DNA from: Candidatus Omnitrophota bacterium
Lineage (GTDB): Bacteria > Omnitrophota > Gorgyraeia > JAFGHF01
Reading direction: 5' to 3'
Length of the DNA stretch: 64,000 bases
Assembly: GCA_020341815.1 (NCBI GenBank)
Contig: CP070837.1
Location: 1,172,575 to 1,236,574 of the forward strand
Below the pieces are notes generated by a model, which had not been told where the DNA came from, did no database searches, and worked only from the letters and a program-made list of their open reading frames with translations. Shown one piece after another: positions 1 to 64,000 of the stretch. How positions within the stretch are numbered: position 1 is the stretch's first letter; each line of letters begins with the position of its first letter. The translations under genes were made by a program, and so were the position numbers.

Positions 1-1
1 T

Positions 2-3000
2 TATGAGAAGAAAATGAAGCATATAGACCCCTTGGCAGATAGACTGAATGGAAGGGACAATCTATTAACTATAGGCGATGTGCACGAAATTATTGATAAG
101 TTTGGAGTTGATGAAAGACTGTTTGGTTTGCATCCTGATAGGGCAAAAGAGCGAGAGCTTTTATTAAAGAAAGCCCATGTCATTTCAGGCGCGGAGAGCA
201 AGAAAGAGTTTACTGCACAGCAATTAAATAGCGCTAAAATAGATAGAATTGGTATAGATGCTCTTCTTTTCCCAAATAGAAAAGTCAGAAAACATTTCTT
301 TGATGCCGACAGAGATTTATTTTATCCAATTGTTATTGGTAAGACAAAAGAAGAGTTAAAGATTACGTTAGTGGAAAAACATCAAATTTCTCAAGATTCT
401 GTGTCTGAAGCAGTCAATAAATTATTTAAAGGCAGAAATAATGATAAATGGAATGAGGAGTTGGAGCAGCTTTCGGCATCTCTTAAAAAGACTTATGCTT
501 CTCCTAAAGAATTATGGTTTGCTGTGGAGAGAGAAGCTATAGAAAAATTAATAGCATTAGGCGATAGCATTGAAAAGTTGAATAGGAACATTTCGAATAA
601 AGAATTAAGTGTTTATATAAACGCCTATTTTGGCGAAGAAGTAAATGTGCCTATAAATTATGATAGATTGAGAAGGATAATTGTTGGCGCAAATAAAGGT
701 TATCCTAAGATTGTAAAAGAAGTTGAGGAAATACATCTTCCGCATCTTCGGGAAGATTTTAAAATGGTTGATACGAATGCATACAAAGTGCAGGTTGAGC
801 CAGTATTTGCCAGACCAGGAGAAATGGTAAGAAACGGAAACGCTATGTCGGAATCAACTATTCTGGCAGAAAACTTGTTCGGCTTTATAATAAACATAAG
901 GTCATTTAAGCCCCGCACGGGTTACTATAAACGCTATCAAGGTTCTTTTGATTTCCCGCATGAAGGGGGGCATATAAAAACACATTTATTAACTGGATTG
1001 GGTCAAGATATTCGTAAGGAATTATATAAGAACGATGGCCTTGATATTCTTTATGGAAAAGGCGCAACAAAAGAACTTTTAACTTCAGAGGGCGAATGGA
1101 AGTATGATTTGTCATTTGGCGGCAATCATTCTATGAATGAAATGCTGGCAACAATTTATGGTTTAAGATATGTAGCCAGATATTTTCCTAATGTTAAAGA
1201 TCCAGAACTGCTTTGGATTATTAAAAATTTGACTGGTAGAGAAAGTAGCGATTTAAATCTTGCGATACTTTCAGAAATGCCATATAAAGACTTGAAATAT
1301 GAAATTGAATCAGCAAGAGAAGATTTAAGAGTTTCAGAAAAAGATAATGTCTATAAGAAATTTGAAGAAACAGGCAAAGGTAAGGTTGGCGGCAGTTATA
1401 TTAGCACGATGCATGCAGTTCCAGAGTTTAGAAAAGACTTAGTTGGGAAAATAAAAAGAGATTTTAAAGATGGCCGCATTCTTTCTATCGGTTGTGGTGA
1501 GGGTACGCTTGAACAGGAAATACAGGAACAAGGAATTAATGTAATCGGCATTGAGCCCAAAGAAGGCCTGGCCAAGGCAGCTAAAGAAAAAGGAATCGAT
1601 GTAGTAGTGGTGCCAGAAAAACGCAGTTATGTGTTACCGTTTAGGGGAGAATCATTTGATGCAGTAGTTCTCTCAGAAGTTACAGAACATCTGGATAATA
1701 TCATGTTTGTAGAAATTAATCGCGTATTAAAAGCGGACGGAAAGATCTACATCGCTACAAATAATGATGATGACCCTACAATAATGGCAAAAAGAGTAAT
1801 ACAGACTCAGCAAAGTGATGAAGAATTTAAGTTGATATTGGAGAATACAGGTTTTTCCAGTATAAAGATTAATAAATCACAAGGCAAGAATGAAGACTTG
1901 GGAGAATGCCGCATGACCTTTATTGAAGCTCAAAAGACTGCTTCATTGTTGCCACAGATAAAAGTCGGCACTATAATTCCGGTTGAACAGGATGGCAAGA
2001 GAGGGTTTGTTAAGGTGGTAAGTATTGATGAGAATGGAAAGATAAAATTTGAGCCGGTGGAATTACCTGAATTAAAGTTAGTTTATAGTAAGGAGACAGA
2101 AGAAGTAAGCCTCAAGCTTAATGGGGATTCCTCCAAGCCCGTTTCTCTGGCAGAGCTGAGGAACTATACTGCGGATAACGCCTATCCTTTAGCAGTTGAT
2201 GGCACGAGCCTACCTATATATTGTAGTGGTAATACGATATATGCGCTAGTTAATAATGAGTGGACAGAAGCATTGAATATACCTGCGCAGCCGGAGGAAA
2301 AAGAATTTGCCAAGGCTGCTACTAAGACGGCTCAAGACACTAAGTCTCAAGGCAGGCAGACAACTTTAGAAAAAGATTCTGGCCAAACCAAGCTCGGGTA
2401 TAAGCGGTGGACTGATGAACAACTAAAAGAGTTTGGCGAGGTGTTCGAGAAAATTCATGCCAATGCAGAGAAGAGGAATAGGAGTGCGGAAAAAGAGACC
2501 GGAGAGATTCAAGCTATTGCGCCTGAGCAAGGGGAGCCAGTTGTTGAGTTCTCTTCCGATGGAGGAAAGACATGGAGCGTTGTTGGGAATCCCAAAACTT
2601 CAGATGATAATCAGGAAGAGACGCCCAGCTCGCCTATAGATAATACCCAGCGCGAAGAGGAAAGAATGCCGGTTAGAGTGCCCGATAACAATATTGCCAG
2701 CTCCGCTCCAACGGCGCAGAGCCAGCGGCTTGCTATGGCAAATACAGGCAACGCAGAATTAAACCCTGAATATGCAGATCAGCTTCCTTATATAATTAGA
2801 CAACAGCAGGCGAACAGTCCTTATGGTAGTTCGCCATCTATCAGAGGGGCGCCGAAGCAGTCTCTGGACGCTTCCACCTTATTGGGAGCTAACCAGGGCG
2901 ATGTTAAATACGCGAATAAGGAATATGCGCGAGAAACAGGCTCTGGCGGTTCAGGCATAGGCGCAAGCAGCGCTGTCGGAACCAAAGGCCAGGGTGGGCA

Positions 3001-6000
3001 GGAAGTAGAAAAGACCTTTGAACAGCTTCGAATTGAAGCATTTAAAGTTGTAAGCGGAGTAGATTACCCTAGATGGCTGCCTGTTATTGTACCAAGACAA
3101 ACATCAAAGGTGCCTTCTAAAGAACCTGAGCAGCAAACCCAAGGTTTGCCCAATTCCAACGCTGGTAAATCTCAAAAGGGCTCTTCTCCAGCTATTATAG
3201 CTGAAGACCAAGTCCTATACGGTCCATCTGTCTTAAAACTTGGCAATAAAGTAGCAGAAGAACCTATCCGTAAGGCTATACAGGATTGGACCAGCTGCTT
3301 GATTCGCGGCCCGGCAACAATCCAGAAATTAGCTGAACGGATTTCGTCTGTCTTTAATCAAGAACCCACAACTGCAGAACCCTCTGCAAATGTGGGTCTT
3401 TTTGTGTCTGATAATGGCATAAGCAACCGGGGCGGGAATTCTTCCGCCGCCTCGGAGTTTTCTGCCCCGGTTGATGCCATTAAACATTTCGGCGTAACAG
3501 AGATCTCCTCTACCAACTCCTCCTCCCCCGCCCTGCAGACCTTGAAGAAAAGCTTTATAATGAAGCTGACAACCGGACTTATCGCTCTATGCATCGGCAC
3601 CAGCTTAGGAACATTCCTTAGCAACTCTGCGGTAGCAGCAGCCAGCCGCACTAAGGAAACGACAGAGATGCATTCTGAGGTTTCAGGTTCCATCTTGGCT
3701 CTTCAGAATAGACTATGGAGAGTGGATACCTTAATAACATATCTGGAGAATAAGGAAGCTTATGATGAAGAAGAGATAAAAGGAATAAGAGACTATTACA
3801 TAAACGTATTATTAGAAGATGTATTAGAGAAGGATGAAGAAACCAAGGAATACTTTAAGAAAAAGGTAAGAGGCTTAACTTACGATATACAAGGGTGGAG
3901 ATTCTACAGCCCTACCTTACCACACGAGAAAAAGGTATCTCTGCAGAGAGAAGCCAGGGCATTCATAGAGTTTATAAATGAGTATTTTGAGGTCTCTCCG
4001 GAAAAGAGTGATGCCGCCAGGGTAGAAAAATTTATTGGAGAAAAAGACCCCGAACCCGGAAAGATAGAACAGATAGGGTTGCTGACGAAAATAAAAGCCT
4101 ACCGCGATAGTATTGCCTCAAGAATACCCGAACAGGAAGAAGACCAGCCGGAGAAGCCAGCGGCAGAACAGACAGAGCCGGTAAAACAAACAACAGAAGT
4201 TGAGCAGCAAGAGCAGCAGTCTGAGAAGACAGAAGAAAAGACCGAAACAGAGCCCACAGAAGGCAAGGCTGAAGAGCCAACATCCGAGCCCGTTAAAGAG
4301 AAGCCAGCCACTACCAAGAGCAGCAGGAAGGCGCCAACTTCCCAGAGACTATACGCCCGTCCCACATGGGAAGCCGGTGAAACTCCCGATACGGTTATTT
4401 ATAGACCTGGAAACTATAAAAAAGACGGCCCGGATAGTAACGCCAATGGCTACACGGACAACACCTTAGAGGATGCCGCGCGACAGGTAACGGAATCAGA
4501 AGGAGACGAGCCTACTGTGCATGGGGTTGGCAGAAGGGCGCTTAAGATAGCAGAAGAGAATAACATTTCCGATCCAAACCTTATTTATCCTAAACAAGGA
4601 ATCATTATTCAAACAACCCCTGAAGCAGTAGAGAAGCTTACAGGAAAAACAGCCGACTCTCAAGCCGATGATACAACAGAAGGTACCGAAAAAGATCAGG
4701 ATGAGACAGAAGAGCTGACAGAAGAAGAAATCAAAGAGACAGCTGCCAAATTTGGCAAACTGGTTCAAAATCTTAATCAGAATAATATAGACAACATAGA
4801 GATTGACCTTAATAGCCTCTCCCCCGAGCTTAAAAAAGCCTTATCCAAGGAAATTAAGGAATGGCAGAAAGCAATAGATGAAGCTAAGCAGAAGATCCAG
4901 CAGGAAAACACTACCAAAGAAATTAAAAGCTGGATAAAAACAGGCCTTAACCCGGACAACGCCAACTTAGGCGAGACCAAGAGAAACATTCTAAAAACAA
5001 TTAAGAACTCCAGGTTACCCAAAGATATTAAAGACAAACTCACAGAAGAAACAAACGCCCAGTATAAAGAAGCTTCCACGCTTCGGTTAGAAGGCAGGAT
5101 AAAACCTATCGTAATCACATTTTGTAAGCTTGCAGGGATAGCAGTAGCCTTGATTTTGGCAGTGATCGGCTTATTTAAGCTGGCTAGAGCGCGCTTTGGC
5201 AAGAAAAACTTTCCACCGTTAACTGCAAATGCACCCCAGGCCAAGAATGAACCGAAATTCCAACTTCCCGACCTGCAGGCAAAGAAGAAGCTTGCGCAGA
5301 AGGGTCTAATTTTAGGCTTTATAGCTATTCTGCTTGGTCTGCCGATAATGCTTGGAGTGCTACCTCCGATGGAAGTGTTTGGTGCAAATCTTGGCCTTCT
5401 CCTGACAGCGGCGGGCCTGACTGTGACTATGTTGACGATATGTATATCAAGACAGTCCAAACTCGGAACATTAAGCCTGGGCAAGAGCAAGAAGGAAAAA
5501 GCTCAGCCATCCGAAAGTAAAACATCCGAGAATAAGGATAAAGCCGATACAAAGAAGAAAGAAGCAAAGTCAAAAATTTCCAAAGTACAAACAAAGAAAA
5601 GCCGGAAGGCCAAAGTTCTGATTGCCGGCCTATCCGCAACAGGTATTGCGCTTACTATCTGGGCAATCGATGTAGCCAATAAGATAACTAATAAATTAGA
5701 TAATGTTGGTATATTGCTGGCAGCAGCTGGTCTGGCAATAATACTTAGCGGCCTGCTAATCCTTAAGCTTAAGAAGCTTAAGGCAAGACAGCCTAAAGTA
5801 ATAAGCTTAAACATAGAGCCAGGCAAAGGAAAGTCCAAAGACAAAATAGACGGCCAGTCATTGCAAGAGAAAAAAGCCTTATTGCTCAGCAAAGGGTTAA
5901 CTCAAGATTATGTGAATAGTTTAAAAGAGGATAAATTAGAAAAGATAATTAAGCAATATGAGCAATGGGAAGGCGCATTAAAGAATGTAATTCAACAATT

Positions 6001-9000
6001 GAAAGATTTAAATGCAGAGGATTATGATTTGACAGCTGTTATAGGACAATTAGAACAACTATTATCAGTTGTTGGGACATATTCTCAAGGGGATGTTGTA
6101 AAGACACTTATTAACATATTGAATTTTGTATTTTTCGATAAAGGAAAGAATGCCGCGGCCGATAAAGCATATATTATCCTTAAGGATTATATCGAAGACT
6201 TTGGTAAAGGGGAAGTTTTTGAGCCTCAAATAGGAATGCTTTTTGATAAGGCTGTATGGGGAAAAATGGAGTGTGTTTATGCCTCAGAATCGGCTAAACA
6301 AGGGAGAAAAGAGGGCAAGATTTCATTAATAGGAGAAGTTGTCAGCTTAGGCTTCTTGATTATGAGAGAGATTAGGAATGCAAAAGGAAAACTTATAAAA
6401 GTCAAGCAAGTTGCTATTGTTCCGGCAAAAGTCAAATGTGTATCTTCCGAAGAATTAAAGCAGCCCGAGAAAAAGGATAGCAAAGAAAAATCCGAATTTA
6501 AATTCACAGCTAATAATAAAGAAGACAATATCCCCTTCCCAGCTAAAAGAAAATCAGGGGAAGCCTCAGGAGATGCTCAAACAGACAAAACATCCGAGCC
6601 CGAGGAAGAGGAAAAATCCGATACATCAGAACCAGAGGAAAAGCTTCCAGATAAGGAAGGCAGCACAGATAAGCCAAACGAAGAAATAGAGAATAAGCCA
6701 TCCGAAGACAAAATAGAGAATGCTGAAGAAGAAAAGGGAACCTCAGAAGATCCTCAAACAGACAAAAAATCCGAGAATAAGGAAGAAAAGGGAACTGCCG
6801 GAACCGATACATCAAAATTAAAGATTTCCAAAGCAGATAGAACTGAAAAGGAATGGAATGAGCTTGCAAAGCGCAAGGGCCTTTCGATTAGTTTATTCGA
6901 TTCAAATGGAGATAGGCCCGAGGAAGAGAAAGAATCCGATACAGCAGAACCAGAGGAAGAGCTTTCAGGCAAGGGAGATAGTACAGATAAAGTCGATCAG
7001 CCAGAACAAAAAATAGAGAAAGAGCTTTCAGGCAAAGAAGGCAGTGAAGAAATAGCATCCGAAGGCGAAGAAGAGGATGCTAAAGAAGAAAAGAGAGCCT
7101 CGGAAGATCCTCAAGCAGACAAAAAAACCGAATTTAAATTCACAATTAATGAGATAAAACCCTTCTCCTTCCTACCTAAAGAAGAATCAGATAATAAGCC
7201 AGGTGAAGAGAAATCCGAAGAAGGGGACTCAAAAGAACAGCTCCAAGACAAAGAAGAAAAGCCATCAGCAGAAATAACTAAAGACTTGAAAGAACAAAAT
7301 GGCAGGAAAGATATTATAAAGCAAGGCAATAAAAAACGAGTAAAAAAGAAACAAAAGAAAACTTCTTCTAAAACTTGGAAGAAAATAATAATTATTCTAG
7401 CCCTTATCCCAGCAATAATTATAGGTTTTGTTCAATACATTGCCTTAGAAGCCCCAGCTTCAATCGTTAATCCTTTAAATAAAAGAATCGAAGTTGGGAT
7501 AGAAAAACCGAACTTACCTATGTCTAGGCGCTTTTTAACAGCGGTAGATGATAAGGAAGAAAATGACCCTCTCGATAATGATATAGAGGACCTTTTTGGC
7601 CAGGAAGAACAAAATCTGATAGTTCGGCCTTTATCCCGGGAATTAAATCCCAATAACCTTTTAGCCTTTACCGAATCGCAATTTAATAAATCTCATAGCC
7701 CGAAGGTTATACAGATTGGAAAGAAGATAAAGGTAGCAGGATTGCACGATATACCCGGGGGAGATTACTATGAGGCATTGGAATATGGATTTGAGATGGA
7801 CGGTAGATATGTATTATTTAATGGTGAAATTCACCGTATTGTAGGCGATGATATTTATAATGACGGTAGGCTTGTAGGTAGTATTAGCGAAGACTATCTT
7901 TCCGATGGAGAACTTAATAATACAGCAATTCCAGACATAGTCGGGCTAACTGACCTTGAGGGGTCGATATTAGAAAAATTAATAAAGGATGATAAGATTT
8001 CTATTGTTTTTGCAGTCGGCCGTGACGACAGCATATATTCTTCTATTGTTGATGACGATATGATTATTAGAGGTCCGAAACCGGACTTTGAAGATTATCA
8101 AGATATAGTTATAATCAATGGCAGGCCGATAGAAGTAAAAATAAGATTAGTTTTTTCCATAACGGCTTTCTTGGATAGTTTGAATAAATTTGAAGTTATA
8201 TATGTTTTCTCTCATTCCCGATGCGGCTTAGGATTCCATTTTTATAATGATAAACATCCTGTATATATGAATCGGGGCAGAAAAATAAATAGTCAACAAA
8301 AGGTAATCGGAATAAAAAGCAATAGTATATATCTGGAAAGCTATCTTAAGCATGGTATCATCTCAAAGGATAGAATCGTAGGAAAAACAGAGAACGGATA
8401 TACTCTAATTAGCGTAAACGATTCAGATTTAACTAAAGTTGTTCCTTACAAGGGCTATCAGCTTATAATAGCAGATTCCTGTAAAAGCAGGAAACACTTC
8501 TTAGATGATTTGAAACGTTTGAGAAAAGGCTTGCCCACCAGCTTCATTCTGAGCCAAGACGATAGTCAGGCCACGGGCAATTTTGATCAGGTTGTAGGAA
8601 TTATTTTTACAGGAGGAGACGTCGATACATTAGTAAACCAGATTAATTATAGAGAAGGCAAAGAGATATGGGATTATTATGAAATAGAAGAGACTATGGA
8701 TGTTAGTGATGGCAAGAGTGACCGGGGTAGGGCTTCTTCCGCCGCCTCGGAACCTGTCCCGGTTACTGCCATTTTCCCTAACTCCACTATCGAAGATACA
8801 TACGGCTCAGTGGTTGTGGTGAAAGGAGATTCAGTGCCGCTGAATGACCAGCCCAATAGAGATTTAGCCTCTTCACCTGCAACAGAGGCAGTTGCGGATA
8901 AGGTGCAACCGCAGGAAGAGATTCTGAGGGTTTCTGCTGAAGATAGAACAGAGTTTGATGCATTAAAGGCATATTACCGTGCTTTAGTTGAGGCAAGAGA

Positions 9001-12000
9001 ACAGGCTGAAACGGATGCAGGTGCCTGGGAGACGATAAGCGATATAGCATATAATATCTATTATAACCTGGTTGTCAAATGGAGAGATAATACGAATAAT
9101 AGAACCTTACATGTAGTCGGTAAAAGCTTAGATCATGGCTTCTTAAGAGAAATAGAATTGAGAAATAGAACATCAGGAGTAGTTAGCAAGTATGATGTTT
9201 ATACTCGTAGAGCTAAGGCTTTAAAGAATCCTGCTTCTGAAGAAGAGCTTAATTCACATCTGAAAGAGCTGCGGGATAACACAGACCAGCTTATAACGTC
9301 TATGGTTTTAGTAATTGACTATTTAAGCCAGGATTATCTGCCAGCAAAGAATCAAACCGCAGAGCCCACGGATAAAAATAAGCTATTAGGGATGTATGGT
9401 AAAAAGGACACAGGGCTTTTGTTAAACCTACCTAAGATAGAGGAATCTTTAATTGCAGCAAGGGCATCTTCACCCGGAGCTAATCAGGAAGATTCAATTA
9501 CAGAAGCTTTGGCAAATAACGATTTTGATCCAGAATATCTTAACACGCTGTCTTTGCAAGAAAAAGAAGATATTTTAGCCAGAATGCAGAAATTCACCGC
9601 TCCGTTAAATGATCTTATTACCGATTTAGAAAATGAAAAGAAACAGCCCGAAGGATTGCTTAAGCAGCTTAAAAAATTAATTAAGAATTTCAGTAGCCCT
9701 GCCTTTGTTGTCGTTGAGCCGTTATTCGATTCTGTTGGTTCCATACTTGTAATGAGGGTTTCCTCCTCTCCGGCAACAGTGTCTCATGTGGAAGAGAGCG
9801 GAGGACAAGATAGCAACATAAATCCTATTACAGATGAACTTGAGAAACACATAAGGAACATAGTGGAAAAGATTAGAAAGGGAGAGTTGCCAAATTTAGA
9901 GGTAAAAGTCTCTAGCGAAGAAAGCGGAGGGCGTTCCTCTTCTCCGGTTAAAGGCCAGGAAAGATTGACAACAATGTTGATTAACTGGACAAAGGCAATG
10001 ATTCTTAGCCTATTCATAAAGGCGAAGCTGCGCAAGCTATTGTTAGACAGAGAGGCTCAAGGCAAGTTAAACCTTAGAAGTTTAATAATTAAATGGGGGG
10101 CGGGGATCCGCTGGTACATAGACAGGCTGAAAAAATCCACTGCGGGACCAAGAGGCAAGACCGGAGTAATACTTGTAATAGACAAAGAAAGACCAGGCCG
10201 ATTAAAAGATTTTAACAAAGGGGATATATTTGCAGGACAACTGAGCCTGCCGGTAGTGGTATTTTGTGCGCAGGCCTATGCAGAATACCTTAAGAAGACA
10301 GGGCTGGGAGCGTTTGTAAGCGGGGATAACCGCTTTTATTCCAAAGAATATGCGGATATGTTCAGCCGCGTATTGATAGGAAACGGCATAACCGTATATA
10401 GAGATAAGTACTTGCAAACCACACCAACGCCGGTAATATCCTATATGGCATTTTATTTTGAAGATGTAGACACAGGAGTGAGTGTAACAGCCAGCCATAA
10501 CCCGCCGGACCAAAACGCAATAAAGTCAGCTAACCGGGATGGAGGGGTGGACACGGATGAAAAGTCAGAGCAAATAGCAAATATAGCGAATGATATGTAC
10601 GCCCATCCCGATGACTATGCATTATATATTGGGGATGCTCGAAAGGCCAAAGAAGAGGATGCCTTAGAGATTTATTATGATAACTATATTAAAAAAGTTT
10701 TTGGCACTAAGTTTGCCCAGACATTGTCTAAAGCCCATAGGCAAAAAGGAAGCGAGTTTATTATAGATGGCTTGGGAGGAGTGGCCGGACGAGCAGCCGC
10801 ATACTATTTGAATCGGCTGTTTAATGGTAATAGCTGGAAAGACATTGTCACAGTATTAAATGCGAAAGCAGACCCGACAATGTTAGGGATACACAGGCCA
10901 GACCCCTCAAACCCCAAGACATTGGAGTATTCAGGAGTATTAGAGACATTGGCAGGGAATCCGAGCATATTGATGTCCGTGACAGCAGATATGGATGCAG
11001 ACCGCACGGGGCCGGCAGTAATTATACCGGAAAAAGATGTAGTCAAGGCAATGACGTTCGGCTTATTCGTGACTGAGATGAATTTCGAAGGCAAAAAGGT
11101 GCACATAGTGCGCTTTACGCCGAACCAGATATTCACCCTGTTGGCATACGAGAGGATATTGCAGGCCTTTGAGAAGTTAATAGGGACCAGGGATGTAGAT
11201 GAGATACTGCAGGCTATAAAAGATAAGAGAGTAGACCCCTCCAAGATACATGTAGTGATGTCACTGCCCACAACGAGGCTGATGTATGCATTGTGCAGAT
11301 TGTTTGGGGTAACCCTGCATTATACGGCAGTAGGATTTAAGAATTGCGGCAAGGTAGCGAAAAAGATAGAAGATGAAGACCCCGAAGCAATAGTGATAAT
11401 ATTAGCCGAAGAGAGTGGAGGAGCGATAATCGGTCCGTTAGAGCGGGGTGAAAAAGGAGAAGGCATACATAAAGATAAAGATACATTGGTGCTTGCATTT
11501 GGATTATTTGAGACAGCAGCCCGCTTAGCCTTAGAAGATAGCAGTATGCTTGAGTTCTATATAGAAATGGCCAGCCGATTGGGAGGGCTGTTCTATTATG
11601 CGCGAGTAGATGCTTACTTGCCGACACAGGAAAAGGCCGAAGAGATTAAGGATCCCCGGATAATACAAGAGGCAGCAGAAGCAAAACAGAGAGCGATAGG
11701 CGCCTTTATGGAATTAGAGAATAGTAACGAAAAACTAATTAATACTTTTGGTAAGGAAGATCTCCAATATGAAGAGGAAGAATTTACGGTACCCAATACC
11801 TTAATATTTATAAAGGAGGAGAATGAGTGGGTGCTGTTAGAGCCTCGAGGCAGAAGGCTCAAGTTTAGCGATAAGACCTCCTTGGAGATATTCCACTTGA
11901 CCGAAGGTGCAGGCGGCGGCCCTGTAATTACACTTTATGATACCGAAGGAAGGCTGCTCTACTGGACATTAATCAGGCCTTCGGGGACAGAGTCATTAAT

Positions 12001-15000
12001 CAGAGTATATTTAGAGATATTCGAGCCCTTTGATAACCCGCAGCCAAGTCATCTATACAGTTATTATGCATTCCTGTTTGAGACATTGTATTTAAACGTA
12101 TATTGCCCGGAAGAAGACGGCCCAAGCTACTGGGACTTGCACGTTGATGATGTAGAACAGAGGTATTGTTCCTCCCCCGTAGCGAAAATCAAGGCGCTAA
12201 AGAAGAAAGGCCAGGAGGACGGTACGCAGAAGGTGAAAGTAAGCAGAAAAGTAACCAAAGACTCTAACCGAAAAGAAGAACCTTTGGAAGAATGGTATAA
12301 GGTTCTAGGTATATTAGGAGGTAATATTAAAAAGGGCAATAACAAGGTTTCCTCTCCGGCAGAAGCTAGAGAATACCATGAGAAAGCTGCAAAGCTTTTT
12401 AAAGAAAGAAAATTCGATGAGACCATAAAAGTCCTTACTAAGATTATTAAGCTTAATTCAAGCGATTCAATTGCTCATCACAATCGTGGAATAGCTCGCG
12501 AGAGAAAAGGCGATTTAAAGGGAGCGTTGGAAGACTTAAGAAAAGCCTGGAACATTAAAGCAACTGCGCTTAAGATGAAGAAATCCTCTTCTCCCGCAAA
12601 TGGAGAAAAACTTAATCCAACAGACATAAGGGCGGAACTCATAAATAGCACAGTGGTGTTCTTAACCAGCCGAAAATGGACAATGATGAGAAAGGGAGAT
12701 GAAGTAGTTATACGCAAATTGTCTGAGAAGCGCTTTGGAGAATTATATGCGCGTCATCCAAAAGGTATTCGAGACGCAGGCATATTCGTAAATTATGCTT
12801 GGCAAGATGAAGGACCGGGAGCGTTCAATATAGATATAGTAGAAACATTAGATCCTATAGCACTACTTTTGGCCTTTAAAGGAAGCCTTAAAGATGAGGC
12901 CGAAATCGAATTAGTAACTGCAAAGATTGAAAAAATTAAGGATGGCTTCAATAAGGTGAAGCTCTCCAGCCCGGCAGAAAATCGGTCTATGGAATTAATG
13001 ACTAACATTGTCTCTGTAGGCGCAGTGATTGTAATTGGGGCTAAGCCTCAATCAGTTTCCAGTCCTGTGTTTAAGATGTTTGCAAAAAGAGATGATAAAG
13101 ACATTGGAGCAGATGCTGTTAATAAGAAGACTTATAAGCAAACTGATGAAGGAAAGTTTAAAGTTGTAACTTTGCCTTTGGAACAAAAGAAGTGTGAAGG
13201 AGGAGGTTGTCCAGAAAACCATGGCGCACAGAATAGCGAAGTCGAGTTGCTTAAAAAGGCTATCGATACGCTGATAGACTTTAGGCTTGAGTTGCTACTT
13301 TCCGAGCCAAAAACAAAAACTGAATGTCGGCAGAAAATAGATGCAATGACGAGAGATTTAGAAGAGCAGTTTGGAAATCCCACAAAAGCTAAAGAGTTTG
13401 CAGAAAAAACAATTATGAAACAGGAAAGAGAGAGGCTTTTGCCTATAGCAGAGAAAAAGATATATTGGAAAATAAGAAATAGATTAATGGAGAAATTAGA
13501 TAAAAAGAACGGAACTATTGACAAAGATGATTGTTTAAACATATTACAAGGAATTGTTAATCAAAAAACAAAAATATTGGCTGAAAAGCAATTTAGAGGT
13601 GCACTTCTTCTGGGAGAAATAGGAACGGGAATCCAAGAATTAATAGGGCTTTTAGTTGTCGATGAAGCATTAAGGAGCGTATTCTTCAAGATGCTTCCGG
13701 AAGAAATCAAAAAGCAAGTTGAATTTGAAAAAGAACAAAAAGCACAACAGCCAGCAAATGGGCAGGGTTTAGGTGGGGTAGAGGTAAGAGATATGCTAAA
13801 AACGTTTGCAAAAAAATTGGAAGAGAACTTAGCGCAGAAATTTGACAAAAGATTAGGGCATCTGGAAGAAGAAGTGAAAAACGGAACCAATGACGTTGCG
13901 GAATTAAAACAAGAAGTGAAAAACGGAACCAATGACGTTGCGGAATTAAAACAAGAAGTGAAAAACGGAACCAATGACGTTGCGGAATTAAAACAAGAAG
14001 TAAGAAACGGCAAGCCGTATTGGGATGAGGGATCGGATAGGAAGCTTATTGATGATGAGATGAAGAAATTAAAAGAGGAGGACCCCGTCCGCTGGGCCGA
14101 CCCTCATAAACGGCAGGCAGAAGCAACTAAAAGACTTATAAAACAAGGAAAGCTCAGGCTTGAGAATTGTTTTGATAATACTATCCCCAATGATACATTA
14201 AGAAGAGAAGTAAAGCAAGCAATAAAAATGAAAAAAGAAGAGAAAGAAGACATAGGCGAAGAACTGACTTGGTATGATGTTGAGAAAATTTATAATGAAC
14301 TTTTATTAGAATTACTTATGGATGAGAAGATAGAAAAAGAAGATGCTAAAAAATTAGGGCCTTTGACGGCTTATGAACTTACTTTGGGAGAACTTGAAAA
14401 AACCATTCGTTTCCAGAAGAAAGATATGCCACATTTTGGAATTCTTTGTCCTACAAAAGATGGTGGAAATCATTTTGTTAATATTTTGGGAGTTAGAATA
14501 GATGAAAAGAGAAGGGTTTATATAACAATTTCAGAGTATAATACCGGTGACGATGAAACGTGTCGTATAAGGGAAATTGAACTCTCAGAATTTGCCAAAG
14601 AATTAGGAATGGATAAGTTTATTATAATTGCCAATAAGAAGGATAAAAGGATATTCAGGAAGGAACTTCGCGATGACGACAAAAAAGAGCTAATGAGACC
14701 CCATGGGCCTGGAACCAAGACCACCGGTCCCCAAGGCAGCAAAACAGGCAACGGAACAGGTGATGGAACAGGCGGTGGTAGTGGTAAAGGAACGTCTGGT
14801 CAGGGCAAAGGTGATGCCACCCCGCCTCCTTCAAACGGTTTCGGAACATCCGGAGCCGCAGCAGGCTTTACAGGTGCTGCTGCAGGTTCTTCGGATGCCG
14901 GGACGGATGCTGGCAACACAGGCGATGTTGACAATACAGGCGATGCGGGCAGCACAGGCCGTGATTTTCCAAAAGACGTTACTAATAGCAGTAAGCCAAT

Positions 15001-18000
15001 AAATACCATTCCATTCGATACCGATACCCATCAGGGAAGGGCCGATGCGGATAATAATAACCCAGGCGCAGAAGTAAATGGTAATAAGGGAACGTCAAAT
15101 ACAGAATTGGCAAAAGCTGTAGTTGCCAGCCCGGTTGAGCAGACTTTAGGTGGAAAAAGGGACGTAGAAACAGATAGATTTTTTGCTACTAGAGAAAAAT
15201 TTAGGGGTAGATCAGAAGGCTTATCTCCGCCTACTGCTTCAAATAGCACTTTAGAGCACAGAGCCAAATCCTCAATATCCGCCAGTCCCGCAAGATTAGT
15301 TTATCCCCTAAGGCCTCGCCATGAGGCAGATAATCTACAGTCCGCAGTTCACGGAACAAAAATAACCGCCCATATCCCCAATACGCACTACACAATATAC
15401 GATATTGCCTCCAGCCCGAGTATTATTGACCTTAATGAGGAAGTCCAAAAGTTCTTAAAAGAAGCCGTTAAAGATTTCATGGCTAAAGTAAGGGAAATTT
15501 TGGCTAAGAAAGAGGATATCCAATCCACAATTGATAAAATCAATGCACTCACAATAGAAGGAGAGTTCATTGATCAGATCTCTACAGAGTTATTAAGGAA
15601 ATCATTGGCTGATGAGTTAACAGATTTACTTAATGGACTGCAGTCATGCGGACTAAATATCCAGAGCGGAAAAATACCTCTTGAAAAATTACTTTCTAAT
15701 TTGGATGAATTTGCAAATGTAGAAAAACTATATATAGAAACCACAGGCTATATTAGTATACTTAATTCAGTTGCCATTTTAAGAAAGAGTCGTTCTTTTT
15801 CCAGTCCTGCCGAATGCAGCCCTGTTTTAACTCAGCAAGCTACTTTTTCACAGTTTTTGGCCAATCTGCTGAATAGAGAATCGGCTGATATTTCTCAAGC
15901 AATAAAGCGTTCGCTTTATAACTTCAGATGCAGATGCGAAAAATACATATTGCAAAGAGCGATAGATTGGTTTTTGAGTCTCAAGTATAAGCTATTATCT
16001 CTATTAGGAATTTTAGGAAATAAGAAAAAGCATTACGGAGATAGCGGGAAAGAAGCCGATAATGAAATAAATGCACTTGAAGCAAAAGGTATAGATCTCA
16101 GAAACCCGCGGGCTCCTTCAATGAAGCGTTCGCTTTATAACTTCAGATGCAGATGCGAAAAATATATTCTGCAAAGAACGATAGATTGGCTTTTAAGCCT
16201 CAAGCACAAGATACTATCTTTATTGGCAAATTTAGGAAATAAAGAAAAATATTATGGAGACAGCAGCAGAGAGCAGACCGACAAGAAAGTAAATATACTC
16301 AAAATAAAAGGCATAATAAAAAGAGTTTTCGGAGCACCGCGCGCTCCTTCCGATCCGCAGAAGCTCAATAATACTAATAATCTTGGCACCATAGGTGCAA
16401 ACGCTAGCGGTCTGCCTGTTTTGCCAAACAGCACCTCTATGCCCTTTACTGATCCATTTGAAGGCAGAGAACCGGCGAATATTCCTCCAATAGCAGGAGC
16501 TTCGGCCAATATAGAATATAGAAGGAATGAACAGAAATTAGTAATAGTTAGTAGCCCTGCAACAGCCGAAGGCCACCATAACGGTAAAATGAGAGGATGG
16601 CGGGTCTATAGGGAGGGTATCTTAGAATTAAATATAAATATACGTAAAGCAAGAGGTATAGGTACAAGTCTCGGAGGTCCGCAGGCTCCTCCTTATAGCT
16701 CTCCTATCTCAGTAAACCAGAGAGAGAATAAGGAGGTGTCTTATGGAAAGAGTACAGCGTTTGGAATTACGGGAATTCGAGAGAAAGATGCGGAATATAG
16801 AAGAAGAATGGATGGCCCTGGAACTTCAACGTCGGCGCAAAGCCAGGAAGGAGAAGGAAAACATTATCCAGGAAGAGGACCGTTAGAAACATTACCACCG
16901 ACAGAAGAAAAGGGCAATAATAATCCTAATGGCCGCATGGCCCGGGGCTCAAGCGGAAAGAGTCCGGCTGCTATAGATGATGCTCTGTGCATACAAGCTT
17001 TAACTAAGCTTGCCTCTATATTAGAAGCTATCCTCAATGCTGTTATGCAGGTGCGGTATATTGTATACCGCGGACCTCCGCAAGCTATCTCTACCTATTC
17101 CCCTACCTACTACCTACTACCTACTACCTACTTATTAATTAGCCCCATAGCTACAACTTCATTAGAAGAAGTTGCGGTTATGGGTTTTGTTATTTCCGGT
17201 TATTCCTCCCCAATAATCGTCGCCGCAGTAGTTGCGGTGCGTTTATATACATTATTCAATAATCTATTGCAAATGGTGGCGCTGACAGTAGCAAGCCTCA
17301 TTGTGAGGCTTACTTCTATCACCGCCGCCTCGGTGGGAGAACCTGTGGGCGCCGCCATTGCAATTAAACCAGTAGTGAAAGGAGATGGGTTACAATGTCA
17401 GGAGCCGAAGTCAGGAGTATCAAGTTTGATCACATCGTGGATTCGCCAGATTACAGGTTTGTATGCGTTACTATTGGCGGCAGGACACGAAATCTGCGAA
17501 TCTATAAAGACGGGATGGTTGAATCTTATGAGCACGGACGCTTTATCCAGCTTCCTAGCGAACTGGCAAAAGATATTCGTGCCACTCTCAGCCGTACGCC
17601 GAACATCCCTACCTTCTCACTCAAGAACGGAAAAGGCCTTAGCGAATAAGTTACTCGCTGAGGCCTTCTCTGCCTCCTCCCCGGCAGATGGTGAAGATAA
17701 ACCTAAAGTGAATCTTCCAAAAGAAGTGCTTGAATATTATGAGAGCCTTTCTGAACCAACAGAAGCAGCTTTAATCTCAGCTTGGAAAAACCGGGGAGGT
17801 AAGTTCGTACAAAGTAAAGACGTACATAAAGCTCTTACCGAAAGCAGCATGAGACCGAAAATAACAGAACCCCCACTTAAGAAACAAGAAGATGAGAAGC
17901 AAGAAGATGAGAAACAAGAAGAGGGGGTAATAGAAAAAATAAAAAAAGAGCTCATAATAAGCATAAGATGTTTTGCTATAGAAAGGATAGAAGTAGAAGA

Positions 18001-21000
18001 CCTTCTTAAAGATAAAGAAAAACAGCTCAAGAAAATAGGGGTTCTAAAGCGTTTATTAATAATGTTGCGTACTGATATAGGCAAAGAAATAAAACTACAA
18101 AAAAATGAGACTATCAAAAATATATTAGAAACTATAGGGGATTATATACAAGTTATATTAGATAATGAATTTAATTTAATAAAAGAAGGATTAGAACAAG
18201 CGGGAATAATAAAAGCTGGATTGCGGCTTGAAATGGGGACAAAAGATGAACAAACCAAGAAGAAAAAAGCAAAGCAAGAATTAAAAGCAATAGCGCTTAA
18301 TATAGCAGAGCAAAAAGCAAATTTAGTAACAAAAAATATACCGTTGATAGGGCAAGCGCTAATAGAGCTAGAGCAGGCCATAAAAGGACAAAACTCTACC
18401 TCCAGCCCTGCGCATTATAATATACCGCTTGTGCAGCATTCCTCTAGAAGAGAGCCTGGGAAAGTATCAACCACACTCACTAAGCAACAGCTTAGAAAAA
18501 TAAAAGAATTGAGAAAGACGGCATCCCTCGACAAGCAAAAAAAGATTCAACGATTGATGACTAAGCATTGCAATAAAGGTGACACAACAGACGCGAAAAA
18601 ATTTATTACACAGATGAAAATCACAATATCCAAACCGGATATCACCTCCAGCCCCGCACAGAAAAAGCCCGAAGAGCAAAAGATAGATATAGAACGCATT
18701 ATAGAATTAGTTAAAGAAGTAAGGCTAGGAGAATGCTTGGAGCATTCGGCAATATTAATTGGCGTATTGAGAAGATTAGGGGAAAACGCCCGGCTTGTAG
18801 GCGGTTATGAATCCTCCGAAGCTAATCTTCCCGACCACTATTATGTTCTTAGGGAAAATGGGGACAGGATAGATATCTGGCCAAGAGAGACAGAAGAAGA
18901 AAACTTTGATGAGTTTTTCGCTGAGGCACAGTTACGACTCGCTTTAGATAATCCAAAAATAGATGATGTGATTAACAAAGTCTTAAAGAAGCTCTCCAGC
19001 CCCATCGATAAAACAATAGATAGTCAAGTTATTGCATTTTTAGGCGCCCATTTATGGAACAATATTATGGCTTTGCTCAAAGCCCGGCCGAAATTCCTTG
19101 AGGATTTCTGCTTTAGTTATCGTTGTCATGAGGGCTGGGTGCCAGGGAAAAAAGGCGAAAATATCTGCGGCGCTATTAGGATGGTAACTATAAATTCTGC
19201 TGCTTATCTCCCTATCAATAAAGAAGCCAGCATTGTTCGACCTTCCTCCAGCCCGGTTAAGCAGAAACTTGGAGCTATTGTCTTGATTATTATGGGGATT
19301 ATGGTTGGTTTTCCGGGATTGCTTTTTGCTCAAGGATTAGCTCCTGCTGCATTAACCGCATCAATCTTTGGCAAGGCTATTATGGGGACAATAGGGGTTG
19401 TCTTGGCAGGAAAGCTCCTCAAGAACTTATATGTAGCGCGAAAGTATAAAAAATATACATCCAGGATAAATAAGCTTTTGAGGATAAGCGAAGAAAGCCC
19501 AGAGCGATTTGCCGATGAAATCGAATCGCCCGAATACAGAGATATCTATGAGCAGGTTATGCGTTATTCCGAAGATAACGCAGAACAGAATGAGACGTTA
19601 GCGCAACTACAGGAGTCTTATTTTGAAGCCAGGGAGAAGACCGTTGAGGAAATAGAGGAATTGCTGATGGCTTTTACTTTTCCTCAGCCTTCTTTAGAAA
19701 TGTGGCGGTTGAGTCTAAAAATTGAAATTATGCCAGGTTTTTCTAATAAGAAAGAGGGAAATACACGGGATGAGCTTTTAGAAAAACTTTCTGGCTTTGC
19801 CAATAGATATCCGGATATTTTCCTAAGTGTATTAGAGGAGAAGTTCGGCATAGAACTCCTAAGAGGTAATTTTAAATCAGGCGATTATATGCAAAGATTG
19901 CAAGAGCTTTATTTCAATATTAGAAACAGGGCTTATGTTTCTGCAAAGAATAAGCCTGTGCGTATTGCCTGGCATGTTTGGGATTTTTGCATCTCCTGGA
20001 CGTTGCGTTCCGGATTGGCTTTAGCGAAAGGAATTAGTTCCCGGATTCAAAAACTATCTGACGGAAAGCCAACAATAATTATAAAAACGCTCATAAAAGG
20101 ATTAGGCGATATAATTCAAAGAGCTAAAAATCTCTTTGCCGAAGCGCAGGCAGAAGAAGGTTATTGGAAAAAAGCAGAACTTGTCGTTAAGCTTAGTTTT
20201 TGTATTTCTTCTCTTGCTGCTGTTGCCTGGTATAACTGGGGCTGGAAAGGCGCCTTAATCACTGCAGTTGGCTTGCCTATAGGTTTCCCTGCAGCACTAA
20301 TAATGGCTATATTTGTTAGCGTTAAGATAATTCGATGGGCATGCAATCATCCAAAGCTGGCAACCACTGGAGTACTTTTGGTTATGGTGGGGGGACTTGG
20401 TTTATTCGGGGAGGCATTTGCAACGCATCCTCAGGCTTATCTGCCCCATCCGGATGGTCCGCAGGCATCCAGGAGTAGAGCGGGCAATATAGGAGACAGG
20501 ATTGCGCTTAGGGGGCCGGATGAGGCTGGCGAGGTTGTCCCCAGAGTTGTTGAGCCGACTGTAAAAGGCCAAGATCCGGAACGCTCCGGCCGTTCTCCCC
20601 CAGATAACACAACTACTCATTCAGATATATCACTTAACCCTAGTCAAACCCCTGCCGAGGAAACGTCTTGGCTCAGCAAAATCTTGGATGTTTTGGTGCC
20701 TGATGTTGAGGCAACTGAGCCTGAGGTGAATAAAGGGGCAGAGAAAACAAGCTTCTTTAAAGATTTCTTTAATAAGAAATACGATGTTATAAAATTGTTT
20801 AGGAATATATATATTGGCGATTGGCATCATTTTGGGATTTTTAGACTTGTGGGAAAGCAAGAGTACGTTAAAGATGGTAAGAAGGCTTATATTATAATGC
20901 TGCGAAAGATAATAGGGAAGATGCCGCCAATAGGCGGGTTCCATATATCCGGTAATACTTCAGAAGCGATTATTTTCGTCAATCAGAAACCAGATAAAGA

Positions 21001-24000
21001 CTGTGCTTGCGAAATGAAAGCTATGGCAAGCGGAGATCGCTTGAAGATACTCTTGGAAATAATGGATGATTTTCATCGCGAGGCATTAACGGGTAAAGGT
21101 ACATATTGTAAATTTACTTCAGAAGGCGAAATTCACTGGACAGAAATAGATGAATTTACTAAGGTCGATCCTATTTTGATGAATAATTTAAAAGCTCTAG
21201 CGCTAGATCTACAAGGTAAGCCTTTCGCCAAGCGTGAACTTATATATACAATAGAGGGAATGATTAAATCAACAGCTGATGATTACGAATTTACAAAACC
21301 ATTGGCCGGAAAGAGCGTCGAAGAATTGATCAAGTTAATAGAAGGAAATAAAAGTAAGCATGAGTTTAGACATATAATAGACGCATGGATTAGTGATTCT
21401 GAATTGTATCTTACAGAAAGAATAGAAGAATTGAGAAACTCTTTTGGCAATAGGTCAGATGAAATTATAAAAAGAGTTATAGTAGAATTGTCCGGTTTTT
21501 TGAGCACACTGATGGATCCTTCATATACGCGTTATCAATTCTGTCAAACATTCTTAGGAGCAATGCATTGCAGGAACATAAGTCAGCGCAATTCTAATAA
21601 TGGCTCTCATTATAGCGTCAGCCCCAATGATGCCGCTCATTTTATCATCATCTTGGCAATGATGAATTGGGCTAAAGGAGAAAAAGATATTACCGGTAGA
21701 TATTTCAACGTGAATGATTGGAGAGAGACATTACGTCCTTTAAGTGATGAGCAAATAATACAATACGCTAAAGAGATTTATGAGTATATATTCCAAAGAG
21801 AAATGCTCATGCCCGAGCTTGTAACAACATATGAAGCTAAAGGTATGTGCTTCATCACCTCACTGGGTAGTGCAGAGGCGGCTGAAGCGCAGACACCGGA
21901 TGAAACAAAGCCACCTATTAAAGAATGGATGATAGAACTATATCGAGAAAAACTCCAAGAGTTAAGAGACAAATTTAATAAGAAAAAGATTTCAAAAGAT
22001 GAATTTATTTCCAGACAATTAGGTATAATTTTAAAACTAGCTAATGAAATAAGATTTGAACGAAAGGTTGCGCAGAAACAGCAGGATTGGTGCTTTAGAA
22101 CAAAGTTAGATTTGCGGATATTAGGAGAGCAAATAGGATTTAGAGTTTTTAAATATTTAATCATTTTAGATAAGAATTCTGATGGGACATTGTCAGTTTT
22201 CCCGATAGATAAAATATTCGATTTAGTAGAAGAATTTACGAAAACAGAAATTGCTATATACAGATCTTACGAAAAAGCGAAACTCGCTAACTACAGATCT
22301 TACGAAAAAGCGAAACTTGCTAACTACAGATCTTACGAAAGAGCGAAACTTGCTAACTACAGATCTTACGAAAAAGCAAAGTTGGAGATTTATAAGGAAA
22401 TAGAATACAGTCAAATTTATAAAGACAGAATAGCTACTATAGAAATAGTTTATAGAAAAAAAATAAAAGCTGTAGAAGTTACTTATAGAGAAGGAATAAA
22501 GGCTGCAGAGGCCACTTATAGAAAAGGAATAAAAGATGCAATTGCAGCTTATGACAATGCAAAAGAGACAGTGCTTCAAGAAATTACTAATAAAGCAAAG
22601 CAGTTTATTATTAAAGCTAAACAGTCAAATAACGAGGCAATGCTGATTCAAAGAGGACAACCCTGGGGAATTGGCCTAAGCGGATTGGTATTATTAACTA
22701 TATTATTTATGCCAATGATGGCCTTTGGAGGAGAAACTGAGGTATCCTCATCACCAATTAAGGCTAAATTCAACATGGCGGAGGTTGTCAAATGTGCAAC
22801 TCTGCTAAAAACAACCAAGGCTAATTTTATAAGAGTATTAGCAGTTGGGTTGGGGTTAAGTCAGATTGGATGGGTTTGGATTAAGTCTGAAGAAAAATCG
22901 ATAATACAATTCTTTTTGAAACCCCTTTTAGGGGGATTGGGAATAACGATAGTCTTTTTAGTAGGCTATTATCTGGCAACAATTTATTTTTCTAATCAAT
23001 GTGAGAACTATCTTGAAAAAGCAAATACTTTTATTATGTCAAAACAGCATCAGAAGGCAATTTTGGAATGTAACTACGTTATTAAATTAAAAAGATTTAT
23101 TCATTCAAATCTTGAGGGATTAGCATATAGCCTTAGAGGAAGAGCATATTTTGAATTGGGGCAGTATCAAGAGGCTTTGCTTGATTACGATACAGCTTTA
23201 AGACTTATTGTTGATGTTCCCGAGCTTGCTTGTTTTGTTCCATCTCTCTATGTTAGTAAAGGTAGCACACTTTTTCATTTAGGAAAATTGCAAGAAGCTT
23301 TAGATAGTTGCGAGCATGCAATTGAATTTGATCCCAATTTGGGCCCGGCATATGTAAATAGAGGAACAGTAAAGGCTTCTTTGGGAAATATTGAAGAAGC
23401 AAAGAGAGATTTTGAAAAGGCAGTAAGACTAGATTCTAAATTACAGCAGGAAGTAGAAAAAACAAAGAATTATTTAAGAGGTAAGGGTATAGATATTTCT
23501 TCTTCACCGGTTAAGATAACCGACTCAATGAGTACCTATGCGGTGAGTCAGATTTTGATGGGATATAGGCTTGTTGAAATAAATCCGCAGAACATTCAAT
23601 ACATTAGCAATATCACCTCTTCCGGTTTAATCCGCGGGTCGGATACTGCGGAAGTAGATAGCATTAAAACCTCCCAAATATCCAACCTTCCGTATCCTGC
23701 CCGCAAATATTCTGTAATTCCAGTAAATGAAGTAATAAAGGAAAAGAGTTGTTCTTCTCCGCTTACACAAGATAGTAAAAATAGCGGTAAATTTGCTCTT
23801 TGGCGCGAGTCTATTGAGAATTATATTGAGAGCTACTTAGATTTTCACCCCACCTTATCAAAATATTTAGGCAAAGTTATTCCTTTTATAGAAGTAGCGC
23901 TTTTGGCAACATTAGTCGGGTTAATGGGAGTAGCTTTATTAGGAGGAGCTTATTTATCCTGGATAGTTACAACAGCCCTGCTGGGAGGTAAAGCAGTAGC

Positions 24001-27000
24001 CATTGTAGGAAGTATATGGATGAGCGCAAGCTTAGCATTAGTATCATTTGGAGCAGGATCATTAATCTTTTATAAGACAAAATGGAAGTGGTGGATGCTT
24101 GGTATGTTAGCGGGTTTGGTTGTGGGAAGCGTAGGGGCGTTATGCACACCGTATATAATCGCGTCTGTAACCACACCAAGCATAGGCTTAATTGTGGAAA
24201 CCATAGTAGGAACAATAGGCTTAGCAATATGTTGCAGGACAGAGCGGGGTAAGAAAATTTCTCAGTGCTTGGAGCCTACTATAGATTCCATATCTAAAAC
24301 TGAAGAGATAAGAAAAATAATAAAAAAGATAACGAAAAATAGTACGATAGACCAGATTAAAAATGATTTAGAAAAGGGTAAAATTGGTGTGCAAGAAGCA
24401 TGTTATAGAGTTTTAGCCTTAGCAGAATCAGCGCTTAAAAAAACAGATCCTGATAAAAAATTTAAAAAATTCAATACTCTTCAAGTAGAAGCCTTTGATT
24501 TGTTAATTACTGAGATTGCAAAAGCCAAAAGTGATTCTAAAAAGATTTCCCGAGAAATGATTGAGATGGTGATGTCTACCGGCAAAACTGAAGCTGCAGG
24601 GGTGTTTGGTTGTTTAGCCTGGACGCTGAAAGATAAGTTTGGTTACGAGAAGGTAATACTGACCAGTTGGCAGAAGACAGCAGTAAAACAGGATTACGAT
24701 AGATTAAATACTTTCTTTAAGGAAATTGGACTTTCTTGCGGCTTCCATAACGAAGAGCATTTATCAGAAGATGAATTTGAGAAATATTATAATAAAGATA
24801 TTCTTTTTGTTGATTATCAACTTCTGATGAATGATTGGGCACAGAGTAGAGCGTCAAACAGAGGGAGAAAGAATCAATCGGTCTTAATTAAACCGGGAGA
24901 AAAGAAAGAAGCAGGAACAGGAGAAAAGCCAGAGAAAGAACTTATTATTGCTCCAGAAAAGATTGCCCTTGTAGGTTTAGAAGCCGATTTCTACTTCCTT
25001 GACGACTTGTTTACACCCTTAGTAATATTGGGACAGCCTAAAGAGATTAACGAAAAAGACTTGGCCCAGTTTCGGGAAAATTATAAAAAGATAATAAAAG
25101 CTGTTTCTATGAGTAAAGAACTTGAAAAGCATAAGGACTTCAAAATATATGAATCGGAAACATATAAAGAAGTTGAAGGAGATTATCGCAATGGAGATAA
25201 TCAACTACGACATACTACGCATTTTGTTGAACTTACTGAGGAAGGCAAAAGGAAAGTAGGAAAACAATACATTGTCTTAACAGAGACATATCTTAAAGCC
25301 TATTTCCTTTATAACGGCAAGGATTACACTATTAGAAATGGATTGATTAGACTCTACAATGAACCAGCAGGTGTTATCTTTGAAAACAGACAGCTTCAAG
25401 ACCAAACTATTTGGATTATGCTTCATATAAAGGCAGGATTATTACCCGAAAACGAAGGAGATGTATTTGAGGACAGGTATTTAAAAATTATTTCCCATTT
25501 GTTTGCATTCCCTATCGTCTATACTAATTTTTATTTATTCCAGAAGGAATTAGGCCTTATTTGGGCATTGAGTGGAACTTCTGATAAAGAGGCATTTGAG
25601 AATTTAGGATTTAATGTTGTTAAAGTGGATAGCAGAGACTTTGAAGAGCAAAGAAGTAAAAAAGTTGAACAAAGAGACTTTCTCTCGAAGAATTTTGCTG
25701 CCAGCATAAAGACTATTTTAGATAAGTTGCAAAAGCTGATAGAGAAGCTTAAAAACCAATCCACAATTATCTTTGTTGACGACCCCGACGATGTTAAAAA
25801 GTTAGCTGAAAGAATTAAAACAGAATTTAAATGGCCAAAGGATAAAGTAGAGGCATGGTTACCTGATGATGAGATTGATGAAGCCAAAAGACACAAGGTA
25901 GGTTTGCCTGGACAAATAACTATTATCACGGCTAATTTGACGCGTAATGCAAACTTTAAGTTGCAAGAAGGGTCAACAAAATTCAATTACCTTATTTCAG
26001 GAGGTCGTAAAAATCCTCGTTGGATGAGACAGCTTCTCTGGCGAGTGGGAAGACTCGTAGAGATGAAATATGATGAAAATGGCAAAGAAACATATGTCTT
26101 TAATGAAGCAGATGTGTTTGTGTTTTATCATCTGGAGCAGGAGCTATTCTCACAATACCCGAGAATAAAGGAGAATCTCTCGGCTCTGTTAGATGGGAAA
26201 GACTGCATATCTGTAAATATAGATAGCCTCAGCAATAATGAAAGAAAAGCTGCTAGGTATATTCAAGAAGCTTTCCGTTTTACAAATAGTGACTCTATAA
26301 AGAATAGCAAGATGCAAGGTAAAATAGAAGAACAGATAGGTGCAGTAAGCGAAGCAATTGCAAGGCAGATGAAAGAAATAACTAATGCTCAAGAGAGAAA
26401 GGATCTTCAATCAGCCTATACAGTTTTTCTAGAGACTATTGAGGAACAGAGAGGTCTTATTTCCTTTATAAAAGGAGATATAGATAGGCTTGCTGCCCAA
26501 TGGTCTAAGAAAGTAAAAGAGATATTTGATACTACAATAGGAGCAGTTCTTGCAGGAGAGGGTTTAGTTATAGAAAGTGATAATAGAGAAGAGGAAGAAG
26601 AGGTTGATTCATCAGAAAGAGGAAAGATAGGAAATGTGTGGCGGGAAGTTATCGATAAATTAAGTCGTAGAAATAGAGAAGGTTCTGGGCTTGGTCCTGC
26701 ATTGGCAACTATAACTATGACAACAGTTATAGGTGTGGGTATAGTAGCGCAGGCGGCTGCCGCGCAGCATACTATGACGGCTCTTAAAGAAAGACACTCC
26801 ATGTTATTAAATCGGATAACAGAGGACCTGCGCAGTATAGGAATTCTCCAGAGAGAAAAGGAGGAGGCCAATGACAAGCGCGCGGAAGAGATAGATGAAG
26901 AGATAAAGGGATTATATAAGCGATTAGGGGTAATTTCGGAACAAGCGCAGGAAGTAGAGCACAAAATTAAAGTAAGAGAGGCTTATAGCTCTGCTAAGAA

Positions 27001-30000
27001 ACATAGCGGAGACATTGAAAATGTATTGTCAGATGAGCGGGTAAGCGCGAAGAGAAAAGATATTTTGGCGACTCTTGAAGCAGAGGGGTTATCTTTAGAT
27101 GAGTTAGAGGAATTACAGGCTAAGATTAACGGCCGCAACGAAGCCGAGGCAGAGTTACTAAAGGGCATAACGGATGCGGAAAAGAAAACCGAGCTTGAAT
27201 ACCTTATCAGCCAGAGAAATGCGCAGGAACAGAGCCTGCTAAAGCTTTACAGAGAGGATGCTGATGCAAGAATAGAAGATATCGGGCAGAGCGCAAACGA
27301 GGCAGATATAGCCATTGTTGGTGAGTTGAAAAATCGCTCAAAGAAATTTAAGGTTATAAACGACAGAAAATATAGCCTCTGGTCTTCAAAGGAGAAAAAA
27401 TTAAAGCAGCAGGAGACTAAGCCTGTAAAATTGTCTTCTTATAAAGGAAGAGATGAGGCGAGAAAGATTTTAGGTGCGAGGTTTGGGCAATTAGGAATAA
27501 CAGCTCAGGAAAAGGCTGAGTTCAAACTCCGCATTGAGAACGAAAAGCGCGCGGAGCGTAAAAAGTGGCTTAAAAATAGATTAGCAAAGGAGGAAAAGGA
27601 AGAGAAAGACAAGTTCCTTAAAGGACTTAAGATTTTCCGCAAGCACAATAATATAAAAGAGACCCGTGAAGATGTGTTTACCGAAGATGATTGGAAAGCG
27701 GCTATCAAAAAGGCCCAAGACAGGCTTGGATTGAAGATAGAGAAATTAGAGTCAGAAGGGGAAATATCAAGATTAGAGGAGCAAATAGAGGCAGAAAGAG
27801 AAAAGAAAGATATTGATAGGGATAAGATAAATGAATTAAAAGATAAGATTAAGGAACATAAAGAGGATATTAAAAAGATACAGAATAAAATCAGCGAAGA
27901 AGCTAAGGCAATTAGAGAACTCAGGAAAGAGTTTGCGGATACCGAAGAAGAGAAAAAGTTAATAGATGAACAGACGCGTCTTGATGATGAGGAAAAGGAA
28001 TACAATGAGAAGCGGGAGCAGATTTTAGAAGAAATAGAGGAATTGGAGCGAAGAGAAGAAGATATAGCTCAGCTTCCTCCAGAGGAGCAGAAAGAATTAA
28101 AATATGAGGCGCAGGCCTTATTTACGGAAATAAAAGAACTTATTCAGCAAAAAGAAAGACTTGATAACGATATAGAGACTTTAAAAGAGAGAAAAAGGAC
28201 TATTATCCAGGGTAAAGAGAATCACCGGGAGCAGATAGAGGAGTTAAGAAACCTTCAAGGGTGGCGCTTGCGGGCCCTATGGCAGGAACTTAAGGAACTG
28301 CGGAATGATTATCCTGAAGAGGCGGTTCGGGCCTTAGCAGATTATTATGGAGCATTGCAGGGAGTGCCGTATAAGAAAAGAATAAAGGCGGCTATCCAGC
28401 TGTTTAATCAGATTAAAGGCATTGACAGCAAAGGGCTAAGCGATGCCACAATAGGTGCATTGATTGAAGAATCAAAGGCTGACTTCCAGCGGGAAGATGC
28501 CCTTACTCTCAAGCGCTATCAGTTAGGCCGGGAGAAGGACGAGCAGAAGAAAGAGCAATTAAGGAAGGAAATAGCTGAATTAGAGCAGAGAGAATTAGAC
28601 AGGAAGACCAAGATAGAGAAGGCTGCCGAGAAGTTTGCCAGAAGAAGAGGGTATAAAAAAGACAGAAAGGATGAGTTTGTAAGCAGATATGAAGATTTAA
28701 TAAGTCAGTTAGAATGGATTAGGGAATATGTAGCGATAGAAAAAGGACGCTATGGCGTTGAGAGTAAGGAATACAAAGAGCTTGATTATATATCAAGGAT
28801 ATTGCCCGAATGTATAGACTTTGCAGAAACGCAATTGGAAAAGACGGAGGCGGAAAAGAGTTTAGCCGTCTTAAAAGAAATGGTAAATGACCCGAAAATT
28901 AGCAGGGAAGTTAGAGAAGGACGAAAGAGCAAAATAAAGAGCTTAGAAAATAGAATCGCATTCTTAAATAAGAGCATAGGAAGAAGTAACTTAGCAGAAG
29001 AGTTAAAAGATTCTCAAGTTCATATTTTAAAAGCAGTTAAAAGCGTAAACGGCTCTTTATATGCAAAGATAAAAGAGCTTTTGGATAATTATCCTAGGTT
29101 AAGGAAGCTTAAGGTCTTAGGCAAAGAGCGGGAATTAGAGCGCACTCAACAAGTGAAAGAGAATATTGAAGATGAGATTTCTCAAGAGGGGGAAAAGATA
29201 CATAACTACTTTATCTCTAAGGAATTAAACAGAGGCGATAAAGATGAAGAGGCCGATAAAGTCTGGAAGCTGCTCGAAGAGTTGAATAAAGGTTATTTAC
29301 TTACAGAAACCAACGAATATCCGGGCGTATTTAACTTAGTGCTTTCTCTGGGAGTGAAGAACTTCCAGAAGGATGTTGGTTTGCCGGTTACAGGGAATTG
29401 GGATAAGACCACTAACGAAAAAGCGCAACAGTTATTAAAAGAAAAAATTGCCGCAAGAGTTTCCTTCTTAAAGAATAAGGAGCTGCCTAGACGTATTCTG
29501 AAAGCAGAGATAGATGCTCAGAAGAAGAAATCCGATAAGACGCTCGCAGAGCTTGAGGAGCTCACAGCTAAGCAGAATGAGTTATCCAAGCTGGAAGCAG
29601 AGATTATACAGGAAGAAGAGGCCCGGCAGAAGGAAAAATTAGAGAAAGAATTGGCCTTACTCAAACCTCAGGCAGGTGTATTAGAAGAGGTAGATAAGAG
29701 GATTAAGGCAATAGAGGAGAGCTTGGCGGTTAAAGAGATAGAGATAAAGATTGCCGAGTTAAAAGCAAAGCAGGCTCAAGCAGAAGCTAAAGACCCACAT
29801 TTAAAGCGAGAAATAGAATTACAGGAAGGCAGAAAGAGGCACTTGGAAGAGGAATTCAGGCTGGCCAAAGAAGAAGAAAAAGACAGGAAGGTAATGCTTA
29901 ATGCAAGGCAGCAGAAACAGCTTTATATAGACCGCAATGAATGGAATATTAAGAAGAAGGTTTTGGATGCCTTTGAGCAGTCTCAAACGGAAACCTTAGC

Positions 30001-33000
30001 CCAAATAAAGACAAAATTGACTAAGAAAGATAAAGATGTTAAGAAGTGGCAGGAGGAGATCTCCTTATGGAAGCTGCAAAACAGGATTAGCCGTGAGGAA
30101 AATAATAAAGAAAATAAACAGGCAAAATTGGAACAAGATGATATTTCAGAACTTAGAAGACTAAAATTAGAGACAGGGATCCGAGAGATTAATTTGAGTT
30201 TAGGCATACTTGAGCCTATAGAGAAACAAAATAGAGGCCTAACCGAAAAGGAAGAAAATTCCTTGCGGGAGAATAAGCAGATTAAGGAATTAAGAGCTCT
30301 TGCCGGGGTGTATGGGGCCTATGATTATAAGTGGACACAGGATAAGCTGACTAATAAAAAGTTACATCTTTTGGCTAAGAAAGCATTCTTAGAATATCTG
30401 AAGAATTATCCCGAAGCGGATATGGAATTGCCCGAAGAAGGATTGATGCCGGATGATTATGACCAGATAGTCGACAGGGGCCTGAGTGCGCAGGCCTTAA
30501 ACAGGCAAATTGAAGAGATAGAAATAGAATTGCAGGAGATTAAGGCAGTCCGTGCTCAAGACAAGCATAACCAGGCCAAAGAAGAAGATAAAGAATCTAC
30601 CCGGATAGCGCTTAATCGGGAAGAAGCGAAGTTAGTAAAGCTGAGGAACAAAAACGATAAAAAGACCTTGAAGAAATTAGAGGCTGTTAGCATGTTATTG
30701 GCCTACTGGAGTGCAGCGCTCTCTAAAGAAAAGAGCCTTGATGAGAAGGAGCGCAACTCTGTATCAGGCGCAGAATTAAAGATTGCCCAGAAGGAAAAAG
30801 AATTGGCCAGAGAAAAAGAGGCCTTAGGCGTGCAGGTATATCTTAGCGAGTTTGAGAAATTCCCTGAAGGCATAAGCATTCCCGAGAAATGGCAAAACGC
30901 AAAAGCAAAGAGCGCAATTGAGATTTATGAAGCTACGCGGCAGATAGGAAAAGTGGAGCTTGAGATAACTAATTTACGAAAGCAGCAGGCGGGTGGGTCG
31001 GGCAAGCTTTTATTATTGGAGACAGAGGAAATTGAGCTGTCTTTGGCCCGAGAGAAACGGATTGATGCAATTATTGCCGATAACCGCAAAGAGCTTTCCG
31101 GAATCGAGGACTTGACTCGCTTACAGGAGAAGATGGAGGAGATATGCAGCAAAGATAATAGAGTGAGGATGCTTACTGTCAGGCTGAACGAAATTATCCC
31201 GGCTCAGAAAAGAATACTTAACCGGCAGGAAGCGCTGAATAAGAATACAGAGCTGTCTGCTATAGAGCGGAAAATAGAGAAGTTGAACATCCTCAAAGAT
31301 AGATTGGACTTGGTGAAATTGGCGCTGGAGAAAGGCATCGACTTTGAAGAAGGACGGCAAAGGGCGCAGATTAAAGATGCCGGGATAAATAATGCCCTTA
31401 AGCAGGCAGGGAAAAATAGAGACAAGAAAGCCCTTTTATCTGCCTTAGAAAGACAGGTGAAAAATGTTGAGATAAAGCTGCAGGAGGAGGCAATTGCCGA
31501 GAAAGAAGAATCGATACAAAAGGAAAAGAATGTAACAAAGAAGAAGGTACTGCGGATTGAAAAGAGGATTCAGGAAATCGACCTAAACTTGTTGCGGGAT
31601 GAAGTAGGCAGGTTTGGCGGGCTTTCCAGACAACAGAAAGACCAGCTAAACGGCCTAAAAGGGCAATTAACGGCCTTAAAGCAAATCCTTGAGCGCAGCA
31701 GGGAATATGAGCTCATCGGGGAAGAGAAATCCAGATGGCTGTTACAAGAAAAGGTAATTAATTTTATAGAGTTTTACGGCAGAGAGGCATGGGAGAATTA
31801 TCAGAAGGAATATAGAATGGAAGATATTCCCCTAATTGCAAAGAGCGCCCGGGATTTAAAGAAAATTATGGATAATAACGAGGAACGTATCCGCTCCTTA
31901 TTATTAAAAATAGAGCAGGCAATTATATCTTTGGAAATAGAGAATTGCGAGAAGAAGGAATTGCTGAAGAAGCAGCCTAAAAATGAGGAAGCTAAATCAA
32001 TAATTAAGATTAACGAACAGAGCATAATAATTCTTCCCAAGGCAAAAGAGCTCTTTACCGGAGATAAACACACAAAGAAAAAGACTCTCAGAGAGATAAA
32101 CACAAGGATGGCGGACTTACAGAATGATCTGCAGAGGTTAAAGAAGCTGCTCAGTGGAGAAAAAGGAGTAAAAGATATATCACGCAATAAACAGCAAGAG
32201 CCGGTTCATTATGAGCGCTTAGGAGATAAGATAGCAAATTTAGATAAGAGGGCCGGGCAGTTGAATGAAGATGAAGAGGCCTTGCTGGAGGTTCTGGAGG
32301 AATTAGGGGCCAGGGTTGTAGAACAAAGACAGGTGCTTACGCTTTGGACAGTAGAGGATGCGGTAGAGGCAAGTCAGGCCGGAGGGGACGTCGCAGATAA
32401 AGTAATAGCGGAGATTACTGGTTTAAGTGCTGAGTTTGTCCGGTATGTCTATAACGTTTTGACACAGATGTGGAGTGAAGAGAAGGCCAGGGAATATTCG
32501 CTTAGTCAGATAATGAATAAGGCGCAGTTAAAGAACGCCCTGCTAAAGGAATATGCAGGGCTCTCTCAGCACGATGTGGCCAGAGAGATTGTGCAGATTT
32601 TCTGGACGGCATTCGAATTGGACGATTATTACGAGCATTCTGCTCAAGCAGAAGAAGAATTTAAGAAGGTCCTTACAATTAATCCTGCGGGAGAGGTCTT
32701 CAAGGAGCGCTTATCGGCGCACAGCACCGGAAAGCTTAGGAATTCGGCTGTAGAGATAGCCGAAGAAGTCGATAATCAAGACGGCTTTAGAATGCTTCAT
32801 CCTCAGGCGCATATAAAAGTTAGAGGTACAGAGGGCGCCGGGCCCCGGTGGAGCCTTAGCTTTGCTTCTTTTGCCGCTACACCGGGTAAAATCTGGCGCT
32901 CCATTAAGGGATTGTTCGGTAAGGAGCAGGATGTCTTTATTTCTCCTGAAGCGTGGCAGGCGTATCAGGAAGAGGTGCTATCTCTTACTGAGAGCGCTTT

Positions 33001-36000
33001 TGAGAAGGAAGAGCCTTTACTTTCGGTATGGATAGAATTGGCCTTAGCCGAGAGAGCAGTACATTTGGCTCAAGGTGAAGGTTTTCTCCAGAGGAAGGCG
33101 GCCGAAAGGCGTTTAGCGCAGGTTCGCCGGATAGCGCAGAGCAAAGAGTTCTTTAATCTGCGTATGACTGTATGGCCCCAGACAGGACTGGATTTTCAGG
33201 GCAAAGATGAACAGGAGTCATTAGAGGAAATAATCAGGCATATCCCCTTATTTGCAGAAGAGGTTTATAAGCAGGTAATCGAGCGCATAGTAGCTGCTAC
33301 AAAGGACATACCCTCTTTAGGAAAGAATATAAAGAAAGAATATAATAAGACCTCTTTATCTTTAGGCGAGAGGCTTAGCATTGGCGCTGACTTAGGGTTA
33401 AATATTGTTTCCGGAAAGACAAAGAGGCTCTTTTCTCTCTTTGCCGAGGCCCTGATATTCCAGCAGGATAGCCAGGAGACGAAAGAGTTGATAGACAGGC
33501 TTAACCGGAACTACGAATTAAAGCAAAAGGAGCTTCGCGGAACGATAACCGAAATAATAAACGGCTTGAAAGCAAAATATGCGCAGGTCGATGAGGCAGA
33601 TTTTGATAATAGGGTAAAAATATACTGGCAGCTCTGCGCCTTTGAGCAGTTGGCGCGAATATTTGGCGAGATGGAAGAAGGATGGGCGAATGATAAGGCT
33701 GCCTTGCCTTCGGCTGGCAATGACAGCGCTCAGGCAGGCGAAGCAGAGGTTATTACCAGCGTCTCATCGCAAAGGGAAGAAAAGTTCTCTCAGGAATTGC
33801 TTAGCGATTTGGTTGGGGCCTTCAACAGGAATGCCCAGGACACCCGGAAGAATAAACAGGAACAGGTGCGTTTAGAGAAAGAAAGGCTTAGCAGTGATGA
33901 GCCCTTGAGTGAAGTAATTAAAGCAGCTGAATCTCTATCAAGCAAAAAAGAAGATATCTTCCAGACAGCAAAACAGGCAATAGTAGCTAATGAGCATAGC
34001 GAAAATACAGAGCAGGATTATTTAACGGCCTGGGAGTGGTTAGCCAGACAGGTGGTGAATTCTCAAGACAGGCTGGAGAGCTTTAATCCGGACACTGCCT
34101 TAGCCGGGACAAATATAAATGAAGTCACAAAGCAGAAAATAACAGGGTATTGGCAAAGACAAATTAACCGAAAGATAGACGCATATTTAGGAAGGCTGGA
34201 TAGAGAAGGATATTTATCTGAACGAGAGAGCAGCCTGCTGATGACATTAGCCGAAAAAACGGGCCAGGCAGAAAGAATAAGAGAGGCCAAAGCCGCCTTA
34301 GGCAAGATTGATAAGGGTAAAAAGGAAGACGCAGACAGGCTTGAAGAGCTATACAAAAAGACAAAAGAGGTCTTGGAGAATCCGCAGAATACGCCGGAAG
34401 ATATCAATGAGCAGGAGGCGGAATTCAAGGCGCATTTCCAGCGCTGCCGCGATAGAGGCATAGTGACTATTGAAGAGTGGGGAGAGAAAGGCCTGGAATT
34501 AGAGAAGCTAAGAAAAGACTCTCTTGCTGAACGAGACAAGAAGCAAGGGCAGTGGCGCGATTTTATAGAAAATAAGAAAAAAGAATTGGCTTCGTTGCTC
34601 ACACCCAAGAATAGGGAGAAGTCGGAAAAAACTCAACAAAAGATAGAAGCCATAGCCGCAGAGGTTGCTCGGGAAAGAGTTAAATATGCGCCTTATTTCT
34701 CAGGCAAGGCAGAAACAGAGAAGTTATCCTTGGATGCAGTGGAAGTGGAGCTATTGGCGGAAATAATTAATGGGCAGCTGCGTGAGTGGTTTGCGCACAA
34801 TATTCATTCTCCTCCTGCTGCCGTAGCTTTAGACGCAGAGCTCCGCAGAAGAGAAACACCCTCCTTTATTGCCAAGGCCGCAGCAGAGGCGTCAGGAGAC
34901 TTAAAGGAAGCACTGCTAAAAGCAAAGCAGGATGCGGCCCGACGTTTGCAAATAGCGCGCAACGATGAAAAGATAATAGCTCTCTCGGGCGAAGTTATCA
35001 GCCAGGGCTGGCAGATAGAGGCAGGTTGTTTCCTGGCGTTTATCCCCTATGGTAGACTCAGCAAAGACGCCGAGTCCCGTGCGAAATTCCAGCCGGAGCT
35101 GAACAAGGAATATCTTGCCTATCAACAGACAATCACCGACATTACTGAGGTAGATATTATCCTCAGGACCCTCCACGATTACTACAAGCAGAATCCTCAT
35201 CCGGAAGTAAAGAATTTAATCGAAAAATATGAATTGTATAGACACTATCTTGGCATTTCAGCGGTAACCTGCCTTATTCAAATCAAGTGTAACGAAATCC
35301 TGATTGAAAGAGAAGGCAAAAAGGATATAAGCCTTACCGGAGCGCTTAATTTGGCTTATACAATAGTGTCTAATCTCTTGGATTGGGCAACCAATATAGG
35401 CGGAAGGGACGCGCAGAAGGCGCAGCGCTTGAGCGGCGAGCTGCAGGCTTTGATTCCCCGGTTTTACCAGCTTAAACAGGAGACAGAGAGACTATCGAAG
35501 GCTCAGGCAGTCTCTGAGGAAGAGCCCGCCAAAGCCCAGCAGGAGAGCTCAACAAAGAGGATATTTGGAGAAACGGTGGCGTCTTCAAAATATGTGGCTG
35601 TTTCCTCAGACGGGACCATTCTGGCGATGTATGTGAGGACAGGCTCCGACCGCCGTTATCTGGTTTTGAAGAATGTCTACACATCTCTTACCGGTGAGCG
35701 CGGAGCAAGCGCGCTGGAGAAAAGAGAGGGTCTTAATTACGGCGTTACGGTAGAATTACAGCGCAAAGAGATTGATTGGAATGAACTGGATAAAGTCCTT
35801 AGAAGGGATTACGGGCTGCGTTTCTTTGGCAAGAAGTTTATTGCTCTCGATGAAACCGGAGCAGGGCTAAAGGGAATATGGTCTTTGGATGTCCGCAACA
35901 TCCCGGCCGATAGGTGGGACATCGATGATCAAGTTAAAATAGAGAGTATGGTGGGATTGGAAGGACGGCGTCCATTAGCGGAGTTTACAACCAAAGACGG

Positions 36001-39000
36001 CACTAAAATAGATATTACAGGCAGGGTTCCCGTATCTATTATGGTAGATGAACAGGGCAACCCTGTTTACTATGTAGGCCTGGGTATTAGCGAAGAGAAC
36101 TCAGGCTCGGACTTCATAAATGGCCTGCAGATTGACCCCGAAGGAGAGACTGTTTACTACGCAAGCGGCCGGGCCGTGTTTAGCTGGGATAAGCAGAGGA
36201 AATATAATACCAGGATAAATGCCAACTTTACTCAGGATGATAATGTCAGTGTGCACTTAAGCCAGGACCTCACAAAGCAGTGGACCATAGACTTAGGCGG
36301 TAATTGTTACTGGGAGGAGAAAGAGGAACTCTATGACGGCACGGTTAAGGTCACCTGGAATGCGCCTTCAGAGAGTAACAAGAATAAGCTCAGTATTAGC
36401 GCCGGCTATGACTATAGAGAGTCTTTACAGCCCCAGGGGAGAATAGAACATACCTCTCTCACTAACAGTATAGTTATCCGAAATACCGTTCTGGGCATAA
36501 GGCAATTTTCTCTCCAGACAGACTATCAGTTGGAAGAGGAGGAGATTAGTCATAGGGTAAGCATCAATAAGCTCCTGCCCGCCCAGATAAACTGGAGCGG
36601 CACAGCAAAGTTTGATTATTATGGTAATCTGATTTATTCTACTTATGTGGAAAAGAACTTTGACGGCGCTTCTCTGCGCCTTGGAGTGAAAGGCGACAAA
36701 GAGAAAGAGGATGTGCGGCCTAATCTTAGACTGACTCACGGCAACTTTAGCTTAAAGGGAGACTTTAAAGATGAGTATAATTGGGGCGTAGGAATTAATT
36801 ATCGCAATATCGAGCTGGGGAAAGGGTTTGCGGGTACGGCCAGCATCGAAGGAGGAGAGGCGGCAGGACAACCCTGGATAGAGGCCGGGTTTGATGTCTT
36901 TCCTTTATTAGGAAAGTTGCGGCAAGAGAAGTTTAGCCTGCTTCCTCTGGATTTGAAAAACAAAAGACTCAATCTTTCCTCAGGTAACTGGAATACAGTG
37001 GGAGAGGATGCCGCAATTAAACAAGAGACCACAGATTTGCGCCGCCGGATATATGAGCAGCAGGATGAGCTGCAGCGCAGAGGAGAAAAGGTAACTTTAA
37101 ATAAGGAAGATGTAGCGCTATTAAATGAGCTTCGGGATATAGCGGGCAGAGGCTTTGCTCCCAAGGATGTTTTGGCTAACCTTATCGTTAATAAGAAAGT
37201 AGATGCAGACGAGCTCAAAGACCTCTTTAGAGACTGGGCATTTTTAGCAAAGGATACGGAGTTAAAAGACTATTTAGGAGAGAAGATAGATATTCAAAAT
37301 AAAGTGCACCTGGCTGAACTGTTCTTCTGGACAGGGTATCTGCGTCAAAATGGCGAGACAAAGACAAAGGACAGGATTATTGAATTAAACGGGGCCAGAG
37401 AGCAATTAAAAGATTCATTTAAAGAAAGAAAGGGCAGCAAGCAGTTTAACCCGGCCAATGTCAGGGATGCAGAAGAGCTCTGGTTACTGATTGGCCTGGG
37501 CGAAAAATATAGTCAGGACCTGGTTAAAGTGATATTGCGCTATCGCAGTTCCATTGAAAAGATAACCGGCGTCAAGCTGGATATTACTGCTCAAGGGGTA
37601 GTAGATATTTATCTTAACTGGGGAAGTTATCTCCAGCAGGAAGAGCAGAAGATTGAAGGGCAGGGCTTAGATGAAGCGCAGGAGAAAAAGGCCAAACAGG
37701 CCTTGAGCAAGAAGATACGGAATATTGCCGATGCTGAGACTACGCATTTACTTGATAGCGAGGCGCGTAAACAACCTTCGCAAGAGCTTATTGCCCTATT
37801 AGATTACCTGACTAAATTAGGCGTAGACGGGCTAAAGATATTTGCTAAAGTAGACCGCAGCAAGCTTCTTCCTTACGAAATGAAATTGCAGGCGGCAATA
37901 GCGTTATTAGAGGCCAAAGGCAAGGTCAAGAACATACCCCGCTATGTCTTTATATTGGAAGAGCTTTATAATATAGCCCAGGGCAACCTTGTTATCCAAA
38001 ATGACCTTTTCCCTGAAGGATTTGCTGCGGAGGAGGTTTCTGCGGAGCAGGCGACAATCTTTACCGGTTTAACTTATGCGGTGTATAGAGAGGATATCTC
38101 TGCCGACCATATTCAGAATGTTAGTTATCTCTACAGCCAAATTCAGAAACCCCACTATCCAGCCGCATCTGTTTACAATAAACTATTCATAGAATTAAAC
38201 TATTGGACAAAGGTTGGCGAATTCTTAGAGACCAGGAAAGAAGGAGCATTAGAGACAATAGCCGGCCTTTTAGCGGAAGATAGCAACCTTGCCTTTGGCA
38301 AGACCGAACTTACCATTGACCGGGTTCTCTCGGCATTAGGCCTTAATGGCTCCAGGAATAAACCTGTTACCAAACCCAAACAGCAATTACGAAAACAAAA
38401 GGCAGCTAAGGCAATACCGACGCAAGAGAAGAAAAAAGAGGCGGTCATCGCCAGCTTGCGTAGTAACAAAGAGAAAGAATTGCCTCCTCAAAATATGCCT
38501 CTCCATCTATATGAGGAAGCAACGGAGAAGGAGGAGCCCTCATTATTTGCTCAATTCCTCTCCGCAATTAATCCTTTCTCGGCAAGGCTTGCTTATGGGG
38601 ATGAGTTGCGCTTGCCTCAGGTTGCCGTAGAGGGAAGGACTATTCGCGTTAATGGCCGGCCTTACCAGATAAGGGGCCCTAGCTATTTACCGGTTCCTAA
38701 GGGTGAGGATATTAAGAGCTTCTTGTTTGATTATGATACGGTTGTCCGTGATATTGCCTTGATGAGGCAGTTGAATAGCAATACTATTCTCACCTATCCC
38801 ATAGAGGATGAAGGGATTTTGAATGCCTTTGCTGACGCAGGAATAAAGGTTATTATTGATTTTGCCGATTATGGTGATAGATATGTTGATTACATCAATC
38901 AATTTAAAGGCCATCCGGCCATTCTGTTGTGGTGTTTTAATGACCGGGATACTGCTTTAGAGCAGGCAGCGCAAACCGCGCATCAGCTTGACCCTGAGCA

Positions 39001-42000
39001 TCCTGTAGCGGCTATTCACGATGAAATTCCTGCTGCTGATGTTTTGGCAAAATGTCCTTCGGTAGATGTCTGGGGTATGCCTGTGGATTGCTGGGATAAA
39101 CTTCAGGCTACATTTGGTAAGTGGGAGGCAATTTCCGGGAAGCCGATGTTCTTATTCGGGGGAGTGGACTCATTTGATAATAATGCCGGTCAGGAAGACA
39201 GGTCTGCACAGGCAACCGTAGTATCAGATATCTGGAAGCAGGTTGATGGGGCAGGAGATATTTGCTCCGGGATAATCTTCAGAGAATTCAACGATGGATG
39301 GTGGAGGGCCGGTAATAACGATAGTCAGGATAGCGCAGGTTTCTATAACGGCAGCGTCCCTTATGATAGTTTTGATAATGTAGAGTATCGGGGAATTGTC
39401 GATATTGAACGCAATCCCAAGCAGGCTTTTTATACCCTCCAGCAAAATTGGCCCGGAGCCTCCGATGCCTTTATTCCTGTTGAGATAGATGCCCCGGAAA
39501 AAGATGCAGATGGAACTTACCAGATAACCTGGTCCGGTGAAGCCGGTACGAGTTATTATGAAATACAGGAAGCAGCGGATAGCCGTTTTACGGCTAATCG
39601 CAGATACTATTATGCGGAGACTAATCAGTTAGATATCAGCAGGCAAGAGGAAGGGGCTTATTACTATCGCATCCGCACATGGATAGGCGATGTTGCTTCT
39701 GATTGGAGTGAGGTAATATCGGTTGAGGTTGAGTTCTCTAAGGGTAGAGATAAAGACGGAGGATGCTTTATCGATATATTATCTCTTCAAGAAAAAACAG
39801 ATGACAGATTGATTGTATCCCGAATAGAATCGACTAAACAGAAGGCAGAGCAGGCGAAAGAGGAGTTTGCTTCTCTGTGGAGAATTAATCCGCGGGAGGT
39901 TTCTGTAAGGGAGGTCTCCGGGTTGTCTGTGCCAGGGTGTTTAATAGAGGAGCCGGATGGAACAATTACAATGCTTTTACGGCCGAATGCCTTAATCAGC
40001 ACCCTGCGTCATGAGTATCGGGGCGCAACCTTAGGAATTGACCATTCGGATAATAGCAGAATAGACGAGGCGCTGCTTATCCAGCCGGAAAATTCCTTAG
40101 AGTATCTCGAGAAGAACTACCCTGAAGTTTACCAACGCGTGTTCGCAAACATTGAACAGGTGAAAAATGGTAAGACTCTGCCTGTCCTTGACTGGGCAGA
40201 TGAGGAGGATATCTATGAGTATCTTATAGATGATGCCTCATTTAACCGATTCTGGTTTGGCACTACTACCACTCCTACCCCTGAGGGGCCGCAACGGTTT
40301 TGGGTTCTTACAAGAGTAGCGCCTGATATTATGAGAGATTATAAAGATTATAGCGACGATTACGAAAAGATAAATGCCTATTTAGTTGATTTAGGACTGG
40401 TAGAGGGATTAAACACCAAGCTTTTTAATGCGGGAGAAGACGTATTGGGGCAATCCCCTCGTTCCGGGCCTCCTTTCGCCCCTGATTTACTAGATCCGCA
40501 GGAGCCTGACTACGACCCTGACTCCAGCTATAGAAAGGTATACGCCCCGCTTCTTTTCAGCTTTATAAAAACAAAAGGTTACAGCGAAGACAAACTTATT
40601 TCTGCTCTTCCTGAAATAGAGGCGCTCCATGATGAACTGAAAGATAATTCCGATGCAAGAAATTATTTACCCGCATTCTTCTCTTACAAAGAAGATGGCA
40701 TATTTTATCCTGTTTATTATGTTTCAGACATTTCTGCTGCTGCACTTGTTGGCGATACGCCAGAAGCACGCCAAGCACGCCGTTACCTCAACTTCCTTTT
40801 CGACACCGTTTGCGGGTATATGGATTTAAATAATAATGGAATTGTTGACGATGAGGATTATCAATATGAAAAGTTAGCTGAGGATATCGAAGAGAGAGCT
40901 TCATACTGGGTAAGTGACTTTGAGTTGGTTGGATGGCTTAATGCGAATTGCTGGGATGAGATAGATGCCTATCATAACCTTAATGCCACAGGGTTTTTTA
41001 GAGATGCCGATCCTGACAAGGCAGAAGAAATGGAAATAAGAAACCAACATTTAGGCACATTGTATCAGCAGCAGCAGAGGATAGAGGATTCGAAAAATCC
41101 TAAGCGCGAAAAGATATATGTAGTGATACATTACGATGAGAATGGAGTTCAACAGCCGCCGCAGGAGAGAAATGCGAATGAGGAAGGAATAAATGAAGAG
41201 GGAGAACATTATCGTTATGGATGGAGTCGCGAGGCAGTAAAAAATCACCTTGCAAATTGCGCTACATTGCTAGACAGCTGGAGTTATATTTGCGAGTATA
41301 ATCCTACATTAGGAGAGAATTATACAGCTACTCCTTATCAGAGGGCCGTTATAAGCACATGGGAAGAGCCGGTGGATTATGACGGGAAACCTTATGAGAA
41401 AAAGGAATGGGATGAAGAAAATACAAGAGATGTAACTTACTATTTAGGCAGGAAATATGAGAGTTTAGACGGCAATTGGGGAGAGTTAGTTCCGCTTCCT
41501 CGTGAACTCAAGAGTATAGATAACGTAGTAAATGATTTGAATCATATCCATCTCTTAATTACTGAGGCAAGCGTCGGTTTGAAACGATGCTGGGAGATAT
41601 GCCAACCGGGAGTGGTGTTTAGCCTTGAGGATGCTAACTCTCGGGGATTTGTACTTATCCAGATGCTTTTAATGAAAACCGAGTATCGCAAAAAGGGAGA
41701 GGCCGTATGGAGAGATATTGATACAGAAGATGAAATGCGCAAGACTGTTGATTTGAAATATAGCCCCTCTCAAATGGTGGGAGTTATTAATCGCGCCGGC
41801 GAGATTGCCCTTTCTATGGGTGATTTAGAGACCCTTTACGACTTTGATAGAACCACAGAAACAGATATTGCATTTCAGTTGATTTTCTATTTGGAAGAGC
41901 AGATACTCATTCCTGGAGTGCGCGAATATGGCGTGGGGTTGGATTTGAATAGCGGTCAAGAGTTTGGCTTAGAGGATGAGAAGATAAAATTGGTCTTTAC

Positions 42001-45000
42001 CGAGGCCTCGCAGGTAGTTGGGTTTGTGAAGAATCTTTTAGCGGTTAGGCAAAGCCCAAGTTATTCTAACTTATGCGAGTTGTGGGGAATGGAGAGCGAT
42101 GTACCTTATCGTAATGACCAGACCCCTGTGGCTTGGACAAAAGGGCTAGATGGAGATCCTCTATTTGCCAGTATAGTCCTACGCCAATTTACAGAAGATA
42201 TGGCCTGGATGTTGACCCCGCGGCCGGATATGGGCGGCAAGAAATGCTATTATTCCTACAACATAGATAACTTATCTGCCGGATATACCCTGAGGCCATT
42301 GCCGGATGATTTTGATATTGACGACCTGAGCGCCTCTATAGACAGAGAGTGGTATTTAGTGGTTGGATTTAAAGAGGAGTTTCCTGATAAGGATGGGGTT
42401 TTAGATGTGATTACTTCTTATCATCCCGATGCCTCTCCCCAGTATTATGGCGATTGCAAGGTAATAGCAGAGACTGCAGAGACAGAAAAAGGCACAAATC
42501 CAACTGCTTCACTTTTAACCCGGGTAATCATTAGTGAATTGGCTCACCCTTATGAGTTGAGCATAGATAAATACCTGGCAGGATATGTTCCCTCTGAGTA
42601 CTGGCAAGAGACCGATTGGGAGCAGATAAAAGACTTAGTGGTTGAGGATATGCAGAGGATGAAAGAAGTTGTTGCCTTGCCCGGAATAAGAGCTGCATGG
42701 AAAAAGCATTATAAAGGTATTATTGCAGAAGCAGTGTTTGATGCGGAGTTTTGGGGTAACAGCACTCTATCTAATATTCAGGCCAGTAATTCAACTGCGG
42801 ATAATCCAATCTACCTTGCTCAGTCCGCAGCATTCCGCACCACAACCAGTAAATACATCCGTAGTCATGAGTTCAAGATAGACGCACATCTTGCCGAAAA
42901 AGGGCCTGAGGAATGCTGGAAAGAAAAAGATTGGGAAGTGGTTAAGATAACCTTGGTAGAGGACTTATATAGAACACAAGACTTGTTTGCCGTAAACGGG
43001 TTGATAAAAGCCCTCAAGACCAGCGGCTCCCAGCATACGACTATCAGCAATGCCATGGCCGATACCCTCTGGCCTACAGCCGGGGCAACAGTAGAAGACT
43101 CCCAGATCATCGGGCCTAAAGGTATAGCCTTAAGCGAATACGAAGTAACCCGAACCACTGTCAGCGCAAAGGCAAGACAATTCAAGCTGAAGCCCGACCA
43201 CCTCATCGCCGGACAAGACTACACAGCATACTGGCAGGAGATAGGCGCAGACAGAACCAGCACAGAGTGGCAGACATACTTAGCTACAGTGGTGGATGAT
43301 GAATACAGGGTAGGCGACTTATACAAGGTAACAGGTTTAGTCACAGCCCTCAAGACCAGCGGCTCCCAGCATACGACTATCAGCAATGCCATGGCCGATA
43401 CCCTCTGGCCTACAGCCGGGGCAACAGTAGAAGACTCCCAGATCATCGGGCCTAAAGGCACGCTTTTAAGCACCAATGAAGTAACGAGGTTATTCATCAG
43501 CAGAGAGAGTCATCAGTTTAACTTGCAAATAGACGCCTATATAGTAGGAGAGCCGGTATATTGGAAAGAGCGCGGGGCAGATAGAAATAGCAAAGAATGG
43601 CAGGAGGTATTAAATACGATAGTCGAACATAAATACAGACTTGGTCAGGTGTTTGCTATACAAGGTATTATTGATGTCTTCCAAAGATATTATCCGCCGG
43701 CGATGGCTTCGCAATTTGCCGATAGTTTCTGGGGTAATGCACAGCCTTCTAACATCCTTGCCCCTGTTCCGACTGCAAATAATGCAAAGGTCCGTTTTCA
43801 AGATGGAGACAACGAGGTCGAATATTTAACTATGTCGGAATTATTGCGCACCATAGGCGGTGAATATATCAAGCCGCTCTTATTAGACCTGGATTATCAG
43901 CGATATACTGAACTGAAGTTTGAGGCCTCTAAGATAAAAGACCAGTTGGAAAGAGAGATAATGCTGCGGGATGAGCCGGGCTTCTTAACCTTAATGCCCC
44001 GCTGGTATAACTATAACGGCTTAAAGGCGAGTGAAAAATTCTGGGGTGATGCAACAGAGCTTACGATTGAAGGAGAAACGGTATCCGCCAGCAGGCTAAC
44101 CAGGATATTAACCGCTGCTTTAGCCGATGGAGTGTATTCGGATGAACATACCGAAGGCACGCATATAAACCTTACTATTATGGAAGAAGAAAAGATTGAC
44201 CTGGATGCAAATAAAGACACACCCAGAGCAGTAGTTAGGCACATCGGGTTCCAGATAGAGTTGAGGAGCAATAAAGAGGCCTTTGATAATATGGAGGAAT
44301 TGTGGGAACTTGAAGGCGTAGGGTTCTGGGGGACTACTGAAGGATACAAAGGCTTCACCAAATCGGAACTCTTGCGCCAGATTGTCAGTAATGCAGCAGA
44401 GAAGATAGGCGAGGAAAGGGAAGACTTCTTCTTCACGGTAGATGATTATTTAGTTGAACTGAAGAAGGTTGTAGAGCTGAAAACCAAATTGAACAGCCGC
44501 ATACCTCTGTTGCTATTCCTGAAGAAGAGGCCAAGGCTGCGCGCCTCATACAGAGGGGCCCAGGATATACAGTGGCTGTTTGATACGGCAAAACATATTG
44601 GCCCGGAAATAGAAAAGGGCTATCCTAATGTAGATACTTATATAGTAGTGGCAGATAAATGGAGAGTTATCATCTCCAGAGTAGAGCATAGATTGGAAAG
44701 AAGCCTCGTCATTGACCCGGAAAGAGGCAACTTTGGCTACGATATCAGGGGAGGAATTGTTACCCTGCATTATCACGATAGTATTACCGGCAGTATTCCT
44801 GTAGGCTTAGAGCAGGTAAGCGTGGCTTCTTTAAGCGTGAGCCTGGTAGTCAGAGGCTTAACATTAGAAGAAGCAGGCAGGCGCTGGGTTGAAGATAAGG
44901 ATTTCATTCAGCAGGCCAATGAGATTGTGGTTATTTCCGAGCGCAACGATTTAGGCCGGATAAATTATCACGAAGAGATCGGCAGGACAGTTTACTATTA

Positions 45001-48000
45001 CACTCCCGAAGGTAAAAAGGTCGCCCAGGAGGAGCATTATTATGATTTAGCTAGAGGCGGCTTAGTCAGGCAGATAAGAGATAATCTGGAGACTGTTTAC
45101 CGTTATGAAGAGGGTTATGGCTATTACGATTCCCGCAGACAGTTCTATCCTTTTGCCTCTTCAGGCGATATCTATGTGCGTAGCCCCTATACCCATTTAG
45201 CCACCTTTACCAATAGTGAGCCCAACTTAGAAAGAGGCGAATTTACGCAGCAACTTACCTATCTCGCCGGCAATAAACAGGGGCGCACAGCAGAGCAGAT
45301 CTTGAGTGTTGTCAGTGGCGCCAGTGTGCACGTTTATGAAGGAGAATGCCAGACAGGTATAGGCTTAGACTGGGATACAGAGATAAAACACAAATATAAA
45401 GATGGCGTTTTTGAGGTGCTGAGGACGCCTACGCACACTAAGAAGCTTGACCAGTTTGGCAATAGCCTGGATACCTCCGACTTCCACAAGTTTGATGAAG
45501 ATGGGCAGGGAAAAACCATTGTGCTCATCAAAGGTGAAGATAAAGTATTTGGGGTGTATTATGAAGAGACCTATAATGTTACCGGCGGCCTTCTTGTGCA
45601 CAGGATTATGACCGAGAAGTGGGGAAGAGAGCTGATAAGGACAGAACATACCCTAATTCGCGGCACACCGATTATCGTTGGCAACAAGCTTATCCGCAAG
45701 GGTGTAACCTTAGAGGACTTTACTATCGGTGATGGTAAGCACGTGCCCGTAGCCAACGAGCAAGGCCTGATTGAGGCCGAAGGTAAAGACTATTTTGGCA
45801 CAAGGGCTAAGCGCTATTACACCAATTATGCGGCAGTAAAAGAAACAGAATACTTTAATAAGGATGGCGAGTTAATCCTTTGCGTTGGAAACGACCTTAT
45901 TAAAGGAAGGCCCTATGTTGTTGGTTATACAGAAGAAACTGCTCAGGGCGGGACGATTGCCACATTTAAGATTGCTGCCGAAAATATGGTTAATGGGCTT
46001 GTTCATCCTGCTGAAAAAGGATGGCAGAAGGCCAGATTAAGGTTAGACAGTGTTGAAGAGTGGCGCGGCAACTCTTACCGCCAGTATCTTGACTATTTTG
46101 CCGGTGTGAGGAAAAAGGAACTTGTTGATAGCCAGGGTAATACTTTAACTGTTGCCGAGAATGAAACCTTTGAGGCTACAATATTTACCCGCAAGTACGT
46201 GCTCAAGAATGCCCGAGGGACAACCTTGGAAGAGTTTGAGGTGGAAAGTGAGGACATTGAAAACGACTTACCTAAACTCTCAATACTGGCGCTTGAGTCA
46301 AAAGAGGTTTACGAGGTTGACGGCTCTGTTACTACAATTGAGAGCAAGGAATTTAGGGTAGCCCGAATGAAGGGGACGGATTGGCGCAAAAACAGGTTTG
46401 AGCGTTTCTCTAATGGCTTTGGCGGATTAGTTCAGGAGAAGGTATTCGTTGAAAATGGTTCTGAGCCTGTTTTGATAGGCGAAAACCGCGAATTTGCCTT
46501 TGGCCGCTATGCTGTAAAACGGTTGAAGTTGTTGGCGGACGGCACAGTTATGGAATACCTCTCTATTCAATTAGATGGAGAAGGCCTGGCTGTGCAGGAG
46601 GAAGGATATGTTATTGCACAAGGGAGCGAGTTAAAGGGCATCAGAGAATCGGGAAGCCTGCGCTATCGCTGGATAAGATTGATGCTTGATAAGGCAGTTG
46701 ACGGCACAAAACAAAAGCAAATCCTCGATGCCTGCGAGGTAGTTTTGCAGACAACGGACAACGGGCTTATCCCCGGGACAAAAGAGATTCGCCAAAGCAC
46801 AGTAATAAATTCCATAGATGTTATTACCCGTTACAGCAAAACACAGGAAGACCTATCTACCGGCCTGCTTGAATTAGACAGGCAGGGCCGCACTATTTCT
46901 GATGTCAAGATTCTGCTCGGCGCAGATAAAGCCGGTGGGTATATCTGGAAGGAAGTTGAGGAGTATCACCTTTCCTTAGGCGAATTAGAGCAGGAGAATT
47001 GGGAAGAATACGTAACTTATGGTTCTGGAAAAGCAAAGACAACAGAGAAGGTCAATCTGGTAACTAAATATGTGCCGGTCAGAGGCATGGGCTTTATCAA
47101 ATCCAGCAAGACCACCTTTAAATATAAAGGAAAGACCTTAACCTATCGCAGCGCCAAGAATGTATTTGTGGGGGATTTCCCTCTTCTGGATAAAGATGAC
47201 TTAACCAGAAGCGAGGTTAGTTCTCTCGATGCTTATGACGATACCCTCGGCCCATATTCTAAACATACCAGCGAATATCGCGACGATTTCGGCGGATTAA
47301 AGAAATCTGTCTATGAATACAAGAGGGGCCCGGCCGTAACGCACAATACCTTATTCCCGCAGACAGATATTGTTGTGGAGAGCGAGGTAAAAGATATCCT
47401 TGAGAATATGTTACGCTTCAGTTACGCCAGAGAAAAGTCCCCCGAAGGCCTGTCTGTGTTTGAAAATAACCGCAGAACGATGCGGGAAGGCAACTGCGAA
47501 GGCGAGCGCTGGGATGCCTTATACGACCGCTTCGGCGCAGTGTATGAGATAGCTAACAAGATGAACAAGACCGTCTATACGTTCTACAGCGTGGTTGAGA
47601 TCTTAACTAATAAACCTCAAAAATATGGAAAATATGAGCGCGCTATCAGGGGCGTGGGGGATTATGTGGGCTTGAAAGAAACAGGCGCAAGAAAGAGTTT
47701 TGATTTTAGCAACATGAGAATTACCTGGGATGTGCAGAAATACCTGGGAGATACCAAATATTATCTTTATTCCCTTACCCGCATTACCGATTTAGAGACC
47801 GGAAAACGGGAAGAAGAGACCATTGAAAAATACTCGCACACCGTCTTTACTTACGCAAGCCTGGCCGCTGAGCTCTGCAACAGTCCCGACAAATCAGAGG
47901 AATATAGATATTGCAAATCAGGCGGCCAATACGCAAAACTCAAATACACCCTGACCAAGCAGAATGTATATTCGGGAGAAGAAGATGATTGTCGCCAATT

Positions 48001-51000
48001 TGACTGTTGCTGTAGCGGCTCCCTGGGAAGATTCGGCGGAGAATACCGCCAGTTTGAACGAGTGGATAACCATACCGGCAAAGTCGACTTAGAATACGAT
48101 ATCCGTTTCTACGAAGAGGGTCCTTTCTACATTGAAGATGCCATCCGCCACACTAATTTAGAGTATAAGTTATTCGGCCGCAGAATCATCGCCACGACTT
48201 ATTGCAATGTGACGGGTGAGATAACCGACGATGCCGTTACAAATTTCATCAAGGGTTCTGGCTGGGAACGGATAACTAATACTTATAAGAAGCGCAATAA
48301 CTTAGCCGACCCGGGTGAGGTCTCTTACATAGAAGAAGCCACATTGGATATCTACGGGGATATCCAGGGGGCCTCTATAATTTATCCGGCCTTTCCGAAA
48401 GAAAATGAAACTGTTGAAGTTATTTACGGCAATTGCGCCGGCATAGAAGAAGAAAGATATGTCTTCCTGAGTTCAGAGTATAAACATAGCACAGATAAAA
48501 CTACTTTAATGAAGAAGCATTATTCTAACTATAGCTGGTCAGCAGGCGAATTACGCGAACAGGTTCAAGATGACTTTGCCTGCGATGCATATATACAGGT
48601 CTTAGATGAAGTCGGCAGAATAATTTTAAGAGAGAAGAGCGTTATAGATATCTTTGGCAGGACAATTACAGTGCGTGATAACATTGAATATGTACACGGG
48701 ACCAATAGAAGAAAGATTGTGTATAATTATGTTTCCGGTGAGCCCGCAGGCATAGGCGCCAACAGTTCAAGAGATAATTTAAAGAAGGTTTATCGATATT
48801 TTGATTTTACTCCTGCCGACAGAGCGGTGCATACTCATCGTTTCCGTATTATCCCTGCCTGGGGCCTTAGCGCCGATGGTGCGGTAGATATCCGCGACCC
48901 CTTAGGCAGGATGAATATTACCTATGATAACGGCGACAGGCTTGGGGTGTCCGCATATCTCAAACACACTAACATTGCCGTTGATAGTTATTTAGAGAAC
49001 CGCCACGGCAAAAAGATCGAACGTTACGAGACACAGCCCTGTTACGGCGTTGTAGAAGGTATCCCCATTAGCCTGGTGAAAAAATATATCGTCTCTCCAT
49101 TCTTTGGCTTGGAAGAAGAGACGGAAAAGCTCGGGTTCTTAAGAGGAGCAGACGATATTCGGGTCTTCAGCGATATCTTTAACGAGAGGACCTTTTATGA
49201 TATGTTGTCGCCCTTTAATGAGGCGGTGTTTACTGTTGACTCACAAGGTATCTTCGGTGCTAAGGTAAGTTTCGGCCAGCATTTCTATAAGACAGTAAAA
49301 TCGAATGTGGTGCAGATACATCGGGCAGTGAGGGATACTCAGGACTATGTCGATGCTGACGGTAAGAAGGCTCAAGAGCCTGTATTAGTTGTGCGCACAT
49401 TTGATTTTGGCGGCGTGGGCAAACAGTGGTTTACGCAGCGCACCCAGGATATTAAAGGAAGTCTTTTAGAGGTTAAGAACGGAGAGGTAAGCTTACCTGT
49501 TTATTATTCTATTTATAATGCAGAGGCGGTATTGGATGAGGTCCAAAAGGAGGCCGATTTTAAGGAAAAGTCAAATCTGCTTTATGTCTTAGGCGTTTTT
49601 GCACCCGAGGCTTCCGGCGACTATGTTTTCTCAGCAGGCATAACTCCTTTAGCAGGCGGGCAGACAGTTAACGATTATGAGTTTGACTTTGAGCTTGTTT
49701 CCGCGAAGGGAATTGAAAACGGGCGTATTTTAAACCGCGATATGTTCAGCGGAGTTGAGAATTATCTTTCTGTGGGAAGGACAAAGTTAGAAGACGGCTC
49801 CTGGAACTCAGACATTGAGACCACGAGAGACAACGTTGTCTTAACCCGAAATTGCACGGTTGCGCCTAATTATCCGGGTTCATCCTGGTTTATGAAGACA
49901 GGTAAATACGCATATTTAGTGAAATATCTTGTTCTGCGTAACGGCAAACCATTGGATCCGAGAAATCCGATATTTACCACGCCGGCGCCTTATCATGAAT
50001 TAACGGGTCCTGCAGAGTTGAAGCTAAACGGCACAGCGATTTGGCTTAACGGCGCAAAGGCAGAGCTGTGGGGATATGATTTAGGCGCTGTGCCTCAAGG
50101 CAAGCTGCCGAATGCGGTAAGGCTTGACCTGGCAGTATTAGGAGGAGATGCAGGCGTTAAGGCTTTGGCGGAAAGCGGCGTAAGGTTTTATAAAACATAC
50201 AAAGTGCCCGAAGATGATTTACTGTTGGCCTTTAAAAAGTACGGTCTATTTATGGAAGTGGGAAGGGCCAAGGAGATGAGCATAGCTCAATTTAAGGCTT
50301 GGGTATTGGCCCATAGCGACCCTTCCCAGGAGAAAAACTGGCCGATAGCAGTATTTAATTGGGATAACGAGCCGGAATTAGAGTTGAGGAGTTCCGCAAG
50401 GTTAGAGGCGCGGCTTGGGGAATTGGCTGCGGCCATCGACGAGACAAATGCAAAGGTTTCGCATATACCTTCCACGATTGCCGTTCATGATGTGCCTACG
50501 CCCGATATGGTAGCGGCAGTGCCGAATATAGGATTCTGGACGGGGAATATTTACCGCTGGGATAATGTCGAGAGCGCGCATAAGGATTGGAAGAGAACCT
50601 TGATTATGGCCAAGGCGCTAAATCCTGCCCTAAAGGTTAAGTTTTTGCATATAGGTGAGTTCGGGGTGGATAGTTATAATATGCAGACCCTCAAGCCCGA
50701 CCAGGATAATCAGGCCGCCGGAATATTTAATATTATGAAGAGCATCAAACAGCGCAGCGCTATTTTTAACGATTACGGCAACATTGTAACCGAGATTGAA
50801 GACTTGACCGACGAACATAATCTTTTTATCGGCGGCTGCACATTTAAATGGGATGAGTTATGGAAGATAATAGGCAAAGATGCCGGCGAGCAAGACCTTG
50901 ATGTTTCCGGATTCGGCAATTGCTTCCCTGACGGCTATCCGCATAATGAAGAGCTGCTGGGGTTATCCGAATGTCTGACAATCGGACCCGGCGGAGTAAT

Positions 51001-54000
51001 TAAGCATGGCGCGCCTAAGGTTGCCGGGCGCATCTTTGAGGCAGTATTGAGGCTTTTCCCTGCGGGCGCCTCTGTCAATATTGACGAAGCAGTGCTCAAG
51101 TCAAGGTTCAATATAGAAATTACCCGCATTAAGGAAAAGAAGACCAAAAAATTATCATATCTCTGGTTTAACTCAAGAGGCCAGATGATTTATTCGGAAG
51201 ACAACGGCATCAGCGTGCAGAAAGGAGAAAAAACAGAGCGCACGCTTTATCTTCCTGCGCTTTCTGATGAGGTATCCCTGCCTTTTGCGCCTTTGTCCGC
51301 GGGAATGAGCCTTACCGTTCCTGCGCAAAACAGGGAATTCGACTGGATGTATGTCTATACCAGGAACTTACCGGAAGACGCAGAGTTTGAATTAGTATTT
51401 GAGGATAGGGCCTCCGGAAAGATTATAAGCGTAATTTCGCCGGTAGCCCTGAATGAGCGCTCTGAACTTAAAGAAAACCAGATTCTTTTCTGGAGCCCCT
51501 TCGAATATGCTAAGTTGGATTTCACCAATCAGAAAAAACATGAAGCATTAGGGAAGAAGGTAGAGAGGTTTACAGCCTTTAGAGACTATGATATTAGCAG
51601 GACTTCGGTTTGTTTCGGCACTCTTCGTTCATTGGTAAATAGAGAGTTATGGATTGTGCCTCTTGACCTGTTAAGGGCTAAAGGGGTTGAAAATATATCT
51701 CAGATAAAGGTCTCTCTGAAGGGAACAACTGCTGCTGGCCTTGAGATTTCTGAGTTAAGGGTTGCCGGGCCATATCCCCTGACAGAGAGAAAACTGGAGA
51801 CGCCTTTACCTGCGGCGGCGCTTAAGACAGAGGTCTTCTCGGATGGAGAGGCAATGCTGCTGGTTAAAGATGCCCTGGGTTTTGAGGCAACATATCTGTT
51901 ATCTTTGCCTACACGAAACGAATATAAAAACGACCTTCTCGCAGTGAGCGATAACCCCTGGATAGTTACCACGAAGAGGCTTACCTGGGAATCCTTAACC
52001 ACGCAGGACAAAGAGCCGGAGAGAAAAGTTAAGGGGACAACAGAGGTATTGGGAGCGCGCCGTGATGCCGTGCGAGTGCATTCGTCCTATAACGACCAGA
52101 TTCTCTATATACGGTTTCCTTTCTATGAATACAAAGACGGGAAGGAATACCTGCAGGTAATTTCCATGCCTATAGATTTAACTAAACAAGTAGAGATTGC
52201 CCGTTTTGACACACAAATAAGCGATACCGAGCCGATATCTATGGCCTATTTGACTCCTCGCTCAAAGGGTAACATAGTGGTGTTTGATTTAACCATAGGG
52301 TTAAATCAGCGGAATCCAAAGGCATCTGTTTACGCCTCCATATTGAAGGGCTTATCTCCCGAGCAGGTTCAGGAGCATATTGAAATTGACGCACTTCAGA
52401 TGCAGCTCATCAAATACTTTACTCTTAACGGACAAAAAGGTTTAGAAGAAATACTTAATTCTTTTGTTTCTATTTCCGATGCCGGGAAGCTTGAGCCTAG
52501 GCCTCTTGGCGAGCGAGAAGATGCGCCTTCGTTAGGTAAGGAAAAAAGTGATTGGTTAGAGATAGAGCCTCGATATGAAACTGAAGAGGCATTGGCAGAC
52601 CTTGCCTTGCCCAGAGCAGGCAAAAGCAAGGAAGAGGTTGCCCTTAGGTTTAGCAGGCTGAAGGAAGACGGGTTTGAACCCTTTAAGGTCATTGATTGGG
52701 ACAGTCGTCCTTCCTGGGTAGAGGCTGCCCTGGTTTATCTGCGCAAGAAGTTCCCGGATAAAGCAAAGTGGCTTGAAGGCCTTATTCGCTCAGGAAAGTT
52801 ACGAGCCGGCCCCGACAAGGAAAAAGTATTATACGGCGCAAATGACGGAGATACCTATCTTATTGCCACCAACATACCTCACCGGAATAAAGAAACAATC
52901 TTAACAGCCCACCTTATCTATGAAACGAACAGAGATACGCCTCTAAAAAATAAACTAGCCAGCAGAGAATATGTAGCATACAGCTTAAGAGCGGAACTCT
53001 CAGGGCGTAACGGCGTCTTTAAGGCCCGTATGCAGGAGTTTCGTTCTCAAGGCAGGCCTTTCTTTATTGTTCCTCAGGAGCTTCAAGAAGGACCGGCAGA
53101 TATTGCGCAAGGCTGGAATAATCCTTCAAATTACATTGACACTTTGGATGAATTAGCCATTTTGGAATTCCTCATCAATAACGATGAGATAGAGTTGGCT
53201 AAAGCTATAGCGGATACCTTCATAGATATTACCGAAGGCAGAAGGCCTTTGTGCGAGGCCTATCATAGGGATACAGGAAGGCCGTTAAAATACAATCCTT
53301 ACACAAAGAGAATAGTGGCAGCTGAAACTACCGCTCTCTTACAGGCAGAGGCAGCGCGCCTTATGCTTGAGTTACATCAAAAGACAAATGATAACAGATA
53401 TCTTGAGTTCAGCCAGAGTCTATTCTCTTGCCTGCTTAATAGATTCAATCCGGATATAAGAGATCATATCGACAGATCAAATGGACATAGTCTAAAGCTA
53501 TTCGCAAATATGGTCTGGACTACGCTAAGGCATCCTGTTAAATCCCTGGAGGTTATTGCAAACAACCACCTGCAAGAGGCCTTAACAAAAGAACTTTCCT
53601 ACGAAGAAGTCCGCCAGGCATTTGAAAAAGATAAATACAAAAGAGGCTTTACGGAATTTCCTTCCTGGCCGATACCCGAGCCGGGGCAGGCTTCGATGGA
53701 GGATAATCTCTATTTAGCCGATATTAATGCCCGAATTTACATCAATATACTGAAGATGCAACAGCTGCTTTCAAGCGCTGAGGTTGATAAAGACGATGAA
53801 GGGCTATTGTTGTTAAATTTAGTTTCTTCACGACAGGAAGAGTTTTTGAACGAGCATTTCTTTAACGACTTAGAGAATAACAGGCTTCCTTATGACGGAT
53901 TTAGCTTTACAGCTCCTTTGGCTGAGCGGCCCGATGCCGGAAAAATGTCAGAATTACTCGCCAGGCTGAGGGATACCTGGCGTCAAAATATGGATAAAGG

Positions 54001-57000
54001 CCGCTGTAAAAAAGCATGGGGGGTCCTCAAGACAATAATTGAGTACGAAAAGGAGAAGCAGACCTTTAAGTTTGGCAGAGAAGATAAGACAAAACAGACA
54101 CATTCTCAAGACAAGCGCAGCATAAAACCGTTAAGCAGGGGCGGCTTTGAGGCGAGCCTCTCTATTATCGAGGCCTATCAGCATTATCGCAGAAGAAATC
54201 CCGATAGCGCCGGTTTAAACAACGGGCAGTTAATGGAATTAGCCATAGACCTCTTCAGGAGCAATGAGATAGAGACCTGCGGTATTTCGGGAGTAGGCGC
54301 TCATAGAATAATTTATCCTGCGGATATGGTGCATATGCAGGAGGCGCTTCTTCTGTTGGGTTATGACAGCGCTTTGCCCGAGATGATTAATAAGTGTTTA
54401 TCACGCGAATTGACGCTCCCCAATTTTATTACGGAAAGAAAAGTCGGTGCGGATATGGGAGTGGTTAAGGCAAGCAATGAGAATGAACGCATTCTGCCCG
54501 GCCAGTCAATACCTGTTACCATTCGTCATTTAAATAGCTTGGAGGAAAGCTTAAAGAAGGACCATTCTTTAGAGCAGGATACAAATAGTAACTTGAAGGC
54601 CTCAGGCTATAAGCCGAGGTTCTTTTTACCCTTGAACGCATTAACTATTATATTCCTGGTTGTTCTTGCCCTGATTGCCCTGCTGCTTTCTATATCTATG
54701 CCTTGCGTTGCAACCTGGTATATTTACAGATTTCAGTTGAAAAAATGCGCCAAAGGAATCTCCGGAGGCAAGCGTGTTTTTGACAACGAGCATTTAAAGC
54801 GCTCCCATAAATTTTATTTAGACACTATCCTTAAACTAAACAAAAAGCGCTTTGCCCGCCGTTCCGACCTCAGCACTCTTGGAGGAATGATATTCTGGCA
54901 GTTTGTCTTTATTGCCGCGGTGCTTAAGTGGATAGATCTGTCCGGAAATGAGCAATACGAGGCACATTTAGAGAACTTCGTAATTGCGCTGCATAATTAC
55001 CTGGGAGAAAAGTTTGCTGAGCAGAAAGACGAATGGATTTGCGTAAAGCTCGAAGGCCGTTTGCAGGAATATGCCGAAGAAATAATAAGGCATCTCGACC
55101 CGGATAATTTACAATTACATCAGGCCCAGGCCGTTATCGATAGACTGAATATAGCCGGCTCCTATATTGAAATTAAAGCAAGTTCGCCGCTATTAACCCT
55201 CCATCCAGATTTTGTAAATAAAATCAACGAATTTAGCAAAAAGAATATCTCTTCAGTCCATCCTTTGCTTAAACTCCCGAGTATATTTTTAGTTCCTTTT
55301 ATCTTCTATAGTCTAATTGTTATAACTTCAATGGTGGCACATCACGCCCCTCAGGACTTGGTGGCAAAGACGCTATGGCTGGCTTTTGCCCAGGCAATAA
55401 AAGGCGTGAGTATTTTCTGGCCGATTCTTTTCGGAATACTTTTATCGGCGGCCTTTTCAGCCTTTGTCTTTCATTGGCTGAAGGGCTTAAGAAGAAGCAG
55501 CCGCTTTGACGGGGTTCTTAATCTTGTTTTAGGTATCGGGTGTTTAAGCCTTCCTTTGATTGCTGCGGGCCTGGTTTTGAAGCTGACCGGTTTGGTTTTG
55601 CTTGCCTTGGCTTCCGGCGCAGTAACTCTGTCGGTTTTAGCGGAGATTCACTGGTGGGTTACCCGTAAAAGGCATAGCCGTATTGTCAGCGCCTGCCTGG
55701 GAGGGGTATTTGCTGCCCTTGCATTTATCGTAGGCTTCTCTGTTGAGTCGGCCACATTCCCGCTGCTTGCCCTTAAAGAGGTAGTAGTCTTTATTCTCTC
55801 TCTGGAGGCCTTGGCCCTATTATGGTCGCGGGCTCTCTCCTGCTGGCCTCTGCCTCTTGTGCCTGTGTTAACGACACTCTTTAAGTTTGTCGTTTATACG
55901 CCTTTTGCTATAATCGGGATGTTTCCTATCTTTGGGCATCTTACCGAAATAAGGATGCGCCTGAAGAGCTGGTGGCGGGACATGATTTCCTCTTTTTATA
56001 ATCCTTCGGACAATGAGCCGCATTCGGCAATAGGCATGTCCCTCCATTATTATTTCCGTCCGACTATTTTGATAGGAAGGGCCCGTAAGCACATTGTCTT
56101 CTTGCTTGCCACTGTTATAAGTTTCGGTTTGATGCATTTCTTTGGCGCGGAGTTCAGCCTGTTTTTCTGGTTTACAAACCGTTTAGGGGCCGGCGAACTG
56201 TATAAAGTTATTACGGGTTCTGCAATATTTGTTATGTTTGCAGAATACCTGCTTTTATTCTCTTTGTTTATGGGCCTGATGAATATGTTGGCCGTGATAG
56301 TTGTTTGCACAAAGTTTATAGTCTGGTCAGTGATTATGTTTCCTGCTTTGCGGCTGGCCTGGGATAAGCTGGGCCTGGGGCATATAATTATTGGCCAGTG
56401 GTTTTTTGTCTGGGAGGCAAACTGGGCGACTATTCGCATATCTACAAACGGCACGCAGGGCTTCTGGAAAGGAATAAAGCTGTGGGGCTGGGGCGAGCTT
56501 GACAGGGTCGATAATAGTAAGAAATATTTAGCAAGCTACTTTGGAAACCAGGCGCTGTCTTCACAGAAGCTTTTAGCAACATATATGTTTGAGGTTATGG
56601 TGAACGAGGGTAGCCCTGAGGAAGCACGTGAAGAGGCAATTCGGGTAGCGTTAGAAGATATGGGAGGATGGTTTAAGGTCTTCAGGCAGAACAGATTTGC
56701 GCCTTTTAAGAATATTTATGAGGAGCTAAAACGGGCCTGTCCCGACAGATTTACGCATACAAACTTTACCGAAAAAGAGGCAAAGGATGTTTTAACGGCT
56801 TTCTTCAAAGCTGAATTGGACAATGTAAATGACCATGAGAGCGAAACCGTAGATTTCGATTTCCCTGCAGGAATTGGCCATTCCTTATTTATTCTGGAAG
56901 ATTTGGAAAAGCTTAGAGAGCGTCCGGACTTTCCATTGATTGTCGCAGGATTTAAGCTGCACTGGCGTATGGGTGAGGCTTATAAAGCCGGGGGAAGCAT

Positions 57001-60000
57001 AGAGGTAACCTTTAACCTTGCAAACAAGATGCGCGAGGCCAAAAGGATAGGAATTGCCCACAGGATTATTCTGGATATAGGCCGTAACAACCTTAAAAAG
57101 GATAAAGGTCCCACTGACCCTATGGCTTTGCTTCAATGGCAGAAGGAATTAGAGAGGTTGAAGCAGGAAATAGTTGCAGAACGTCGCAAGAATCCTAACC
57201 CTTCAAAAAATAAAGCCTTGAAGAAGCTCACTGGTGATGCAATTGAATTTCTTTCTCTGGTGGCCGACGATAGAGAAAGAATCTATTTTGCCCGCAGGAT
57301 TGAGGAAGAGACGGGCGTTGAATCTTATCATGCGCATACCAAGACCGCGATAGGGCAGAAAGGCGGCGGCCAGCTTTATGGTTATTATCATATGTGTGGC
57401 TATGATGACTCTCATGTGTTCAGTTACGAGGTTAACGATCAGAATAGCACCACTCAGGATGTGCGCAAATGGGCCCGCGGCGTGCAGAGGATTATAGCGG
57501 CTTACGATTGCGATAATCCTATCAGTATCGATATAAATATGCGTAGCCACAATCGCACTGCGGAAGATTTCCATAGCTACTCCGATACCACAAATCTTAT
57601 AGAGCAGGGCGCTTGCCTGATGGCAGAGGCCTTAAACCATATATGGGGGCCTGGTTGGAACTCCAAGACCCTGGTCTTATTTGAGGAGCTTCTCACGGCC
57701 ATAAGTTATCGGGACTTTCCGGTTATGCCCTTTACTAATGCGACTCCCCTGCGCGGTGGGGTGTTCAAGCGTCTATGGGCCAGGCTCTTTGGCGGCCTGA
57801 GCGCTCCTTTTATGCTCCCTGATATCAGCGAAGATAATGCGACCCTGTTGAGTAATATACATACCGCCGCTGCCTTGGGATACAAACCCAAGGTAAAGAC
57901 GTCTGAAGAGGACGGAGAAAGAGCGCGCGGTGAGTTGAATGACGTCCGGGAAATCTTTACCCGTTTCCGCTGGTCTGAAGGCAGGGCGCAGATGGAGAAA
58001 TGCCCGCAGTTAATACACCAGATGGCCTTCAGTTTTCTTCCTTTATGCGAGAGACTTTCTTATGAGATTATCGGCTGGATTTATCAGGGAAATCATATAT
58101 CAATGCTTGCCAATATTATCCTGCCTTTTCTTATCTATTGGGACCTTAATTGCTTCCGTGGAGCCTTAGCTGCCTTATGGTTCTTGGGCCTCTTTGCCAA
58201 TCAGGTTCTTACCCTTGCTGCCCTTATCGTATGCGTGCGGAATAAGGGCTTAAGCCCGTTACAGTCTTTATTAATAGGGGCAGCCAGCTTTTTCTGCGTT
58301 GCTAAGATGTATAGCCTGTGTCTGGCAGGCCCTCCGGCTTTAGCTATACTTATCTACGGCGGCATTAATCTCGGCATTAATATCTGGCTGTCCAACCGTA
58401 TCCGCGATGCCTATTTGTTTGCCCCGGGAGTAACCCTGGAGTTCTGCGCTCAGCAGAGGAATAATTTCGTCGGCTCAGACTTAGTCTTTAGAATCTCCGG
58501 TGCAGGAAATTACGCTACCCGGCCGGATGTTGCCGCAGGCATATTATATAAGCCTGATGCTAAAGCATGGGTTGCTAAGGCTCCGGAGGTGTTAAGAGAC
58601 AAGAAGGGCAAATTTTACCGTATGGTTACTTGGCTTTGGAAGAAGGCTGCCGTAATATGTATTTCCTTATTATTCCATCTGGATTTAATTTCCTGGCCTA
58701 TTTTCAATAAATTTAGCTGGATAAAGGCATTCTATTCAAAAGAGAATATGGGATATTGGGACAAGGAAAAGGAAGACTGGATACAGGGAAAATTGGGAGG
58801 GGTTCAAGAGGTGCTCAAGTATCAGTTTATTAGCAAGTGGGATGATAAACCTAAAGACCCCCGCAAGTTCAGGCATAAGCTTAGCTTTATGGATACGCCA
58901 ATGAACAATGCTGTGGCAATAGGCCTGTTTGCTGCCTGCTGGTATATCCTGTTTATGATGCGGCTTAATCTTTCACACTTTGTTTTGATTGCAACTGCCA
59001 TAATCTTTTCTCAAGGCCAGGCCTTTGGTGCCTTCCTTTGTAAGCAGAAAATCGGCAAAGCCAGGGGCCTCAGCGTTATCGTTGACGGTATAATGAGCTT
59101 CTTCGGCTTTCTCCTGGGAATCGGCGCATTGCTGCTTTTTGTCAGCAGGTCTTATCCCGGATTTAAGGTTCCTCTTCCTTTTATAGGTTTGGTGAGTCCT
59201 AATATTGCGCTTCTGTTAACCCTTGTCTTTGTCGGATGTCCATTTATAGTGAACGGGACATACCTGCGCATTGTCCATACTTGGCTTTATTTCCGTAAGC
59301 GTAACCTGAAATCCCTAACTATAGATGACTTGCAAAGAGTAAAGCTGGCGGGTGTAGAGTTGTACACCGGCTATCTTGCCCGCTGGAGCCAGTGCCTGTT
59401 TAGGCACTTTATATGGTCGTTACTGCTCTGCTCGCCATTGGTGTATATCTCCCGCCAGCCGGAATATACATTCATTCAGGGCAAAATAAAGCATATTCTC
59501 ATTGTAGACTATTTCGTTTATAAATATATCTTTTTGGTGGGAGGACTTATCCTTTCTCTCATTTTGTTAGCCAAATTCAGCAATGGAATTGCGAAAAGGT
59601 TCTGGGCTTATAGAGCCTTAAGCGCACAGCGTATTTACCTTAATAAGGAGGCGCAACTTCAGAAAGAGATTAGGCGGGAATTAGAGTCTACCCGTTGCGG
59701 GTTGGATAACGCCTTGACAAAAGCGCAGTGGAATAGGGTAAAGAAACTAATTGCGGAGATAGAATATAAGGTTAGTCCTTATTGGGCTTGCATAGATAAG
59801 AGCGTGTCTTTCGTTCTTTACCTCCTGGCTGCGGCAGAGCTCGTTTTTGCCGGCTTAACCTTTACCTTTATGGCGCTAACTGCCCTTTTATCATTATGGA
59901 CGATTCTGCCCATTATTCCAGAGGTTGCAAGAGACGCTATTACAACTATAGGTAATAGTACTGATTGGATAAAAGCAAAGATGCCAAAGAAGTTTTCCTC

Positions 60001-63000
60001 CCCGATTATTTTACTTATGGCGGCATCAATCACATTGCTCTGGGCCTCATCTGCTTTTGCTGCAGAGGCGGTTGTTGATACCGCGATTCTTGCAGGCATT
60101 GCGGGAGCACTTCCAGAGATAATTTTAGCTATGATGATAATTGTAGCGGCATTTTACATTATTCTTTATGCTCTTCCTGGGTGCGAATTTTATGGCGCAG
60201 GCAAGCTGAGAAAATTATTCTCTAAACTTAATCCTTATTTAAGCCCTGTTATCAGGCGAATTAGAAGTTCAATCTTTCTTTCCACCTTGACTTTTCTAAT
60301 TTTCTTGCCCGGGAAAACTTGGGCTCAGGAAACAGCAGTAGATGTGTTATTCGATTGGATATGGCCTATTATAAAATGGGGAAGTATGGCATTCGTAGCA
60401 TTTATTATTTTGTTCTTAATAATGGTATTAATACTGTATGAAATAGATAAAAGATATATGGCTCGCCTGAAGATAGAGAACCCGCAGCTCTGGGCCTATA
60501 AAAAAGTTGTGAGATCATTCGAAGCTATTAGGCATTCAGAACAGAAGTTTTTCGAGGCATTAAAGAAAGTGAGGAAGGAGGAGCGAGAACATGCTTACAA
60601 ATGGGTAAGCTATAGCACTGAGCAGGGATGTGAGGACTCGGAGAGCACACCTTGGGACTATAATGCTGACGTCATTAAGTCAGAGCTACAAAATATCAGA
60701 GAAAAAAGGAAGGAAATAGAGGAACTTTCTCTGCAATATTTCCCGGACATATATTATGCATCACAGATAGAACGAATGGAAAGTGAGATACCTCAGCTGG
60801 GCAAATTTATAGAGGAGTTGAATAAAAAGAAGCCTGCACTGGAAGAGCTATTAGATAATCTAGAAAAAGGAAAATGCCCAAAATATAAGCGTTATGATTG
60901 GAAAAAGCAAAGAGAGGTATATGAAGATATATATATGCCCTTCCAGATACAAGGAGTAATAAAGTCCATAAAAGAATGTCTGGAAGGAATTGCCGATAGG
61001 GAAAAGATTTTGAATAAATTAAAGGTAAAAAAGGAAAACTTCAAAAGAAAGCTTGAGGAATATTGGCAGGATAATCCGGACAAGAGTTTTTACGATGAGC
61101 ATATAGAGGAGATATTGGAATTGAATAAACATCATCTGCATAGCAGCCATCCTGACGATTACAGGCCTGAATATCACGGGACAAGGTATGATTTACTCAG
61201 CAGAGTAAAGACTTTCGCCAAAAAGAGCTCCGATAATGGCCCCAATTTTTCCTCTCCCATTATTGAAAGAGTCTCTTCATCTATCTTGCACCATGGCTTA
61301 ATTGCAAGCTCATCTATAGGAAAGATATTTCTTGTATTAACTGCGGCAGTTTTTTACATTTTATACAAAATAGTTAAACACAGCCTCGATAAGCAATATT
61401 CCTTTTCGGAGGAAGAGCAAGAAATAGTAAAGAATATTGCTGCTCAGATGGAAAGTTTAAGATATAAGAGTTCCCGTACCTTATGTTTCGCTAAGGAGCT
61501 TGTCGATATTTTAGGGATAGATTTAATAAATGAAGTAAGAACGAAATATCAAGATGCGAAAAACAAAAATAATATAGAAGATGAATGTAAAATAATAAAA
61601 CTTTTAGCTAAAAATATCGTTGAGAAATTTGAATATCATAATGGCGTGTTTGAATTAGGTACGATTATTGAGATAGGGAAAGCTAGTTGTTTAGGGTTTA
61701 CTCAGGTATATTTTGTGTTAGATGATTATATTGGTTTTTCTATTGAACCAATTCATGTTGTTAAAAGCTTTCATAGAAAAGGCGGCAGAATTGCACATGC
61801 AGCTTCTTTGTTTACGTTATCTAATGGGCAAAAAGTAATGGTTGATGGAACGCCGCGCACTTTTCTTGTGGGAGATAGATTTGGATTAGAAGAGTATTTT
61901 AATAAAAAAGGTCTTTATTATAAGGTAAAACAGGGCAGGCAAGGAATTTATCATATAAAATTTAGAATACTTGATAAAGATAGCTTATCAGCAATGGTAT
62001 ATAATAATATGGGAGTGGCTTTTAATGATAGAAGAGAATACCAAAAGGCAATAAAATATTTTAAGATAACTATTGGGATAGACAACAGAAGCCGGAGCGC
62101 ATATTATAATTTGGGGTATACGTATCAGCAGTTAAAGAAATTTGAAAAGGCCATTGAATATTATAAAAAAGCTATAGAAATAGACCCAGAGTTTGATTCC
62201 GCTTATTATTGTATAGGAGTTTCTTTGGCTAATATTTGTGTTATATCGGGAAGATATAATCCAGAGATTGAGTATTATTTTAACAAGGCCATAGAGTTGA
62301 ACCCGTCATCACACAAAAACGAGGCAACGGAAATATTGGATGATGTCCGCAGAAGGTTATTCAACTCCTCAAGCCCCACAACCTCCAGCAGCCCTGTTAC
62401 TTCATTAGAGAGGTGTCTAAGGGAAGCCGAGGAACTTTATAGAAAGGCTCAAAGCAAAGAAGATATAAAGGAAATGGCAAAGAAATATCAAACAGCGATA
62501 GACACGATAGAAGATTATCAAAAGCCACATGATTCTTCCCTAAAGCAATATTTGAAAATAGCTAAGCTCGGAAAGCGAAGAGCAGGGGCATTATTAAATT
62601 GTTTTGATGAAAAAGTGGAAATTTTAGATGCGCAAGGTAACCCAACGGGTAGAAACATAACAGTATTTAAGGCACATAGGCAAGATTTCGGCGAAGTGCA
62701 TGGAGCTGTAGGCCTTGAGATAGGAAGCCTAACAGGAAAAAGGTCCCTTGGGCAGGTAAGAGCAGAGGATAAACTTGTATTTCCCGGAAGGGTTACTGTT
62801 GCCGCTTGCGGGCAGATCGATGCGGGAAAAACTCCGGAAGAAGCAATAGAGGAAGAAATAGAGGAAGAAATAGGGGTAGGCGACTTTCGTTTAAAGTTAA
62901 AAGCCGAACAATTGATAAAAATAGGACGATTTGACTTATTTTTAGGTAAATACGATTTTGTTTATTTAAACAAACAAGAGAAAATTAAGTTAATAAATAT

Positions 63001-64000
63001 ATTGAAAAGATTATTACAATCTCAAAAAGAAGATAGAGAAAGGAAAGTAGAGAAGATATTTTTGAGCTTAGATAATAATCGGTCGGAGATTTCCATATTT
63101 ACATATAATTTTAAAAAATATGGACAGTTGCTGTATATAGTTAAGAAGTTAATGGAAATTACAGGCATAGGATATTGCAGCCATAATATTAATAGAGAAA
63201 AACAAATGTTTTATATACATAAAGCGAGCAATGAAGAGCAAATTTTTCTTGATGAATTGATAGCAAGGATGGGCAGAGGCGTTAAAGACAAGGGGGACTA
63301 CACAAGACGAGAGGTATCTTTCTTTAAATGGTTTAATAAAAAGAGGTTAGTTCGTTCCTTTGATAGGTTTCCTGAGAAATATACAGATGTCTTTGTTCCG
63401 ATTTTAAGTGATAGGCAAGTGGTAGATAAGGTAGAAAGAATTCTATATTCTTCATCTCCCATTGTTTCTTCATCTATCTTGCCCATATCCTCAAGCCCCG
63501 CAACCTCCAGCAGCCCTGTTACTTCATTAGAGGCGTATCTAAAAGAACTTAGCAAGGCAGAAAATATTATGGATATTGAGGCCTCGGTAACGCGTATTGC
63601 AGGGTTAATGCACCGGATGACTGAAGAAGAACGTGCGGGGTTAGATTTTAGCGATATTTTAGGGAAAATGCCCAAGGGCTCTTATAAGAGAAGGCTTCTT
63701 GAAAGCGTAATAGATGATTTTGGGGAATGGGATAAATTTATGATTTCTGCAGAAGGAGATATTGATACAGCAGTAGAGATCGTAGCAGAGAATAGAGAAA
63801 AATTTGAAAAGGCGAAAAAAGGAGAAAAAGGGTTTGCTACAGAGATTATAACTAAAAGAGATACAGAGCTGATACCCGCACAATTAGCTGCCGCAGACCT
63901 TAATGGGAAAGTCATAGATCTTACAGTTTTATCTCCAGAAGAACGCAATAATGTATTTGATATTGTTGAAAAAATTAGGCCTACTCATCGCTTGTCCCCA
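2..64000 (+). CDS. Internal fragment of a giant multidomain membrane-associated protein. The ORF is open at both window edges; about 21,333 codons lie inside the window.
   Basis: Frame +2 contains no stop codon across the whole window (read codon by codon and spot-checked at many lines). The ORF track lists zero + ORFs in frame 2, while every other frame is chopped into ORFs of 237 aa or less. Codon bias is uniform and A/T-ending. Recognisable protein motifs occur throughout in this frame only. Confidence 0.85.
1400..1900 (+). other. Class I SAM-dependent methyltransferase-like domain (segment of the giant CDS)
   Basis: Motif I-like 'DGRILSIGCGEGTL' (Gly-rich SAM loop, nt ~1470-1505). Acidic strand end 'IGIEPKEGLAKAAKEKGIDVVVV'. 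Post-II-like 'ESFDAVVLSEVTEHLDN'. 'VLKADGKIYIAT' matches the motif order of Rossmann-fold methyltransferases. Confidence 0.55.
4480..4620 (+). other. Possible LysM-like (peptidoglycan-binding) segment
   Basis: 'TVHGVGRRALKIAEENNISDPNLIYPKQGIIIQ' resembles the LysM pattern (..IA..Y.V....L...N.L....L.PGQ.L.IP). The leading GDTL element is not conserved. Confidence 0.3.
5100..5775 (+). other. Cluster of about 4 predicted transmembrane helices
   Basis: Long uncharged hydrophobic runs: 'IVITFCKLAGIAVALILAVIGLF', 'LILGFIAILLGLPIMLGVLPP...GLLLTAAGLTVTMLTICI', 'VLIAGLSATGIALTIWAIDVA', 'VGILLAAAGLAIILSGLLILKL'. They are flanked by Lys/Arg-rich segments. Confidence 0.6.
6470..7330 (+). repeat. Acidic Glu/Lys/Ser/Asp-rich low-complexity region with imperfect internal repeats, ending in a poly-basic stretch and a TM helix (7375-7445)
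   Basis: Degenerate repeats 'EEKGTSEDPQTDKKSENKEEKG' and 'EEKRASEDPQADKKTEFKFT', and 'KSEFKFTANNKEDNIPFP' versus 'KTEFKFTINEIKPFSFLP'. This is followed by 'KKRVKKKQKKTSSKTWKKIIIILALIPAIIIGFVQYIAL'. Confidence 0.6.
7700..8560 (+). other. Possible caspase-fold (metacaspase/CHAT-like) peptidase segment
   Basis: 'EVIYVFSHSRCGLGF' is a His-containing strand end. About 90 aa downstream, 'YQLIIADSCKSRKH' resembles the metacaspase catalytic 'DSCHSG' Cys motif. The spacing is longer than in canonical metacaspases. Confidence 0.25.
10150..11640 (+). other. alpha-D-phosphohexomutase-like domain (PGM/PMM/GlmM family fold) embedded in the giant CDS
   Basis: Catalytic phosphoserine loop 'VTASHNPPDQN' (nt 10487-10507). 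Metal-binding loop 'DMDADRTG' (nt 10988-11011) matches D-x-D-x-DR. Sugar-binding loop 'AEESGGAIIGP' (nt 11405-11425) matches GEESGG. The order and spacing agree with the four-domain phosphohexomutase architecture. Confidence 0.7.
12350..12570 (+). other. TPR-like helical repeats
   Basis: 'AEAREYHEKAAKLFKERKFDETIKVLTKIIKLNSSDSIAHHNRGIARERKGDLKGALEDLRKAWNIKA' fits the 34-residue TPR consensus (W/L-G-Y-A-F-A-P pattern positions). Confidence 0.5.
13871..14010 (+). repeat. In-frame 42-bp tandem repeat: 3 perfect copies plus a degenerate 4th, encoding (EVKNGTNDVAELKQ)x3
   Basis: 'gaagtgaaaaacggaaccaatgacgttgcggaattaaaacaa' is repeated at 13871, 13913 and 13955. A 4th copy diverges ('gaagtaagaaacggcaagccg'). 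The antisense ORF 13561..14013 mirrors it as 'FNSATSLVPFFTSC' x3. Confidence 0.9.
14700..15100 (+). repeat. Gly/Thr/Asp/Ala-rich low-complexity linker
   Basis: 'GPGTKTTGPQGSKTGNGTGDGTGGGSGKGTSGQGKGDATPPPSNGFGTSGAAAGFTGAAAGSSDAGTDAGNTGDVDNTGDAGSTG'. This patch is locally GC-richer than the rest of the window. It generates the spurious alternate-frame ORFs 14703..15002(+) and 14800..15009(-). Confidence 0.6.
15905..16345 (+). repeat. Direct tandem duplication of a ~219-bp (about 73-aa) module
   Basis: 'aagcgttcgctttataacttcagatgcagatgcgaaaaata' starts at 15905 and again at 16124. Encoded copies are 'KRSLYNFRCRCEKYILQRAIDWFLSLKYKLLSLLGILGNKKKHYGDSGKEADNEINALEAKGIDLRNPRAPS' and 'KRSLYNFRCRCEKYILQRTIDWLLSLKHKILSLLANLGNKEKYYGDSSREQTDKKVNILKIKGIIKRVFGAPRAPS'. 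Confidence 0.8.
17090..17150 (+). repeat. Short simple-sequence tract (tacctac)n encoding 'STYSPTYYLLPTTYLLISP'
   Basis: 'cctacctactacctactacctactacctactta' is directly visible at 17101-17135. Confidence 0.7.
17395..17649 (+). CDS. Candidate small ORF (84 aa) embedded in alternate frame (+1) inside the giant ORF, with a Shine-Dalgarno-like site. Uncertain.
   Basis: 'aaaggaga' lies 9 nt upstream of ATG 17395. The frame-1 translation 'MSGAEVRSIKFDHIVDSPDYRFVCVTIGGRTRNLRIYKDGMVESYEHGRFIQLPSELAKDIRATLSRTPNIPTFSLKNGKGLSE' has globular-like, non-low-complexity composition. It sits in a locally GC-richer patch (17.0-17.65 kb) with C/G-ending codons unlike the host gene. Frame 2 also stays open here, so this may be a chance overlap. 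Confidence 0.2.
   Translation: MSGAEVRSIKFDHIVDSPDYRFVCVTIGGRTRNLRIYKDGMVESYEHGRFIQLPSELAKDIRATLSRTPNIPTFSLKNGKGLSE
18690..18900 (+). other. Transglutaminase-like / papain-like cysteine peptidase core (Cys-His-Asp)
   Basis: 'GECLEHSAILIGVLRRLGENARLVGGY' has a Cys codon at 18734-18736 and matches the TGase-like G.C..FA......R..GIPAR.V.GY pattern. 'DHYYVLRENGDRIDIWP' has His at 18837-18839 and Asp at 18872-18874, matching H.W.EV...W...DP. Confidence 0.6.
19250..20420 (+). other. Two groups of predicted TM helices (19250-19430 and 20160-20420) flanking a soluble helical segment
   Basis: 'LGAIVLIIMGIMVGFPGLLFAQGLAPAALTASIFGKAIMGTIGVVLAG' and 'LVVKLSFCISSLAAVAWYNWGWKGALITAVGLPIGFPAALIMAIFVSVKII...TTGVLLVMVGGLGLFG'. 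Confidence 0.55.
22259..22560 (+). repeat. In-frame 33-bp tandem repeat: 4 near-perfect copies (22259-22390) then about 5 degenerate 11-residue repeats
   Basis: 'tacagatcttacgaaaaagcgaaactcgctaac' x4 encodes YRSYEKAKLAN. It continues as 'YRKKIKAVEVT / YREGIKAAEAT / YRKGIKDAIAA'. The antisense ORF 22223..22579 shows the mirror repeat 'FVRSVVSKFR'. Confidence 0.85.
22660..23450 (+). other. TM helix cluster (22660-23000) followed by canonical TPR repeats (23090-23450)
   Basis: TM: 'WGIGLSGLVLLTILFMPMMAF', 'FIRVLAVGLGLSQIGWVWI', 'LGGLGITIVFLVGYYLATIYF'. TPR: 'LAYSLRGRAYFELGQYQEALLDYDTALRL', 'LYVSKGSTLFHLGKLQEALDSCEHAIEFDPNLGPAYVNRGTVKASLGNIEEAKRDFEKAVRLD'. Confidence 0.6.
23860..24240 (+). other. 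Cluster of about 4-5 predicted TM helices
   Basis: 'VIPFIEVALLATLVGLMGVALLGGAYLSWIVTTALLGGKAVAIVGSIWMSASLALVSFGAGSLIFY...WWMLGMLAGLVVGSVGALCTPYIIASVTTPSIGLIVETIVGTIGLAICC'. Confidence 0.6.
24540..26110 (+). other. SecA-like DEAD-motor ATPase domain (two RecA-like halves)
   Basis: NBD1 Walker A: 'MVMSTGKTEAAG' versus SecA 'MRTGEGKTL'. 'GYEKVILTSWQKTAVKQDYDRLNTFFKEIGLSCGF' versus 'GVHVVTVNDYLAQRDAE..LFEFLGLTVG'. 'KDILFVDYQLLMNDWAQ' versus '[21 protein letters not shown]'. NBD2: 'LSGTSDKEAFENLGFNVVKVDSRDFEEQR' versus 'MTGTA.TEA.EF..IY.L.VV.IPTNRP..R.D'. 'GLPGQITIITANLTRNANFKLQEG' versus '[20 protein letters not shown]'. 'RQLLWRVGRLVE' versus 'NQLRGRSGRQGD'. All comparisons are from memory of the SecA family consensus. 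Confidence 0.6.
26400..32200 (+). other. About 6-kb (about 1,900-aa) charged alpha-helical / coiled-coil tract
   Basis: Continuous E/K/R/L/Q-rich heptad-like sequence with almost no Pro/Gly, for example 'KEKLEKELALLKPQAGVLEEVDKRIKAIEESLAVKEIEIKIAELKAKQAQAEAKDPHLKREIELQEGRKRHLEEEFRLAKEEEKDRK'. Antisense ORFs in this interval are S/L-rich shadows. Confidence 0.6.
35560..36900 (+). other. Beta-rich region (possible beta-barrel or beta-sandwich)
   Basis: Alternating hydrophobic/polar strands with frequent G/N/D/Y/W: 'TVKVTWNAPSESNKNKLSISAGYDYRESLQPQGRIEHTSLTNSIVIRNTVLGIRQFSLQTDYQLEEEEISHRVSINKLL...NFSLKGDFKDEYNWGVGINYRNIELGKGFAGTASIEGG'. Confidence 0.35.
38640..39470 (+). other. Clan GH-A (GH2-like) glycoside-hydrolase TIM-barrel domain, possibly non-canonical at the catalytic positions
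   Basis: 'IRVNGRPYQIRGPSY...DYDTVVRDIALMRQLNSNTILTYPIEDEGILNAFADAGIKVIIDFAD' parallels GH2 'IRGVNRHE...DILLMKQNNFNAVRCSHYP...CDRYGLYVVDEAN'. 'KGHPAILLWCFNDRD' parallels 'NHPSVIIWSLGNE', but the acid/base position is N-D rather than N-E. 'SGIIFREFNDGWW' parallels 'GGFVWDWVDQ'. Confidence 0.55.
39470..39740 (+). other. Fibronectin type III-like beta-sandwich module
   Basis: 'DGTYQITWSGEAGTSYYEIQEAADSRFTANRRYYYAETNQLDISRQEEGAYYYRIRTWIGDVASDWSEVISVEV' follows the FN3 W...Y.....Y.Y.V.A....S.WS pattern. Confidence 0.45.
42560..43870 (+). repeat. Four tandem ~118-aa (~354-bp) domain repeats. Copies 2 and 3 share a ~120-bp perfectly identical core (42992-43112 and 43346-43458).
   Basis: Encoded copies all carry '(Y/C)W(Q/K)E.(D/G)...(E)W(Q/E)..L..VV(E/D)(D)..R.....(K/A)V.GL(I/V).AL.......'. 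The shared core is 'ALKTSGSQHTTISNAMADTLWPTAGATVEDSQIIGPKG', identical at nucleotide level in two copies. Antisense ORFs 42865..43206 and 43219..43497 both contain 'SVPLGPMIWESSTVAPAVGQRVSAMALLIVVCWEPLVLRA'. Confidence 0.8.
44500..50200 (+). other. Long beta-rich region with YD/RHS-like short repeats
   Basis: Recurrent Y-D / Y-x-Y / G-x-x-Y motifs in strand-like context: 'GRTVYYYTPEGKKVAQEEHYYDLARGG', 'ETVYRYEEGYGYYDSRRQFYPF', 'TEYFNKDGELILCVGNDLIKGRPYVVGYTEETAQGG', 'NITYDNGDRLGVSAYLKH'. Few K/E runs and many G/N/T/Y compared with the rest of the protein. Confidence 0.35.
54600..56420 (+). other. Large multipass TM cluster (at least 10 hydrophobic helices)
   Basis: 'FFLPLNALTIIFLVVLALIALLLSISMPCVATWYIY', 'LGGMIFWQFVFIAAVL', 'IFLVPFIFYSLIVITSMVAHH', 'SIFWPILFGILLSAAFSAFVFHWL', 'LVLGIGCLSLPLIAAGLVLKLTGLVLLALASGAVTLSVLAEIHWWV', 'VSACLGGVFAALAFIVGFSV', 'VVVFILSLEALALLWSRAL', 'IVFLLATVISFGLMHFFGAEFSLFFWF', 'ITGSAIFVMFAEYLLLFSLFMGLMNMLAVIVVCTKFIVWSVIMFPAL'. 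Confidence 0.6.
58080..60430 (+). other. Second large multipass TM cluster (at least 12 hydrophobic helices)
   Basis: 'ISMLANIILPFLIYWDLNCFRGALAALWFLGLFANQVLTLAALIVCV', 'LLIGAASFFCVAKMYSLCLAGPPALAILIYGGINLGINIWLS', 'NNAVAIGLFAACWYILFMM', 'FVLIATAIIFSQGQAFGAFL', 'IVDGIMSFFGFLLGIGALLLFV', 'LPFIGLVSPNIALLLTLVFVGCPFIV', 'VSFVLYLLAAAELVFAGLTFTFMALTALLSLWTILPII', 'IILLMAASITLLWASSAFA...AILAGIAGALPEIILAMMIIVAAFYIILYAL', 'IIKWGSMAFVAFIILFLIMVLILYEI'. Confidence 0.6.
61950..62330 (+). other. TPR repeats (at least 3)
   Basis: 'AMVYNNMGVAFNDRREYQKAIKYFKITIGIDNRSRSAYYNLGYTYQQLKKFEKAIEYYKKAIEIDPEFDSAYYCIGVSLAN' matches the canonical TPR consensus, including the 'AYYNLGY' and 'AIEYYKKAIEIDP' signatures. 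Confidence 0.55.
62366..63532 (+). repeat. Dispersed 44-bp near-identical direct repeat (62366-62409 and 63489-63532) encoding SSSP(T/A)TSSSPVTSLE
   Basis: 'cctcaagcccc[a/g]caacctccagcagccctgttacttcattagag' occurs twice with 1 mismatch, 1123 bp apart. Both copies sit at module starts. Confidence 0.85.

Follow-up and report, generated by a model that had tools for sequence, protein, structure and literature searches.

A 64-kb stop-free reading frame that is probably an internal segment of an Omnitrophota-type giant gene

Can a stretch of 64,000 nucleotides that reads open from one edge to the other be a genuine part of a single bacterial gene and, if so, what kind of protein would it encode? 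The first-pass annotation of the window, by which we mean the whole 64-kb stretch of DNA analysed here, had described it as one uninterrupted frame with both termini outside. Our recount over the window bears this out: frame +2 of the forward strand (nt 2-64000) comprises 21,333 codons without a single TAA, TAG or TGA, where base composition predicts approximately 1,426 stops, or one per 15 codons. The probability of finding none is about 1e-641 (log10 P = -641), so that chance, as had been argued, does not explain the length of the frame. The other five frames are densely interrupted, with 1,915 and 1,700 stops on the plus strand and 991, 718 and 1,267 on the minus strand. The longest stop-free run outside frame +2 spans 241 codons, and the longest listed ORF, at 237 aa (4777-5490, minus strand), has exactly the maximum reported earlier; all antisense ORFs in the window lie at or below this length. 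An alternative genetic code was rejected as an explanation, since the three stop codons are all missing from frame +2 and abundant in the others.

The coding signature is maintained along the entire frame. In all 3-kb bins, purines make up 0.58-0.72 of first codon positions and the GC content of the codon positions follows the order GC1 > GC3 > GC2 or a similar one, while the spacings of all 15 direct repeats are multiples of 3. Homology to an Omnitrophota protein begins at codon 2 of the window, detectable domains reach aa 20,968, and the final 365 codons are likewise free of stops, which together indicate an open, coding ORF at either edge of the window. The Lys/Glu-rich character of the product is confirmed (K 8.7% and E 9.4%, both high), but the DNA is not strongly AT-rich, the whole-window GC content being 42.3%. 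We infer that the giant ORF is translated as one product. Neither tRNA or tmRNA genes nor Rfam families were found embedded in the window, and promoter-like sites show no excess over chance frequency. Terminator-like sites are weak and unevenly distributed, with 19 on the plus and 57 on the minus strand, a skew that probably reflects the A-rich sense strand.

The relatives of the product match aa 1-650 only (aa 1-5000 were searched by a word-indexed method and aa 1-1200 exhaustively); they are large proteins encoded in Candidatus Omnitrophota MAGs. The five that are named (P0001, P0002, P0004, P0005 and P0006) all belong to Candidatus Omnitrophota/Omnitrophica. The best of them, P0001, is a fragment of a giant protein annotated as 'C39 peptidase', whose N-terminus bears that peptidase and whose gene is preceded by T2SS F genes, as in the literature; its residues 4757-5188 are 52-54% identical to aa 2-446 of the window. 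This collinearity suggests that some 4,750 further residues may precede the window, although architectures in this group are mosaic. Among 1.84 billion cluster representatives, the exhaustive search with aa 1-1200 detected nothing closely related, the word-indexed search with aa 1-5000 returned one relative only, and two-sequence alignment recovered the P0001 contig alone among genome contigs and nothing among metagenome contigs. Peptide-pattern scans of genome and metagenome contigs with aa 1-500, like a scan of viral contigs for an exact 40-mer, did not recover the contig of the window. Together with the open frame and with coding signal and domains along its full length, these relatives agree with the earlier proposal of an internal piece of a giant gene from a probably Omnitrophota-like lineage. 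We therefore regard it as probable that the window represents a real internal part, at least 21,333 codons long, of an Omnitrophota-type giant gene whose product is a largely non-repetitive, membrane-threaded 'multi-enzyme' polypeptide. The features of this product are listed in Table 1.

Table 1. Features of the frame +2 product.
Feature	Residues (aa)	Window position (nt)	Strand	Evidence
Single ORF of 21,333 codons, open at both edges, internal part of giant gene		2..64000	+	0 stops; coding signature in all bins
Conserved Pfam-unannotated module	~100-450	299..1351	+	Homology; putative Zn-metallopeptidase-like
Class I SAM-dependent methyltransferase	485-599	1454..1798	+	PF08241, E 2.4e-14, 54 bits, plus related families; PDB methyltransferases
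5 candidate TM helices	1703-1920	5108..5761	+	Kyte-Doolittle windows 1.76-2.76
Alpha-D-phosphohexomutase (PGM/PMM/GlmM-type), domains I-IV	3413-4005	10238..12016	+	PF02878 82.5 bits, PF02879, PF02880, PF00408
Weak TPR segment	~4106-4195	12317..12586	+	TPR_1 E 5e-5 to 6.5e-5, below gathering score; PDB TPR proteins
TPR repeats	7708-7813	23123..23440	+	TPR_1 73.7 bits, 3 stretches; PDB consensus TPR proteins, OGT
4 candidate TM helices, immediately before SecA-like domain	7962-8078	23885..24235	+	Hydropathy
Divergent SecA-like motor: SecA_DEAD and faint SecA preprotein-binding region	8087-8383 and 8365-8467	24260..25402	+	PF07517, PF01043
Single candidate TM helix, before long TM-free stretch	8897-8915	26690..26746	+	Hydropathy
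Central high-GC3 block, ~33 kb, almost wholly Pfam-dark, without SSP[AVI]	~8,916-19,970	26747..59912	+	4-fold-site GC
E/K/R/Q/L/A-rich, Pro/Gly-poor region	~9001-10600	27002..31801	+	200-aa bins: EKRQLA 0.59-0.71, PG <=0.07
PG_binding_1 peptidoglycan-binding domain	9764-9805	29291..29416	+	PF01471 25.7 bits vs gathering score 23
N-terminal part of GH2_C/GH72-like (clan GH-A) TIM-barrel glycosidase	12874-12951	38621..38854	+	PF02836, PF03198
4-5 diverged tandem copies, unit ~100-110 aa	14147-14624	42440..43873	+	Self-BLASTP 38% identity/350 aa, E 2e-61; DNA repeat D1
Beta-rich (G/V/T/Y/D) region with weak ~90-aa repeats	~14960-16250	44879..48751	+	Self-matches E 1e-3 to 3e-5; composition
~11 candidate TM helices	18213-18768	54638..56305	+	Hydropathy
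~12 candidate TM helices	19394-20145	58181..60436	+	Hydropathy
TPR repeats	20664-20742	61991..62227	+	TPR_1 71 bits; PDB TPR proteins E 3e-79
Marginal NUDIX-like segment	~20927-20968	62780..62905	+	PF00293 21.2 bits vs gathering score 21.1; degenerate Nudix box

The Pfam scans tiled nearly the whole protein, mostly in two registers, and identified about ten distinct families along the chain. None of them dominates, and TPR alone recurs, at three sites. Approximately 10,000 residues remain without a Pfam match, and kinase, response-regulator and starch-synthase modules are absent from the window protein. Tile length proved critical: the SecA_DEAD domain was missed in 5,000-aa pieces and revealed by 1,000-aa tiles, which shows that long queries mask weak domains. 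Self-comparison by BLASTP returned, besides a TPR-TPR match, one diverged array of repeats some 480 aa long, the chain being otherwise almost non-repetitive; at the DNA level, tandem repeats in the window are tiny, and there are no long repeats able to collapse during assembly.

The conserved module at aa ~100-450 contains HEGGH at aa 320-324 (nt 959-973), followed by a conserved NEM at aa 379-381. This module is 25-35% identical to P0004, P0006, P0009 and P0151, and the HExxH signature is kept in four of the six aligned sequences. The module, putatively Zn-metallopeptidase-like, has no Pfam match, and a PDB profile search with it gave nothing significant. The methyltransferase follows, and the same order occurs in the Omnitrophota protein P0005. 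The phosphohexomutase, which also matches TIGR03990 Arch_GlmM (E 1.8e-27), retains all four catalytic motifs intact, namely TASHNP (aa 3496), DMDADR (aa 3663), AEESGG (~aa 3803) and RPSGTES (~aa 3993), which argues for selection on function.

Candidate transmembrane (TM) helices were located by a crude Kyte-Doolittle hydropathy scan in 19-aa windows, which also underlies the topology proposed below. Their number ranges from 26 at a threshold of 2.0 to 46 at a threshold of 1.6, grouped in 13 clusters. Beyond the single helix at aa 8897-8915, the following ~9,300 residues (aa 8,916-18,212) contain at most one marginal TM helix. Between this single helix and the preceding four-helix cluster lies the SecA-like module (aa 8087-8467). 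In each of three chunkings its SecA_DEAD match reached 28.8-29.7 bits (E 5e-7; gathering score 24.6), and this match is followed, at the position expected from canonical SecA, by a faint match to the preprotein-binding domain (E 0.13). Several SecA-like motifs are readable, including 'MSTGKTE', 'LEAD...TPLVILG' and 'ITIITANLTRNANF'; 'TPLVI', 'SGTS' and 'TIITAN' are recognizable as counterparts of SecA motifs. Unlike canonical SecA, however, the module is embedded between TM helices of a giant protein, has no detected SecA_SW (scaffold/wing) domain, and carries more degenerate motifs, with a shortened Walker A (MSTGKT) and LEAD rather than DEVD as Walker B. The region has no sequence match in the PDB, SecA entries included. 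This partial degeneration makes ATPase activity uncertain, and the module may be a pseudo-ATPase.

Judging by its composition, the region at aa ~9001-10600 probably forms an extended helical or coiled-coil stalk. Within the glycosidase-like barrel, PF02836 scored 32 bits (E 9.4e-8; gathering score 21) and PF03198 scored 22.5 bits; a beta-sandwich-like segment follows at aa ~13160-13250. An AF2 single-sequence model of aa 12,860-13,260, of low confidence (pLDDT 38), displays beta/alpha alternation and then beta strands. A corresponding model of aa 15,150-15,949 failed (pLDDT 28) and gives no fold for the beta-rich region, which is a candidate for the RHS-like beta-helix known from Omnitrophota giants. 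A PDB sequence search with aa 10,001-20,000 returned no matches, and the canonical GX5EX7REUXEEXGU was not found in the NUDIX-like segment.

The synonymous composition of the frame is a mosaic. The GC content of 4-fold degenerate sites changes at six points between ~0.34 and ~0.50, most sharply at nt 26,747 (support 26,702-26,822) and nt 59,912 (support 59,744-60,053), each of which raises the log-likelihood by about 50. These two points delimit the central block, with a 4-fold-site GC of 0.505 versus 0.34-0.36 in the flanks. The change points sit at module edges, comprising a TM-helix end, the edges of the PGM domains and the end of the methyltransferase, and the one at nt 26,747 coincides with the end of the single helix at aa 8897-8915. 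Preferred codons are equal in both classes of block (TTA, AGA, ATA, CCT, GAT, AAT and TAT), which suggests one lineage. A further observation is the tetrapeptide SSP[AVI], which occurs 29 times against 0.64 expected (45-fold enrichment), often at module or TM boundaries; it is present in both flanks and none of the 29 copies falls inside the central block. The main text of West-Roberts 2023 (10.1101/2023.11.21.568195) mentions neither the SSP[AVI] motif nor the GC3 mosaic.

Such a mosaic could also arise if assembly had fused at least two related giant genes, belonging to different populations or genomes of a metagenome, into one frame, the true genes being shorter or otherwise composed. The six change points and the absence of SSP[AVI] from a block whose flanks both carry it would be in line with a chimera. 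We nevertheless consider a chimera unlikely, given that the frame passes all six points without a stop or frameshift, no long or near-identical repeats that would cause mis-joining lie at or near the junctions, and the preferred codons are common to both block classes; moreover, the position of the change points at module edges agrees better with modular evolution than with joins at random. The central block by itself would remain an ORF of ~11,000 codons if the flanks had been mis-joined. A different possibility modifies the reading of one genuine giant gene rather than contesting it: the chain could be a polyprotein, cut into many proteins by an N-terminal C39-type peptidase and/or the HExxH module, possibly at SSP[AVI]. 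Cleavage was raised as a possibility by West-Roberts 2023, and the homologue P0001 with its N-terminal peptidase, the conserved HExxH module inside the window, and the enrichment and placement of the tetrapeptide are in line with it. On the other hand, the 11,000-aa central block is devoid of SSP[AVI] and would remain uncut. In addition, C39 peptidases cleave after Gly-Gly, not at SSP, and we regard the polyprotein as a tentative possibility.

The remaining alternatives concern the origin and the type of the gene. Very large genes also exist in other PVC-group phyla, Elusimicrobiota, Margulisbacteria and Actinobacteriota, some Actinobacteriota giants likewise carry SecA_DEAD, and the named relatives cover only 3% of the window protein. 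An origin in one of these lineages appears quite improbable, however, when each named relative is from Omnitrophota, the best match is collinear with a C39- and T2SS-associated Omnitrophota giant, and the domain repertoire fits the multi-enzyme class of that phylum. Size alone, and the Chlorobium chlorochromatii genes cited in the first-pass annotation, would suggest a repeat-scaffold adhesin (of the RTX, Bap, RCC1 or C. chlorochromatii type) or an NRPS/PKS megasynthase. Both are effectively refuted, leaving this reading with almost no probability: only aa 14147-14624 is repetitive, tandem repeats are tiny, and the Pfam tiles contain neither adhesin repeat families nor condensation, adenylation, KS, AT or carrier-protein domains. 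The giant ORFs of C. chlorochromatii (36,805 aa and ~25,000 aa) are built from haemagglutinin, fibronectin and toxin-type repeats; they resemble the present gene in size, and C. chlorochromatii is an epibiont attached to another cell, whereas the window protein is non-repetitive, TM-rich and enzyme-bearing.

The Omnitrophota-type giant gene that we favour belongs to a class already published, and the find is thus confirmatory rather than surprising. The earlier remark that genes of comparable size are seldom reported no longer applies: Nielsen and Lui 2026 (10.64898/2026.06.07.730766) list 3,650 proteins of at least 10,000 aa, 348 of at least 30,000 aa and a maximum of 147,155 aa, mostly from Omnitrophota, and Seymour 2023 found that 77 of 116 Velamenicoccia genomes have ORFs above 20 kb. 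The type example of the 'Archaeovorin' giants is a protein of Velamenicoccus archaeovorus LiM, with 39,678 aa and 42 TM helices. According to West-Roberts 2023, who termed proteins of at least 10,000 aa 'large' and those of at least 30,000 aa 'giant', Archaeovorins combine many TM helices with a divergent SecA_DEAD and preprotein-binding region without scaffold/wing, and with MTase, GH, NUDIX, peptidase, PGM/PMM and TPR domains, while dockerin/TSP3 arrays are missing; HEAT repeats and GT5/GT1 are their commonest domains, frequent but not strictly defining. Their genes encode an N-terminal C39 or S8 peptidase near a signal peptide, with a T2SS-like locus upstream and pilZ and sugar-uptake genes downstream.

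The window protein resembles this type in several respects. With at least 21,333 aa in view and both gene ends outside the window, it is 'large' in that sense, non-repetitive, rich in candidate TM helices (26-46) and in long unannotated stretches. It shares the divergent SecA-like arrangement, and its MTase, PGM/PMM, TPR, GH2_C and PG_binding_1 domains score above cut-offs, accompanied by the marginal NUDIX and the HExxH module; the beta-rich repeats could equal the beta-helix mentioned above, and its closest homologue has both the N-terminal C39 peptidase and the upstream T2SS-like locus. It differs in that similarity to known members is confined to aa 1-650 and that no HEAT, GT5 or GT1 match appeared in any Pfam tiling, nor was a GGDEF, SLT or C39 domain found in the window, beyond which most of the gene may lie. 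Dockerin and TSP3 domains were not found either, in agreement with the type. A similar picture emerges for the 'multi-enzyme metabolic cluster' (Class 1) of Nielsen and Lui 2026, which contains PF08241 and PF02878-80 in a dataset where ~2% of residues lie in TM helices and 80% of sequences are singletons. The window has PF08241, PF02878/79/80, NUDIX and TPR scaffolding among many Pfams without a dominant one, is membrane-anchored with a TM density of a few percent, and is sequence-unique. It departs from Class 1 in its low Pfam density (some 10 families over 21 kAA, of which 10 kAA form a dark block) and in lacking the kinase, response-regulator and starch-synthase modules. Giant genes of this kind are common in the tiny, host-dependent Omnitrophota, rank among the largest known in any organism and occupy a sizeable share of very small genomes; their products are presumed to act in attaching to host or prey cells and attacking them, and the window adds a sequence-unique example.

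The layout bears on the question of how a polypeptide exceeding 20,000 aa could be exported. We infer that it would be inserted co-translationally and cross the inner membrane many times, with cytoplasmic enzyme modules alternating with exported segments. Because they need SAM, sugar phosphates and ATP, the methyltransferase, the phosphohexomutase and the SecA-like ATPase would be cytoplasmic. The SecA-like module is followed by a single TM helix and then by the nearly TM-free ~9,300 aa with stalk, peptidoglycan-binding domain, glycosidase-like barrel and beta repeats, a stretch best read as the exported 'business end', whose export the motor may aid in cis. Judging from Velamenicoccus archaeovorus and the Omnitrophota giants in the literature, the role of the exported part would be to attach to the envelope of host or prey cells and attack it.

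The mosaic further raises the prospect, which we put forward as speculative, that the giant gene is recent in its present form, a ~33-kb cassette (nt ~26,750-59,910) having been recombined in from a different, higher-GC Omnitrophota lineage. Such a cassette would start at the exact end of the signal-anchor helix downstream of the SecA-like motor and carry the predicted exported stalk, the peptidoglycan-binding and glycosidase-like domains, the beta repeats and the TM cluster that comes next. It would have retained foreign synonymous usage (4-fold GC of 0.50 versus 0.34) and would not bear the flank-type SSP[AVI]. If this were true, the giant genes of Omnitrophota would trade entire surface-exposed 'ectodomain cassettes', which would offer a means of altering host or prey specificity, and SSP[AVI] would mark processing or modification in a particular lineage or compartment. 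Should they reflect real biology, the GC mosaic and the tetrapeptide would offer handles on the evolutionary assembly and on the processing of giant genes.

Recounting stops in all six frames showed that frame +2 of the window runs from nt 2 to 64000 through 21,333 codons with zero TAA, TAG or TGA, where approximately 1,426 would be expected from the mononucleotide composition (one per 15 codons) and the probability of finding none is about 1e-641. The remaining frames carry 1,915 and 1,700 stops on the + strand and 991, 718 and 1,267 on the - strand. None of them stays free of stops for more than 241 codons, and among the listed ORFs the longest (4777-5490, - strand) encodes 237 aa, the same figure that the first-pass annotation had given in describing these five frames as broken. 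Codon position 1 shows a purine bias of 0.58-0.72 in all 3-kb bins, similarity to a known protein starts at codon 2, and the last recognisable domains reach aa 20,968; taken together, these observations indicate that the frame is coding from edge to edge, with both gene ends outside the window. The earlier interpretation of the sequence as an internal piece of one giant gene is therefore essentially right, and the coding is indeed rich in Lys and Glu (K 8.7%, E 9.4%, with L at 9.8%); the description of the DNA as AT-rich was overstated, its GC content being 42.3%. We found no tRNA, tmRNA or Rfam elements embedded in the window, and promoter-like sites occur in it at chance frequency. We conclude that the window looks like a genuine internal stretch, spanning at least 64 kb, of a giant gene of the Omnitrophota type that encodes a membrane-anchored multi-enzyme protein. 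Terminator-like sites (hairpin plus T-run) within nt 1-60000 number 19 on the sense strand, none of them strong, and 57 on the antisense strand, a skew probably due to the A-rich sense strand (AT skew).

Relatives of the first part of the protein were sought by two routes. A word-indexed search of aa 1-5,000 against 5.8 billion cluster representatives returned a sole match, P0001, a 'C39 peptidase domain' protein, partial at 5,601 aa, of the Candidatus Omnitrophota MAG GCA_043801485.1, whose aa 4,757-5,187 share 52% identity with window aa 2-445. Its gene occupies nt 10001-26802 of locus L001 (contig JAZDLY010000031.1), runs off the contig end, and has a uniform GC at third codon positions (GC3) of approximately 0.52 over 16.8 kb, with no mosaic; directly upstream of the gene start lie two T2SS-F (PF00482) genes (nt 7828-9593) and a series of small ORFs. 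Exhaustive HMMER comparison of aa 1-1,200 with 1.84 billion representatives gave no match of the window's protein to itself; for aa ~100-457 it recovered P0001 and two further large proteins (P0004, 4,429 aa, and P0006, 2,524 aa), along with three short Logan fragments. For the methyltransferase, it recovered P0002, P0003 and P0005 (7,821 aa) together with thousands of generic methyltransferases, while aa 650-1,200 had no match among these representatives. All named matches belong to Candidatus Omnitrophota/Omnitrophica. Three collections, of genome, metagenome and viral contigs, were also scanned, and the contig of the window was in none of them. Within the aa 100-450 module, an HExxH motif and a downstream NE(M/L) are conserved in four of six sequences, the HExxH being degenerate (PNQLAQ) in two Logan fragments; no Pfam or PDB counterpart of the module was found. 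P0001, P0004 and P0006 carry the HExxH module, and in P0005 the methyltransferase comes after it, as in window nt 299-1798 (aa 100-599). The HExxH module and the SAM methyltransferase make up a cassette found again, in this order, in other large proteins of Omnitrophota, P0005 having both parts.

Domains were assigned by running Pfam on 5,000-aa pieces, then on 1,000-aa tiles in two registers, and on tight sub-sequences; they are listed below together with the membrane features and short repeats.

Features of the frame +2 protein and its DNA, with the evidence for each
Feature	Window nt	aa	Evidence or remark
Class I SAM methyltransferase		485-599	Pfam, 5,000-aa pieces
Phosphoglucomutase/phosphomannomutase domains	10238-12016	3,413-4,005	Pfam
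Transglutaminase-core-like segment (cysteine-protease fold)	18665-18826	6222-6275	18.7 bits, below cut-off of 23
Second HExxH site, HEFRH	21359-21373	7120-7124	
TPRs		7,708-7,813 and 20,664-20,742	Pfam
Four-helix TM candidate cluster		7,962-8,078	Before SecA-like module
SecA_DEAD		8,087-8,383	28.8-29.7 bits, gathering score 24.6, E 5e-7
SecA_PP_bind		8,365-8,467	Faint, E 0.13; expected position after SecA_DEAD
Single TM candidate		8,897-8,915	After SecA-like module
PG_binding_1		9,764-9,805	Pfam
TM-free stretches		6,017 aa and 3,263 aa in length	Parted by one marginal TM candidate
Dense TM candidate clusters		18,213-18,768 and 19,394-20,145	
GH2_C			32 bits, gathering score 21, after retiling; GH2_C/GH72 weak in 5,000-aa pieces
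NUDIX			21.2 bits, gathering score 21.1, after retiling; weak in 5,000-aa pieces
In-frame micro-tandem, peptide EVKNGTNDVAELKQ	13869-14010 or 22236-22384 (listed jointly for the pair)		42 nt x 3.4, 98% identity
In-frame micro-tandem, peptide YRSYEKAKLAN	13869-14010 or 22236-22384 (listed jointly for the pair)		33 nt x 4.6, 89% identity

The mutase retains all four superfamily motifs (TASHNP, DMDADR, AEESGG and RPSGTES), a conservation that argues for continuing selection on catalysis. Of the NCBIfam models, TIGR03990 for archaeal-type GlmM matches it best (E 1.8e-27, 96 bits, far below the equivalog cut-off), and the bacterial GlmM model scores it at 38 bits only. The HEFRH site and the transglutaminase-core-like segment may be further peptidase-like modules. 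Otherwise, aa 10,001-20,000 gave no Pfam or PDB sequence matches.

The SecA-like motor (nt 24260-26000, aa 8087-8660) is visible to Pfam only in pieces of at most 1,000 aa and was missed in 5,000-aa queries. It has legible but degenerate counterparts of the SecA motifs: its Walker A counterpart is MSTGKTE, shortened relative to the canonical MxTGEGKT; LEAD...TPLVILG stands in the place of DEVD...TPLIIS, and ITIITANLTRNANF in the place of VTIATNMAGRGTDI. The shortened MSTGKT and the replacement of DEVD by LEAD suggest that the module may be a pseudo-ATPase. A Kyte-Doolittle scan placed 26 to 46 candidate TM helices in clusters along the protein, the count varying with the threshold. The TM-free part holds a region of approximately 1,600 aa, rich in E/K/R/Q/L/A and poor in Pro and Gly, that is probably a helical stalk, as well as the PG-binding domain, the repeats of ~100-110 aa, a beta-rich region, and a glycosidase-like barrel with a beta-sandwich-like segment after it. 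SecA-type ATPases are cytoplasmic, and PG-binding and glycosidase domains work outside the cell; aa ~8,916-18,212, which follow the SecA-like module and the single TM helix, would accordingly be exported. Export of this stretch is the simplest reading of the domain locations and the topology predicted from hydropathy.

Genes of this kind were described in the first-pass annotation as reported only rarely, a statement that has been overtaken by thousands of examples: Nielsen and Lui 2026 (bioRxiv 10.64898/2026.06.07.730766) count 3,650 proteins of at least 10 kAA and 348 of at least 30 kAA, with a maximum of 147,155 aa. Sequence singletons make up 80% of the long proteins in their set, and TM helices or a signal peptide are found in 94%; they also define a 'multi-enzyme metabolic cluster' class, which contains PF08241 and PF02878-80. 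Omnitrophota giant genes reach 85,804 aa and have numerous TM regions, N-terminal C39/S8 peptidases, an upstream T2SS-like locus, divergent SecA_DEAD and preprotein-binding domains without scaffold/wing, and an RHS-like beta-helix of ~1,500 aa, the 'Archaeovorin' type carrying methyltransferases, glycosyl hydrolases and transferases, NUDIX, TPR, HEAT and PGM/PMM (West-Roberts et al. 2023, bioRxiv 10.1101/2023.11.21.568195). ORFs longer than 20 kb occur in 77 of 116 Velamenicoccia genomes (Seymour et al. 2023), and a V. archaeovorus protein of 39,678 aa with 42 TM, whose peptides rise in prey-attached cells, is cited in the same work. The window agrees with the described Omnitrophota giants in the testable features, except for the HEAT and GT domains of the Archaeovorin type, which were not found in it. 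The gene is remarkable in absolute terms, yet the class has been described repeatedly since 2022-2023.

Two features of the window, a mosaic of synonymous GC and the recurrent tetrapeptide SSP[AVI], are not described in the main texts of these papers. Four blocks have a GC content of 0.34-0.36 at 4-fold degenerate sites and three have 0.45-0.51, with maximum-likelihood change points at nt 1,883, 5,897, 9,842, 12,236, 26,747 (support 26,702-26,822) and 59,912 (59,744-60,053). A 33-kb central high-GC3 block is delimited by the two largest of these steps, both of them sharp. The change point at nt 26,747 is the first codon past TM helix 8,897-8,915, those at nt 9,842 and 12,236 flank the mutase on both sides, and nt 1,883 comes after the methyltransferase; since TM and module edges are dense, each single coincidence has, by our estimate, a probability of ~0.2 by chance. 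The mutase itself coincides with a high-GC3 block, a hint that it is a separately acquired module. SSP[AVI] occurs 29 times, where shuffles gave 0.64 expected copies and a maximum of 4, often directly before a TM helix candidate, and could serve in processing or modification or act as a linker. All 29 copies lie within aa 876-7,834 (nt ~2627-23503) or aa 19,999-21,170 (nt ~59996-63511), and aa 7,835-19,998 have none; for its absence from the central high-GC3 block, 52% of the chain, our arithmetic gives P ~6e-10 under uniform placement. Among the Omnitrophota relatives, the tetrapeptide is enriched in P0005 and P0002 and not in P0001, P0004 or P0006.

The GC3 steps and the absence of the motif suggest that the central 33 kb either has a separate history, through cassette exchange, or serves a separate compartment or role. 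The narrower proposal that the exported half was exchanged recently as a cassette, leaving foreign codon usage and the missing SSP[AVI] as its marks, seems to us rather unlikely. A chimeric contig would be a third way to account for the central block and is less likely: the frame stays intact across all steps, shared repeats are absent at the junctions, preferred codons are identical in both block types, and the steps coincide with module edges.

Self-comparison of the protein, by self-BLASTP of 500-aa pieces, yielded few matches: one diverged tandem array at aa 14,147-14,624, with units of ~100-110 aa sharing ~38% identity, a match of TPR to TPR, and weak ~90-aa repeats near aa 15,200-15,520. 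The longest DNA-level repeats are shorter than 200 nt, at 82-84% identity. With so little self-similarity and such short DNA repeats, a collapsed repeat is ruled out as the source of the giant frame. In 15 of 15 cases, direct-repeat copies lie a multiple of 3 nt apart, and both micro-tandems are young.

Follow-up and report, generated by a model that had tools for sequence, protein, structure and literature searches.

A giant Omnitrophota gene with clustered transmembrane helices and a conserved two-bundle module around a candidate GT2-synthase-like domain

The 64-kb window, by which we mean the whole stretch of DNA analyzed, sits within a giant gene that extends past both window ends. Frame +2 contains no stop, compared with 718 to 1,915 stops in each of the other five frames, and every domain match that we found falls in this single open frame:

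2..64000, plus strand: 21,333-codon open reading frame, 0 stops, cut at both window ends

A sequence-only reading of this DNA had treated it as encoding one polypeptide, and because the frame is free of stops, that premise holds at the level of the reading frame, with large soluble domains separating the membrane clusters. The encoded protein or polyprotein is longer than 21,333 aa and probably longer than 26,000 aa. Its nearest relatives are Omnitrophota MAG proteins, and the sole word-index match was an Omnitrophota MAG giant-gene fragment (52% identity over 444 aa) with T2SSF genes upstream. Searching genome and metagenome contigs for exact matches gave no hit. We think it likely that a single giant gene of the Omnitrophota "Archaeovorin-like" kind contains the entire window, and that its product is an inner-membrane protein or polyprotein with real transmembrane (TM) clusters, a GT2-like module, and an exported stretch.

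Omnitrophota "Archaeovorin-type" giants have been described as carrying numerous TM helices per protein (bioRxiv 2023.11.21.568195; 2026.06.07.730766). The literature on them reports SecA_DEAD, methyltransferase (MTase), GH, NUDIX, and PGM/PMM domains and a TM count that scales with length, with a mean of 22 for proteins of ≥10 kaa and 48 for those of ≥30 kaa. The topology question has already been posed for such giants, on which TMHMM and DeepTMHMM disagree. The many-TM giant is already known in Omnitrophota; the detail added here is that two clusters flank a synthase-like domain.

The protein carries about 35 to 50 membrane-spanning helices, clustered within the single frame. With Kyte-Doolittle (KD) values averaging at least 1.6 over 19-residue windows, we found 46 non-overlapping segments, compared with 15.3 ± 3.9 in 100 protein shuffles. 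A TopPred-style GES scan gave 35 segments at ≥1.6, where 1.7 were expected and the highest count among 200 shuffles was 6, and 17 at ≥2.0, where 0.2 were expected. The claim of at least eight separated TM-helix clusters with dozens of helices was borne out, as 32 of the 35 strong GES segments lie within the eight intervals originally named, which together make up 6.9 kb (11% of the window). Three strong candidates were absent from that list (nt 3566 to 3628, 17171 to 17233, and 26687 to 26749). Our TM calls draw on hydrophobicity scales (the Hessa scale among them), shuffles, the all-helical secondary structure of AF2 models, and conservation of the big clusters in relatives.

The first 26.7 kb alternate between small hydrophobic clusters and recognizable domains:

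1454..1801, plus strand: class I SAM-dependent MTase domain, aa 485 to 600 (Pfam Methyltransf_11, E = 2.4e-14, 54 bits)
3566..3628, plus strand: strong hydrophobic segment, aa 1189 to 1209 (GES 1.79)
5108..5764, plus strand: TM cluster 1, five helices, aa 1703 to 1921 (KD 2.1 to 2.8, GES 1.6 to 2.4)
7382..7444, plus strand: single TM helix, aa 2461 to 2481 (GES 1.99, KD 2.73)
10238..12016, plus strand: phosphoglucomutase/phosphomannomutase domains I to IV, aa 3413 to 4005 (PGM_PMM_I, E = 3.9e-23)
17102..17335, plus strand: weakly hydrophobic, charge-poor stretch, aa 5701 to 5778 (GES 1.08 to 1.76)
19268..19411, plus strand: TM hairpin, aa 6423 to 6470 (GES 2.40 and 1.42), followed by a strongly basic tail
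20180..20419, plus strand: TM cluster, two to three helices, aa 6727 to 6806 (GES 1.21, 2.09, 1.84)
22670..22984, plus strand: TM cluster, two to three helices, aa 7557 to 7661 (GES 2.38, 1.00, 1.88)
23123..23440, plus strand: TPR repeats, aa 7708 to 7813 (TPR_1, E = 7.5e-21), between two TM clusters
23894..24235, plus strand: TM cluster, four closely packed Gly/Ala-rich helices, aa 7965 to 8078 (GES 2.04, 1.95, 1.99, 1.42)
24263..25771, plus strand: SecA-like motor, with a DEAD-like ATPase domain and a preprotein-binding-like region, aa 8088 to 8590 (Pfam SecA_DEAD)
26687..26749, plus strand: strong TM segment, aa 8896 to 8916 (GES 1.92), with RRNRE just before it

The MTase, phosphoglucomutase (aa 3413 to 4005), and SecA-like (aa 8088 to 8588) modules named in the sequence-only reading all passed Pfam cut-offs. 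The MTase domain also matched PDB methyltransferases (E = 2.5e-9), and the mutase matched a GlmM-like NCBIfam family (E = 1.8e-27); mutase domains III and IV were above their Pfam cut-offs, and domain II, at 21.7 bits, was under its 29.3-bit cut-off. The segment at aa 1189 to 1209 resembles a signal anchor or signal peptide, with KK..K, a hydrophobic core, and AAAS. TM cluster 1 consists of one helix and two hairpins joined by K/R-rich loops; its match to MFS_1 (17.6 bits, far below the 33.4-bit cut-off) was rejected as reflecting composition only. The helix at aa 2461 to 2481 directly follows a very basic stretch (KKRVKKKQKK...). The charge-poor stretch at aa 5701 to 5778 could hold one to three helices, a number that sets the parity of the mutase-bearing stretch. 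Single helices, hairpins, and four- to five-helix packs at 3.6, 5.1 to 5.8, 7.4, 19.3 to 20.4, 22.7 to 23.0, 23.9 to 24.2, and 26.7 kb would act as small anchors that tie enzyme-like cytoplasmic modules (MTase, mutase, TPR, and SecA-like ATPase) to the membrane.

The SecA-like domain lies directly downstream of the four-helix cluster. SecA_DEAD matched aa 8088 to 8382 (E = 1.3e-6, 28.3 bits against a 24.6-bit cut-off), and E. coli SecA residues 210 to 447 aligned with aa 8327 to 8588 (BLASTP E = 1.5e-4). Its ATPase activity is doubtful because its motifs are degenerate (MSTGKT; LEAD for DEVD; TANLTRNANF for TNMAGRGTDI). The segment at aa 8896 to 8916, which we modelled as running in to out, is the last helix ahead of a long TM-free stretch:

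26750..54637, plus strand: stretch of about 9,300 aa without a strong TM segment (no GES segment ≥1.6)
29291..29416, plus strand: PG_binding_1-like match (22.6 bits, just under the 23-bit cut-off)
38621..38854, plus strand: start of a GH2 TIM barrel (Glyco_hydro_2_C), aa 12874 to 12951 (27.7 bits; cut-off, 21)
42440..43873, plus strand: tandem repeats of about 100 aa, aa 14147 to 14624 (repeat search)

This stretch is probably extracytoplasmic. The in-to-out helix right after the SecA-like domain would open it, and the position of that domain fits a built-in motor that would help to export it. Two segments (nt 48089 to 49711 and 53132 to 53521) are homologous to the N-terminal part of Verrucomicrobiota relatives; five of these (P0010, P0014, P0017, P0021, and P0027) gave same-order BLAST matches to the window and have signal-peptide-like N termini. 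Of the glycoside hydrolase barrel named in the sequence-only reading, the start was recovered above the Pfam cut-off. We could not reproduce the LysM, YD, and FN3 assignments; the PG_binding_1 match was the only wall-binding one, and the tandem repeats matched no Pfam family.

Which modules face the cytoplasm had been raised as a question, and we addressed it with a home-made positive-inside optimization, a heuristic whose margins are small for most domains and whose parity can be settled only by counting two weak segments, at aa 4329 and aa 17090. With the MTase domain as the cytoplasmic marker, the model placed the MTase (margin, 53), the GT-like linker described below (14), a TGase-like match (13), and the first TPR unit (12) inside and the PG_binding, GH, and repeat regions (7) outside. 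On this basis the MTase, SecA-like, GT-like, and NUDIX-like parts would be cytoplasmic and the TM-free stretch of about 9,300 aa, with its GH part, external. The mutase is ambiguous by charge (margin, 3).

It is possible, though rather unlikely, that the gene instead encodes a polyprotein, one translated chain cut into many proteins, some with their own signal-anchor-like N termini, so that no single chain crosses the membrane dozens of times. Cleavage of such giants by C39 or S8 domains has been proposed in the literature, which describes the cut points as unknown, and the Omnitrophota MAG fragment has a weak Peptidase_C39 match in its N-terminal part; its source labels it a C39 domain protein. 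The motif SSP[A/V/I] could mark cut sites or module junctions. SSP occurs 35 times in the window protein, compared with 2.8 expected, and is encoded by 24 different 9-mers. It brackets the mutase (aa 3313 and 4057), a TPR unit (aa 4117 and 4196), the TGase-like match (aa 6216 and 6332), and the first TPR unit (aa 7583 and 7834), and it often lies 0 to 20 aa ahead of a TM helix; none occurs within the TM-free stretch. However, the window contains no peptidase domain, and none of the relatives examined showed an enrichment of SSP. The cleavage site of C39 enzymes follows Gly-Gly, not SSP. The motif may just as well be a target of phosphorylation or glycosylation, or a habit of this lineage in building linkers.

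The largest hydrophobic clusters lie at 54.6 to 60.4 kb, on either side of a domain of about 590 aa:

54638..56311, plus strand: multipass cluster A, 10 to 11 helices, aa 18213 to 18770 (GES up to 2.54)
57254..58087, plus strand: conserved soluble linker core, a candidate divergent GT-A/GT2-synthase-like domain, aa 19085 to 19362 (alignments, Foldseek, hhalign)
57359..57361, plus strand: K19120, invariant or nearly so
57437..57439, plus strand: D19146, invariant or nearly so
57830..57835, plus strand: E19277-D19278, invariant or nearly so
57968..57973, plus strand: R19323-W19324, invariant or nearly so
58088..60439, plus strand: multipass cluster B, 12 to 14 helices, aa 19363 to 20146 (GES up to 2.78)

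The two clusters and the domain between them form one conserved module, which also makes up the C-terminal part of Verrucomicrobiota proteins of about 4,100 to 4,400 aa. Homologous clusters were found in 28 relatives (exhaustive search) and at 39 GTDB loci, and those with names are Omnitrophota and Verrucomicrobiales hypothetical proteins. Relatives are collinear with aa ~16030 to 19780, both bundles included. Cluster A, in which a helical insert of about 110 aa follows helix 2, aligned in 17 of the 28 relatives in an iterated HMM search. Cluster B aligned in all 28, and its conservation is highest in the first four helices, which carry NQVLT and RxRD..LF.P motifs. Cluster B is the C terminus of the Verrucomicrobiota relatives: at Verrucomicrobiota GTDB loci the open reading frame ends about 780 aa past the start of the linker core, and at Omnitrophota loci it continues for 1,300 to more than 3,700 aa. 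The two bundles and the domain would together be one ancient module.

Within the module, conservation is strongest in the soluble linker, with its ED and RW, rather than in the helices. In alignments of the relatives, its K, D, ED, and RW, plus a G, are invariant or nearly so, and their order is that of processive GT2 synthases; hhalign placed them on KAGN, DxD, TED, and QxxRW of BcsA, although the DxD position has D-R/Q-N and QxxRW lacks its Q. The global score was 16.6, against 3.8 ± 2.0 (maximum, 7.9) in 30 block shuffles; the hhalign probability was at most 4%. In a low-confidence AF2 model (pTM 0.47, pLDDT 53), TM helices come after an alpha/beta part. The best 30 Foldseek matches of this model (E = 3e-3 to 0.5, none at E ≤ 1e-3; TM-scores, ~0.23) were without exception chitin, hyaluronan, cellulose, or dolichyl-phosphate-mannose synthases, followed by soluble GT-A enzymes, whereas a helical-bundle model run as a control gave random matches only (E ≥ 3). 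No Pfam GT family matched any of 23 module members at E ≤ 10, and PDB profile searches were empty. The GT2-like assignment is significant by no standard search, and we hold with moderate confidence that the linker core is a candidate GT2-synthase-like catalytic domain, a lead rather than proven membership. Most likely, the module would work like a membrane-embedded polysaccharide synthase, in which the cytoplasmic catalytic domain would add sugars and the surrounding helices would form the product path across the membrane.

The two bundles had been described as permease-like rather than simple anchors. Conserved polytopic bundles they are, but neither bundle matched a transporter or permease family in Pfam, NCBIfam, or PDB by sequence or profile searches, nor did eight relatives match a transporter family there. 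We consider it improbable that they form a transporter or permease for a small solute or for the protein's own segments, with a linker that is regulatory or unrelated. Each has 10 to 14 helices poor in charged residues, a trait of secondary transporters; statistical support for the GT assignment is weak; and the AF2 model of cluster A (all-helical, pLDDT 48.7) gave no useful fold. However, the two bundles are not paralogous and so lack the internal duplication typical of many transporters, conservation peaks in the soluble linker, and the fold matches of the linker are synthases. Since the conserved domain that lies between them has motifs and fold matches like those of GT2 synthases, a synthase plus channel fits the bundles better than a permease does.

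That most hydrophobic segments are buried globular cores of a largely soluble or secreted protein is very unlikely: at loose thresholds, shuffles alone produce 14 to 15 weak segments, and the weak ones at aa 4329, 4535, 14932, and 17090 have unfavourable apparent insertion energies and are probably such cores, but at GES ≥1.8 there are 29 segments against 0.66 expected, neighbouring segments are spaced as in hairpins and separated by basic loops, bundles A and B stay hydrophobic in relatives, AT skew is negative only across 54 to 60 kb, a signature of T-rich hydrophobic codons, and in the literature DeepTMHMM finds TM helices across this class.

Downstream of cluster B, the window closes with two further features:

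61304..61366, plus strand: single moderate TM candidate, aa 20435 to 20455 (GES 1.43, KD 1.94)
61991..62881, plus strand: near-consensus TPR repeats, aa 20664 to 20743, and a weak NUDIX-like match, aa 20927 to 20960 (Pfam)

The NUDIX-like match (18.2 bits) is below the 21.1-bit cut-off. The TPR repeats matched TPR_1 (E = 9.8e-20) and a designed consensus TPR protein in PDB (E = 2.8e-77).

Six-frame translation of the window showed that frame +2 (nt 2-64000) contains no stop codon in 21,333 codons, against 718 to 1,915 stops in the other frames. The sequence-only reading had presumed a single polypeptide, and at the gene level the stop-free frame therefore bears this premise out. The ORF is open at both window ends, and because it runs off both of them, the ORF listing contains no plus-strand ORF. 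GC skew stays positive along the whole window; AT skew is negative only at 54-60 kb, where codons for hydrophobic residues dominate. Self-comparison revealed almost no internal repetition; the protein is a mosaic and not a repeat array. Most of it lacks a detectable homologue, even among 5.8 billion proteins.

The class to which this gene belongs has been described as the Archaeovorin-type giants, exemplified by a 39,678-aa protein of Velamenicoccus archaeovorus (West-Roberts et al., bioRxiv 10.1101/2023.11.21.568195; Nielsen & Lui, bioRxiv 10.64898/2026.06.07.730766). Like them, it is a single ORF of tens of kilobases (21,333 codons, against a class criterion of >10,000 aa), encodes numerous transmembrane (TM) helices, about one per 400 to 600 aa, and combines methyltransferase, PGM/PMM, glycoside hydrolase, TPR and NUDIX-like domains with a divergent SecA_DEAD domain beside TM helices. 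Its closest relatives are also proteins of Omnitrophota metagenome-assembled genomes (MAGs), one of them with a weak C39 peptidase match and type II secretion neighbours. Unlike them, it is known here from an internal 21,333-aa piece only. A further difference lies in glycosyltransferase (GT) content: the preprints give GT1 and GT5 (starch-synthase-like) and do not mention a membrane-embedded GT2-like module, for which the window holds a candidate. This two-bundle module, shared with Verrucomicrobiota, is a possibly new component; an SSP motif is a second feature, as yet unexplained.

When aa 1-5000 were used as the query, the sole match among the 5.8 billion proteins was a 5,601-aa fragment from a Candidatus Omnitrophota MAG, whose residues 4757-5187 align with window residues 2-445. 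The best Omnitrophota MAG relatives of the window protein reach 52% identity over 444 aa (this fragment) and 38% over 701 aa. The fragment is the start of a giant gene, carries a weak Peptidase_C39 match and lies immediately downstream of two genes for the type II secretion platform (T2SSF). Archaeovorin-type giants are characterised by an N-terminal C39 or S8 peptidase region and by neighbours of type II secretion type.

Locus of the 5,601-aa relative and its neighbours
L001, 7828-9593 and 10001-26802 (GCA_043801485.1, JAZDLY010000031.1): the two T2SSF genes and the 5,601-aa relative

If the two genes are collinear, the window would start about 4,750 aa into its own gene. Beyond these 444 aa, no resemblance between the two proteins can be recognised.

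Eight TM-helix clusters had been listed from the sequence alone, and a Kyte-Doolittle scan reproduced all of them. Nonoverlapping Kyte-Doolittle segments of at least 1.6 numbered 46, compared to 15.3 +/- 3.9 in composition-preserving shuffles. By a GES/TopPred-style measure there were 35 segments of at least 1.6, where 1.7 were expected (maximum of 6 in 200 shuffles), and 29 of at least 1.8, where shuffles gave 0.66. The eight intervals occupy 11% of the window and hold 32 of the 35 strong segments; the other three lie at nt 3566, 17171 and 26687. Weak segments at aa 4329, 4535, 14932 and 17090 look like globular cores. A density of 35 to 49 helices in 21 kaa is ordinary for Omnitrophota giants and comparable to published values, DeepTMHMM having given mean counts of 22 helices for lengths of >=10 kaa and 48 for >=30 kaa across 916 long Omnitrophota proteins in the preprints. 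The sequence-only observation is confirmed and its interpretation largely holds, but the many-helix property is already published for these genes.

Domain detection depended on query length. Pfam searches with 5,000-aa chunks missed SecA_DEAD and underscored the GH2 barrel, and pieces of at most 1,100 aa recovered both.

Domains of the window protein (aa of the frame +2 translation)
aa 485-600, plus strand: SAM methyltransferase, above the Pfam cut-off
aa 3413-4005, plus strand: four-domain phosphogluco/mannomutase, PGM/PMM I, III and IV above their cut-offs
aa 4119-4195, 7708-7813 and 20664-20743, plus strand: TPR blocks
plus strand: transglutaminase core, weak (18.6 bits; cut-off 23)
aa 9764-9805, plus strand: PG_binding_1, just below the cut-off
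aa 12874-12951, plus strand: start of a GH2 TIM barrel (27.7 bits; cut-off 21)
plus strand: NUDIX, weak (18.2 bits; cut-off 21.1)

The domain set given for Archaeovorin-type giants comprises methyltransferase, glycosyl hydrolase, glycosyl transferase, peptidase and NUDIX, and also PGM/PMM. No peptidase domain was found within the window, and its sole GT candidate is the GT2-like domain. An NCBIfam scan added nothing, and phmmer against the PDB with all five protein chunks returned the methyltransferase, the mutase and TPRs only. The TPR repeats at aa 20664-20743 (nt 61991-62230) are unusually close to the idealised consensus, being matched by designed consensus-TPR proteins in the PDB at E = 2.8e-77. 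The sole substantial internal repeat of the protein is a unit of ~100 aa in three to four tandem copies (aa 14147-14624, nt 42440-43873; 26-40% mutual identity), which matches no Pfam family; homology to ~4,300-aa Verrucomicrobiota proteins sets in a short way downstream of it.

A SecA-like motor had also been proposed, and the domain is real. In an 821-aa piece, SecA_DEAD (PF07517) scored 28.3 bits against a cut-off of 24.6 at aa 8088-8382, a match unseen in the 5,000-aa chunks, and aa 8327-8588 can be aligned with residues 210-447 of E. coli SecA. The SecA hallmark stretch DEVDSILIDEARTPLIISG has its counterpart in LEADFYFLDDLFTPLVILG, after which comes a region aligning to the preprotein-binding domain. 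In comparison with the SecA translocase ATPase the motifs are degenerate: the P-loop is a shorter MSTGKT, Walker B (LEAD) is without its first Asp, and the degenerate arginine-finger region reads TRNAN. No scaffold or wing domains were detected in the window protein, and SecA residues beyond ~620 found no match at E<1. The domain (nt 24263-25771) may therefore be a pseudo-ATPase, judging from these motifs. It also differs from SecA in being covalently flanked by TM helices within a giant protein, as reported for Omnitrophota giants, whose divergent SecA_DEAD/preprotein-binding domains lack scaffold and wing domains according to the preprints, just as here. The order along the chain is a four-helix pack (aa 7965-8078), the SecA-like domain (aa 8088-8590), a basic stretch and a helix at aa 8896-8916, after which 9,300 aa run without a strong TM segment. 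The preprints suggest that the SecA-like domain helps to export the giant protein itself; the order of elements here would fit this suggestion and pin down the segment concerned.

Which modules face the cytoplasm was addressed with the positive-inside rule. Hand inspection showed typical hairpins, in which the turns are short and neutral or acidic and the outer flanks are rich in K/R. Topology was modelled by dynamic programming of the TopPred rule, with strong segments obligatory, weak ones optional, and K+R counted in loops or 15-residue flanks. The best model has 49 helices.

Predicted sides of the modules
Methyltransferase: inside, margin 53
Coiled region, aa 2181-2442: inside, margin 53
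Transglutaminase-like: inside, margin 13
TPR1: inside, margin 12
GT-like linker: inside, margin 14
TPR2 / NUDIX-like: inside, margin 4
PG_binding_1, GH2 barrel and ~100-aa repeats: outside, margin 7
Mutase: side undecided, margin 3

The SecA-like stretch (aa 8079-8895) is inside in the best model. Thus, of the modules whose sidedness the sequence-only reading had queried, the methyltransferase and SecA-like domains were assigned to the inside and the GH barrel to the outside, but the mutase stayed ambiguous. Enzymes that use SAM, ATP or nucleotide sugars need to be inside, and wall-binding and glycoside-hydrolase parts outside. The modelled sides agree with this biochemistry of the domain families and with the Verrucomicrobiota relatives, whose N-terminal part begins with a signal-peptide-like sequence. 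The model is a heuristic in which two doubtful weak segments fix the parity, and the literature warns that TM predictors disagree on Omnitrophota giants. Amino acid composition and net charge of the long segments were tried as side indicators and did not discriminate inside from outside.

The two largest clusters form a conserved module: bundle A (aa 18213-18770, nt 54638-56311), a linker domain of ~590 aa and bundle B (aa 19363-20146, nt 58088-60439). Word-index homology searches with bundle B, or with bundle A plus the linker, gave no matches. Only an exhaustive HMMER search (aa 19300-20499) yielded relatives, 28 proteins in all, those named being hypothetical proteins of Omnitrophota MAGs and of one Verrucomicrobiales MAG. 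By BLAST they are collinear with the window, aligning at aa ~16030-16570 and ~17711-17840 and then over the module.

Module blocks aligned by BLAST
aa 18233-18815: bundle A
aa 18878-19360: linker
aa 19360-19780 and beyond: bundle B

Iterated HMM searches recovered bundle B in 28 of 28 relatives and bundle A in 17. In the ~4,300-aa relatives, a signal-peptide-like N terminus leads into ~2,700 aa that lack TM helices; both bundles come next, and the protein ends after bundle B.

We then looked across GTDB genomes with a close sub-alignment and found 39 loci, ~27 in Verrucomicrobiota (62-81% identity) and ~8 in Omnitrophota (37-50%). The Verrucomicrobiota ORFs (L011-L037) end 775 to 800 aa past the start of the linker core, whereas the Omnitrophota ORFs (L039-L041, L046, L047 and L049) continue for 1,300 to >3,700 aa after the module, as in the window. 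The module therefore appears to predate its incorporation into giant genes, and the difference in where the ORFs end suggests that a free-standing exported protein of ~4,300 aa was fused into them. GTDB bins labelled Limnocylindrales, Clostridia and Pseudobdellovibrionaceae (L030, L038 and L043) contain the module as well, with 46-64% identity, which could reflect mis-binning or horizontal transfer.

The bundles had been likened to permeases. No transporter family (MFS, ABC, RND, APC and others) was found for nt 54.6-60.4 kb in Pfam or NCBIfam, phmmer and profile searches of the PDB were empty, and Pfam assigned no family to eight relatives. Self-comparison showed neither similarity between bundles A and B nor internal duplication. 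With moderate confidence we would replace "permease-like" with "synthase-plus-channel-like."

This wording comes from the linker. Conservation within the module is highest in the soluble core at aa ~19085-19362 and in the four helices that open bundle B. In a 23-sequence alignment, K19120, D19146, E19277-D19278, R19323-W19324 and a G three residues later are invariant or nearly so. Their order and spacing resemble those of KAGN, DxD, TED and QxxRW in processive GT2 synthases, whose signature is D, DxD, (T/S)ED and Q(R/Q)xRW in this order. In the alignment SED and RW do not vary, and the K of KAGN and first D of DxD are nearly invariant and correctly aligned. An AlphaFold2 model from this alignment had low-to-moderate confidence (pLDDT 53.4, pTM 0.47) and contained an alpha/beta part, a helix starting from the ED pair, the RW within a helix, and then TM helices. 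Foldseek with this model against 350,542 PDB chains gave no match at E<=1e-3. Its 30 best matches were all membrane-embedded GT2 enzymes (E = 3e-3 to 0.5, probability up to 0.96, TM-scores of ~0.2): yeast, Candida and Phytophthora chitin synthases, Chlorella-virus and Xenopus hyaluronan synthases, soybean CesA and dolichyl-phosphate mannose synthase. Soluble GT-A enzymes ranked after them. Bundle A served as a negative control; its model (pLDDT 48.7) matched only unrelated helical proteins, at E>=3.

Profile-profile alignments to BcsA were made with E. coli BcsA and with a nine-sequence BcsA/curdlan-synthase alignment drawn from plasmid and chromosome records. None reached significance by itself (E = 0.26, 0.077 and 0.075; global P = 0.0033). 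They pair the K with that of HAKAGN, the D with the first D of DxD, SED with TED, and RW..G..Q with RW..G..Q. The global score was 16.6, against 3.8 +/- 2.0 (maximum of 7.9) for 30 block-shuffles of the target columns and 4.4 for the reversed target. What is nonrandom in the alignment is the collinear order of the matching blocks. None of the GT families in Pfam, including Glycos_transf_2, Glyco_trans_2_3, Cellulose_synt and Chitin_synth, matched any of the 23 members at E<=10, and PDB profile searches with three alignments of module relatives (A1, A2 and A3) gave either nothing or designed helical proteins. We also considered "ADDRER" in the window, which aligns to "LDDGGR" in BcsA, as a site of the first UDP-binding Asp; other family members do not conserve this position, and the match was set aside as a coincidence.

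The module resembles processive GT2 synthases (BcsA, chitin and hyaluronan synthases, plant CesA) in a predicted cytoplasmic alpha/beta domain between TM helices, K...D...ED...RW in the same order at similar spacing, and TM helices from ~40 aa past RW. It differs from them in that D-R/Q-N stands in place of DxD and QxxRW lacks its Q. Known processive GT2 synthases have a handful of helices on each side, whereas the module has ~10-11 before and 12-14 after the catalytic-like domain and lies inside proteins of 4,100 to >21,000 aa, with thousands of upstream, probably external, residues. The layout also resembles that of fungal beta-1,3-glucan synthase FKS1 and plant callose synthase (GT48), with a multi-helix bundle, a cytoplasmic catalytic domain of ~500-600 aa and a second, larger bundle. 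The likeness is confined to this layout: FKS1 is in the PDB library yet absent from the 50 best Foldseek matches, and Pfam Glucan_synthase was unmatched. We consider the chance that the linker is GT2-synthase-like to be even or slightly better, on the basis of motif order and the predicted fold, and do not file it as a GT2 member. The flanking helices would then form a glycan channel. More tentatively, and with the balance somewhat against it, the module may represent an undescribed family of very large membrane-embedded polysaccharide synthases with a divergent GT2-like domain between polytopic bundles, free-standing as exported ~4,100-4,400-aa proteins in Verrucomicrobiota and swallowed into Omnitrophota giants.

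Omnitrophota giant genes are among the largest known in any organism, and both preprints leave open how their products thread the membrane, which parts face the prey and whether they are cleaved. To this the window contributes a map that follows the chain and can be tested: small anchors bearing enzyme modules predicted to be cytoplasmic, then a SecA-like domain directly ahead of the helix leading into a predicted 9,300-aa exported stretch, and a conserved module of two bundles whose catalytic-type residues are like those of synthases. Should the synthase reading be true, the module would be a new, very divergent branch of processive glycosyltransferases common to Verrucomicrobiota and Omnitrophota; the giants would be partly biosynthetic and not purely degradative, building and extruding a polymer besides degrading prey walls, and some of the dozens of crossings would be a synthase channel. 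If it fails, the window is one more example of the described class.

Finally, the tripeptide SSP, usually SSP[A/V/I], occurs 35 times (nt 2627-63517) where 2.8 copies are expected. It is encoded by 24 different 9-mers, which rules out origin from a DNA-level repeat and therefore indicates selection at the peptide level. The copies are confined to aa 876-7918 and aa 18394-21170; the 10,475 residues between (aa 7919-18393, 49% of the protein) contain none, with a chance probability of ~6e-11. They bracket the mutase, a TPR unit, the transglutaminase-like match and TPR1, and several lie just before TM helices. No SSP enrichment was found in the relatives or in other Omnitrophota ORFs. The motif may mark processing sites, phosphosites, glycosylation sites or linkers. 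A bolder proposal would be that lineage-specific SSP[A/V/I] marks sites of polyprotein processing; according to the literature, the cleavage points of Omnitrophota giants are unknown. At aa 1174-1217 (nt 3521-3650), the sequence right after an SSP has the look of a complete signal peptide (SSP-ALQTLKKSFIMK, a hydrophobic core, then SNSAVAAAS), and similar arrangements of SSP and a signal-peptide-like sequence occur at aa 6416-6443 and aa 19999-20020.

Follow-up and report, generated by a model that had tools for sequence, protein, structure and literature searches.

Enzymes of the alpha-D-phosphohexomutase superfamily are phosphosugar mutases whose activity depends on a bisphosphate activator and Mg2+. 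PGM/PMM domains have already been described in giant proteins of Omnitrophota; the accessible portions of two preprints report them from “Archaeovorins” (West-Roberts et al., bioRxiv 10.1101/2023.11.21.568195) and as part of a “Module 2 sugar metabolism” (bioRxiv 10.64898/2026.06.07.730766), and PF02878 is listed there in 88 long proteins. As described in those portions, the published Omnitrophota proteins carry a PF02878–PF02880 module within a membrane-associated ORF that spans tens of kilobases, and the ORF in the window (the whole stretch of DNA that was analyzed, 64 kb) likewise contains such a module.

2..64000, + strand: giant ORF, stop-free throughout its 21,333 codons and open at either end of the window
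12473..12547, + strand: TPR repeat just 3' of the phosphohexomutase module, aa ~4158–4182 (TPR_1, E 3.7e-6)

The first-pass annotation, which had placed a phosphohexomutase-like domain inside a membrane-associated polypeptide exceeding 21,000 aa, was right about this setting. No other frame contains a stretch longer than 400 aa anywhere in the window, and the part of the ORF that lies within it (at least 64 kb) encodes 39 hydrophobic helices (19-mers with a Kyte-Doolittle mean of at least 1.8). Profile searches also found a methyltransferase (Methyltransf_11, 1e-13) and TPRs, together with weak matches to GH2_C (9e-5) and NUDIX (8e-4), and in this respect too the ORF may resemble the published Omnitrophota giant proteins, as far as their accessible descriptions go. 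The same searches detected no GT or peptidase in the window's partial ORF, and no GT5, GT1, or SecA-like domain in this 64-kb piece; the ORF showed no internal duplications and no further copy of the mutase. The TPR was the only Pfam match to the module flanks in the window at E ≤ 1, comparison of both flanks with PDB sequences gave nothing credible, aa 4353–5730 had zero matches among 5.8 billion proteins, and no sugar-metabolism neighbor of the module was recognizable within the window. The annotation had called a sugar-phosphate mutase fold in such a protein highly unusual, which was an overstatement, because such domains were already on record from Omnitrophota giant proteins in the 2023 and 2026 preprints.

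The module and its parts are as follows; invariance refers to an alignment of 57 long-form (see below) and canonical sequences.

10025..12175, + strand: complete long-form alpha-D-phosphohexomutase module, aa 3342–4058, a single folding unit (AF2 model, Foldseek, homology limits)
10139..10156, + strand: TAGPRG, domain I active-site arginine loop, aa 3380–3385 (T39, G41, R43 invariant; kept in all copies)
10238..10591, + strand: PGM_PMM_I match, aa 3413–3530 (E 2e-23, 82.9 bits, cutoff 22.5)
10487..10504, + strand: TASHNP, phosphoserine loop, aa 3496–3501 (T155, S157, H158, N159 invariant)
10493-10495, + strand: codon of the predicted catalytic Ser3498, within TASHNP
10715..11011, + strand: PGM_PMM_II match, aa 3572–3670 (E 2.3e-4, 22.1 bits, under the gathering cutoff of 29.3)
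10988..11005, + strand: DMDADR, metal-binding loop, aa 3663–3668, with Asp3663, Asp3665, Asp3667, and Arg3668 (D322, D324, D326, R327 invariant)
11222..11521, + strand: PGM_PMM_III match, aa 3741–3840 (E 5e-5, 23.8 bits, cutoff 20.7)
11405..11422, + strand: AEESGG, sugar-binding loop, aa 3802–3807, with Glu3803, Glu3804, and Ser3805 (E462, E463, S464, G466 invariant)
11942..12016, + strand: PGM_PMM_IV match, aa 3981–4005 (E 3.2e-5, 24.3 bits, cutoff 23.1)
11975..11995, + strand: RPSGTES, phosphate-binding loop, aa 3992–3998, followed by LIRVY (R651, S653, G654, T655, E656, R660, Y662 invariant)

The three loops named in the first-pass annotation (TASHNP, DMDADR, and AEESGG) lie where it had placed them. 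The phosphate-binding loop for which it had suggested looking downstream of EESGG is present as RPSGTES, which aligns with RASGTEPVVRIY of 1tuo and with the corresponding loop of 1wqa. Pfam domains I–IV match in canonical order along the module, and I, III, and IV score above their gathering thresholds, with II just below. Homology to free-standing proteins of ~715 aa and to other giant ORFs starts at aa 3321–3371 and stops at aa 4031–4094, mostly at 4055–4063, with two loci truncated at the end of a contig as the exceptions. The interval originally proposed (10150–11640) covers only domains I–III, and the module extends beyond it on both sides. Two further copies of EESGG lie just upstream of the module, in short linkers at aa 3264 and 3306, and the pentapeptide is therefore not diagnostic on its own.

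Structure prediction and comparison, also proposed in the annotation, bore out its reading of a complete phosphohexomutase. The AlphaFold (AF2) model of aa 3342–4058 (717 aa) has a pLDDT of 91.7 and a pTM of 0.92; a 23-aa insertion after GPRG is modeled with low confidence (pLDDT ~51). Foldseek ranked only PGM/PMM structures at the top (E 1e-18 to 1e-20, target TM 0.68–0.78), and the best 50 of 73 matches at E ≤ 0.001 are all of PGM/PMM type (target TM 0.63–0.78). The module shares its fold, domain order, and every active-site loop with canonical four-domain phosphohexomutases (1tuo, 2z0f, 2fuv, 9du5, 1wqa, and P. aeruginosa PMM/PGM 1k35), although it is ~240 residues longer and only 14–20% identical to the solved enzymes in structural alignments. 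Its query TM-scores against them are low (0.48–0.58) because of these added elements. In PDB sequence searches it matched 1tuo at 3e-9. The phosphoserine, metal, sugar, and phosphate loops and the four-domain fold that mark the superfamily are all present, and the sequence matches to the mutase family are far beyond chance. Across the 57 long-form and canonical sequences, 41 columns are invariant, including all the catalytic residues, and the window copy keeps 41/41.

Sequence comparison identifies the module as a full-length copy of a rare, uncharacterized “long-form” phosphohexomutase clade of ~710 aa. Its closest relatives are proteins of ~705–720 aa (38–44% identity, E 1e-112 to 1e-154), followed after a gap by canonical enzymes of ~475 aa (27% identity, E 1e-19). 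Compared with the latter, the long form has an additional helix at each terminus and insertions that follow the GxRG and metal loops and interrupt domains III and IV. A search of 1.84 billion cluster representatives yielded only ~27 matches below 1e-100, several of which are proteins of 1,208–4,143 aa with the module internal. Free-standing members come from Armatimonadota and Actinomycetota MAGs; they are annotated “hypothetical protein” or “phosphomannomutase” (for example P0015, from Armatimonadota GCA_046292385.1) and align with the module from end to end, with the same insertions and catalytic loops. Unlike the module, they are separate genes of 724–812 codons in genomes of 64–69% G+C, and some of them (P0010, P0012) are fused to a response-regulator receiver domain. 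The best NCBIfam match of the module is Arch_GlmM (2e-30). Equivalog cutoffs are not reached: Arch_GlmM scores are 85–106 bits (106 for the module) against 439, the pgm score of the module is 49.6 against 778, and the long-form relatives P0015 and P0124 likewise fall short. We rejected assignment of the module to GlmM, Pgm, PMM/PGM, or CpsG, as its scores are far under the curated cutoffs. A text search of the accessible portions of the two giant-gene preprints turned up nothing that describes the module as a complete member of a long-form clade of its own.

The nearest relatives of the module in a contig search of genomes are in Omnitrophota MAGs (42–55% identity), where the same unit occurs as a cassette within otherwise unrelated giant ORFs; an exact 50-mer from the window had no match among metagenome contigs. 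The embedding recurs in independent assemblies (L005-L008, L017, L020, and P0122-P0127), and the Omnitrophota copies form one clade in a neighbor-joining tree. The window ORF has only the module in common with the other giant ORFs; the flanks are unrelated. None of the five loops is disrupted in the window copy or in any of the other Omnitrophota copies tested (6/6); five of these six lie in ORFs truncated where the contig or locus ends, and the sixth lies in a complete 1,208-aa protein (L004). Neighboring modules in the other giant ORFs include Glyco_hydro_77 (MalQ-like, 3e-162), Glyco_transf_20 (OtsA-like, 3e-66), HAD, and HD+RelA_SpoT, and the MalQ-, OtsA-, and HAD-like neighbors suggest a place in alpha-glucan/trehalose metabolism.

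The module is bordered on both sides by copies of a short peptide motif, [S/A]SSP[V/I/A].

9935..9949, + strand: upstream junction motif SSSPV, aa 3312–3316 (in L007, L008, and L020, the motif likewise precedes the module by 25–45 aa)
12167..12181, + strand: downstream junction motif CSSPV, aa 4056–4060, one residue past the end (..KY) of free-standing homologues

In the window ORF, no tripeptide is more over-represented than SSP, which occurs 35 times where 2.8 would be expected (p 3e-26); it ranks first in L008 and L007 as well, and in L020 it occurs 17 times against 1.0 expected. The downstream junctions read RYCSSPV in the window ORF, KYISSSPV in L008, KYASSSPV in L007, and NYCSSSPV in L020. 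Four independent giant ORFs, that of the window included, have the motif on both sides of the module, and one more has a single flanking site. The codons vary freely, which led us to reject conservation at the DNA level and indicates that the motif is conserved as a peptide. A membrane helix follows the motif in 9/95 cases against 4.4 expected (p 0.03), an enrichment so weak that we did not use it as evidence. The motif, of which a text search of the accessible portions of the two preprints found no mention, may be a junction or processing site.

We conclude that nt 10025-12175 encode a complete alpha-D-phosphohexomutase, which is probably active. That all embedded copies keep every catalytic residue is best explained by a working hexose-phosphate mutase. 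By the established chemistry of these enzymes, phospho-Ser3498 would phosphorylate a hexose 1- or 6-phosphate, and the resulting bisphosphate intermediate would flip and give its other phosphate back to Ser3498; Mg2+ would be bound by Asp3663, Asp3665, and Asp3667, the sugar hydroxyls read by Glu3803-Glu3804-Ser3805, and the distal phosphate held by Arg3992, Ser3994, and Thr3996. The likely step would be interconversion of Glc-1-P and Glc-6-P in alpha-glucan/trehalose metabolism, in view of the EESGG sugar loop and the sister-ORF neighbors (MalQ, OtsA-like GT20, and HAD phosphatases); we infer both substrate and activity. The earlier suggestion of an action on envelope or prey glycans fits poorly, as such enzymes use monomeric sugar phosphates and the sister-ORF neighbors are MalQ-, OtsA-, HAD-, and RelA/SpoT-like.

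It is rather improbable that the main reaction is a different phosphotransfer, such as that of a Slr1334-like glucose-1,6-bisphosphate synthase (CDD cd05800) or of a mutase for another sugar phosphate. Among canonical enzymes, those closest to the module are “PGM/PMM family” proteins of ~475 aa from cyanobacteria and Chloroflexota, together with Thermus 1tuo, and proteins of this type include the Slr1334-type protein that makes Glc-1,6-BP from Fru-1,6-BP (Neumann et al., 2022; PMC9426568). Slr1334-type enzymes have the EESGG loop of the module, which itself reaches no NCBIfam equivalog threshold. However, they lack the long-form insertions, the module is only about 25–27% identical to these short relatives (whose membership of cd05800 we infer), and the MalQ and OtsA neighbors suit a plain Glc-1-P to Glc-6-P step. 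The annotation had left open either a genuine enzyme or a repurposed binding or scaffold domain, and the invariant catalytic residues in every embedded homologue favor the former. A non-catalytic remnant would accord with the mostly orphan polypeptide around the module and with its clade-specific insertions, but it is very unlikely, as all catalytic and ligand-binding residues are kept in unrelated giant ORFs at only 37–55% identity, the pattern expected under selection for catalysis. Although the ends of the module coincide exactly with those of a free-standing gene, we consider the chance that misassembly or sequencing error fused such a gene to its neighbors to be negligible, given 21,333 codons without a stop, the recurrence of the embedding in independent assemblies, and a common peptide junction motif with varied codons.

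A more serious, if still doubtful, alternative to a cytoplasmic mutase retains the fold and chemistry and places them in the periplasm or at the cell surface, where the enzyme would process sugar phosphates from prey; the accessible text of West-Roberts et al. (10.1101/2023.11.21.568195) proposes such a role, with prey-released sugar phosphates, for glycolytic-type Archaeovorin domains, and also reports an “extracellular” prediction by TMHMM.

7385..7441, + strand: nearest strong hydrophobic helix upstream of the module, aa 2462–2480 (KD 2.73; 8 K/R among the 15 preceding residues, 2 among the 15 that follow)

No strong hydrophobic helix lies between aa 2480 and aa ~5726, and the positive-inside pattern of helices 1769, 1797, 1872, 1902, and 2462 is self-consistent, placing aa 2481 to ~5700 outside, in a topology derived from a hydropathy script and K/R counts rather than from a trained predictor. 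The closest relative of the module (L004, 55% identity), whose copy clusters in the tree with that of the window, begins with a predicted classic Sec-type signal peptide (MNFTKTKNFKKIASLFVAVIFLCNTILPNACFA|AEAF). The same hydropathy and K/R analysis gives answers that disagree between loci, however: in L008, L020, and L006, the K/R of the next downstream helix lie toward the module. In L020, moreover, the module shares one helix-free stretch with a UDP-glucose-dependent GT20 and an HD+RelA/SpoT unit on either side, both of which require cytoplasmic nucleotides. The bisphosphate activator that the enzyme requires would not be expected outside cells, and the free-standing homologues have no signal peptides and in some cases carry receiver domains. 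It is also conceivable, though unlikely, that the giant ORF is a polyprotein of whole former genes joined by [S/A]-S-S-P-[V/I/A], from which the mutase (aa ~3317–4056) would be excised at the flanking junctions as a free enzyme of ~740 aa, possibly exported, given the signal peptide of L004.

The phosphohexomutase module thus adds one more metabolic enzyme to those already reported within Omnitrophota giant proteins, and part of its added value is that the enzyme belongs to a rare, unstudied long-form clade. As a discrete cassette with sharp ends, it supports the idea that such giant genes grow through the serial addition of whole genes, in which case the giant protein would be a chain of former whole genes. 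The accessible text of the 2023 preprint (10.1101/2023.11.21.568195), which raises the question of whether giant proteins are cut into pieces, gives no information on cleavage points, and the junction motif provides concrete candidate sites at which to ask it.

The window consists of one stop-free frame on the + strand (nt 2-64000; 21,333 codons) that is open at both ends, and none of its remaining frames contains an open stretch of more than 400 aa. The first-pass annotation had claimed a phosphohexomutase-like domain at nt 10150-11640 inside this giant protein. In the translated frame, its three motifs lie where it had sited them, and the phosphate loop that it had proposed to look for downstream is also present.

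Motifs of the mutase module in the translated frame
nt 10139-10156, + strand: TAGPRG, N-terminal loop
nt 10487-10504 (aa 3496-3501), + strand: TASHNP
nt 10988-11005 (aa 3663-3668), + strand: DMDADR
nt 11405-11422 (aa 3802-3807), + strand: AEESGG
from nt 11975 (aa 3992-4003), + strand: RPSGTES-LIRVY, phosphate loop of domain IV

The four Pfam domains were matched in canonical order (PGM_PMM_I, 2.2e-23; II, 2.3e-4, which scores under its gathering score; III, 5e-5; IV, 3.2e-5). The best NCBIfam match was Arch_GlmM (2e-30; 106 bits, cutoff 439), and the top match in a PDB sequence search was 1tuo (2.9e-9). These matches are well beyond chance. The domain thus exists as claimed, but its extent was drawn too small: the original coordinates end before domain IV, and so the true feature is bigger than first described. 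AlphaFold2 modelling of aa 3342-4058 (717 residues), preceded by an alignment of 57 sequences, gave a mean pLDDT of 91.7 and a pTM of 0.92, with both ends confident and a single weak place, an insertion of ~23 aa after GPRG. Among the best 50 of 73 Foldseek matches in the PDB, the top ones were phosphoglucomutases, phosphomannomutases, and phosphopentomutases only (including 2fuv, 2z0f, 9du5, 1tuo, and 1wqa; E 1e-18 to 1e-20; target TM-scores 0.68-0.78). Because these are all structures of PGM/PMM type, the predicted fold is not an unrelated one, the outcome named beforehand as counting against the claim. The assignment of family and fold is secure.

Among 5.8 billion sequences, the proteins nearest to the module are ~705-720 aa long (38-44% identity, E 1e-112 to 1e-154), and past this long-form set there is a sharp fall to the canonical enzymes of ~475 aa (~27% identity, E 1e-19). 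The alignment of the window segment with the long proteins begins at their first helix and runs to their final residues. The long forms share an additional N-terminal helix, a C-terminal helix, and insertions that follow the GxRG loop, follow the metal loop, and lie in domain III and in domain IV (~70 aa). The clade is rare: of 1.84 billion cluster representatives searched with a profile, only ~27 had E < 1e-100, and a gap to 1e-43 followed. The solved structure nearest to the family profile is 1tuo (3e-19). No long-form member tested reached the curated NCBIfam equivalog cutoffs, the sources annotate these proteins as "hypothetical protein" or "phosphomannomutase", and we found no characterised member of the clade.

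Across long-form and canonical sequences, 41 columns are invariant, and the window copy retains all of them. They include, in model numbering, T39, G41, R43; T155, S157, H158, N159; K167; D322, D324, D326, R327; G437, F438, K439; E462, E463, S464, G466; R651, S653, G654, T655, E656; R660, and Y662. As elsewhere in the superfamily, the residues kept correspond to the phosphoserine, three ligands for Mg2+, the Glu/Ser that reads the sugar, and the clamp on the distal phosphate. All five loops are intact in six of six further Omnitrophota copies tested (five in ORFs that a contig or locus end truncates, and one in the complete 1,208-aa protein of L004), and identity among the Omnitrophota copies is only about 42-55%. 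Catalytic residues retained at such low identity speak for a working enzyme, an activity predicted from sequence.

Scans of genome and metagenome collections yielded 27 loci with a long-form mutase. In Armatimonadota, Actinomycetota, and unclassified MAGs (64-69% G+C), it is a stand-alone gene of 724-812 codons in unremarkable contexts, some of which include an alpha-amylase or response-regulator gene. Two long-form members carry a fused receiver domain (P0010, 849 aa; P0012, 858 aa), and in one locus (L002:8859-9482) a response-regulator receiver domain is encoded two genes downstream of the free-standing mutase; this fusion or proximity hints that free-standing mutases may be regulated by phosphorylation. 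In Omnitrophota MAGs (L005-L008, L017, L020, L003/L019), the module is embedded in ORFs that reach at least one locus or contig edge and have visible lengths from 1,105 aa (L003) and 1,239 aa (L019) up to at least 7,368 aa (L020). Further cluster representatives of 1,939-4,143 aa bear the module internally, and in a neighbour-joining tree the Omnitrophota copies form one clade. When the whole window protein was compared with these loci by tblastn, only the mutase module was shared, with the sole exception of a GH2-like module (window nt 38615-39772, aa 12872-13257; L008:6236-7783; L019:9854-10528); the mutase module thus behaves as a cassette set into otherwise unrelated giant ORFs. The order of the GH2-like and mutase modules in L008 and L019 is unlike that in the window, which suggests module shuffling. 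The GH2-like module matches Pfam Glyco_hydro_2_C weakly (9e-5), and its identity to that of L008 is 42%.

A short peptide motif is over-represented in the window ORF and in some of the other giant ORFs.

SSP tripeptides in the window ORF and in loci with mutase homologues
Window: 35 observed, 2.8 expected (Poisson p 3e-26), first among tripeptides
L008: 25 observed, 1.3 expected, first
L007: 11 observed, 0.8 expected, first
L006: 7 observed, 1.0 expected, second
L020: 17 observed, 1.0 expected
L003, L004, L005, L017: 0 observed, 0.1-0.4 expected

The consensus across 78 sites is [S/A]-S-S-P-[V/I/A], with no conservation outside the motif, and because its codons vary freely, the motif is conserved at the peptide level. 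The window module is bracketed by SSSPV (aa 3312-3316, nt 9935-9949) and CSSPV (aa 4056-4060, nt 12167-12181), as are the modules in L007, L008, and L020; L006 has a single site at the module start and none after its end. The downstream site falls 1-2 residues past the end point of the free-standing proteins (..KY), and the GH2-like module of L008 is likewise bracketed. The modules that the motif flanks have limits established by homology. It may be an inter-module junction or processing site; candidate roles are cleavage, modification, or a mere linker. West-Roberts et al. (2023) note that cleavage-point information is lacking.

Tat- or Sec-signal-like strings follow some motif sites, and one homologous protein (P0127) uses the variant A[AS]SP. 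The sugar-loop pentapeptide EESGG occurs twice more (nt 9791-9805 and 9917-9931; aa 3264 and 3306) in short SSP-delimited segments immediately upstream of the mutase module; amino-acid composition gives a rough expectation of ~0.03 per ORF. The string SSSP[AT]TSSSPVTSLE occurs twice close to the window's C-terminal end (nt ~62369-62400, aa 20790-20800; nt ~63491-63525, aa 21164-21175), where there are also TPR repeats and a weak NUDIX match (aa ~20927-20960). No SSP site lies between aa 7918 and 18394 of the window ORF. A stretch of ~10,000 aa (nt ~24250-54640, aa ~8080-18213) has no strong hydrophobic helix or SSP motif and almost no Pfam matches, and from about nt 32000 its G+C is 0.42-0.47, above both window ends. 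Close to the window start (nt ~1454-1801, aa 485-600) is a domain of the SAM-dependent methyltransferases (Methyltransf_11, 1.3e-13).

Around the window module, Pfam recognised nothing except a TPR (aa ~4158-4182), neither flank has a relative in the PDB, and a protein sequence search found no homologue of aa 4353-5730. In sister giant ORFs, the module is preceded directly by a 4-alpha-glucanotransferase (MalQ-like, Glyco_hydro_77, 3e-162) and followed by a HAD hydrolase (L006:5201-12451), preceded by a family-20 glycosyltransferase (GT20, OtsA-like, 3e-66) and followed by HD+RelA/SpoT (L020:7451-14656), or preceded by a HAD_2 hydrolase (L007:7451-10000). These neighbours, which belong to the sister ORFs and not to the window ORF, would fit a module that converts Glc-1-P to Glc-6-P as the link between the breakdown of alpha-glucan and the synthesis of trehalose-phosphate, and they are in line with the co-occurrence module for "sugar metabolism" in a 2026 preprint (bioRxiv 10.64898/2026.06.07.730766). 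They resemble an alpha-glucan/trehalose and stringent-response enzyme set on a single polypeptide.

Evidence on the side of the membrane at which the module lies conflicts, and a hydropathy script was the sole source of our topology estimates. K/R bias alternates self-consistently across the helices at aa 1769, 1797, 1872, 1902, and 2462 (the last with 8 K/R before it and 2 after), a pattern that would place aa 2481 to ~5700, module included, outside. An external location is also favoured by the textbook Sec signal peptide at the start of the nearest relative (L004/L018) and by the result "extracellular" for the PGM/PMM domains of West-Roberts et al. (2023), although those authors doubted it. 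Pointing instead to the cytoplasmic side, the L020 module and the nucleotide-dependent GT20 and RelA/SpoT modules lie together in one stretch that has no helix, and the next helix in L008, L020, and L006 carries positive charges on the module side.

That nearest relative (L004:8792-12418, identical to L018; Omnitrophica GWA2_41_15 isolate Hainich-Omni-XXVI; 1,208 aa; 55% identity) has as its N-terminus the signal peptide MNFTKTKNFKKIASLFVAVIFLCNTILPNACFA preceding AEAF. Its gene is surrounded by housekeeping genes, and an S8 subtilase is encoded immediately downstream. Export of a phosphohexomutase would be odd.

Giant ORFs are common in the phylum (Seymour et al., 2023). In the two giant-gene preprints, phosphoglucomutase/phosphomannomutase is a less common domain of "Archaeovorin" giant proteins (West-Roberts et al., 2023), and PF02878, PF02879, and PF02880 occur in 88, 65, and 64 long Omnitrophota proteins (2026 preprint). 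The fusion of a mutase to a giant ORF is therefore already published, and the window copy is a further case. Term searches of the two preprints gave no statement that the module is a complete copy from a distinct long-form clade, that its cassette boundaries are sharp, or that a junction motif brackets it; they found "SSP" in neither, and "motif" solely in the title of a cited reference. The leads most worth pursuing are the junction motif and the L004 signal peptide. The module is best read as an active mutase of hexose phosphates that belongs to a rare long-form clade and that an Omnitrophota-type giant ORF carries as a cassette.

Follow-up and report, generated by a model that had tools for sequence, protein, structure and literature searches.

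SSP as a putative seam motif between fused modules of a giant protein of the Omnitrophota multi-enzyme type

Overview

We analysed a window of 64,000 bases (the whole stretch of DNA considered here), in which frame 2 is free of stop codons throughout (21,333 codons). Its translation very likely carries S-S-P-[A/V/I] as a peptide-level seam motif between the fused, gene-sized modules of a giant frame of the Omnitrophota multi-enzyme type. We lean towards reading SSP as a specific recognition site, probably one for proteolytic processing; the main rival to such processing is a hinge that is not cleaved. Table 1 lists the SSP sites and the modules and repeats that they adjoin.

Enrichment of SSP in the giant frame

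The frame-2 translation of the whole window contains 35 SSP tripeptides, as compared to 2.8 expected from composition; 2,000 block shuffles, in which composition was kept per 300-aa block, gave 3.3 +/- 1.8 with a maximum of 13. The original prediction, that such peptides recur more often than in composition-shuffled sequence, was therefore confirmed, and all 22 of its examples were found in frame 2 within about 5 nt of where it had placed them. Its list overlooked YSSPISV at 16697 and YSSPIIV at 17204. SSP ranks first among all tripeptides of the window by enrichment, the four most enriched tetrapeptides are SSSP, SSPA, SSPV and SSPI (39-70x), and ASSP is enriched 24x. Between nt 9692 and 24000 alone, 21 SSPs fall within 4,769 aa (0.8 expected). 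The residue that follows is A, V or I at 29 of the 35 sites.

This enrichment is confined to the exact tripeptide: one-residue variants are at background (observed/expected 39/43 for xSP, 45/43 for SxP and 83/76 for SSx), with a single STP and no TSP in the window. No enrichment was seen in two controls, namely ordinary proteins of the Omnitrophica relative described below (0 SSP in 6,875 aa) and 47 homologues of the PGM-like module (8 in 34,654 aa).

SSP sites at module borders

The motif had been proposed to mark module boundaries, and it does so wherever this can be tested (the PGM-like module, the TPR unit of aa 4118-4194, the Cys-His-Asp module and the NUDIX module), although independent domain limits were available for only four or five seams, most modules being without detectable homologues. 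About 40 free-standing PGM-like proteins of 706-736 aa align to the stretch from SSP 9938 to SSP 12170; projected onto the giant protein, they end at aa 4056-4061, on the SSP at 12170 itself, and begin 15-25 aa downstream of the SSP at 9938. The closest relative, a 1,213-aa protein from an Omnitrophica MAG, is 54% identical over the PGM-like segment, and the similarity stops there. Its module borders carry Pro-less Ser runs (VSSSAIS, TSSSL, VSSSSSSV), and NSPIIEVSSSAIS, which resembles one SSP site of the window, lies immediately ahead of its PGM-like module. SSP is absent where the PGM-like module is found in other natural fusions.

The TPR unit of aa 4118-4194 has SSP at both ends and is bounded to the residue, and the alignment places one site, SSPAEAREY, where a TPR helix starts. 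In the 116-aa transglutaminase/papain-like module, the Cys, His and Asp are invariant in the alignment with its homologues; its PF01841 match (18.7 bits) is under the 23-bit cut-off, and its predicted structure is compact (pLDDT 80, pTM 0.76), with the last helix stopping at the next SSP. Its best fold matches are Cys-His-Asp N-acyltransferases, none of them significant. The NUDIX module has SSSPxTSSSPVTSLE on both sides. No SSP lies within the seven recognised domains, where 4.5 are expected (P = 0.011).

Along the protein, all 35 sites are in two parts that bear membrane segments and enzyme modules. In the SSP-free stretch, membrane-like segments form a cluster, and there are also one SecA_DEAD-like and one peptidoglycan-binding domain and a weak match to glycoside hydrolases; about 9,300 aa of the stretch are almost without membrane-like segments. 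Under an even spread, the probability of all 35 sites missing the middle 10,200 aa is P = 1e-10. Some sites are found at the ends of hydrophobic segments, and some are spaced 6 or 13 aa apart within the Ser-rich run SSSPIVSSSILPISSSPATSSSPVTS. In a low-confidence structure model, all five SSP sites covered are in coil between helices.

Table 1. Features of the window; SSP sites are named by their peptide in the frame-2 translation.
Feature	Position	Strand	Remark
Giant-gene fragment, single unbroken frame	2-64000	+	runs past both window ends
TPSSPID	2627-2635	+	
YGSSPSI	2828-2836	+	
KGSSPAI	3182-3190	+	
~70-nt element (..SD..S.RG..SSAASE..PV.AI)	3412-3481	+	similar to 8707-8773; 40-110 nt upstream of SSP 3521
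NSSSPAL	3521-3529	+	precedes membrane-like segment; upstream seam of 1,783-aa segment
~70-nt element, second copy	8707-8773	+	about 100-160 nt upstream of SSP 8870
LASSPAT	8870-8878	+	downstream seam of 1,783-aa segment
RASSPGA	9467-9475	+	
NFSSPAF	9692-9700	+	pairs with 9764 around 24-aa hydrophobic segment
VSSSPAT	9764-9772	+	
RSSSPVK	9938-9946	+	upstream seam of PGM-like module
PGM/PMM-like module	9980-12175	+	matches a full-length free-standing protein (706-736 aa) of other bacteria
YCSSPVA	12170-12178	+	where free-standing PGM-like homologues end
KVSSPAE	12350-12358	+	first residues of TPR unit
KSSSPAN	12587-12595	+	immediately past TPR unit aa 4118-4194
KLSSPAE	12965-12973	+	TCCAGCCC; pairs with 13058 around 31-aa hydrophobic segment
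SVSSPVF	13058-13066	+	
IASSPSI	15410-15418	+	TCCAGCCC
SFSSPAE	15800-15808	+	
IVSSPAT	16550-16558	+	
PYSSPIS	16697-16705	+	
GYSSPII	17204-17212	+	within hydrophobic stretch
SASSPAD	17675-17683	+	
STSSPAH	18401-18409	+	TCCAGCCC
ITSSPAQ	18647-18655	+	TCCAGCCC; upstream seam of Cys-His-Asp module
Transglutaminase/papain-like Cys-His-Asp module, 116 aa	18656-18994	+	candidate protease; two small free-standing homologues
KLSSPID	18995-19003	+	TCCAGCCC; adjoins last helix of Cys-His-Asp module
PSSSPVK	19247-19255	+	TCCAGCCC; then signal-peptide-like membrane segment
VSSSPIK	22748-22756	+	shortly past membrane-like segment
ISSSPVK	23501-23509	+	TPR block ends 7 aa earlier
SCSSPLT	23753-23761	+	final site ahead of SSP-free stretch
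SSP-free stretch, 10,476 aa	23762-55180	+	
KASSPLL	55181-55189	+	
KFSSPII	59996-60004	+	opens signal-peptide-like membrane segment
NFSSPIIERVSSSIL	61250-61258	+	similar to NSPIIEVSSSAIS of Omnitrophica relative
60-nt direct repeat, upstream copy (SSSPTTSSSPVTSLE)	62366-62425	+	TPR block / NUDIX module seam
SSP sites inside upstream repeat copy	62369, 62387	+	
NUDIX / IPP-isomerase-like module, 355 aa	62387-63451	+	one repeat copy each side
YSSSPIV	63452-63460	+	begins Ser-rich run SSSPIVSSSILPISSSPATSSSPVTS
60-nt direct repeat, downstream copy	63488-63547	+	90% identity to upstream copy
SSP sites inside downstream repeat copy	63491, 63509	+	

Codons and DNA around the motif

A general tcc-agc-cc codon core, as originally predicted, did not hold up: TCCAGCCC is present at only 6 of the 35 sites (all within 12965-19247), and the DNA around the sites, one duplicated junction excepted, is hardly more alike than random in-frame pairs (7.5 vs 6.5 of 24 nt shared). 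Since the core DNA is found at so few sites, the constraint acts mainly on the peptide. The first Ser is encoded by five of the six Ser codons and the second by all six, both positions drawing on the TCN and AGY families, and all four Pro codons occur. Matches to (TCN/AGY)(TCN/AGY)CC number 35 in the coding frame, compared with 12 and 2 in the remaining frames.

Some regularities at the DNA level remain. The first Ser shows an excess of TCC codons (16/35 vs 17% background, p = 7e-5), the wobble position ahead of the motif is a pyrimidine in 33 of 35 sites, and 17 of 26 adjacent SSP pairs share the Ser-codon family (9.1 expected, p = 3e-4). These, together with the direct repeats flanking two modules, would fit a recombination scar, with TCC-AGC-CCN as the core of cassette insertion, the peptide incidental and the codon variants due to drift. 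We consider such a scar very improbable, given the rarity of the core, the near-random flanks and the frame-specific excess. Moreover, 29 of the 70 Ser codons are in the other family than the core; a change between TCN and AGY takes two substitutions via a non-Ser codon, and the window shows no excess of TSP, STP and SCP, the tripeptides that would lie in between (CSP occurs twice vs 0.3 expected).

The bias at the first Ser codon could also indicate an effect at the level of translation. Either internal starts that give separate products or a 2A-like skip of a peptide bond would fit with SSP lying at the ends of protein-equivalent modules. We give this translational punctuation almost no credence: no enrichment near SSP was seen for Shine-Dalgarno-plus-start combinations (6 vs 4.4 +/- 2.0) or for promoter-like and terminator-like sites, and the motif is unlike the 2A consensus, D(V/I)ExNPGP. 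We know of no case in which 2A skipping works on bacterial ribosomes.

Growth of the gene by insertion or duplication of modules with a conserved junction, another part of the original prediction, was upheld in part. The codon type shared by neighbouring sites and the direct repeats at two modules (the 60-nt copies around the NUDIX module, and the similar ~70-nt elements at both ends of the 1,783-aa segment from SSP 3521 to SSP 8870) indicate that some junctions were copied. Duplication of a single module did not fit: the modules are mostly unrelated to one another, and therefore different modules were inserted. Insertion of a module beside an existing seam would copy the junction and so give rise to a new seam, as observed for two modules and as may also apply to the others. 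Among the fused modules are a PGM-like enzyme, TPR units, a small Cys-His-Asp domain, a NUDIX hydrolase and cassettes of membrane segments.

Possible roles of the motif

Hinges, glycosylation and cleavage were all named as possible functions in the original prediction. If SSP is a passive structural joint, it would break or cap helices as a minimal hinge, with Ser as N-cap and Pro at helix position one, and would keep folded modules and membrane helices apart in an uncut protein; its uniformity would come from copied junctions and not from an enzyme that reads it. The sites that lie between domains or where hydrophobic segments end, the coil positions in the structure model, the tandem Ser-rich runs, the Pro-less Ser runs at the same borders of the Omnitrophica relative, and SSPAEAREY at the TPR helix start all agree with this, and the codon-class clustering and flanking repeats point to copied junctions. 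We nevertheless regard it as possible but doubtful. Passive linkers accept S/T/G/A exchanges and tend to be longer, low-complexity sequences, whereas in this protein the enrichment is limited to exact SSP and its flanks show no excess of disorder-promoting residues; A, V and I after the Pro are atypical at helix starts according to capping preferences. The middle stretch of ~10,000 aa, which must hold many domains too, has no SSP, and simple copying cannot explain the identity of the peptide when both Ser codon families are used at both positions. The strictness of SSP argues against a purely passive hinge.

A strict need for Ser, with Thr not accepted and with small or hydrophobic neighbours (including the enriched ASSP), would also suit a modification site, at which the Ser is O-glycosylated by a general bacterial system or phosphorylated by a proline-directed kinase, thereby protecting or regulating the joints. 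Linker glycosylation is common at inter-domain positions such as those of SSP, and modules related to sugar nucleotides (PGM-like, NUDIX) are present in the same protein. This is unlikely, however, as domains of glycosyltransferase, oligosaccharyltransferase or kinase type were not detected within the window, and the Lys and Arg enriched on the upstream side of the sites, together with flanking enzymes of cytoplasmic type, argue against periplasmic O-glycosylation.

The exact peptide despite varied codons, the fact that neither Thr, Gly nor Ala replaces Ser, and the confinement to the part with enzyme modules lead us to infer a sequence-specific enzyme that reads SSP. The most likely reader would be an endoprotease cutting at or beside SSP and freeing the modules in the manner of a polyprotein; one candidate is the Cys-His-Asp module embedded in the chain. 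The whole account, seam motif plus cleavage by a sequence-specific endoprotease, is put forward tentatively, as a serious possibility. Counting against cleavage, cutting at every SSP would yield some fragments of 6-60 aa, and the tandem SSPs 6 or 13 aa apart in SSSPIVSSSILPISSSPATSSSPVTS suggest a linker rather than a series of cut sites. The Pro-less Ser runs of the Omnitrophica relative and the lack of SSP in other fusions of the PGM-like module also speak against the account. The window yielded no bona fide protease domain, the Cys-His-Asp module being below the Pfam cut-off and without significant fold matches.

Comparison with known systems

The gene looks like the known giant multi-enzyme proteins of Omnitrophota, i.e. 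the 'Archaeovorin' type (West-Roberts et al. 2023, bioRxiv 10.1101/2023.11.21.568195) and the class of 'multi-enzyme metabolic clusters' (Nielsen & Lui 2026, bioRxiv 10.64898/2026.06.07.730766). Shared features are a frame of >21,000 codons, many membrane segments, a divergent SecA_DEAD domain, methyltransferase, PGM/PMM, NUDIX, TPR, peptidoglycan-binding and glycoside-hydrolase-like content, and an Omnitrophica MAG as the source of one module's nearest relative. A text search of the two papers turned up no junction motif. No close relative of this giant gene was detectable in the collections searched.

Viral polyproteins carry short protease recognition sites at protein junctions (e.g. Q/G for picornavirus 3C, and those of potyvirus NIa). 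The giant frame resembles them in being one long frame of protein-equivalent units, with a strict motif of 3-5 residues exactly at unit borders and absent inside folds, and with a candidate protease in the same chain. It differs in being a cellular bacterial gene, in that its cleavage is putative and no established protease family was identified, and in that some sites are in tandem, merely 6-13 aa apart; it is also several times longer than any RNA-virus polyprotein known to us. Ser/Pro/Thr-rich interdomain linkers occur in bacterial multidomain proteins, such as the PT linkers of cellulases and scaffoldins, and share with SSP the Ser and Pro at domain borders; the tandem run SSSPIVSSSILPISSSPATSSSPVTS near nt 63450 resembles a linker of this kind. 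Unlike these, most SSPs are isolated tripeptides in ordinary sequence, Thr never replaces Ser, and conservation is positional, not compositional. General O-glycosylation sites of the PglL type have Ser flanked by Ala/Pro in low-complexity linkers; SSP is similar in the required Ser, the adjacent small residues and Pro, and the inter-domain location, but its sequence requirement is far stricter and no oligosaccharyltransferase was found in the window.

Cleavage of such giant proteins is suspected by West-Roberts et al., according to whom information on the points of cleavage is lacking. The SSP sites are the first concrete candidates for points of cleavage or hinging in a giant bacterial protein of this kind.

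A stop-free giant frame and its domains

Frame 2 of the + strand contains 0 stop codons from nt 2 to nt 64000 (21,333 codons), as compared to 700–1,900 stops in each of the other frames. Both the start and the stop codon of the giant frame are absent from the window (2–64000); the frame runs off the window at both ends, which makes the window an inner portion of a giant gene whose protein has at least 21,333 aa. The ORF listing is empty on the + strand for the same reason. GC skew and AT skew of the coding strand are both positive (i.e. the strand is purine-rich) over almost the full window length.

The domains recognised in the frame are collected in the table, together with the Ser runs found in a related protein (see below). 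According to a Kyte-Doolittle hydropathy scan (a crude method), the protein also has 52 hydrophobic 19-residue membrane-like segments, which cluster at nt 5100–7400, 17200–26700 and 54600–61300 and are almost absent from about nt 26700 to 54600; the SecA_DEAD-like domain lies immediately 3' of five such segments.

Domains recognised in the giant frame, and Ser runs of the Omnitrophica relative
Feature	Position	Strand	Evidence
SAM-dependent methyltransferase	~nt 1390-1860	+	Pfam/NCBIfam, above cut-off
PGM/PMM domains I-III	nt 10238-11522	+	Pfam/NCBIfam; PGM_PMM_I above cut-off
TPR blocks	nt 12356-12585, 23009-23480, 61823-62318	+	Pfam/NCBIfam
Transglutaminase-core, weak match	nt 18665-18830	+	Pfam/NCBIfam, below Pfam cut-off
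SecA_DEAD-like (PF07517)	nt 24257-25147	+	Pfam, 28.8 bits vs cut-off 24.6
Peptidoglycan-binding domain	nt 29291-29416	+	Pfam/NCBIfam
Glycoside-hydrolase, weak match	near nt 38650	+	Pfam/NCBIfam, below cut-off
NUDIX / IPP-isomerase-like, weak match	nt 62606-62890	+	Pfam/NCBIfam, below cut-off
Ser run VSSSAIS (relative)	~10 aa before PGM-like module		
Ser run TSSSL (relative)	end of PGM-like module		
Ser run VSSSSSSV (relative)	~30 aa after PGM-like module		

Architectures of this kind have been described as the 'Archaeovorin' type, with proteins of more than 30,000 aa (West-Roberts et al. 2023, bioRxiv 10.1101/2023.11.21.568195), and as the 'multi-enzyme metabolic cluster' class (Nielsen & Lui 2026, bioRxiv 10.64898/2026.06.07.730766). 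The gene matches these Omnitrophota giant proteins on every feature testable: its frame of at least 21,333 aa (the class is defined by at least 10,000 aa), numerous membrane segments with a divergent SecA DEAD-like domain beside them, and the mixture of domains (methyltransferase and sugar-metabolism domains above cut-offs, NUDIX and glycoside-hydrolase domains below).

Self-comparison of the giant protein (self-BLAST) revealed few internal repeats, and its modules (gene-sized units) are mostly unrelated to one another. At nt 42440–43870 a ~110-aa unit is repeated in tandem about four times (26–40% identical, 336-nt period), probably as a repeated extracellular domain. We also note an acidic Glu/Asp/Lys-rich region at nt 6486–7160 with interleaved direct repeats (spacings of 177, 318, 357 and 636 nt), and three perfect-to-near-perfect 42-nt tandem repeats at nt 13866–14010 (product AELKQEVKNGTNDV). 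Most modules are orphans, without homologues among 1.8–5.8 billion proteins (nt 15302–18901, 18002–26001 and 24152–25801 were queried): the protein search gave two weak matches for nt 15302–18901, both to the Cys-His-Asp module (a 116-aa segment, nt 18656–18994), TPR matches only for nt 18002–26001, and zero matches for the SecA-like region at nt 24152–25801. Three further modules had zero matches in PDB sequence searches, and relatives of the giant gene were absent from one genome scan and from a viral-contig scan.

Abundance and strictness of the SSP motif

The original prediction was that a recurrent SSSP/SSP motif marks module boundaries in this protein, and every example listed there was found at its position. 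Counting exact Ser-Ser-Pro in the frame-2 protein (SSP sites; coordinates are window positions) gave 35 sites, as compared to 2.8 expected from composition and 3.3 ± 1.8 in 300-aa block shuffles, and the interval originally pointed out (nt 9700–24000) has 21 sites where 0.8 are expected. Over the whole frame no other tripeptide is as enriched as SSP, the four tetrapeptides with the highest enrichment are SSSP, SSPA, SSPV and SSPI, and the residue after SSP is Ala, Val or Ile at 29 of the 35 sites. Close variants show no such excess: STP occurs once and TSP not at all, and summed one-residue variants are at background (observed/expected 39/43 for xSP, 45/43 for SxP and 83/76 for SSx). The composition, block-shuffle and one-off-variant tests rule out chance or composition as the source of the motif, and self-BLAST rules out internal duplications, with the pair flanking the NUDIX module (nt 62387–63451) as sole exception. 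A general trait of Omnitrophota or of PGM-like proteins is ruled out by control sequences, which contain 0 SSP in 6,875 aa (ordinary genes beside the relative's PGM-like protein) and 8 SSP in 34,654 aa (47 PGM-like homologues).

The sites are unevenly spread, with 27 at nt 2627–23753, 8 at nt 55181–63509 and none in the intervening 10,476 aa, a stretch that includes the tandem ~110-aa units; the chance of all 35 avoiding the middle 10,200 aa is 1e-10. SSP is thus restricted to the modular, membrane-segment-bearing parts of the protein.

SSP sites coincide with module borders

SSP sites are seams in a chain of gene-sized modules, as was predicted, and the agreement is seen at the PGM-like, TPR, Cys-His-Asp and NUDIX modules, i.e. 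at four or five seams with independent domain limits, in one gene. Inside seven recognised domains of the SSP-bearing parts there is no SSP (4.5 expected, P = 0.011). SSPs at aa 4116 and 4195 delimit one TPR unit (aa 4118–4194) to the residue, the two other TPR blocks stop 7 and 17 aa upstream of an SSP, the NUDIX module has SSSPxTSSSPVTSLE on either side, and several SSP sites abut or bracket hydrophobic segments. In a single-sequence AlphaFold model of nt 17600–19300, all five SSP sites lie in inter-helix coil; confidence of this model is low (pLDDT 42), and it was therefore used for the coil positions of the sites only. Deep in the frame, directly 3' of SSP seams, signal-peptide-like segments are found at nt 59996–60090 and 19247–19350 (AFA↓AE or FAQG after a basic stretch and a hydrophobic core).

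The PGM-like module (nt 9980–12175) provides the sharpest comparison. A metagenome scan and a genome scan both returned one same relative, for this module alone: in an Omnitrophica MAG from Hainich groundwater, a 1,213-aa protein shares 54% identity with window aa 3327–4058 and matches nothing else there, and the matching segment runs exactly from the SSP at nt 9938 to that at nt 12170. About 40 free-standing PGM-like proteins (706–736 aa, 37–42% identical), which belong to Margulisiibacteriota, Armatimonadota, Omnitrophica and other groups, were added by a protein search; their C-termini project to aa 4056–4061, which is the SSP itself, and their N-termini project 15–25 aa past the upstream SSP. 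With homologue termini at or near the bounding SSPs, alignment indicates that the segment at nt 9938–12170 is one complete former protein. These proteins form a distinct ~710-aa family, widespread in uncultured phyla and mostly unnamed; canonical PGM/PMM enzymes are shorter (450–480 aa) and only 23–29% identical to this family.

The only three Ser runs of the relative's protein all lie at or just beyond the borders of its PGM-like module (table), and its NSPIIEVSSSAIS is similar to the window's SSPIIERVSSSIL at nt 61250. The relative and the window gene thus have Ser-rich punctuation in common, and the strict S-S-P form is found in this gene only, among the sequences examined. In other natural fusions, where the PGM-like module is joined to a receiver domain or to extensions of unknown kind, the borders lack SSP. 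The relative's protein (locus 8822–12460) begins with an N-terminal signal-peptide-like segment (MNFTKTKNFKKIASLFVAVIFLCNTILPNACFA↓AEAF), which raises the question of whether a 'cytoplasmic-type' PGM-like enzyme is exported; judged by sequence alone, its neighbour genes (guaB-, guaA- and dnaE-like) look like ordinary housekeeping genes.

Peptide-level constraint and copied seams

A single synonymous change cannot interconvert the TCN and AGY families of Ser codons. Of the six Ser codons, the SSP sites use five at their first Ser and all of them at their second, from both families, and all four Pro codons are in use. The pattern (TCN or AGY)(TCN or AGY)CC has 35 matches in the coding frame vs 12 and 2 in other frames, and outside the nine core bases 7.5/24 flanking positions are identical between sites, as compared to 6.5/24 at random in-frame positions. 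Given the mixed codon families, the frame-specific excess and the dissimilar flanks, the constraint on SSP acts mainly on the peptide. The tcc-agc-cc codon core proposed as a general feature is not supported: just 6 SSP sites out of 35 carry TCCAGCCC, all of them at nt 12965–19247, with unconserved flanks, which also argues against a conserved DNA junction or pure DNA scar.

Three signals are seen all the same at the DNA level. TCC is used at the first Ser of 16/35 sites (17% background, p = 7e-5), and 17 of 26 pairs of adjacent sites share the same Ser-codon-family combination (9.1 expected, p = 3e-4). Two modules have direct repeats on either side, which contain the motif or lie next to it. 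The NUDIX module lies between two 60-nt direct repeats that are 90% identical (nt 62366–62425 and 63488–63547), and a ~70-nt repeat precedes the SSPs at nt 3521 and 8870 by ~40–160 nt; these two SSPs bound a 1,783-aa segment. From the codon-family sharing of neighbours and the flanking direct repeats we conclude that at least some seams arose by copying an existing junction during module insertion. The idea that the gene grew by reiterated insertion or duplication is therefore supported in part; the modules themselves, being mostly unrelated, speak for the insertion of different modules and not for repeated duplication of a single one.

The ~70-nt repeat (nt 3412–3481 and 8707–8773, shortly 5' of two SSP seams) encodes a second recurrent peptide, SD..S.RG..SSAASE..PV.AI, which may belong to a longer junction cassette. 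Other repeats are found close to seams. A 73-aa unit occurs twice (64% identical in protein, 84% in DNA) at nt 15900–16372, between the SSPs at 15800 and 16550, and 33-nt tandem repeats in two sets (11-aa units, e.g. KAKLANYRSYE) lie at nt 22241–22539, just 5' of both a membrane segment and the 22748 SSP.

Possible roles: processing site, structural joint or modification site

The absence of conservative replacement, the Ala, Val or Ile that follows and the independence of codon family point to recognition of SSP by an enzyme, and not merely to a flexible spacer. With SSPs at the termini of protein-equivalent units, the most natural reading would be that the seams are sites of endoproteolytic processing of a giant precursor. 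As in polyproteins, the borders between functional units carry a short conserved peptide at the exact position, and the units are free of it inside; 2A-like skipping peptides have the consensus D(V/I)ExNPG↓P, to which the SSP site sequences are dissimilar. Internal translation starts, promoters and terminators showed no enrichment at the seams.

The main rival is that SSP is a structural joint that is not cleaved. Like flexible interdomain linkers, the sites lie between folded domains, and three observations speak against cleavage: tandem sites are 6 and 13 aa apart within a Ser-rich run, cuts at all sites would give very short products (6–60 aa), and the same borders in the relative carry plain Ser runs. 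In low-complexity linkers, however, S, T, G, P and A are interchangeable, whereas here only the exact SSP is enriched, with no excess of disorder-promoting residues in its flanks; a Ser-rich run at nt 63452–63517 is a linker-like exception. SSP could further be a modification site, for O-glycosylation or phosphorylation; for the former, no oligosaccharyltransferase domain was found within the window by Pfam/NCBIfam.

If the seams are processed, one possible candidate protease is embedded in the protein itself. The 116-aa Cys-His-Asp module, which lies between the SSPs at nt 18647 and 18995, can be aligned to two small proteins that stand on their own (125 aa and 200 aa; ENA metagenome contigs of less than 1 kb). 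Cys, His and Asp are invariant in the alignment, and the module may be a minimal transglutaminase/papain-like enzyme. Its model is a compact alpha/beta domain (pLDDT 80, pTM 0.76) with low confidence in residues 1–7 only, which include the leading SSP; the last helix stops at the trailing SSP. Against a protease role, the transglutaminase-core match is below the Pfam threshold and the fold matches are not significant (Foldseek gave zero significant matches, the best being Cys-His-Asp arylamine N-acyltransferases). NCBIfam revealed no protease domain in the window; a motif scan found HExxH at nt 959 and 21359 only, no strict GDSGG, and one loose match to a relaxed serine-protease pattern (GTSGA, nt 14843), none supported by a domain match. 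That the product is a true bacterial polyprotein, cut at S-S-P↓(A/V/I), possibly by the embedded Cys-His-Asp domain, into about thirty enzymes, TPR adaptors and membrane pieces is a tentative proposal, which we consider rather unlikely in this full form.

Implications for giant genes

Giant genes of up to 85,000–147,000 codons are already known in Omnitrophota, and the published collections of proteins with at least 10,000 aa number 46 (West-Roberts et al.) and 916 (Nielsen & Lui). Cleavage of their products has been proposed with cleavage points unknown, a lack that blocks structure prediction and functional dissection (West-Roberts et al., bioRxiv 10.1101/2023.11.21.568195); neither a junction motif nor a linker or polyprotein is mentioned in West-Roberts et al. 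2023 or Nielsen & Lui 2026, according to a text search. The SSP seams bear on the question of whether such products are one chain or cut pieces. Being at the termini of protein-equivalent modules, they provide concrete testable positions: termini or modifications at SSP can be looked for in proteomes, existing or new, the seams are places to split the giant protein for structure prediction, and other giant genes can be searched for seam motifs of their own.

The coincidence of SSPs with module termini also shows directly that at least part of the giant gene is a chain of formerly independent genes, joined by seams that can be copied upon module insertion. If the gene does encode a polyprotein, one transcription-translation unit would take the place of an operon, and with SSP a processing code would be defined for the first time in giant proteins of Omnitrophota.

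Follow-up and report, generated by a model that had tools for sequence, protein, structure and literature searches.

LapG/BTLCP proteases and the lasso-peptide B proteins (McjB-type, PF13471) are transglutaminase (TGase)-like Cys-His-Asp enzymes that process proteins site-specifically; LapG has a giant adhesin as its substrate, and proteases of the lasso-peptide B2 type resemble the module described here in their small size. Cleavage beside proline is unusual for papain-like enzymes. The canonical order of the papain core is Cys-helix, beta2-His and beta3-polar element (PMC10318531), and TGase domains are also established as a class of toxins, the Tox-TGases (PMC3482391). As for the giant ORFs of Omnitrophota, with which predation has been linked, the cleavage points of the encoded proteins were stated to be unknown, and C39 or S8 peptidases were proposed as the processing enzymes (bioRxiv 10.1101/2023.11.21.568195). 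The word "transglutaminase" does not occur in either of the two preprints dealing with these giant ORFs (West-Roberts et al. 2023; 10.64898/2026.06.07.730766), nor does "SSP" in the 2023 preprint or "cleav", "linker" and "processing" in the 2026 one.

The window, i.e. the whole stretch of 64,000 nucleotides analysed here, is occupied by a single stop-free frame (plus strand, frame 2, nt 2–64000; 21,333 codons, open at both ends), as already implied by the "giant polypeptide" of the initial annotation; by six-frame stop count, each of the other five frames contains 718–1,915 stops. Pfam scans of all pieces assigned segments of this multi-module ORF to methyltransferase, PGM/PMM-like, TPR, PG-binding, GH2-like and NUDIX-like domains, and a Kyte-Doolittle hydropathy scan (19-residue window, score ≥1.7, a crude predictor and not a topology model) returned about 47 hydrophobic TM-like segments. 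The ORF shows the features of the Omnitrophota type (>20 kb, many TM segments, scattered sugar-metabolism, methyltransferase and NUDIX domains) and resembles the giant multi-enzyme ORFs of the two preprints (West-Roberts et al. 2023; 10.64898/2026.06.07.730766) in its length far above 20 kb, its many TM segments, its methyltransferase, PGM/PMM, glycoside hydrolase, NUDIX and TPR content and its long unannotated stretches. Both preprints propose C39 or S8 peptidases for processing. The sole protease-like domain detected by Pfam in the 21,333 aa is a TGase-like module, of which the window contains no internal paralogue. The window contains no taxonomic marker.

The peptide from which the initial annotation started, GECLEHSAILIGVLRRLGENARLVGGY...DHYYVLRENGDRIDIWP, is indeed encoded in plus-strand frame 2 (nt 18728–18889), its G-E-C beginning at nt 18728 (aa 6243). 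It belongs to a self-contained cassette of 113 aa (nt 18656–18994, plus strand; aa 6219–6331) common to all relatives: BLASTP similarity to the six relatives was restricted to window aa 6217–6333, and residues 7–119 of a stand-alone 125-aa relative (P0006) align with aa 6219–6331. Since only aa 6217–6333 are shared with any relative, the possibility that neighbouring modules travel together with the cassette was rejected. Pairs of hydrophobic TM-like segments were called by the Kyte-Doolittle scan both upstream (nt 17177–17320, plus strand; aa 5726–5744 and 5755–5773) and downstream (nt 19256–19405, plus strand; aa 6419–6437 and 6450–6468, with Lys/Arg-rich outer flanks), and by the positive-inside rule the module may be cytoplasmic.

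All three positions of a candidate catalytic triad are intact in the window's copy. The candidate nucleophile, Cys27 (module numbering; aa 6245, nt 18734–18736, plus strand), lies in the G-E-C at the N-terminus of helix 27–40, is aligned by both hhalign and Pfam to the catalytic Cys column of TGases, and is invariant in the seven members on which conservation was counted (the window's module and its six relatives). The candidate general base, His61 (aa 6279, nt 18836–18838, plus strand), opens strand 61–66 within D-H-Y-Y-V and is kept in six members of seven, with Gln in its place in P0006; it falls outside the Pfam alignment and outside the confident part of the hhalign alignment. The candidate third residue, Asp73 (aa 6291, nt 18872–18874, plus strand), stands at the end of a short strand (71–72/73) within R-I-D-I-W-P and is invariant too (7/7). 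Asp73 was not confidently aligned by hhalign; by inspection, its context in the relatives, W-G-x-I-D, resembles the W-V-x-V-D of TGases. The Trp following this Asp is unconserved in the relatives, and the D-[IP]-W motif put forward in the initial annotation is thus not a feature of the family.

Comparison with Pfam recovered Transglut_core (PF01841) as the top match of the module, with 20.8–21.2 bits (E 3.7e-4 to 4.7e-4), below the gathering score of 23 bits. The alignment covers only profile positions 49–84 of 108, corresponding to the Cys helix and the first strand, without the His and Asp strands. A lack of HMM support, one of the refuting conditions named in the initial annotation, was not seen; support is present, below the Pfam cut-off. 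The E-value was 0.0064 when the module was scored within a 5,000-aa chunk, and the profile was matched by three of the seven family members at E ≤ 1. Three families in total matched the module at E ≤ 10, the others being PF24656 and PF13471 (lasso-peptide B/Transglut_core3; 11.6–11.7 bits against a cut-off of 26, E 0.24–0.27), with no C39 or other peptidase family among them. The best match of the module among PDB sequences was the TGase TgpA (6g49, E 0.018), and an HMM built from seven TgpA-type cores found the module as its only match in the giant protein (18.7 bits, with 1.5 bits for the next chunk). When the family profile (A1) was aligned with the seven TgpA-type cores (A2) by hhalign, a probability of 86.2% was obtained (E 4.9e-6, score 37.9; confident region of 57 columns), against scores of 11.0 ± 2.4 (maximum 21.4) for 200 column shuffles and 10.6 for the reversed alignment. 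Weak tblastn matches on plasmids cover the Cys-helix segment (query 21–51); two of the 20 listed are annotated, both as "transglutaminase family protein" genes. No TGase was retrieved at E ≤ 10 among PDB sequences with the family profile, and no match was obtained by a word-indexed homologue search with aa 6200–6420, by a module-based locus search of the genome-contig and metagenome-contig collections, by a search of the genome contigs with the PGM-like region, or for any family member in PHROGs and PADLOC. Judged from these sequence comparisons, the resemblance to TGases exceeds chance, yet is weak for any single sequence.

A HMMER scan of 1.84 billion protein representatives yielded six true relatives; three further matches (P0001, P0004 and P0007) were discarded as spurious, being repeat proteins whose scores were summed over short or multiple stretches. 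The relatives are only 30–37% identical and share the motif L-R-x-L-G-E-x-A-x-L-x-G, which parallels the L-R-x-x-G-I-P-A-R-x-V-x-G of TGases, and the family is very rare and not captured by Pfam or NCBIfam. In P0009 the module is the C-terminal domain behind an RHS-associated core (TIGR03696), the position typical of polymorphic toxins. This protein is one of three encoded in tandem, each with an N-terminal hydrophobic segment and an RHS-associated core (64–67 bits, 64 in P0009 itself, cut-off 32.5), followed by a C-terminal domain that differs among the three; the gene following P0009 is another RHS-core paralogue, and the array ends with a 118-aa ORF having no Pfam or NCBIfam match. No immunity-like partner was identified beside P0009; P0006 has an Imm5-like gene 2.3 kb away on the other strand. 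The N-termini of P0003 and P0008 are Lys-rich and continue into a hydrophobic, signal-like segment. P0005 is a multi-module protein of 4,765 aa with recurrent linkers and without SSP; for four relatives, which are small or of the toxin type, there is no polyprotein that would need processing. The copy in the window sits inside the giant ORF (aa 6219–6331 of >21,333) and is not a variable C-terminus behind an RHS core.

Structure prediction with AF2, using the family alignment with family sequences only and no templates, gave a model with pLDDT 84.4 and pTM 0.80, in which a helix starts at Cys27, strand 1 spans residues 45–51, His61 opens strand 2 and Asp73 ends strand 3. This secondary-structure order is that of the canonical papain core (PMC10318531), and the start of the helix at residue 27 in both AF2 models, together with the invariance of the Cys, agrees with the earlier placement of the candidate nucleophile in a G-x-C at a helix N-terminus. 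The papain-like fold anticipated in the initial annotation agrees with the predicted order of the elements; Foldseek returned no significant structural neighbour for either model in the PDB (E-values all ≥0.65) or in BFVD. About nine distinct entries among the best 50 weak Foldseek matches are TGase-, NAT- or papain-type Cys-His-Asp enzymes (8osv, 4dmo, 4nv7/8, 4guz, 4xa9, 2zk9, 3isr, 3kd4 and 9f5t). The initial interpretation is partly supported: for the structural assignment as TGase-like, several individually weak tests agree, namely the sub-threshold Pfam match, TgpA as best PDB sequence match, the 86% hhalign probability, the residue conservation and the AF2 order. The autoprocessing and the crosslinking or cleavage of envelope proteins envisaged in the initial annotation would be putative functions.

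The recurrent SSSP elements reported in the initial annotation correspond to a marked excess of S-S-P, the most enriched tripeptide of the giant ORF (35 observed against 2.8 expected, 12.5-fold), followed by Ala, Ile or Val at 29 of the 35 sites; KPDITSSPAQKKP, VLKKLSSPIDKTI and EQRYCSSPVAKIK are examples of junction peptides. The 35 sites are encoded by 24 different 9-mers; since the codons vary, a DNA- or RNA-level signal was rejected and SSP is regarded as a peptide-level motif. Signal-peptide-like hydrophobic segments after SSP were rejected as well (5 of the 35 sites have one, the random mean being 4.3; P = 0.43). The TGase-like module is enclosed between an upstream SSP (nt 18647–18655, plus strand; aa 6216–6218, ...DIT-SSP-AQKK), directly after which the homology with the relatives starts, and a downstream one (nt 18995–19003, plus strand; aa 6332–6334, ...KKL-SSP-IDKT), directly before which it ends. 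The PGM/PMM-like module (nt 9947–12169, plus strand; aa 3316–4056; Pfam PGM_PMM_I, 80.3 bits) was used as a control case for SSP at the junctions of gene-sized modules: SSP is found at aa 3313 and 4057, and stand-alone homologues of about 710 aa end (713/715, 785/788 and 718/720) at window aa 4055. Junctions and termini of stand-alone homologues coincide for both modules. SSP also flanks both TPR blocks and is 17-fold enriched in two otherwise unrelated giant ORFs (L019 and L028), whose sole part in common with the window is the PGM-like module; L019 has SSP on either side of this module, at 3309 and 4035, and 11 non-giant PGM-like genes are without SSP. On this sequence evidence, SSP motifs behave as junctions between gene-sized modules, and this keeps the autoprocessing idea alive.

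From the sequence, the family with its conserved residues, the predicted order of secondary-structure elements, the places of the junctions and the settings in which the relatives occur, we infer, with a probability of roughly 45%, that window aa 6219–6331 form a self-contained, probably catalytically competent, minimal TGase-like (papain-fold) cysteine enzyme, whose preferred role would be that of an effector. Cys27, at the N-terminus of the core helix, would owe its activation to His61 of the beta-strand after the helix, and this His would be oriented by Asp73 of the strand after that. The thiolate would then attack the carbonyl of a peptide bond or of a Gln side-chain amide in a protein substrate, giving a thioester to be resolved by water (protease or deamidase) or by an amine (transglutaminase). 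Such an effector-type enzyme would cleave or modify proteins analogously to the Tox-TGase of polymorphic toxins, and would be one of the gene-sized cassettes that S-S-P-[A/V/I] junctions link into a giant multi-module protein. Since the settings of the relatives are toxin-like or secreted and free of SSP, an effector role is at least as strongly indicated as autoprocessing; being located in the middle of the ORF and possibly cytoplasmic, the window's copy fits this role less well, unless it is released and exported.

Less probable is that the module acts as an embedded cysteine protease which, in cis or in trans, would cut the giant polyprotein at S-S-P-[A/V/I] and free gene-sized products including itself. 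This reading, which we regard as unlikely, would account for the peptide-level enrichment of SSP and its preference for a following Ala, Ile or Val, for the exact bracketing of the module, of the PGM-like module where stand-alone homologues end and of both TPR blocks, and for the occurrence of the motif in two unrelated giant ORFs and not in the non-giant PGM-like genes. It would also fit with the module as the only protease-like domain in the giant protein, with the comparable multi-module setting of P0005 and with the existence of small site-specific TGase-like proteases such as lasso-peptide B and LapG. However, SSP could instead be a hinge or a modification site, the 22-kb pieces of L019 and L028 contain no relative of the module, P0005 lacks SSP, the four small or toxin-type relatives have no polyprotein to cut, and proline is an unusual neighbour for a bond cleaved by a papain-like enzyme. 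The published account, in which the cleavage points of giant proteins are stated to be unknown, leaves room for such a protease but favours C39 or S8 peptidases (bioRxiv 10.1101/2023.11.21.568195); these may be encoded beyond the window. In its furthest form, the giant ORF would be a cellular polyprotein whose modules are split at S-S-P-[A/V/I/L] cleavage sites, with the TGase-like cassette as the, or one, embedded site-specific protease; we consider this a long shot that, if true, would parallel in bacteria the role of papain-like proteases in RNA-virus polyproteins, with one junction grammar common to unrelated giant ORFs.

Two other readings question the catalysis or the fold itself. A catalytically inert TGase-like domain, serving for peptide binding or as a scaffold, would find precedent in the inactive TGase domains documented in RHS toxins (PMC3482391) and would agree with the absence of the His from P0006, with the unusually small size and with spacings shorter than in TgpA cores (Cys-His 34 against 44, His-Asp 12 against 16); yet the window's copy has lost none of the triad residues, Cys and Asp do not vary despite the low identity among relatives, and the documented inactive domains are N-terminal beside a signal peptide (PMC3482391), whereas the RHS-linked copy is C-terminal here. 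We regard an inert module as quite improbable. It is also doubtful, though somewhat less so, that we are dealing with an unrelated small alpha/beta domain whose G-x-C...L-R-x-L-G...A-R-x-V-G-G-Y likeness arose by convergence or chance and whose Cys is structural, redox or metal-binding. The Pfam score under the cut-off, the loss of the TgpA match in the PDB with the family profile, the Foldseek E-values and an hhalign probability that leaves room for a false positive over a confident region of only 57 columns would be explained in this way. On the contrary, four independent searches agree on both the superfamily and the segment, the shuffle controls remained far under the observed hhalign score, and the three conserved polar residues fall on the elements that carry the papain-like triad (PMC10318531).

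On the question of whether bacterial giant proteins of 20,000–150,000 residues are single chains or cut pieces, this locus offers two handles: a cassette that is a candidate thiol protease or protein-modifying enzyme and whose Cys-His-Asp set is intact and conserved, and a conserved S-S-P-aliphatic junction motif, located at the termini of stand-alone homologues, that predicts exact neo-N-termini. The module, probably a minimal version of the known TGase-like superfamily that may act as effector or processing protease, defines a very rare and unannotated TGase-like mini-family, whose RHS-linked, toxin-type occurrence extends the known repertoire of papain-fold effectors.

Among described proteins, the module shares with those of the TgpA type (PF01841; P. 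aeruginosa TgpA, PDB 6g49) the G-x-C helix start, L-R-x-x-G-x-x-A-R-x-V-x-G-Y, the His strand and the Asp strand. It differs from TgpA in its 113 aa, with Cys-His and His-Asp distances shorter by 10 and 4 residues, in having neither the H-x-W-x-E-V nor the D-P-T signature and a score below the Pfam threshold, and in its location inside a giant ORF, TgpA being a membrane protein of about 670 aa. LapG/BTLCP and the McjB-type PF13471 proteins do not match the module significantly; unlike it, they are separate proteins and not cassettes within their own substrate, and LapG cuts at Ala-Ala, so that the recognition sites differ. The papain-like proteases of viral polyproteins (coronavirus PLpro, potyvirus HC-Pro) are comparable as small papain-fold units with Cys-His(-Asp) embedded in a very long chain, and a short recurrent motif separates the gene-sized units of the window's ORF; the latter is a cellular, bacterial-type gene with a Pro-containing junction motif, at which cleavage would be hypothetical, and there is no sequence relationship with the viral enzymes. 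As for the Tox-TGase and papain-like toxin domains (Zhang et al. 2012, PMC3482391), the window's copy differs in being internal to a giant ORF, with no cognate immunity gene seen. The P0009 module is like them in its domain position: it forms the variable C-terminus after an RHS-associated core, and the paralogues of its tandem array have differing C-termini.

Frame 2 of the + strand is stop-free over nt 2–64000 (21,333 codons) and open at both ends, the remaining five frames having 718–1,915 stops each in a six-frame count; the gene must therefore extend beyond the window. The peptide quoted in the initial annotation is indeed encoded in this frame, with G-E-C starting at nt 18728 (aa 6243 of frame 2). 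A Pfam scan of the frame identified a methyltransferase (aa 485–600), PGM/PMM domains (aa 3413–4005), TPRs (aa 7708–7813 and 20664–20743) and a NUDIX-like piece (aa 20927–20960), together with weak matches to PG_binding_1 (aa 9764–9805) and a GH2-like piece (aa 12874–12951). About 47 TM-like segments were detected in the ORF by a simple hydropathy scan, clustering at aa 1703–8915 and 18213–20451.

The transglutaminase (TGase)-like module spans 113 aa (aa 6219–6331, nt 18656–18994, + strand). The Transglut_core search proposed as a check in the initial annotation returned this family as the top Pfam match (E 3.7e-4 to 4.7e-4), although at 20.8–21.2 bits, under the gathering score of 23, and with an alignment limited to the Cys helix and the next strand (profile positions 49–84 of 108). 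The same stretch was aligned in the best PDB sequence match, TgpA transglutaminase 6g49 (E 0.018), and tblastn against plasmids gave non-significant matches on the Cys-helix stretch (query 21–51), with annotation beneath two of the 20 listed, both 'transglutaminase family protein' genes. At the level of the single sequence, the evidence for TGase likeness can be regarded as weak but specific.

A HMMER scan of 1.84 billion representatives retrieved nine matches, six of which are genuine relatives (P0002, P0003, P0005, P0006, P0008 and P0009), 30–37% identical to the query; the other three, repeat proteins, were discarded. No second copy of the module was found within the window. When the module and its relatives were aligned (A1, seven sequences), Cys27 and Asp73 (module numbering) were invariant and His61 was present in 6/7, being replaced by Gln in P0006; the shared motif L-R-x-L-G-E-x-A-x-L-x-G is the counterpart of the TGase L-R-x-x-G-I-P-A-R-x-V-x-G. 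Three of the seven members individually match Transglut_core at E≤1. In P0002 (locus L015, 160–537) the database reads an in-frame TGA as Trp, which makes a recoded genetic code (table 4 or 25) probable in the organism that carries this relative.

An independent alignment (A2) brought together seven TgpA-type cores encoded on bacterial and archaeal plasmids. Its comparison with A1 by hhalign gave a probability of 86.2% (E 4.9e-6, score 37.9, 57 columns), versus scores of 11.0 ± 2.4 (maximum 21.4) in 200 column shuffles of A2 and 10.6 with the reversed alignment. When the whole giant protein was searched with the A2 HMM, the module was the sole match (18.7 bits; next chunk, 1.5 bits). No TGase was found with the A1 profile among PDB sequences. 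The confident hhalign region ends ahead of the His and Asp strands, and the relaxed alignment misplaces Asp by two columns; by eye, W-G-x-I-D of the relatives corresponds to TGase W-V-x-V-D. The transglutaminase-like core initially proposed is thus favored by the Pfam, TgpA and hhalign matches, but its His and Asp strands are left uncovered.

AF2 models were obtained without templates from the single sequence (pLDDT 73.7) and with A1, which contains family members only and no TGases (pLDDT 84.4, pTM 0.80). Both models show a helix (module residues 12–21), a helix having Cys27 as first residue (27–40), a strand (45–51), a strand beginning at His61 (61–66), a short strand ending at Asp73, a strand (85–88) and two helices at the C-terminal end. 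In the papain-like core as defined in PMC10318531, the Cys lies at a helix N-terminus, beta-2 carries the His and beta-3 a polar residue, and the predicted order of elements is that of this layout. Foldseek did not retrieve any significant neighbor for either model in the PDB (best E 0.65 and 0.8), nor was one found in BFVD. The top 50 weak matches of the better model include about nine distinct TGase/NAT/papain-type Cys-His-Asp enzymes (NATs and GdmF, RavJ, protein-glutaminase, two TGase-like putative proteases, 3isr and 3kd4, and a Josephin). The papain-like fold anticipated in the initial annotation agrees with the predicted element order.

In all relatives, homology is restricted to aa 6217–6333, an interval exactly delimited by two Ser-Ser-Pro (SSP) motifs (aa 6216–6218, nt 18647–18655, and aa 6332–6334, nt 18995–19003). 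P0006, a complete stand-alone relative of 125 aa from a Riflemargulisbacteria MAG, aligns with residues 7–119 to aa 6219–6331. Immediately downstream lies an 81-aa cassette (nt 19004–19246, aa 6335–6415), also SSP-bounded, with no Pfam match and absent from every relative; its Cys/His cluster, F-C-F-S-Y-R-C-H-E-G-W...E-N-I-C-G, could bind metal.

The recurrence of SSSP elements, already pointed out in the initial annotation, was confirmed: SSP is the top-enriched tripeptide of the giant ORF (35 observed versus 2.8 expected), is encoded by variable codons, precedes A (14), I (8) or V (7) at most of its 35 sites and is found solely in the TM-rich parts (aa 876–7918 and 18394–21170). A PGM-like module (aa 3316–4056, nt 9947–12169, + strand) sits between SSP 3313 (nt 9938–9946) and SSP 4057 (nt 12170–12178), and the alignment of its stand-alone homologues (≈710 aa) stops at aa 4055, 2–3 residues from their own C-termini; SSP thus coincides with stand-alone homologue termini for two modules, PGM-like and TGase-like. 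A search with the PGM-like set (A3) led to two further giant ORFs, L019 and L028, each stop-free over 22 kb and having only this module in common with the window. Both show a 17-fold enrichment of SSP (17 versus 0.99 and 27 versus 1.56 expected), with V, A, I or L as the next residue, and in L019 the motif occurs at both ends of the PGM-like module ('GNYCSSSPV' versus 'QRYCSSPV' in the window); 11 non-giant PGM-like genes contain 0–1 SSP. Enrichment, module termini and recurrence in L019/L028 together point to S-S-P-aliphatic as a conserved motif that marks the junctions of gene-sized cassettes in this giant-ORF class, possibly a cleavage site or a hinge.

The PGM/PMM-like module itself represents a distinct family of ≈710 aa, scoring strongly with PGM_PMM_I only, with stand-alone members in Margulisiibacteriota and Armatimonadota MAGs; its closest relative (P0010, 54% identity) is fused behind an N-terminal domain via a 'TTSPI' linker. 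The stretch S-S-P-x-T-S-S-S-P-V-T-S-L-E occurs twice, ≈1.1 kb apart (nt 62369–62410 and 63491–63530; aa ≈20790–20803 and 21164–21177), in near-identical DNA ('...acctccagcagccctgttacttcattagag'), thus suggesting a recent internal duplication of junction and module start. SSP is absent from nt 23756–55180 (aa 7919–18393, ≈10,500 aa), where the final strong hydrophobic segment is at aa 8897–8915, with none thence to aa 18213, and where Pfam matches are nearly lacking, except the weak PG_binding_1 and GH2-like ones; this is presumably one continuous non-modular region, possibly extracellular.

On the best-supported reading, the module is a minimal, putatively active thiol enzyme of papain fold, in which His61 and Asp73 would activate Cys27 for thioester formation with a protein substrate. 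Resolution of the thioester by water would make the enzyme a protease or deamidase, and by an amine a transglutaminase. As for its role, we favor, with a probability of about 0.45, an effector-type cassette modifying or cleaving proteins, because relatives occupy toxin or secreted contexts. P0009 is one of three tandem paralogues (locus L002, 1418–4736), each with an N-terminal hydrophobic segment, a TIGR03696 RHS-associated core (64–67 bits, cut-off 32.5) and a differing C-terminal region, which in P0009 is the TGase-like module, i.e., the warhead position of polymorphic toxins. The three genes, with no immunity genes interleaved, have the predicted organization of a compact polymorphic-toxin-type array, the module being one of its warheads; toxin domains of TGase type form a recognized class (PMC3482391). 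P0003 and P0008 (≈190–200 aa) have a Lys-rich, then hydrophobic, signal-like N-terminal segment, and an Imm5-like gene lies 2.3 kb from P0006. In P0005 (locus L003, 10001–24298) the module is part of a 4,765-aa multi-module protein without SSP, whose recurrent linkers (APPAEPA 4×, NRGDRLE[LF]AAG 3×, TYPKTPPDQGGGVVSDS 2×) look like a second, different 'junction grammar'; its other segments include HATPase-like, glycosyltransferase-9 and sigma-70 region 2 ones.

The main rival is autoprocessing, as put forward in the initial annotation, which the junction grammar makes attractive. The module would be cytoplasmic, on the side shared with the PGM-like enzyme, according to a crude positive-inside argument, and this favors processing slightly. 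However, module family and SSP show no visible co-occurrence elsewhere (P0005, L019, L028), and we consider autoprocessing rather unlikely. A similarly low likelihood is assigned to a non-homologous look-alike of TGase, and an inert binding module is the least probable alternative.

The fold class and chemistry of the putative enzyme are already known; new are the very rare family, below the Pfam threshold, the minimal size of 113 aa and the position as a junction-bounded cassette inside a giant ORF. A text search found no mention of SSP in the 2023 giant-gene preprint (bioRxiv 10.1101/2023.11.21.568195), and none of transglutaminase in either that or the 2026 one (10.64898/2026.06.07.730766). 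Module and junctions offer a testable link to the question whether giant bacterial proteins are processed, in an ORF whose design agrees with that of the giant multi-enzyme ORFs described from Omnitrophota.
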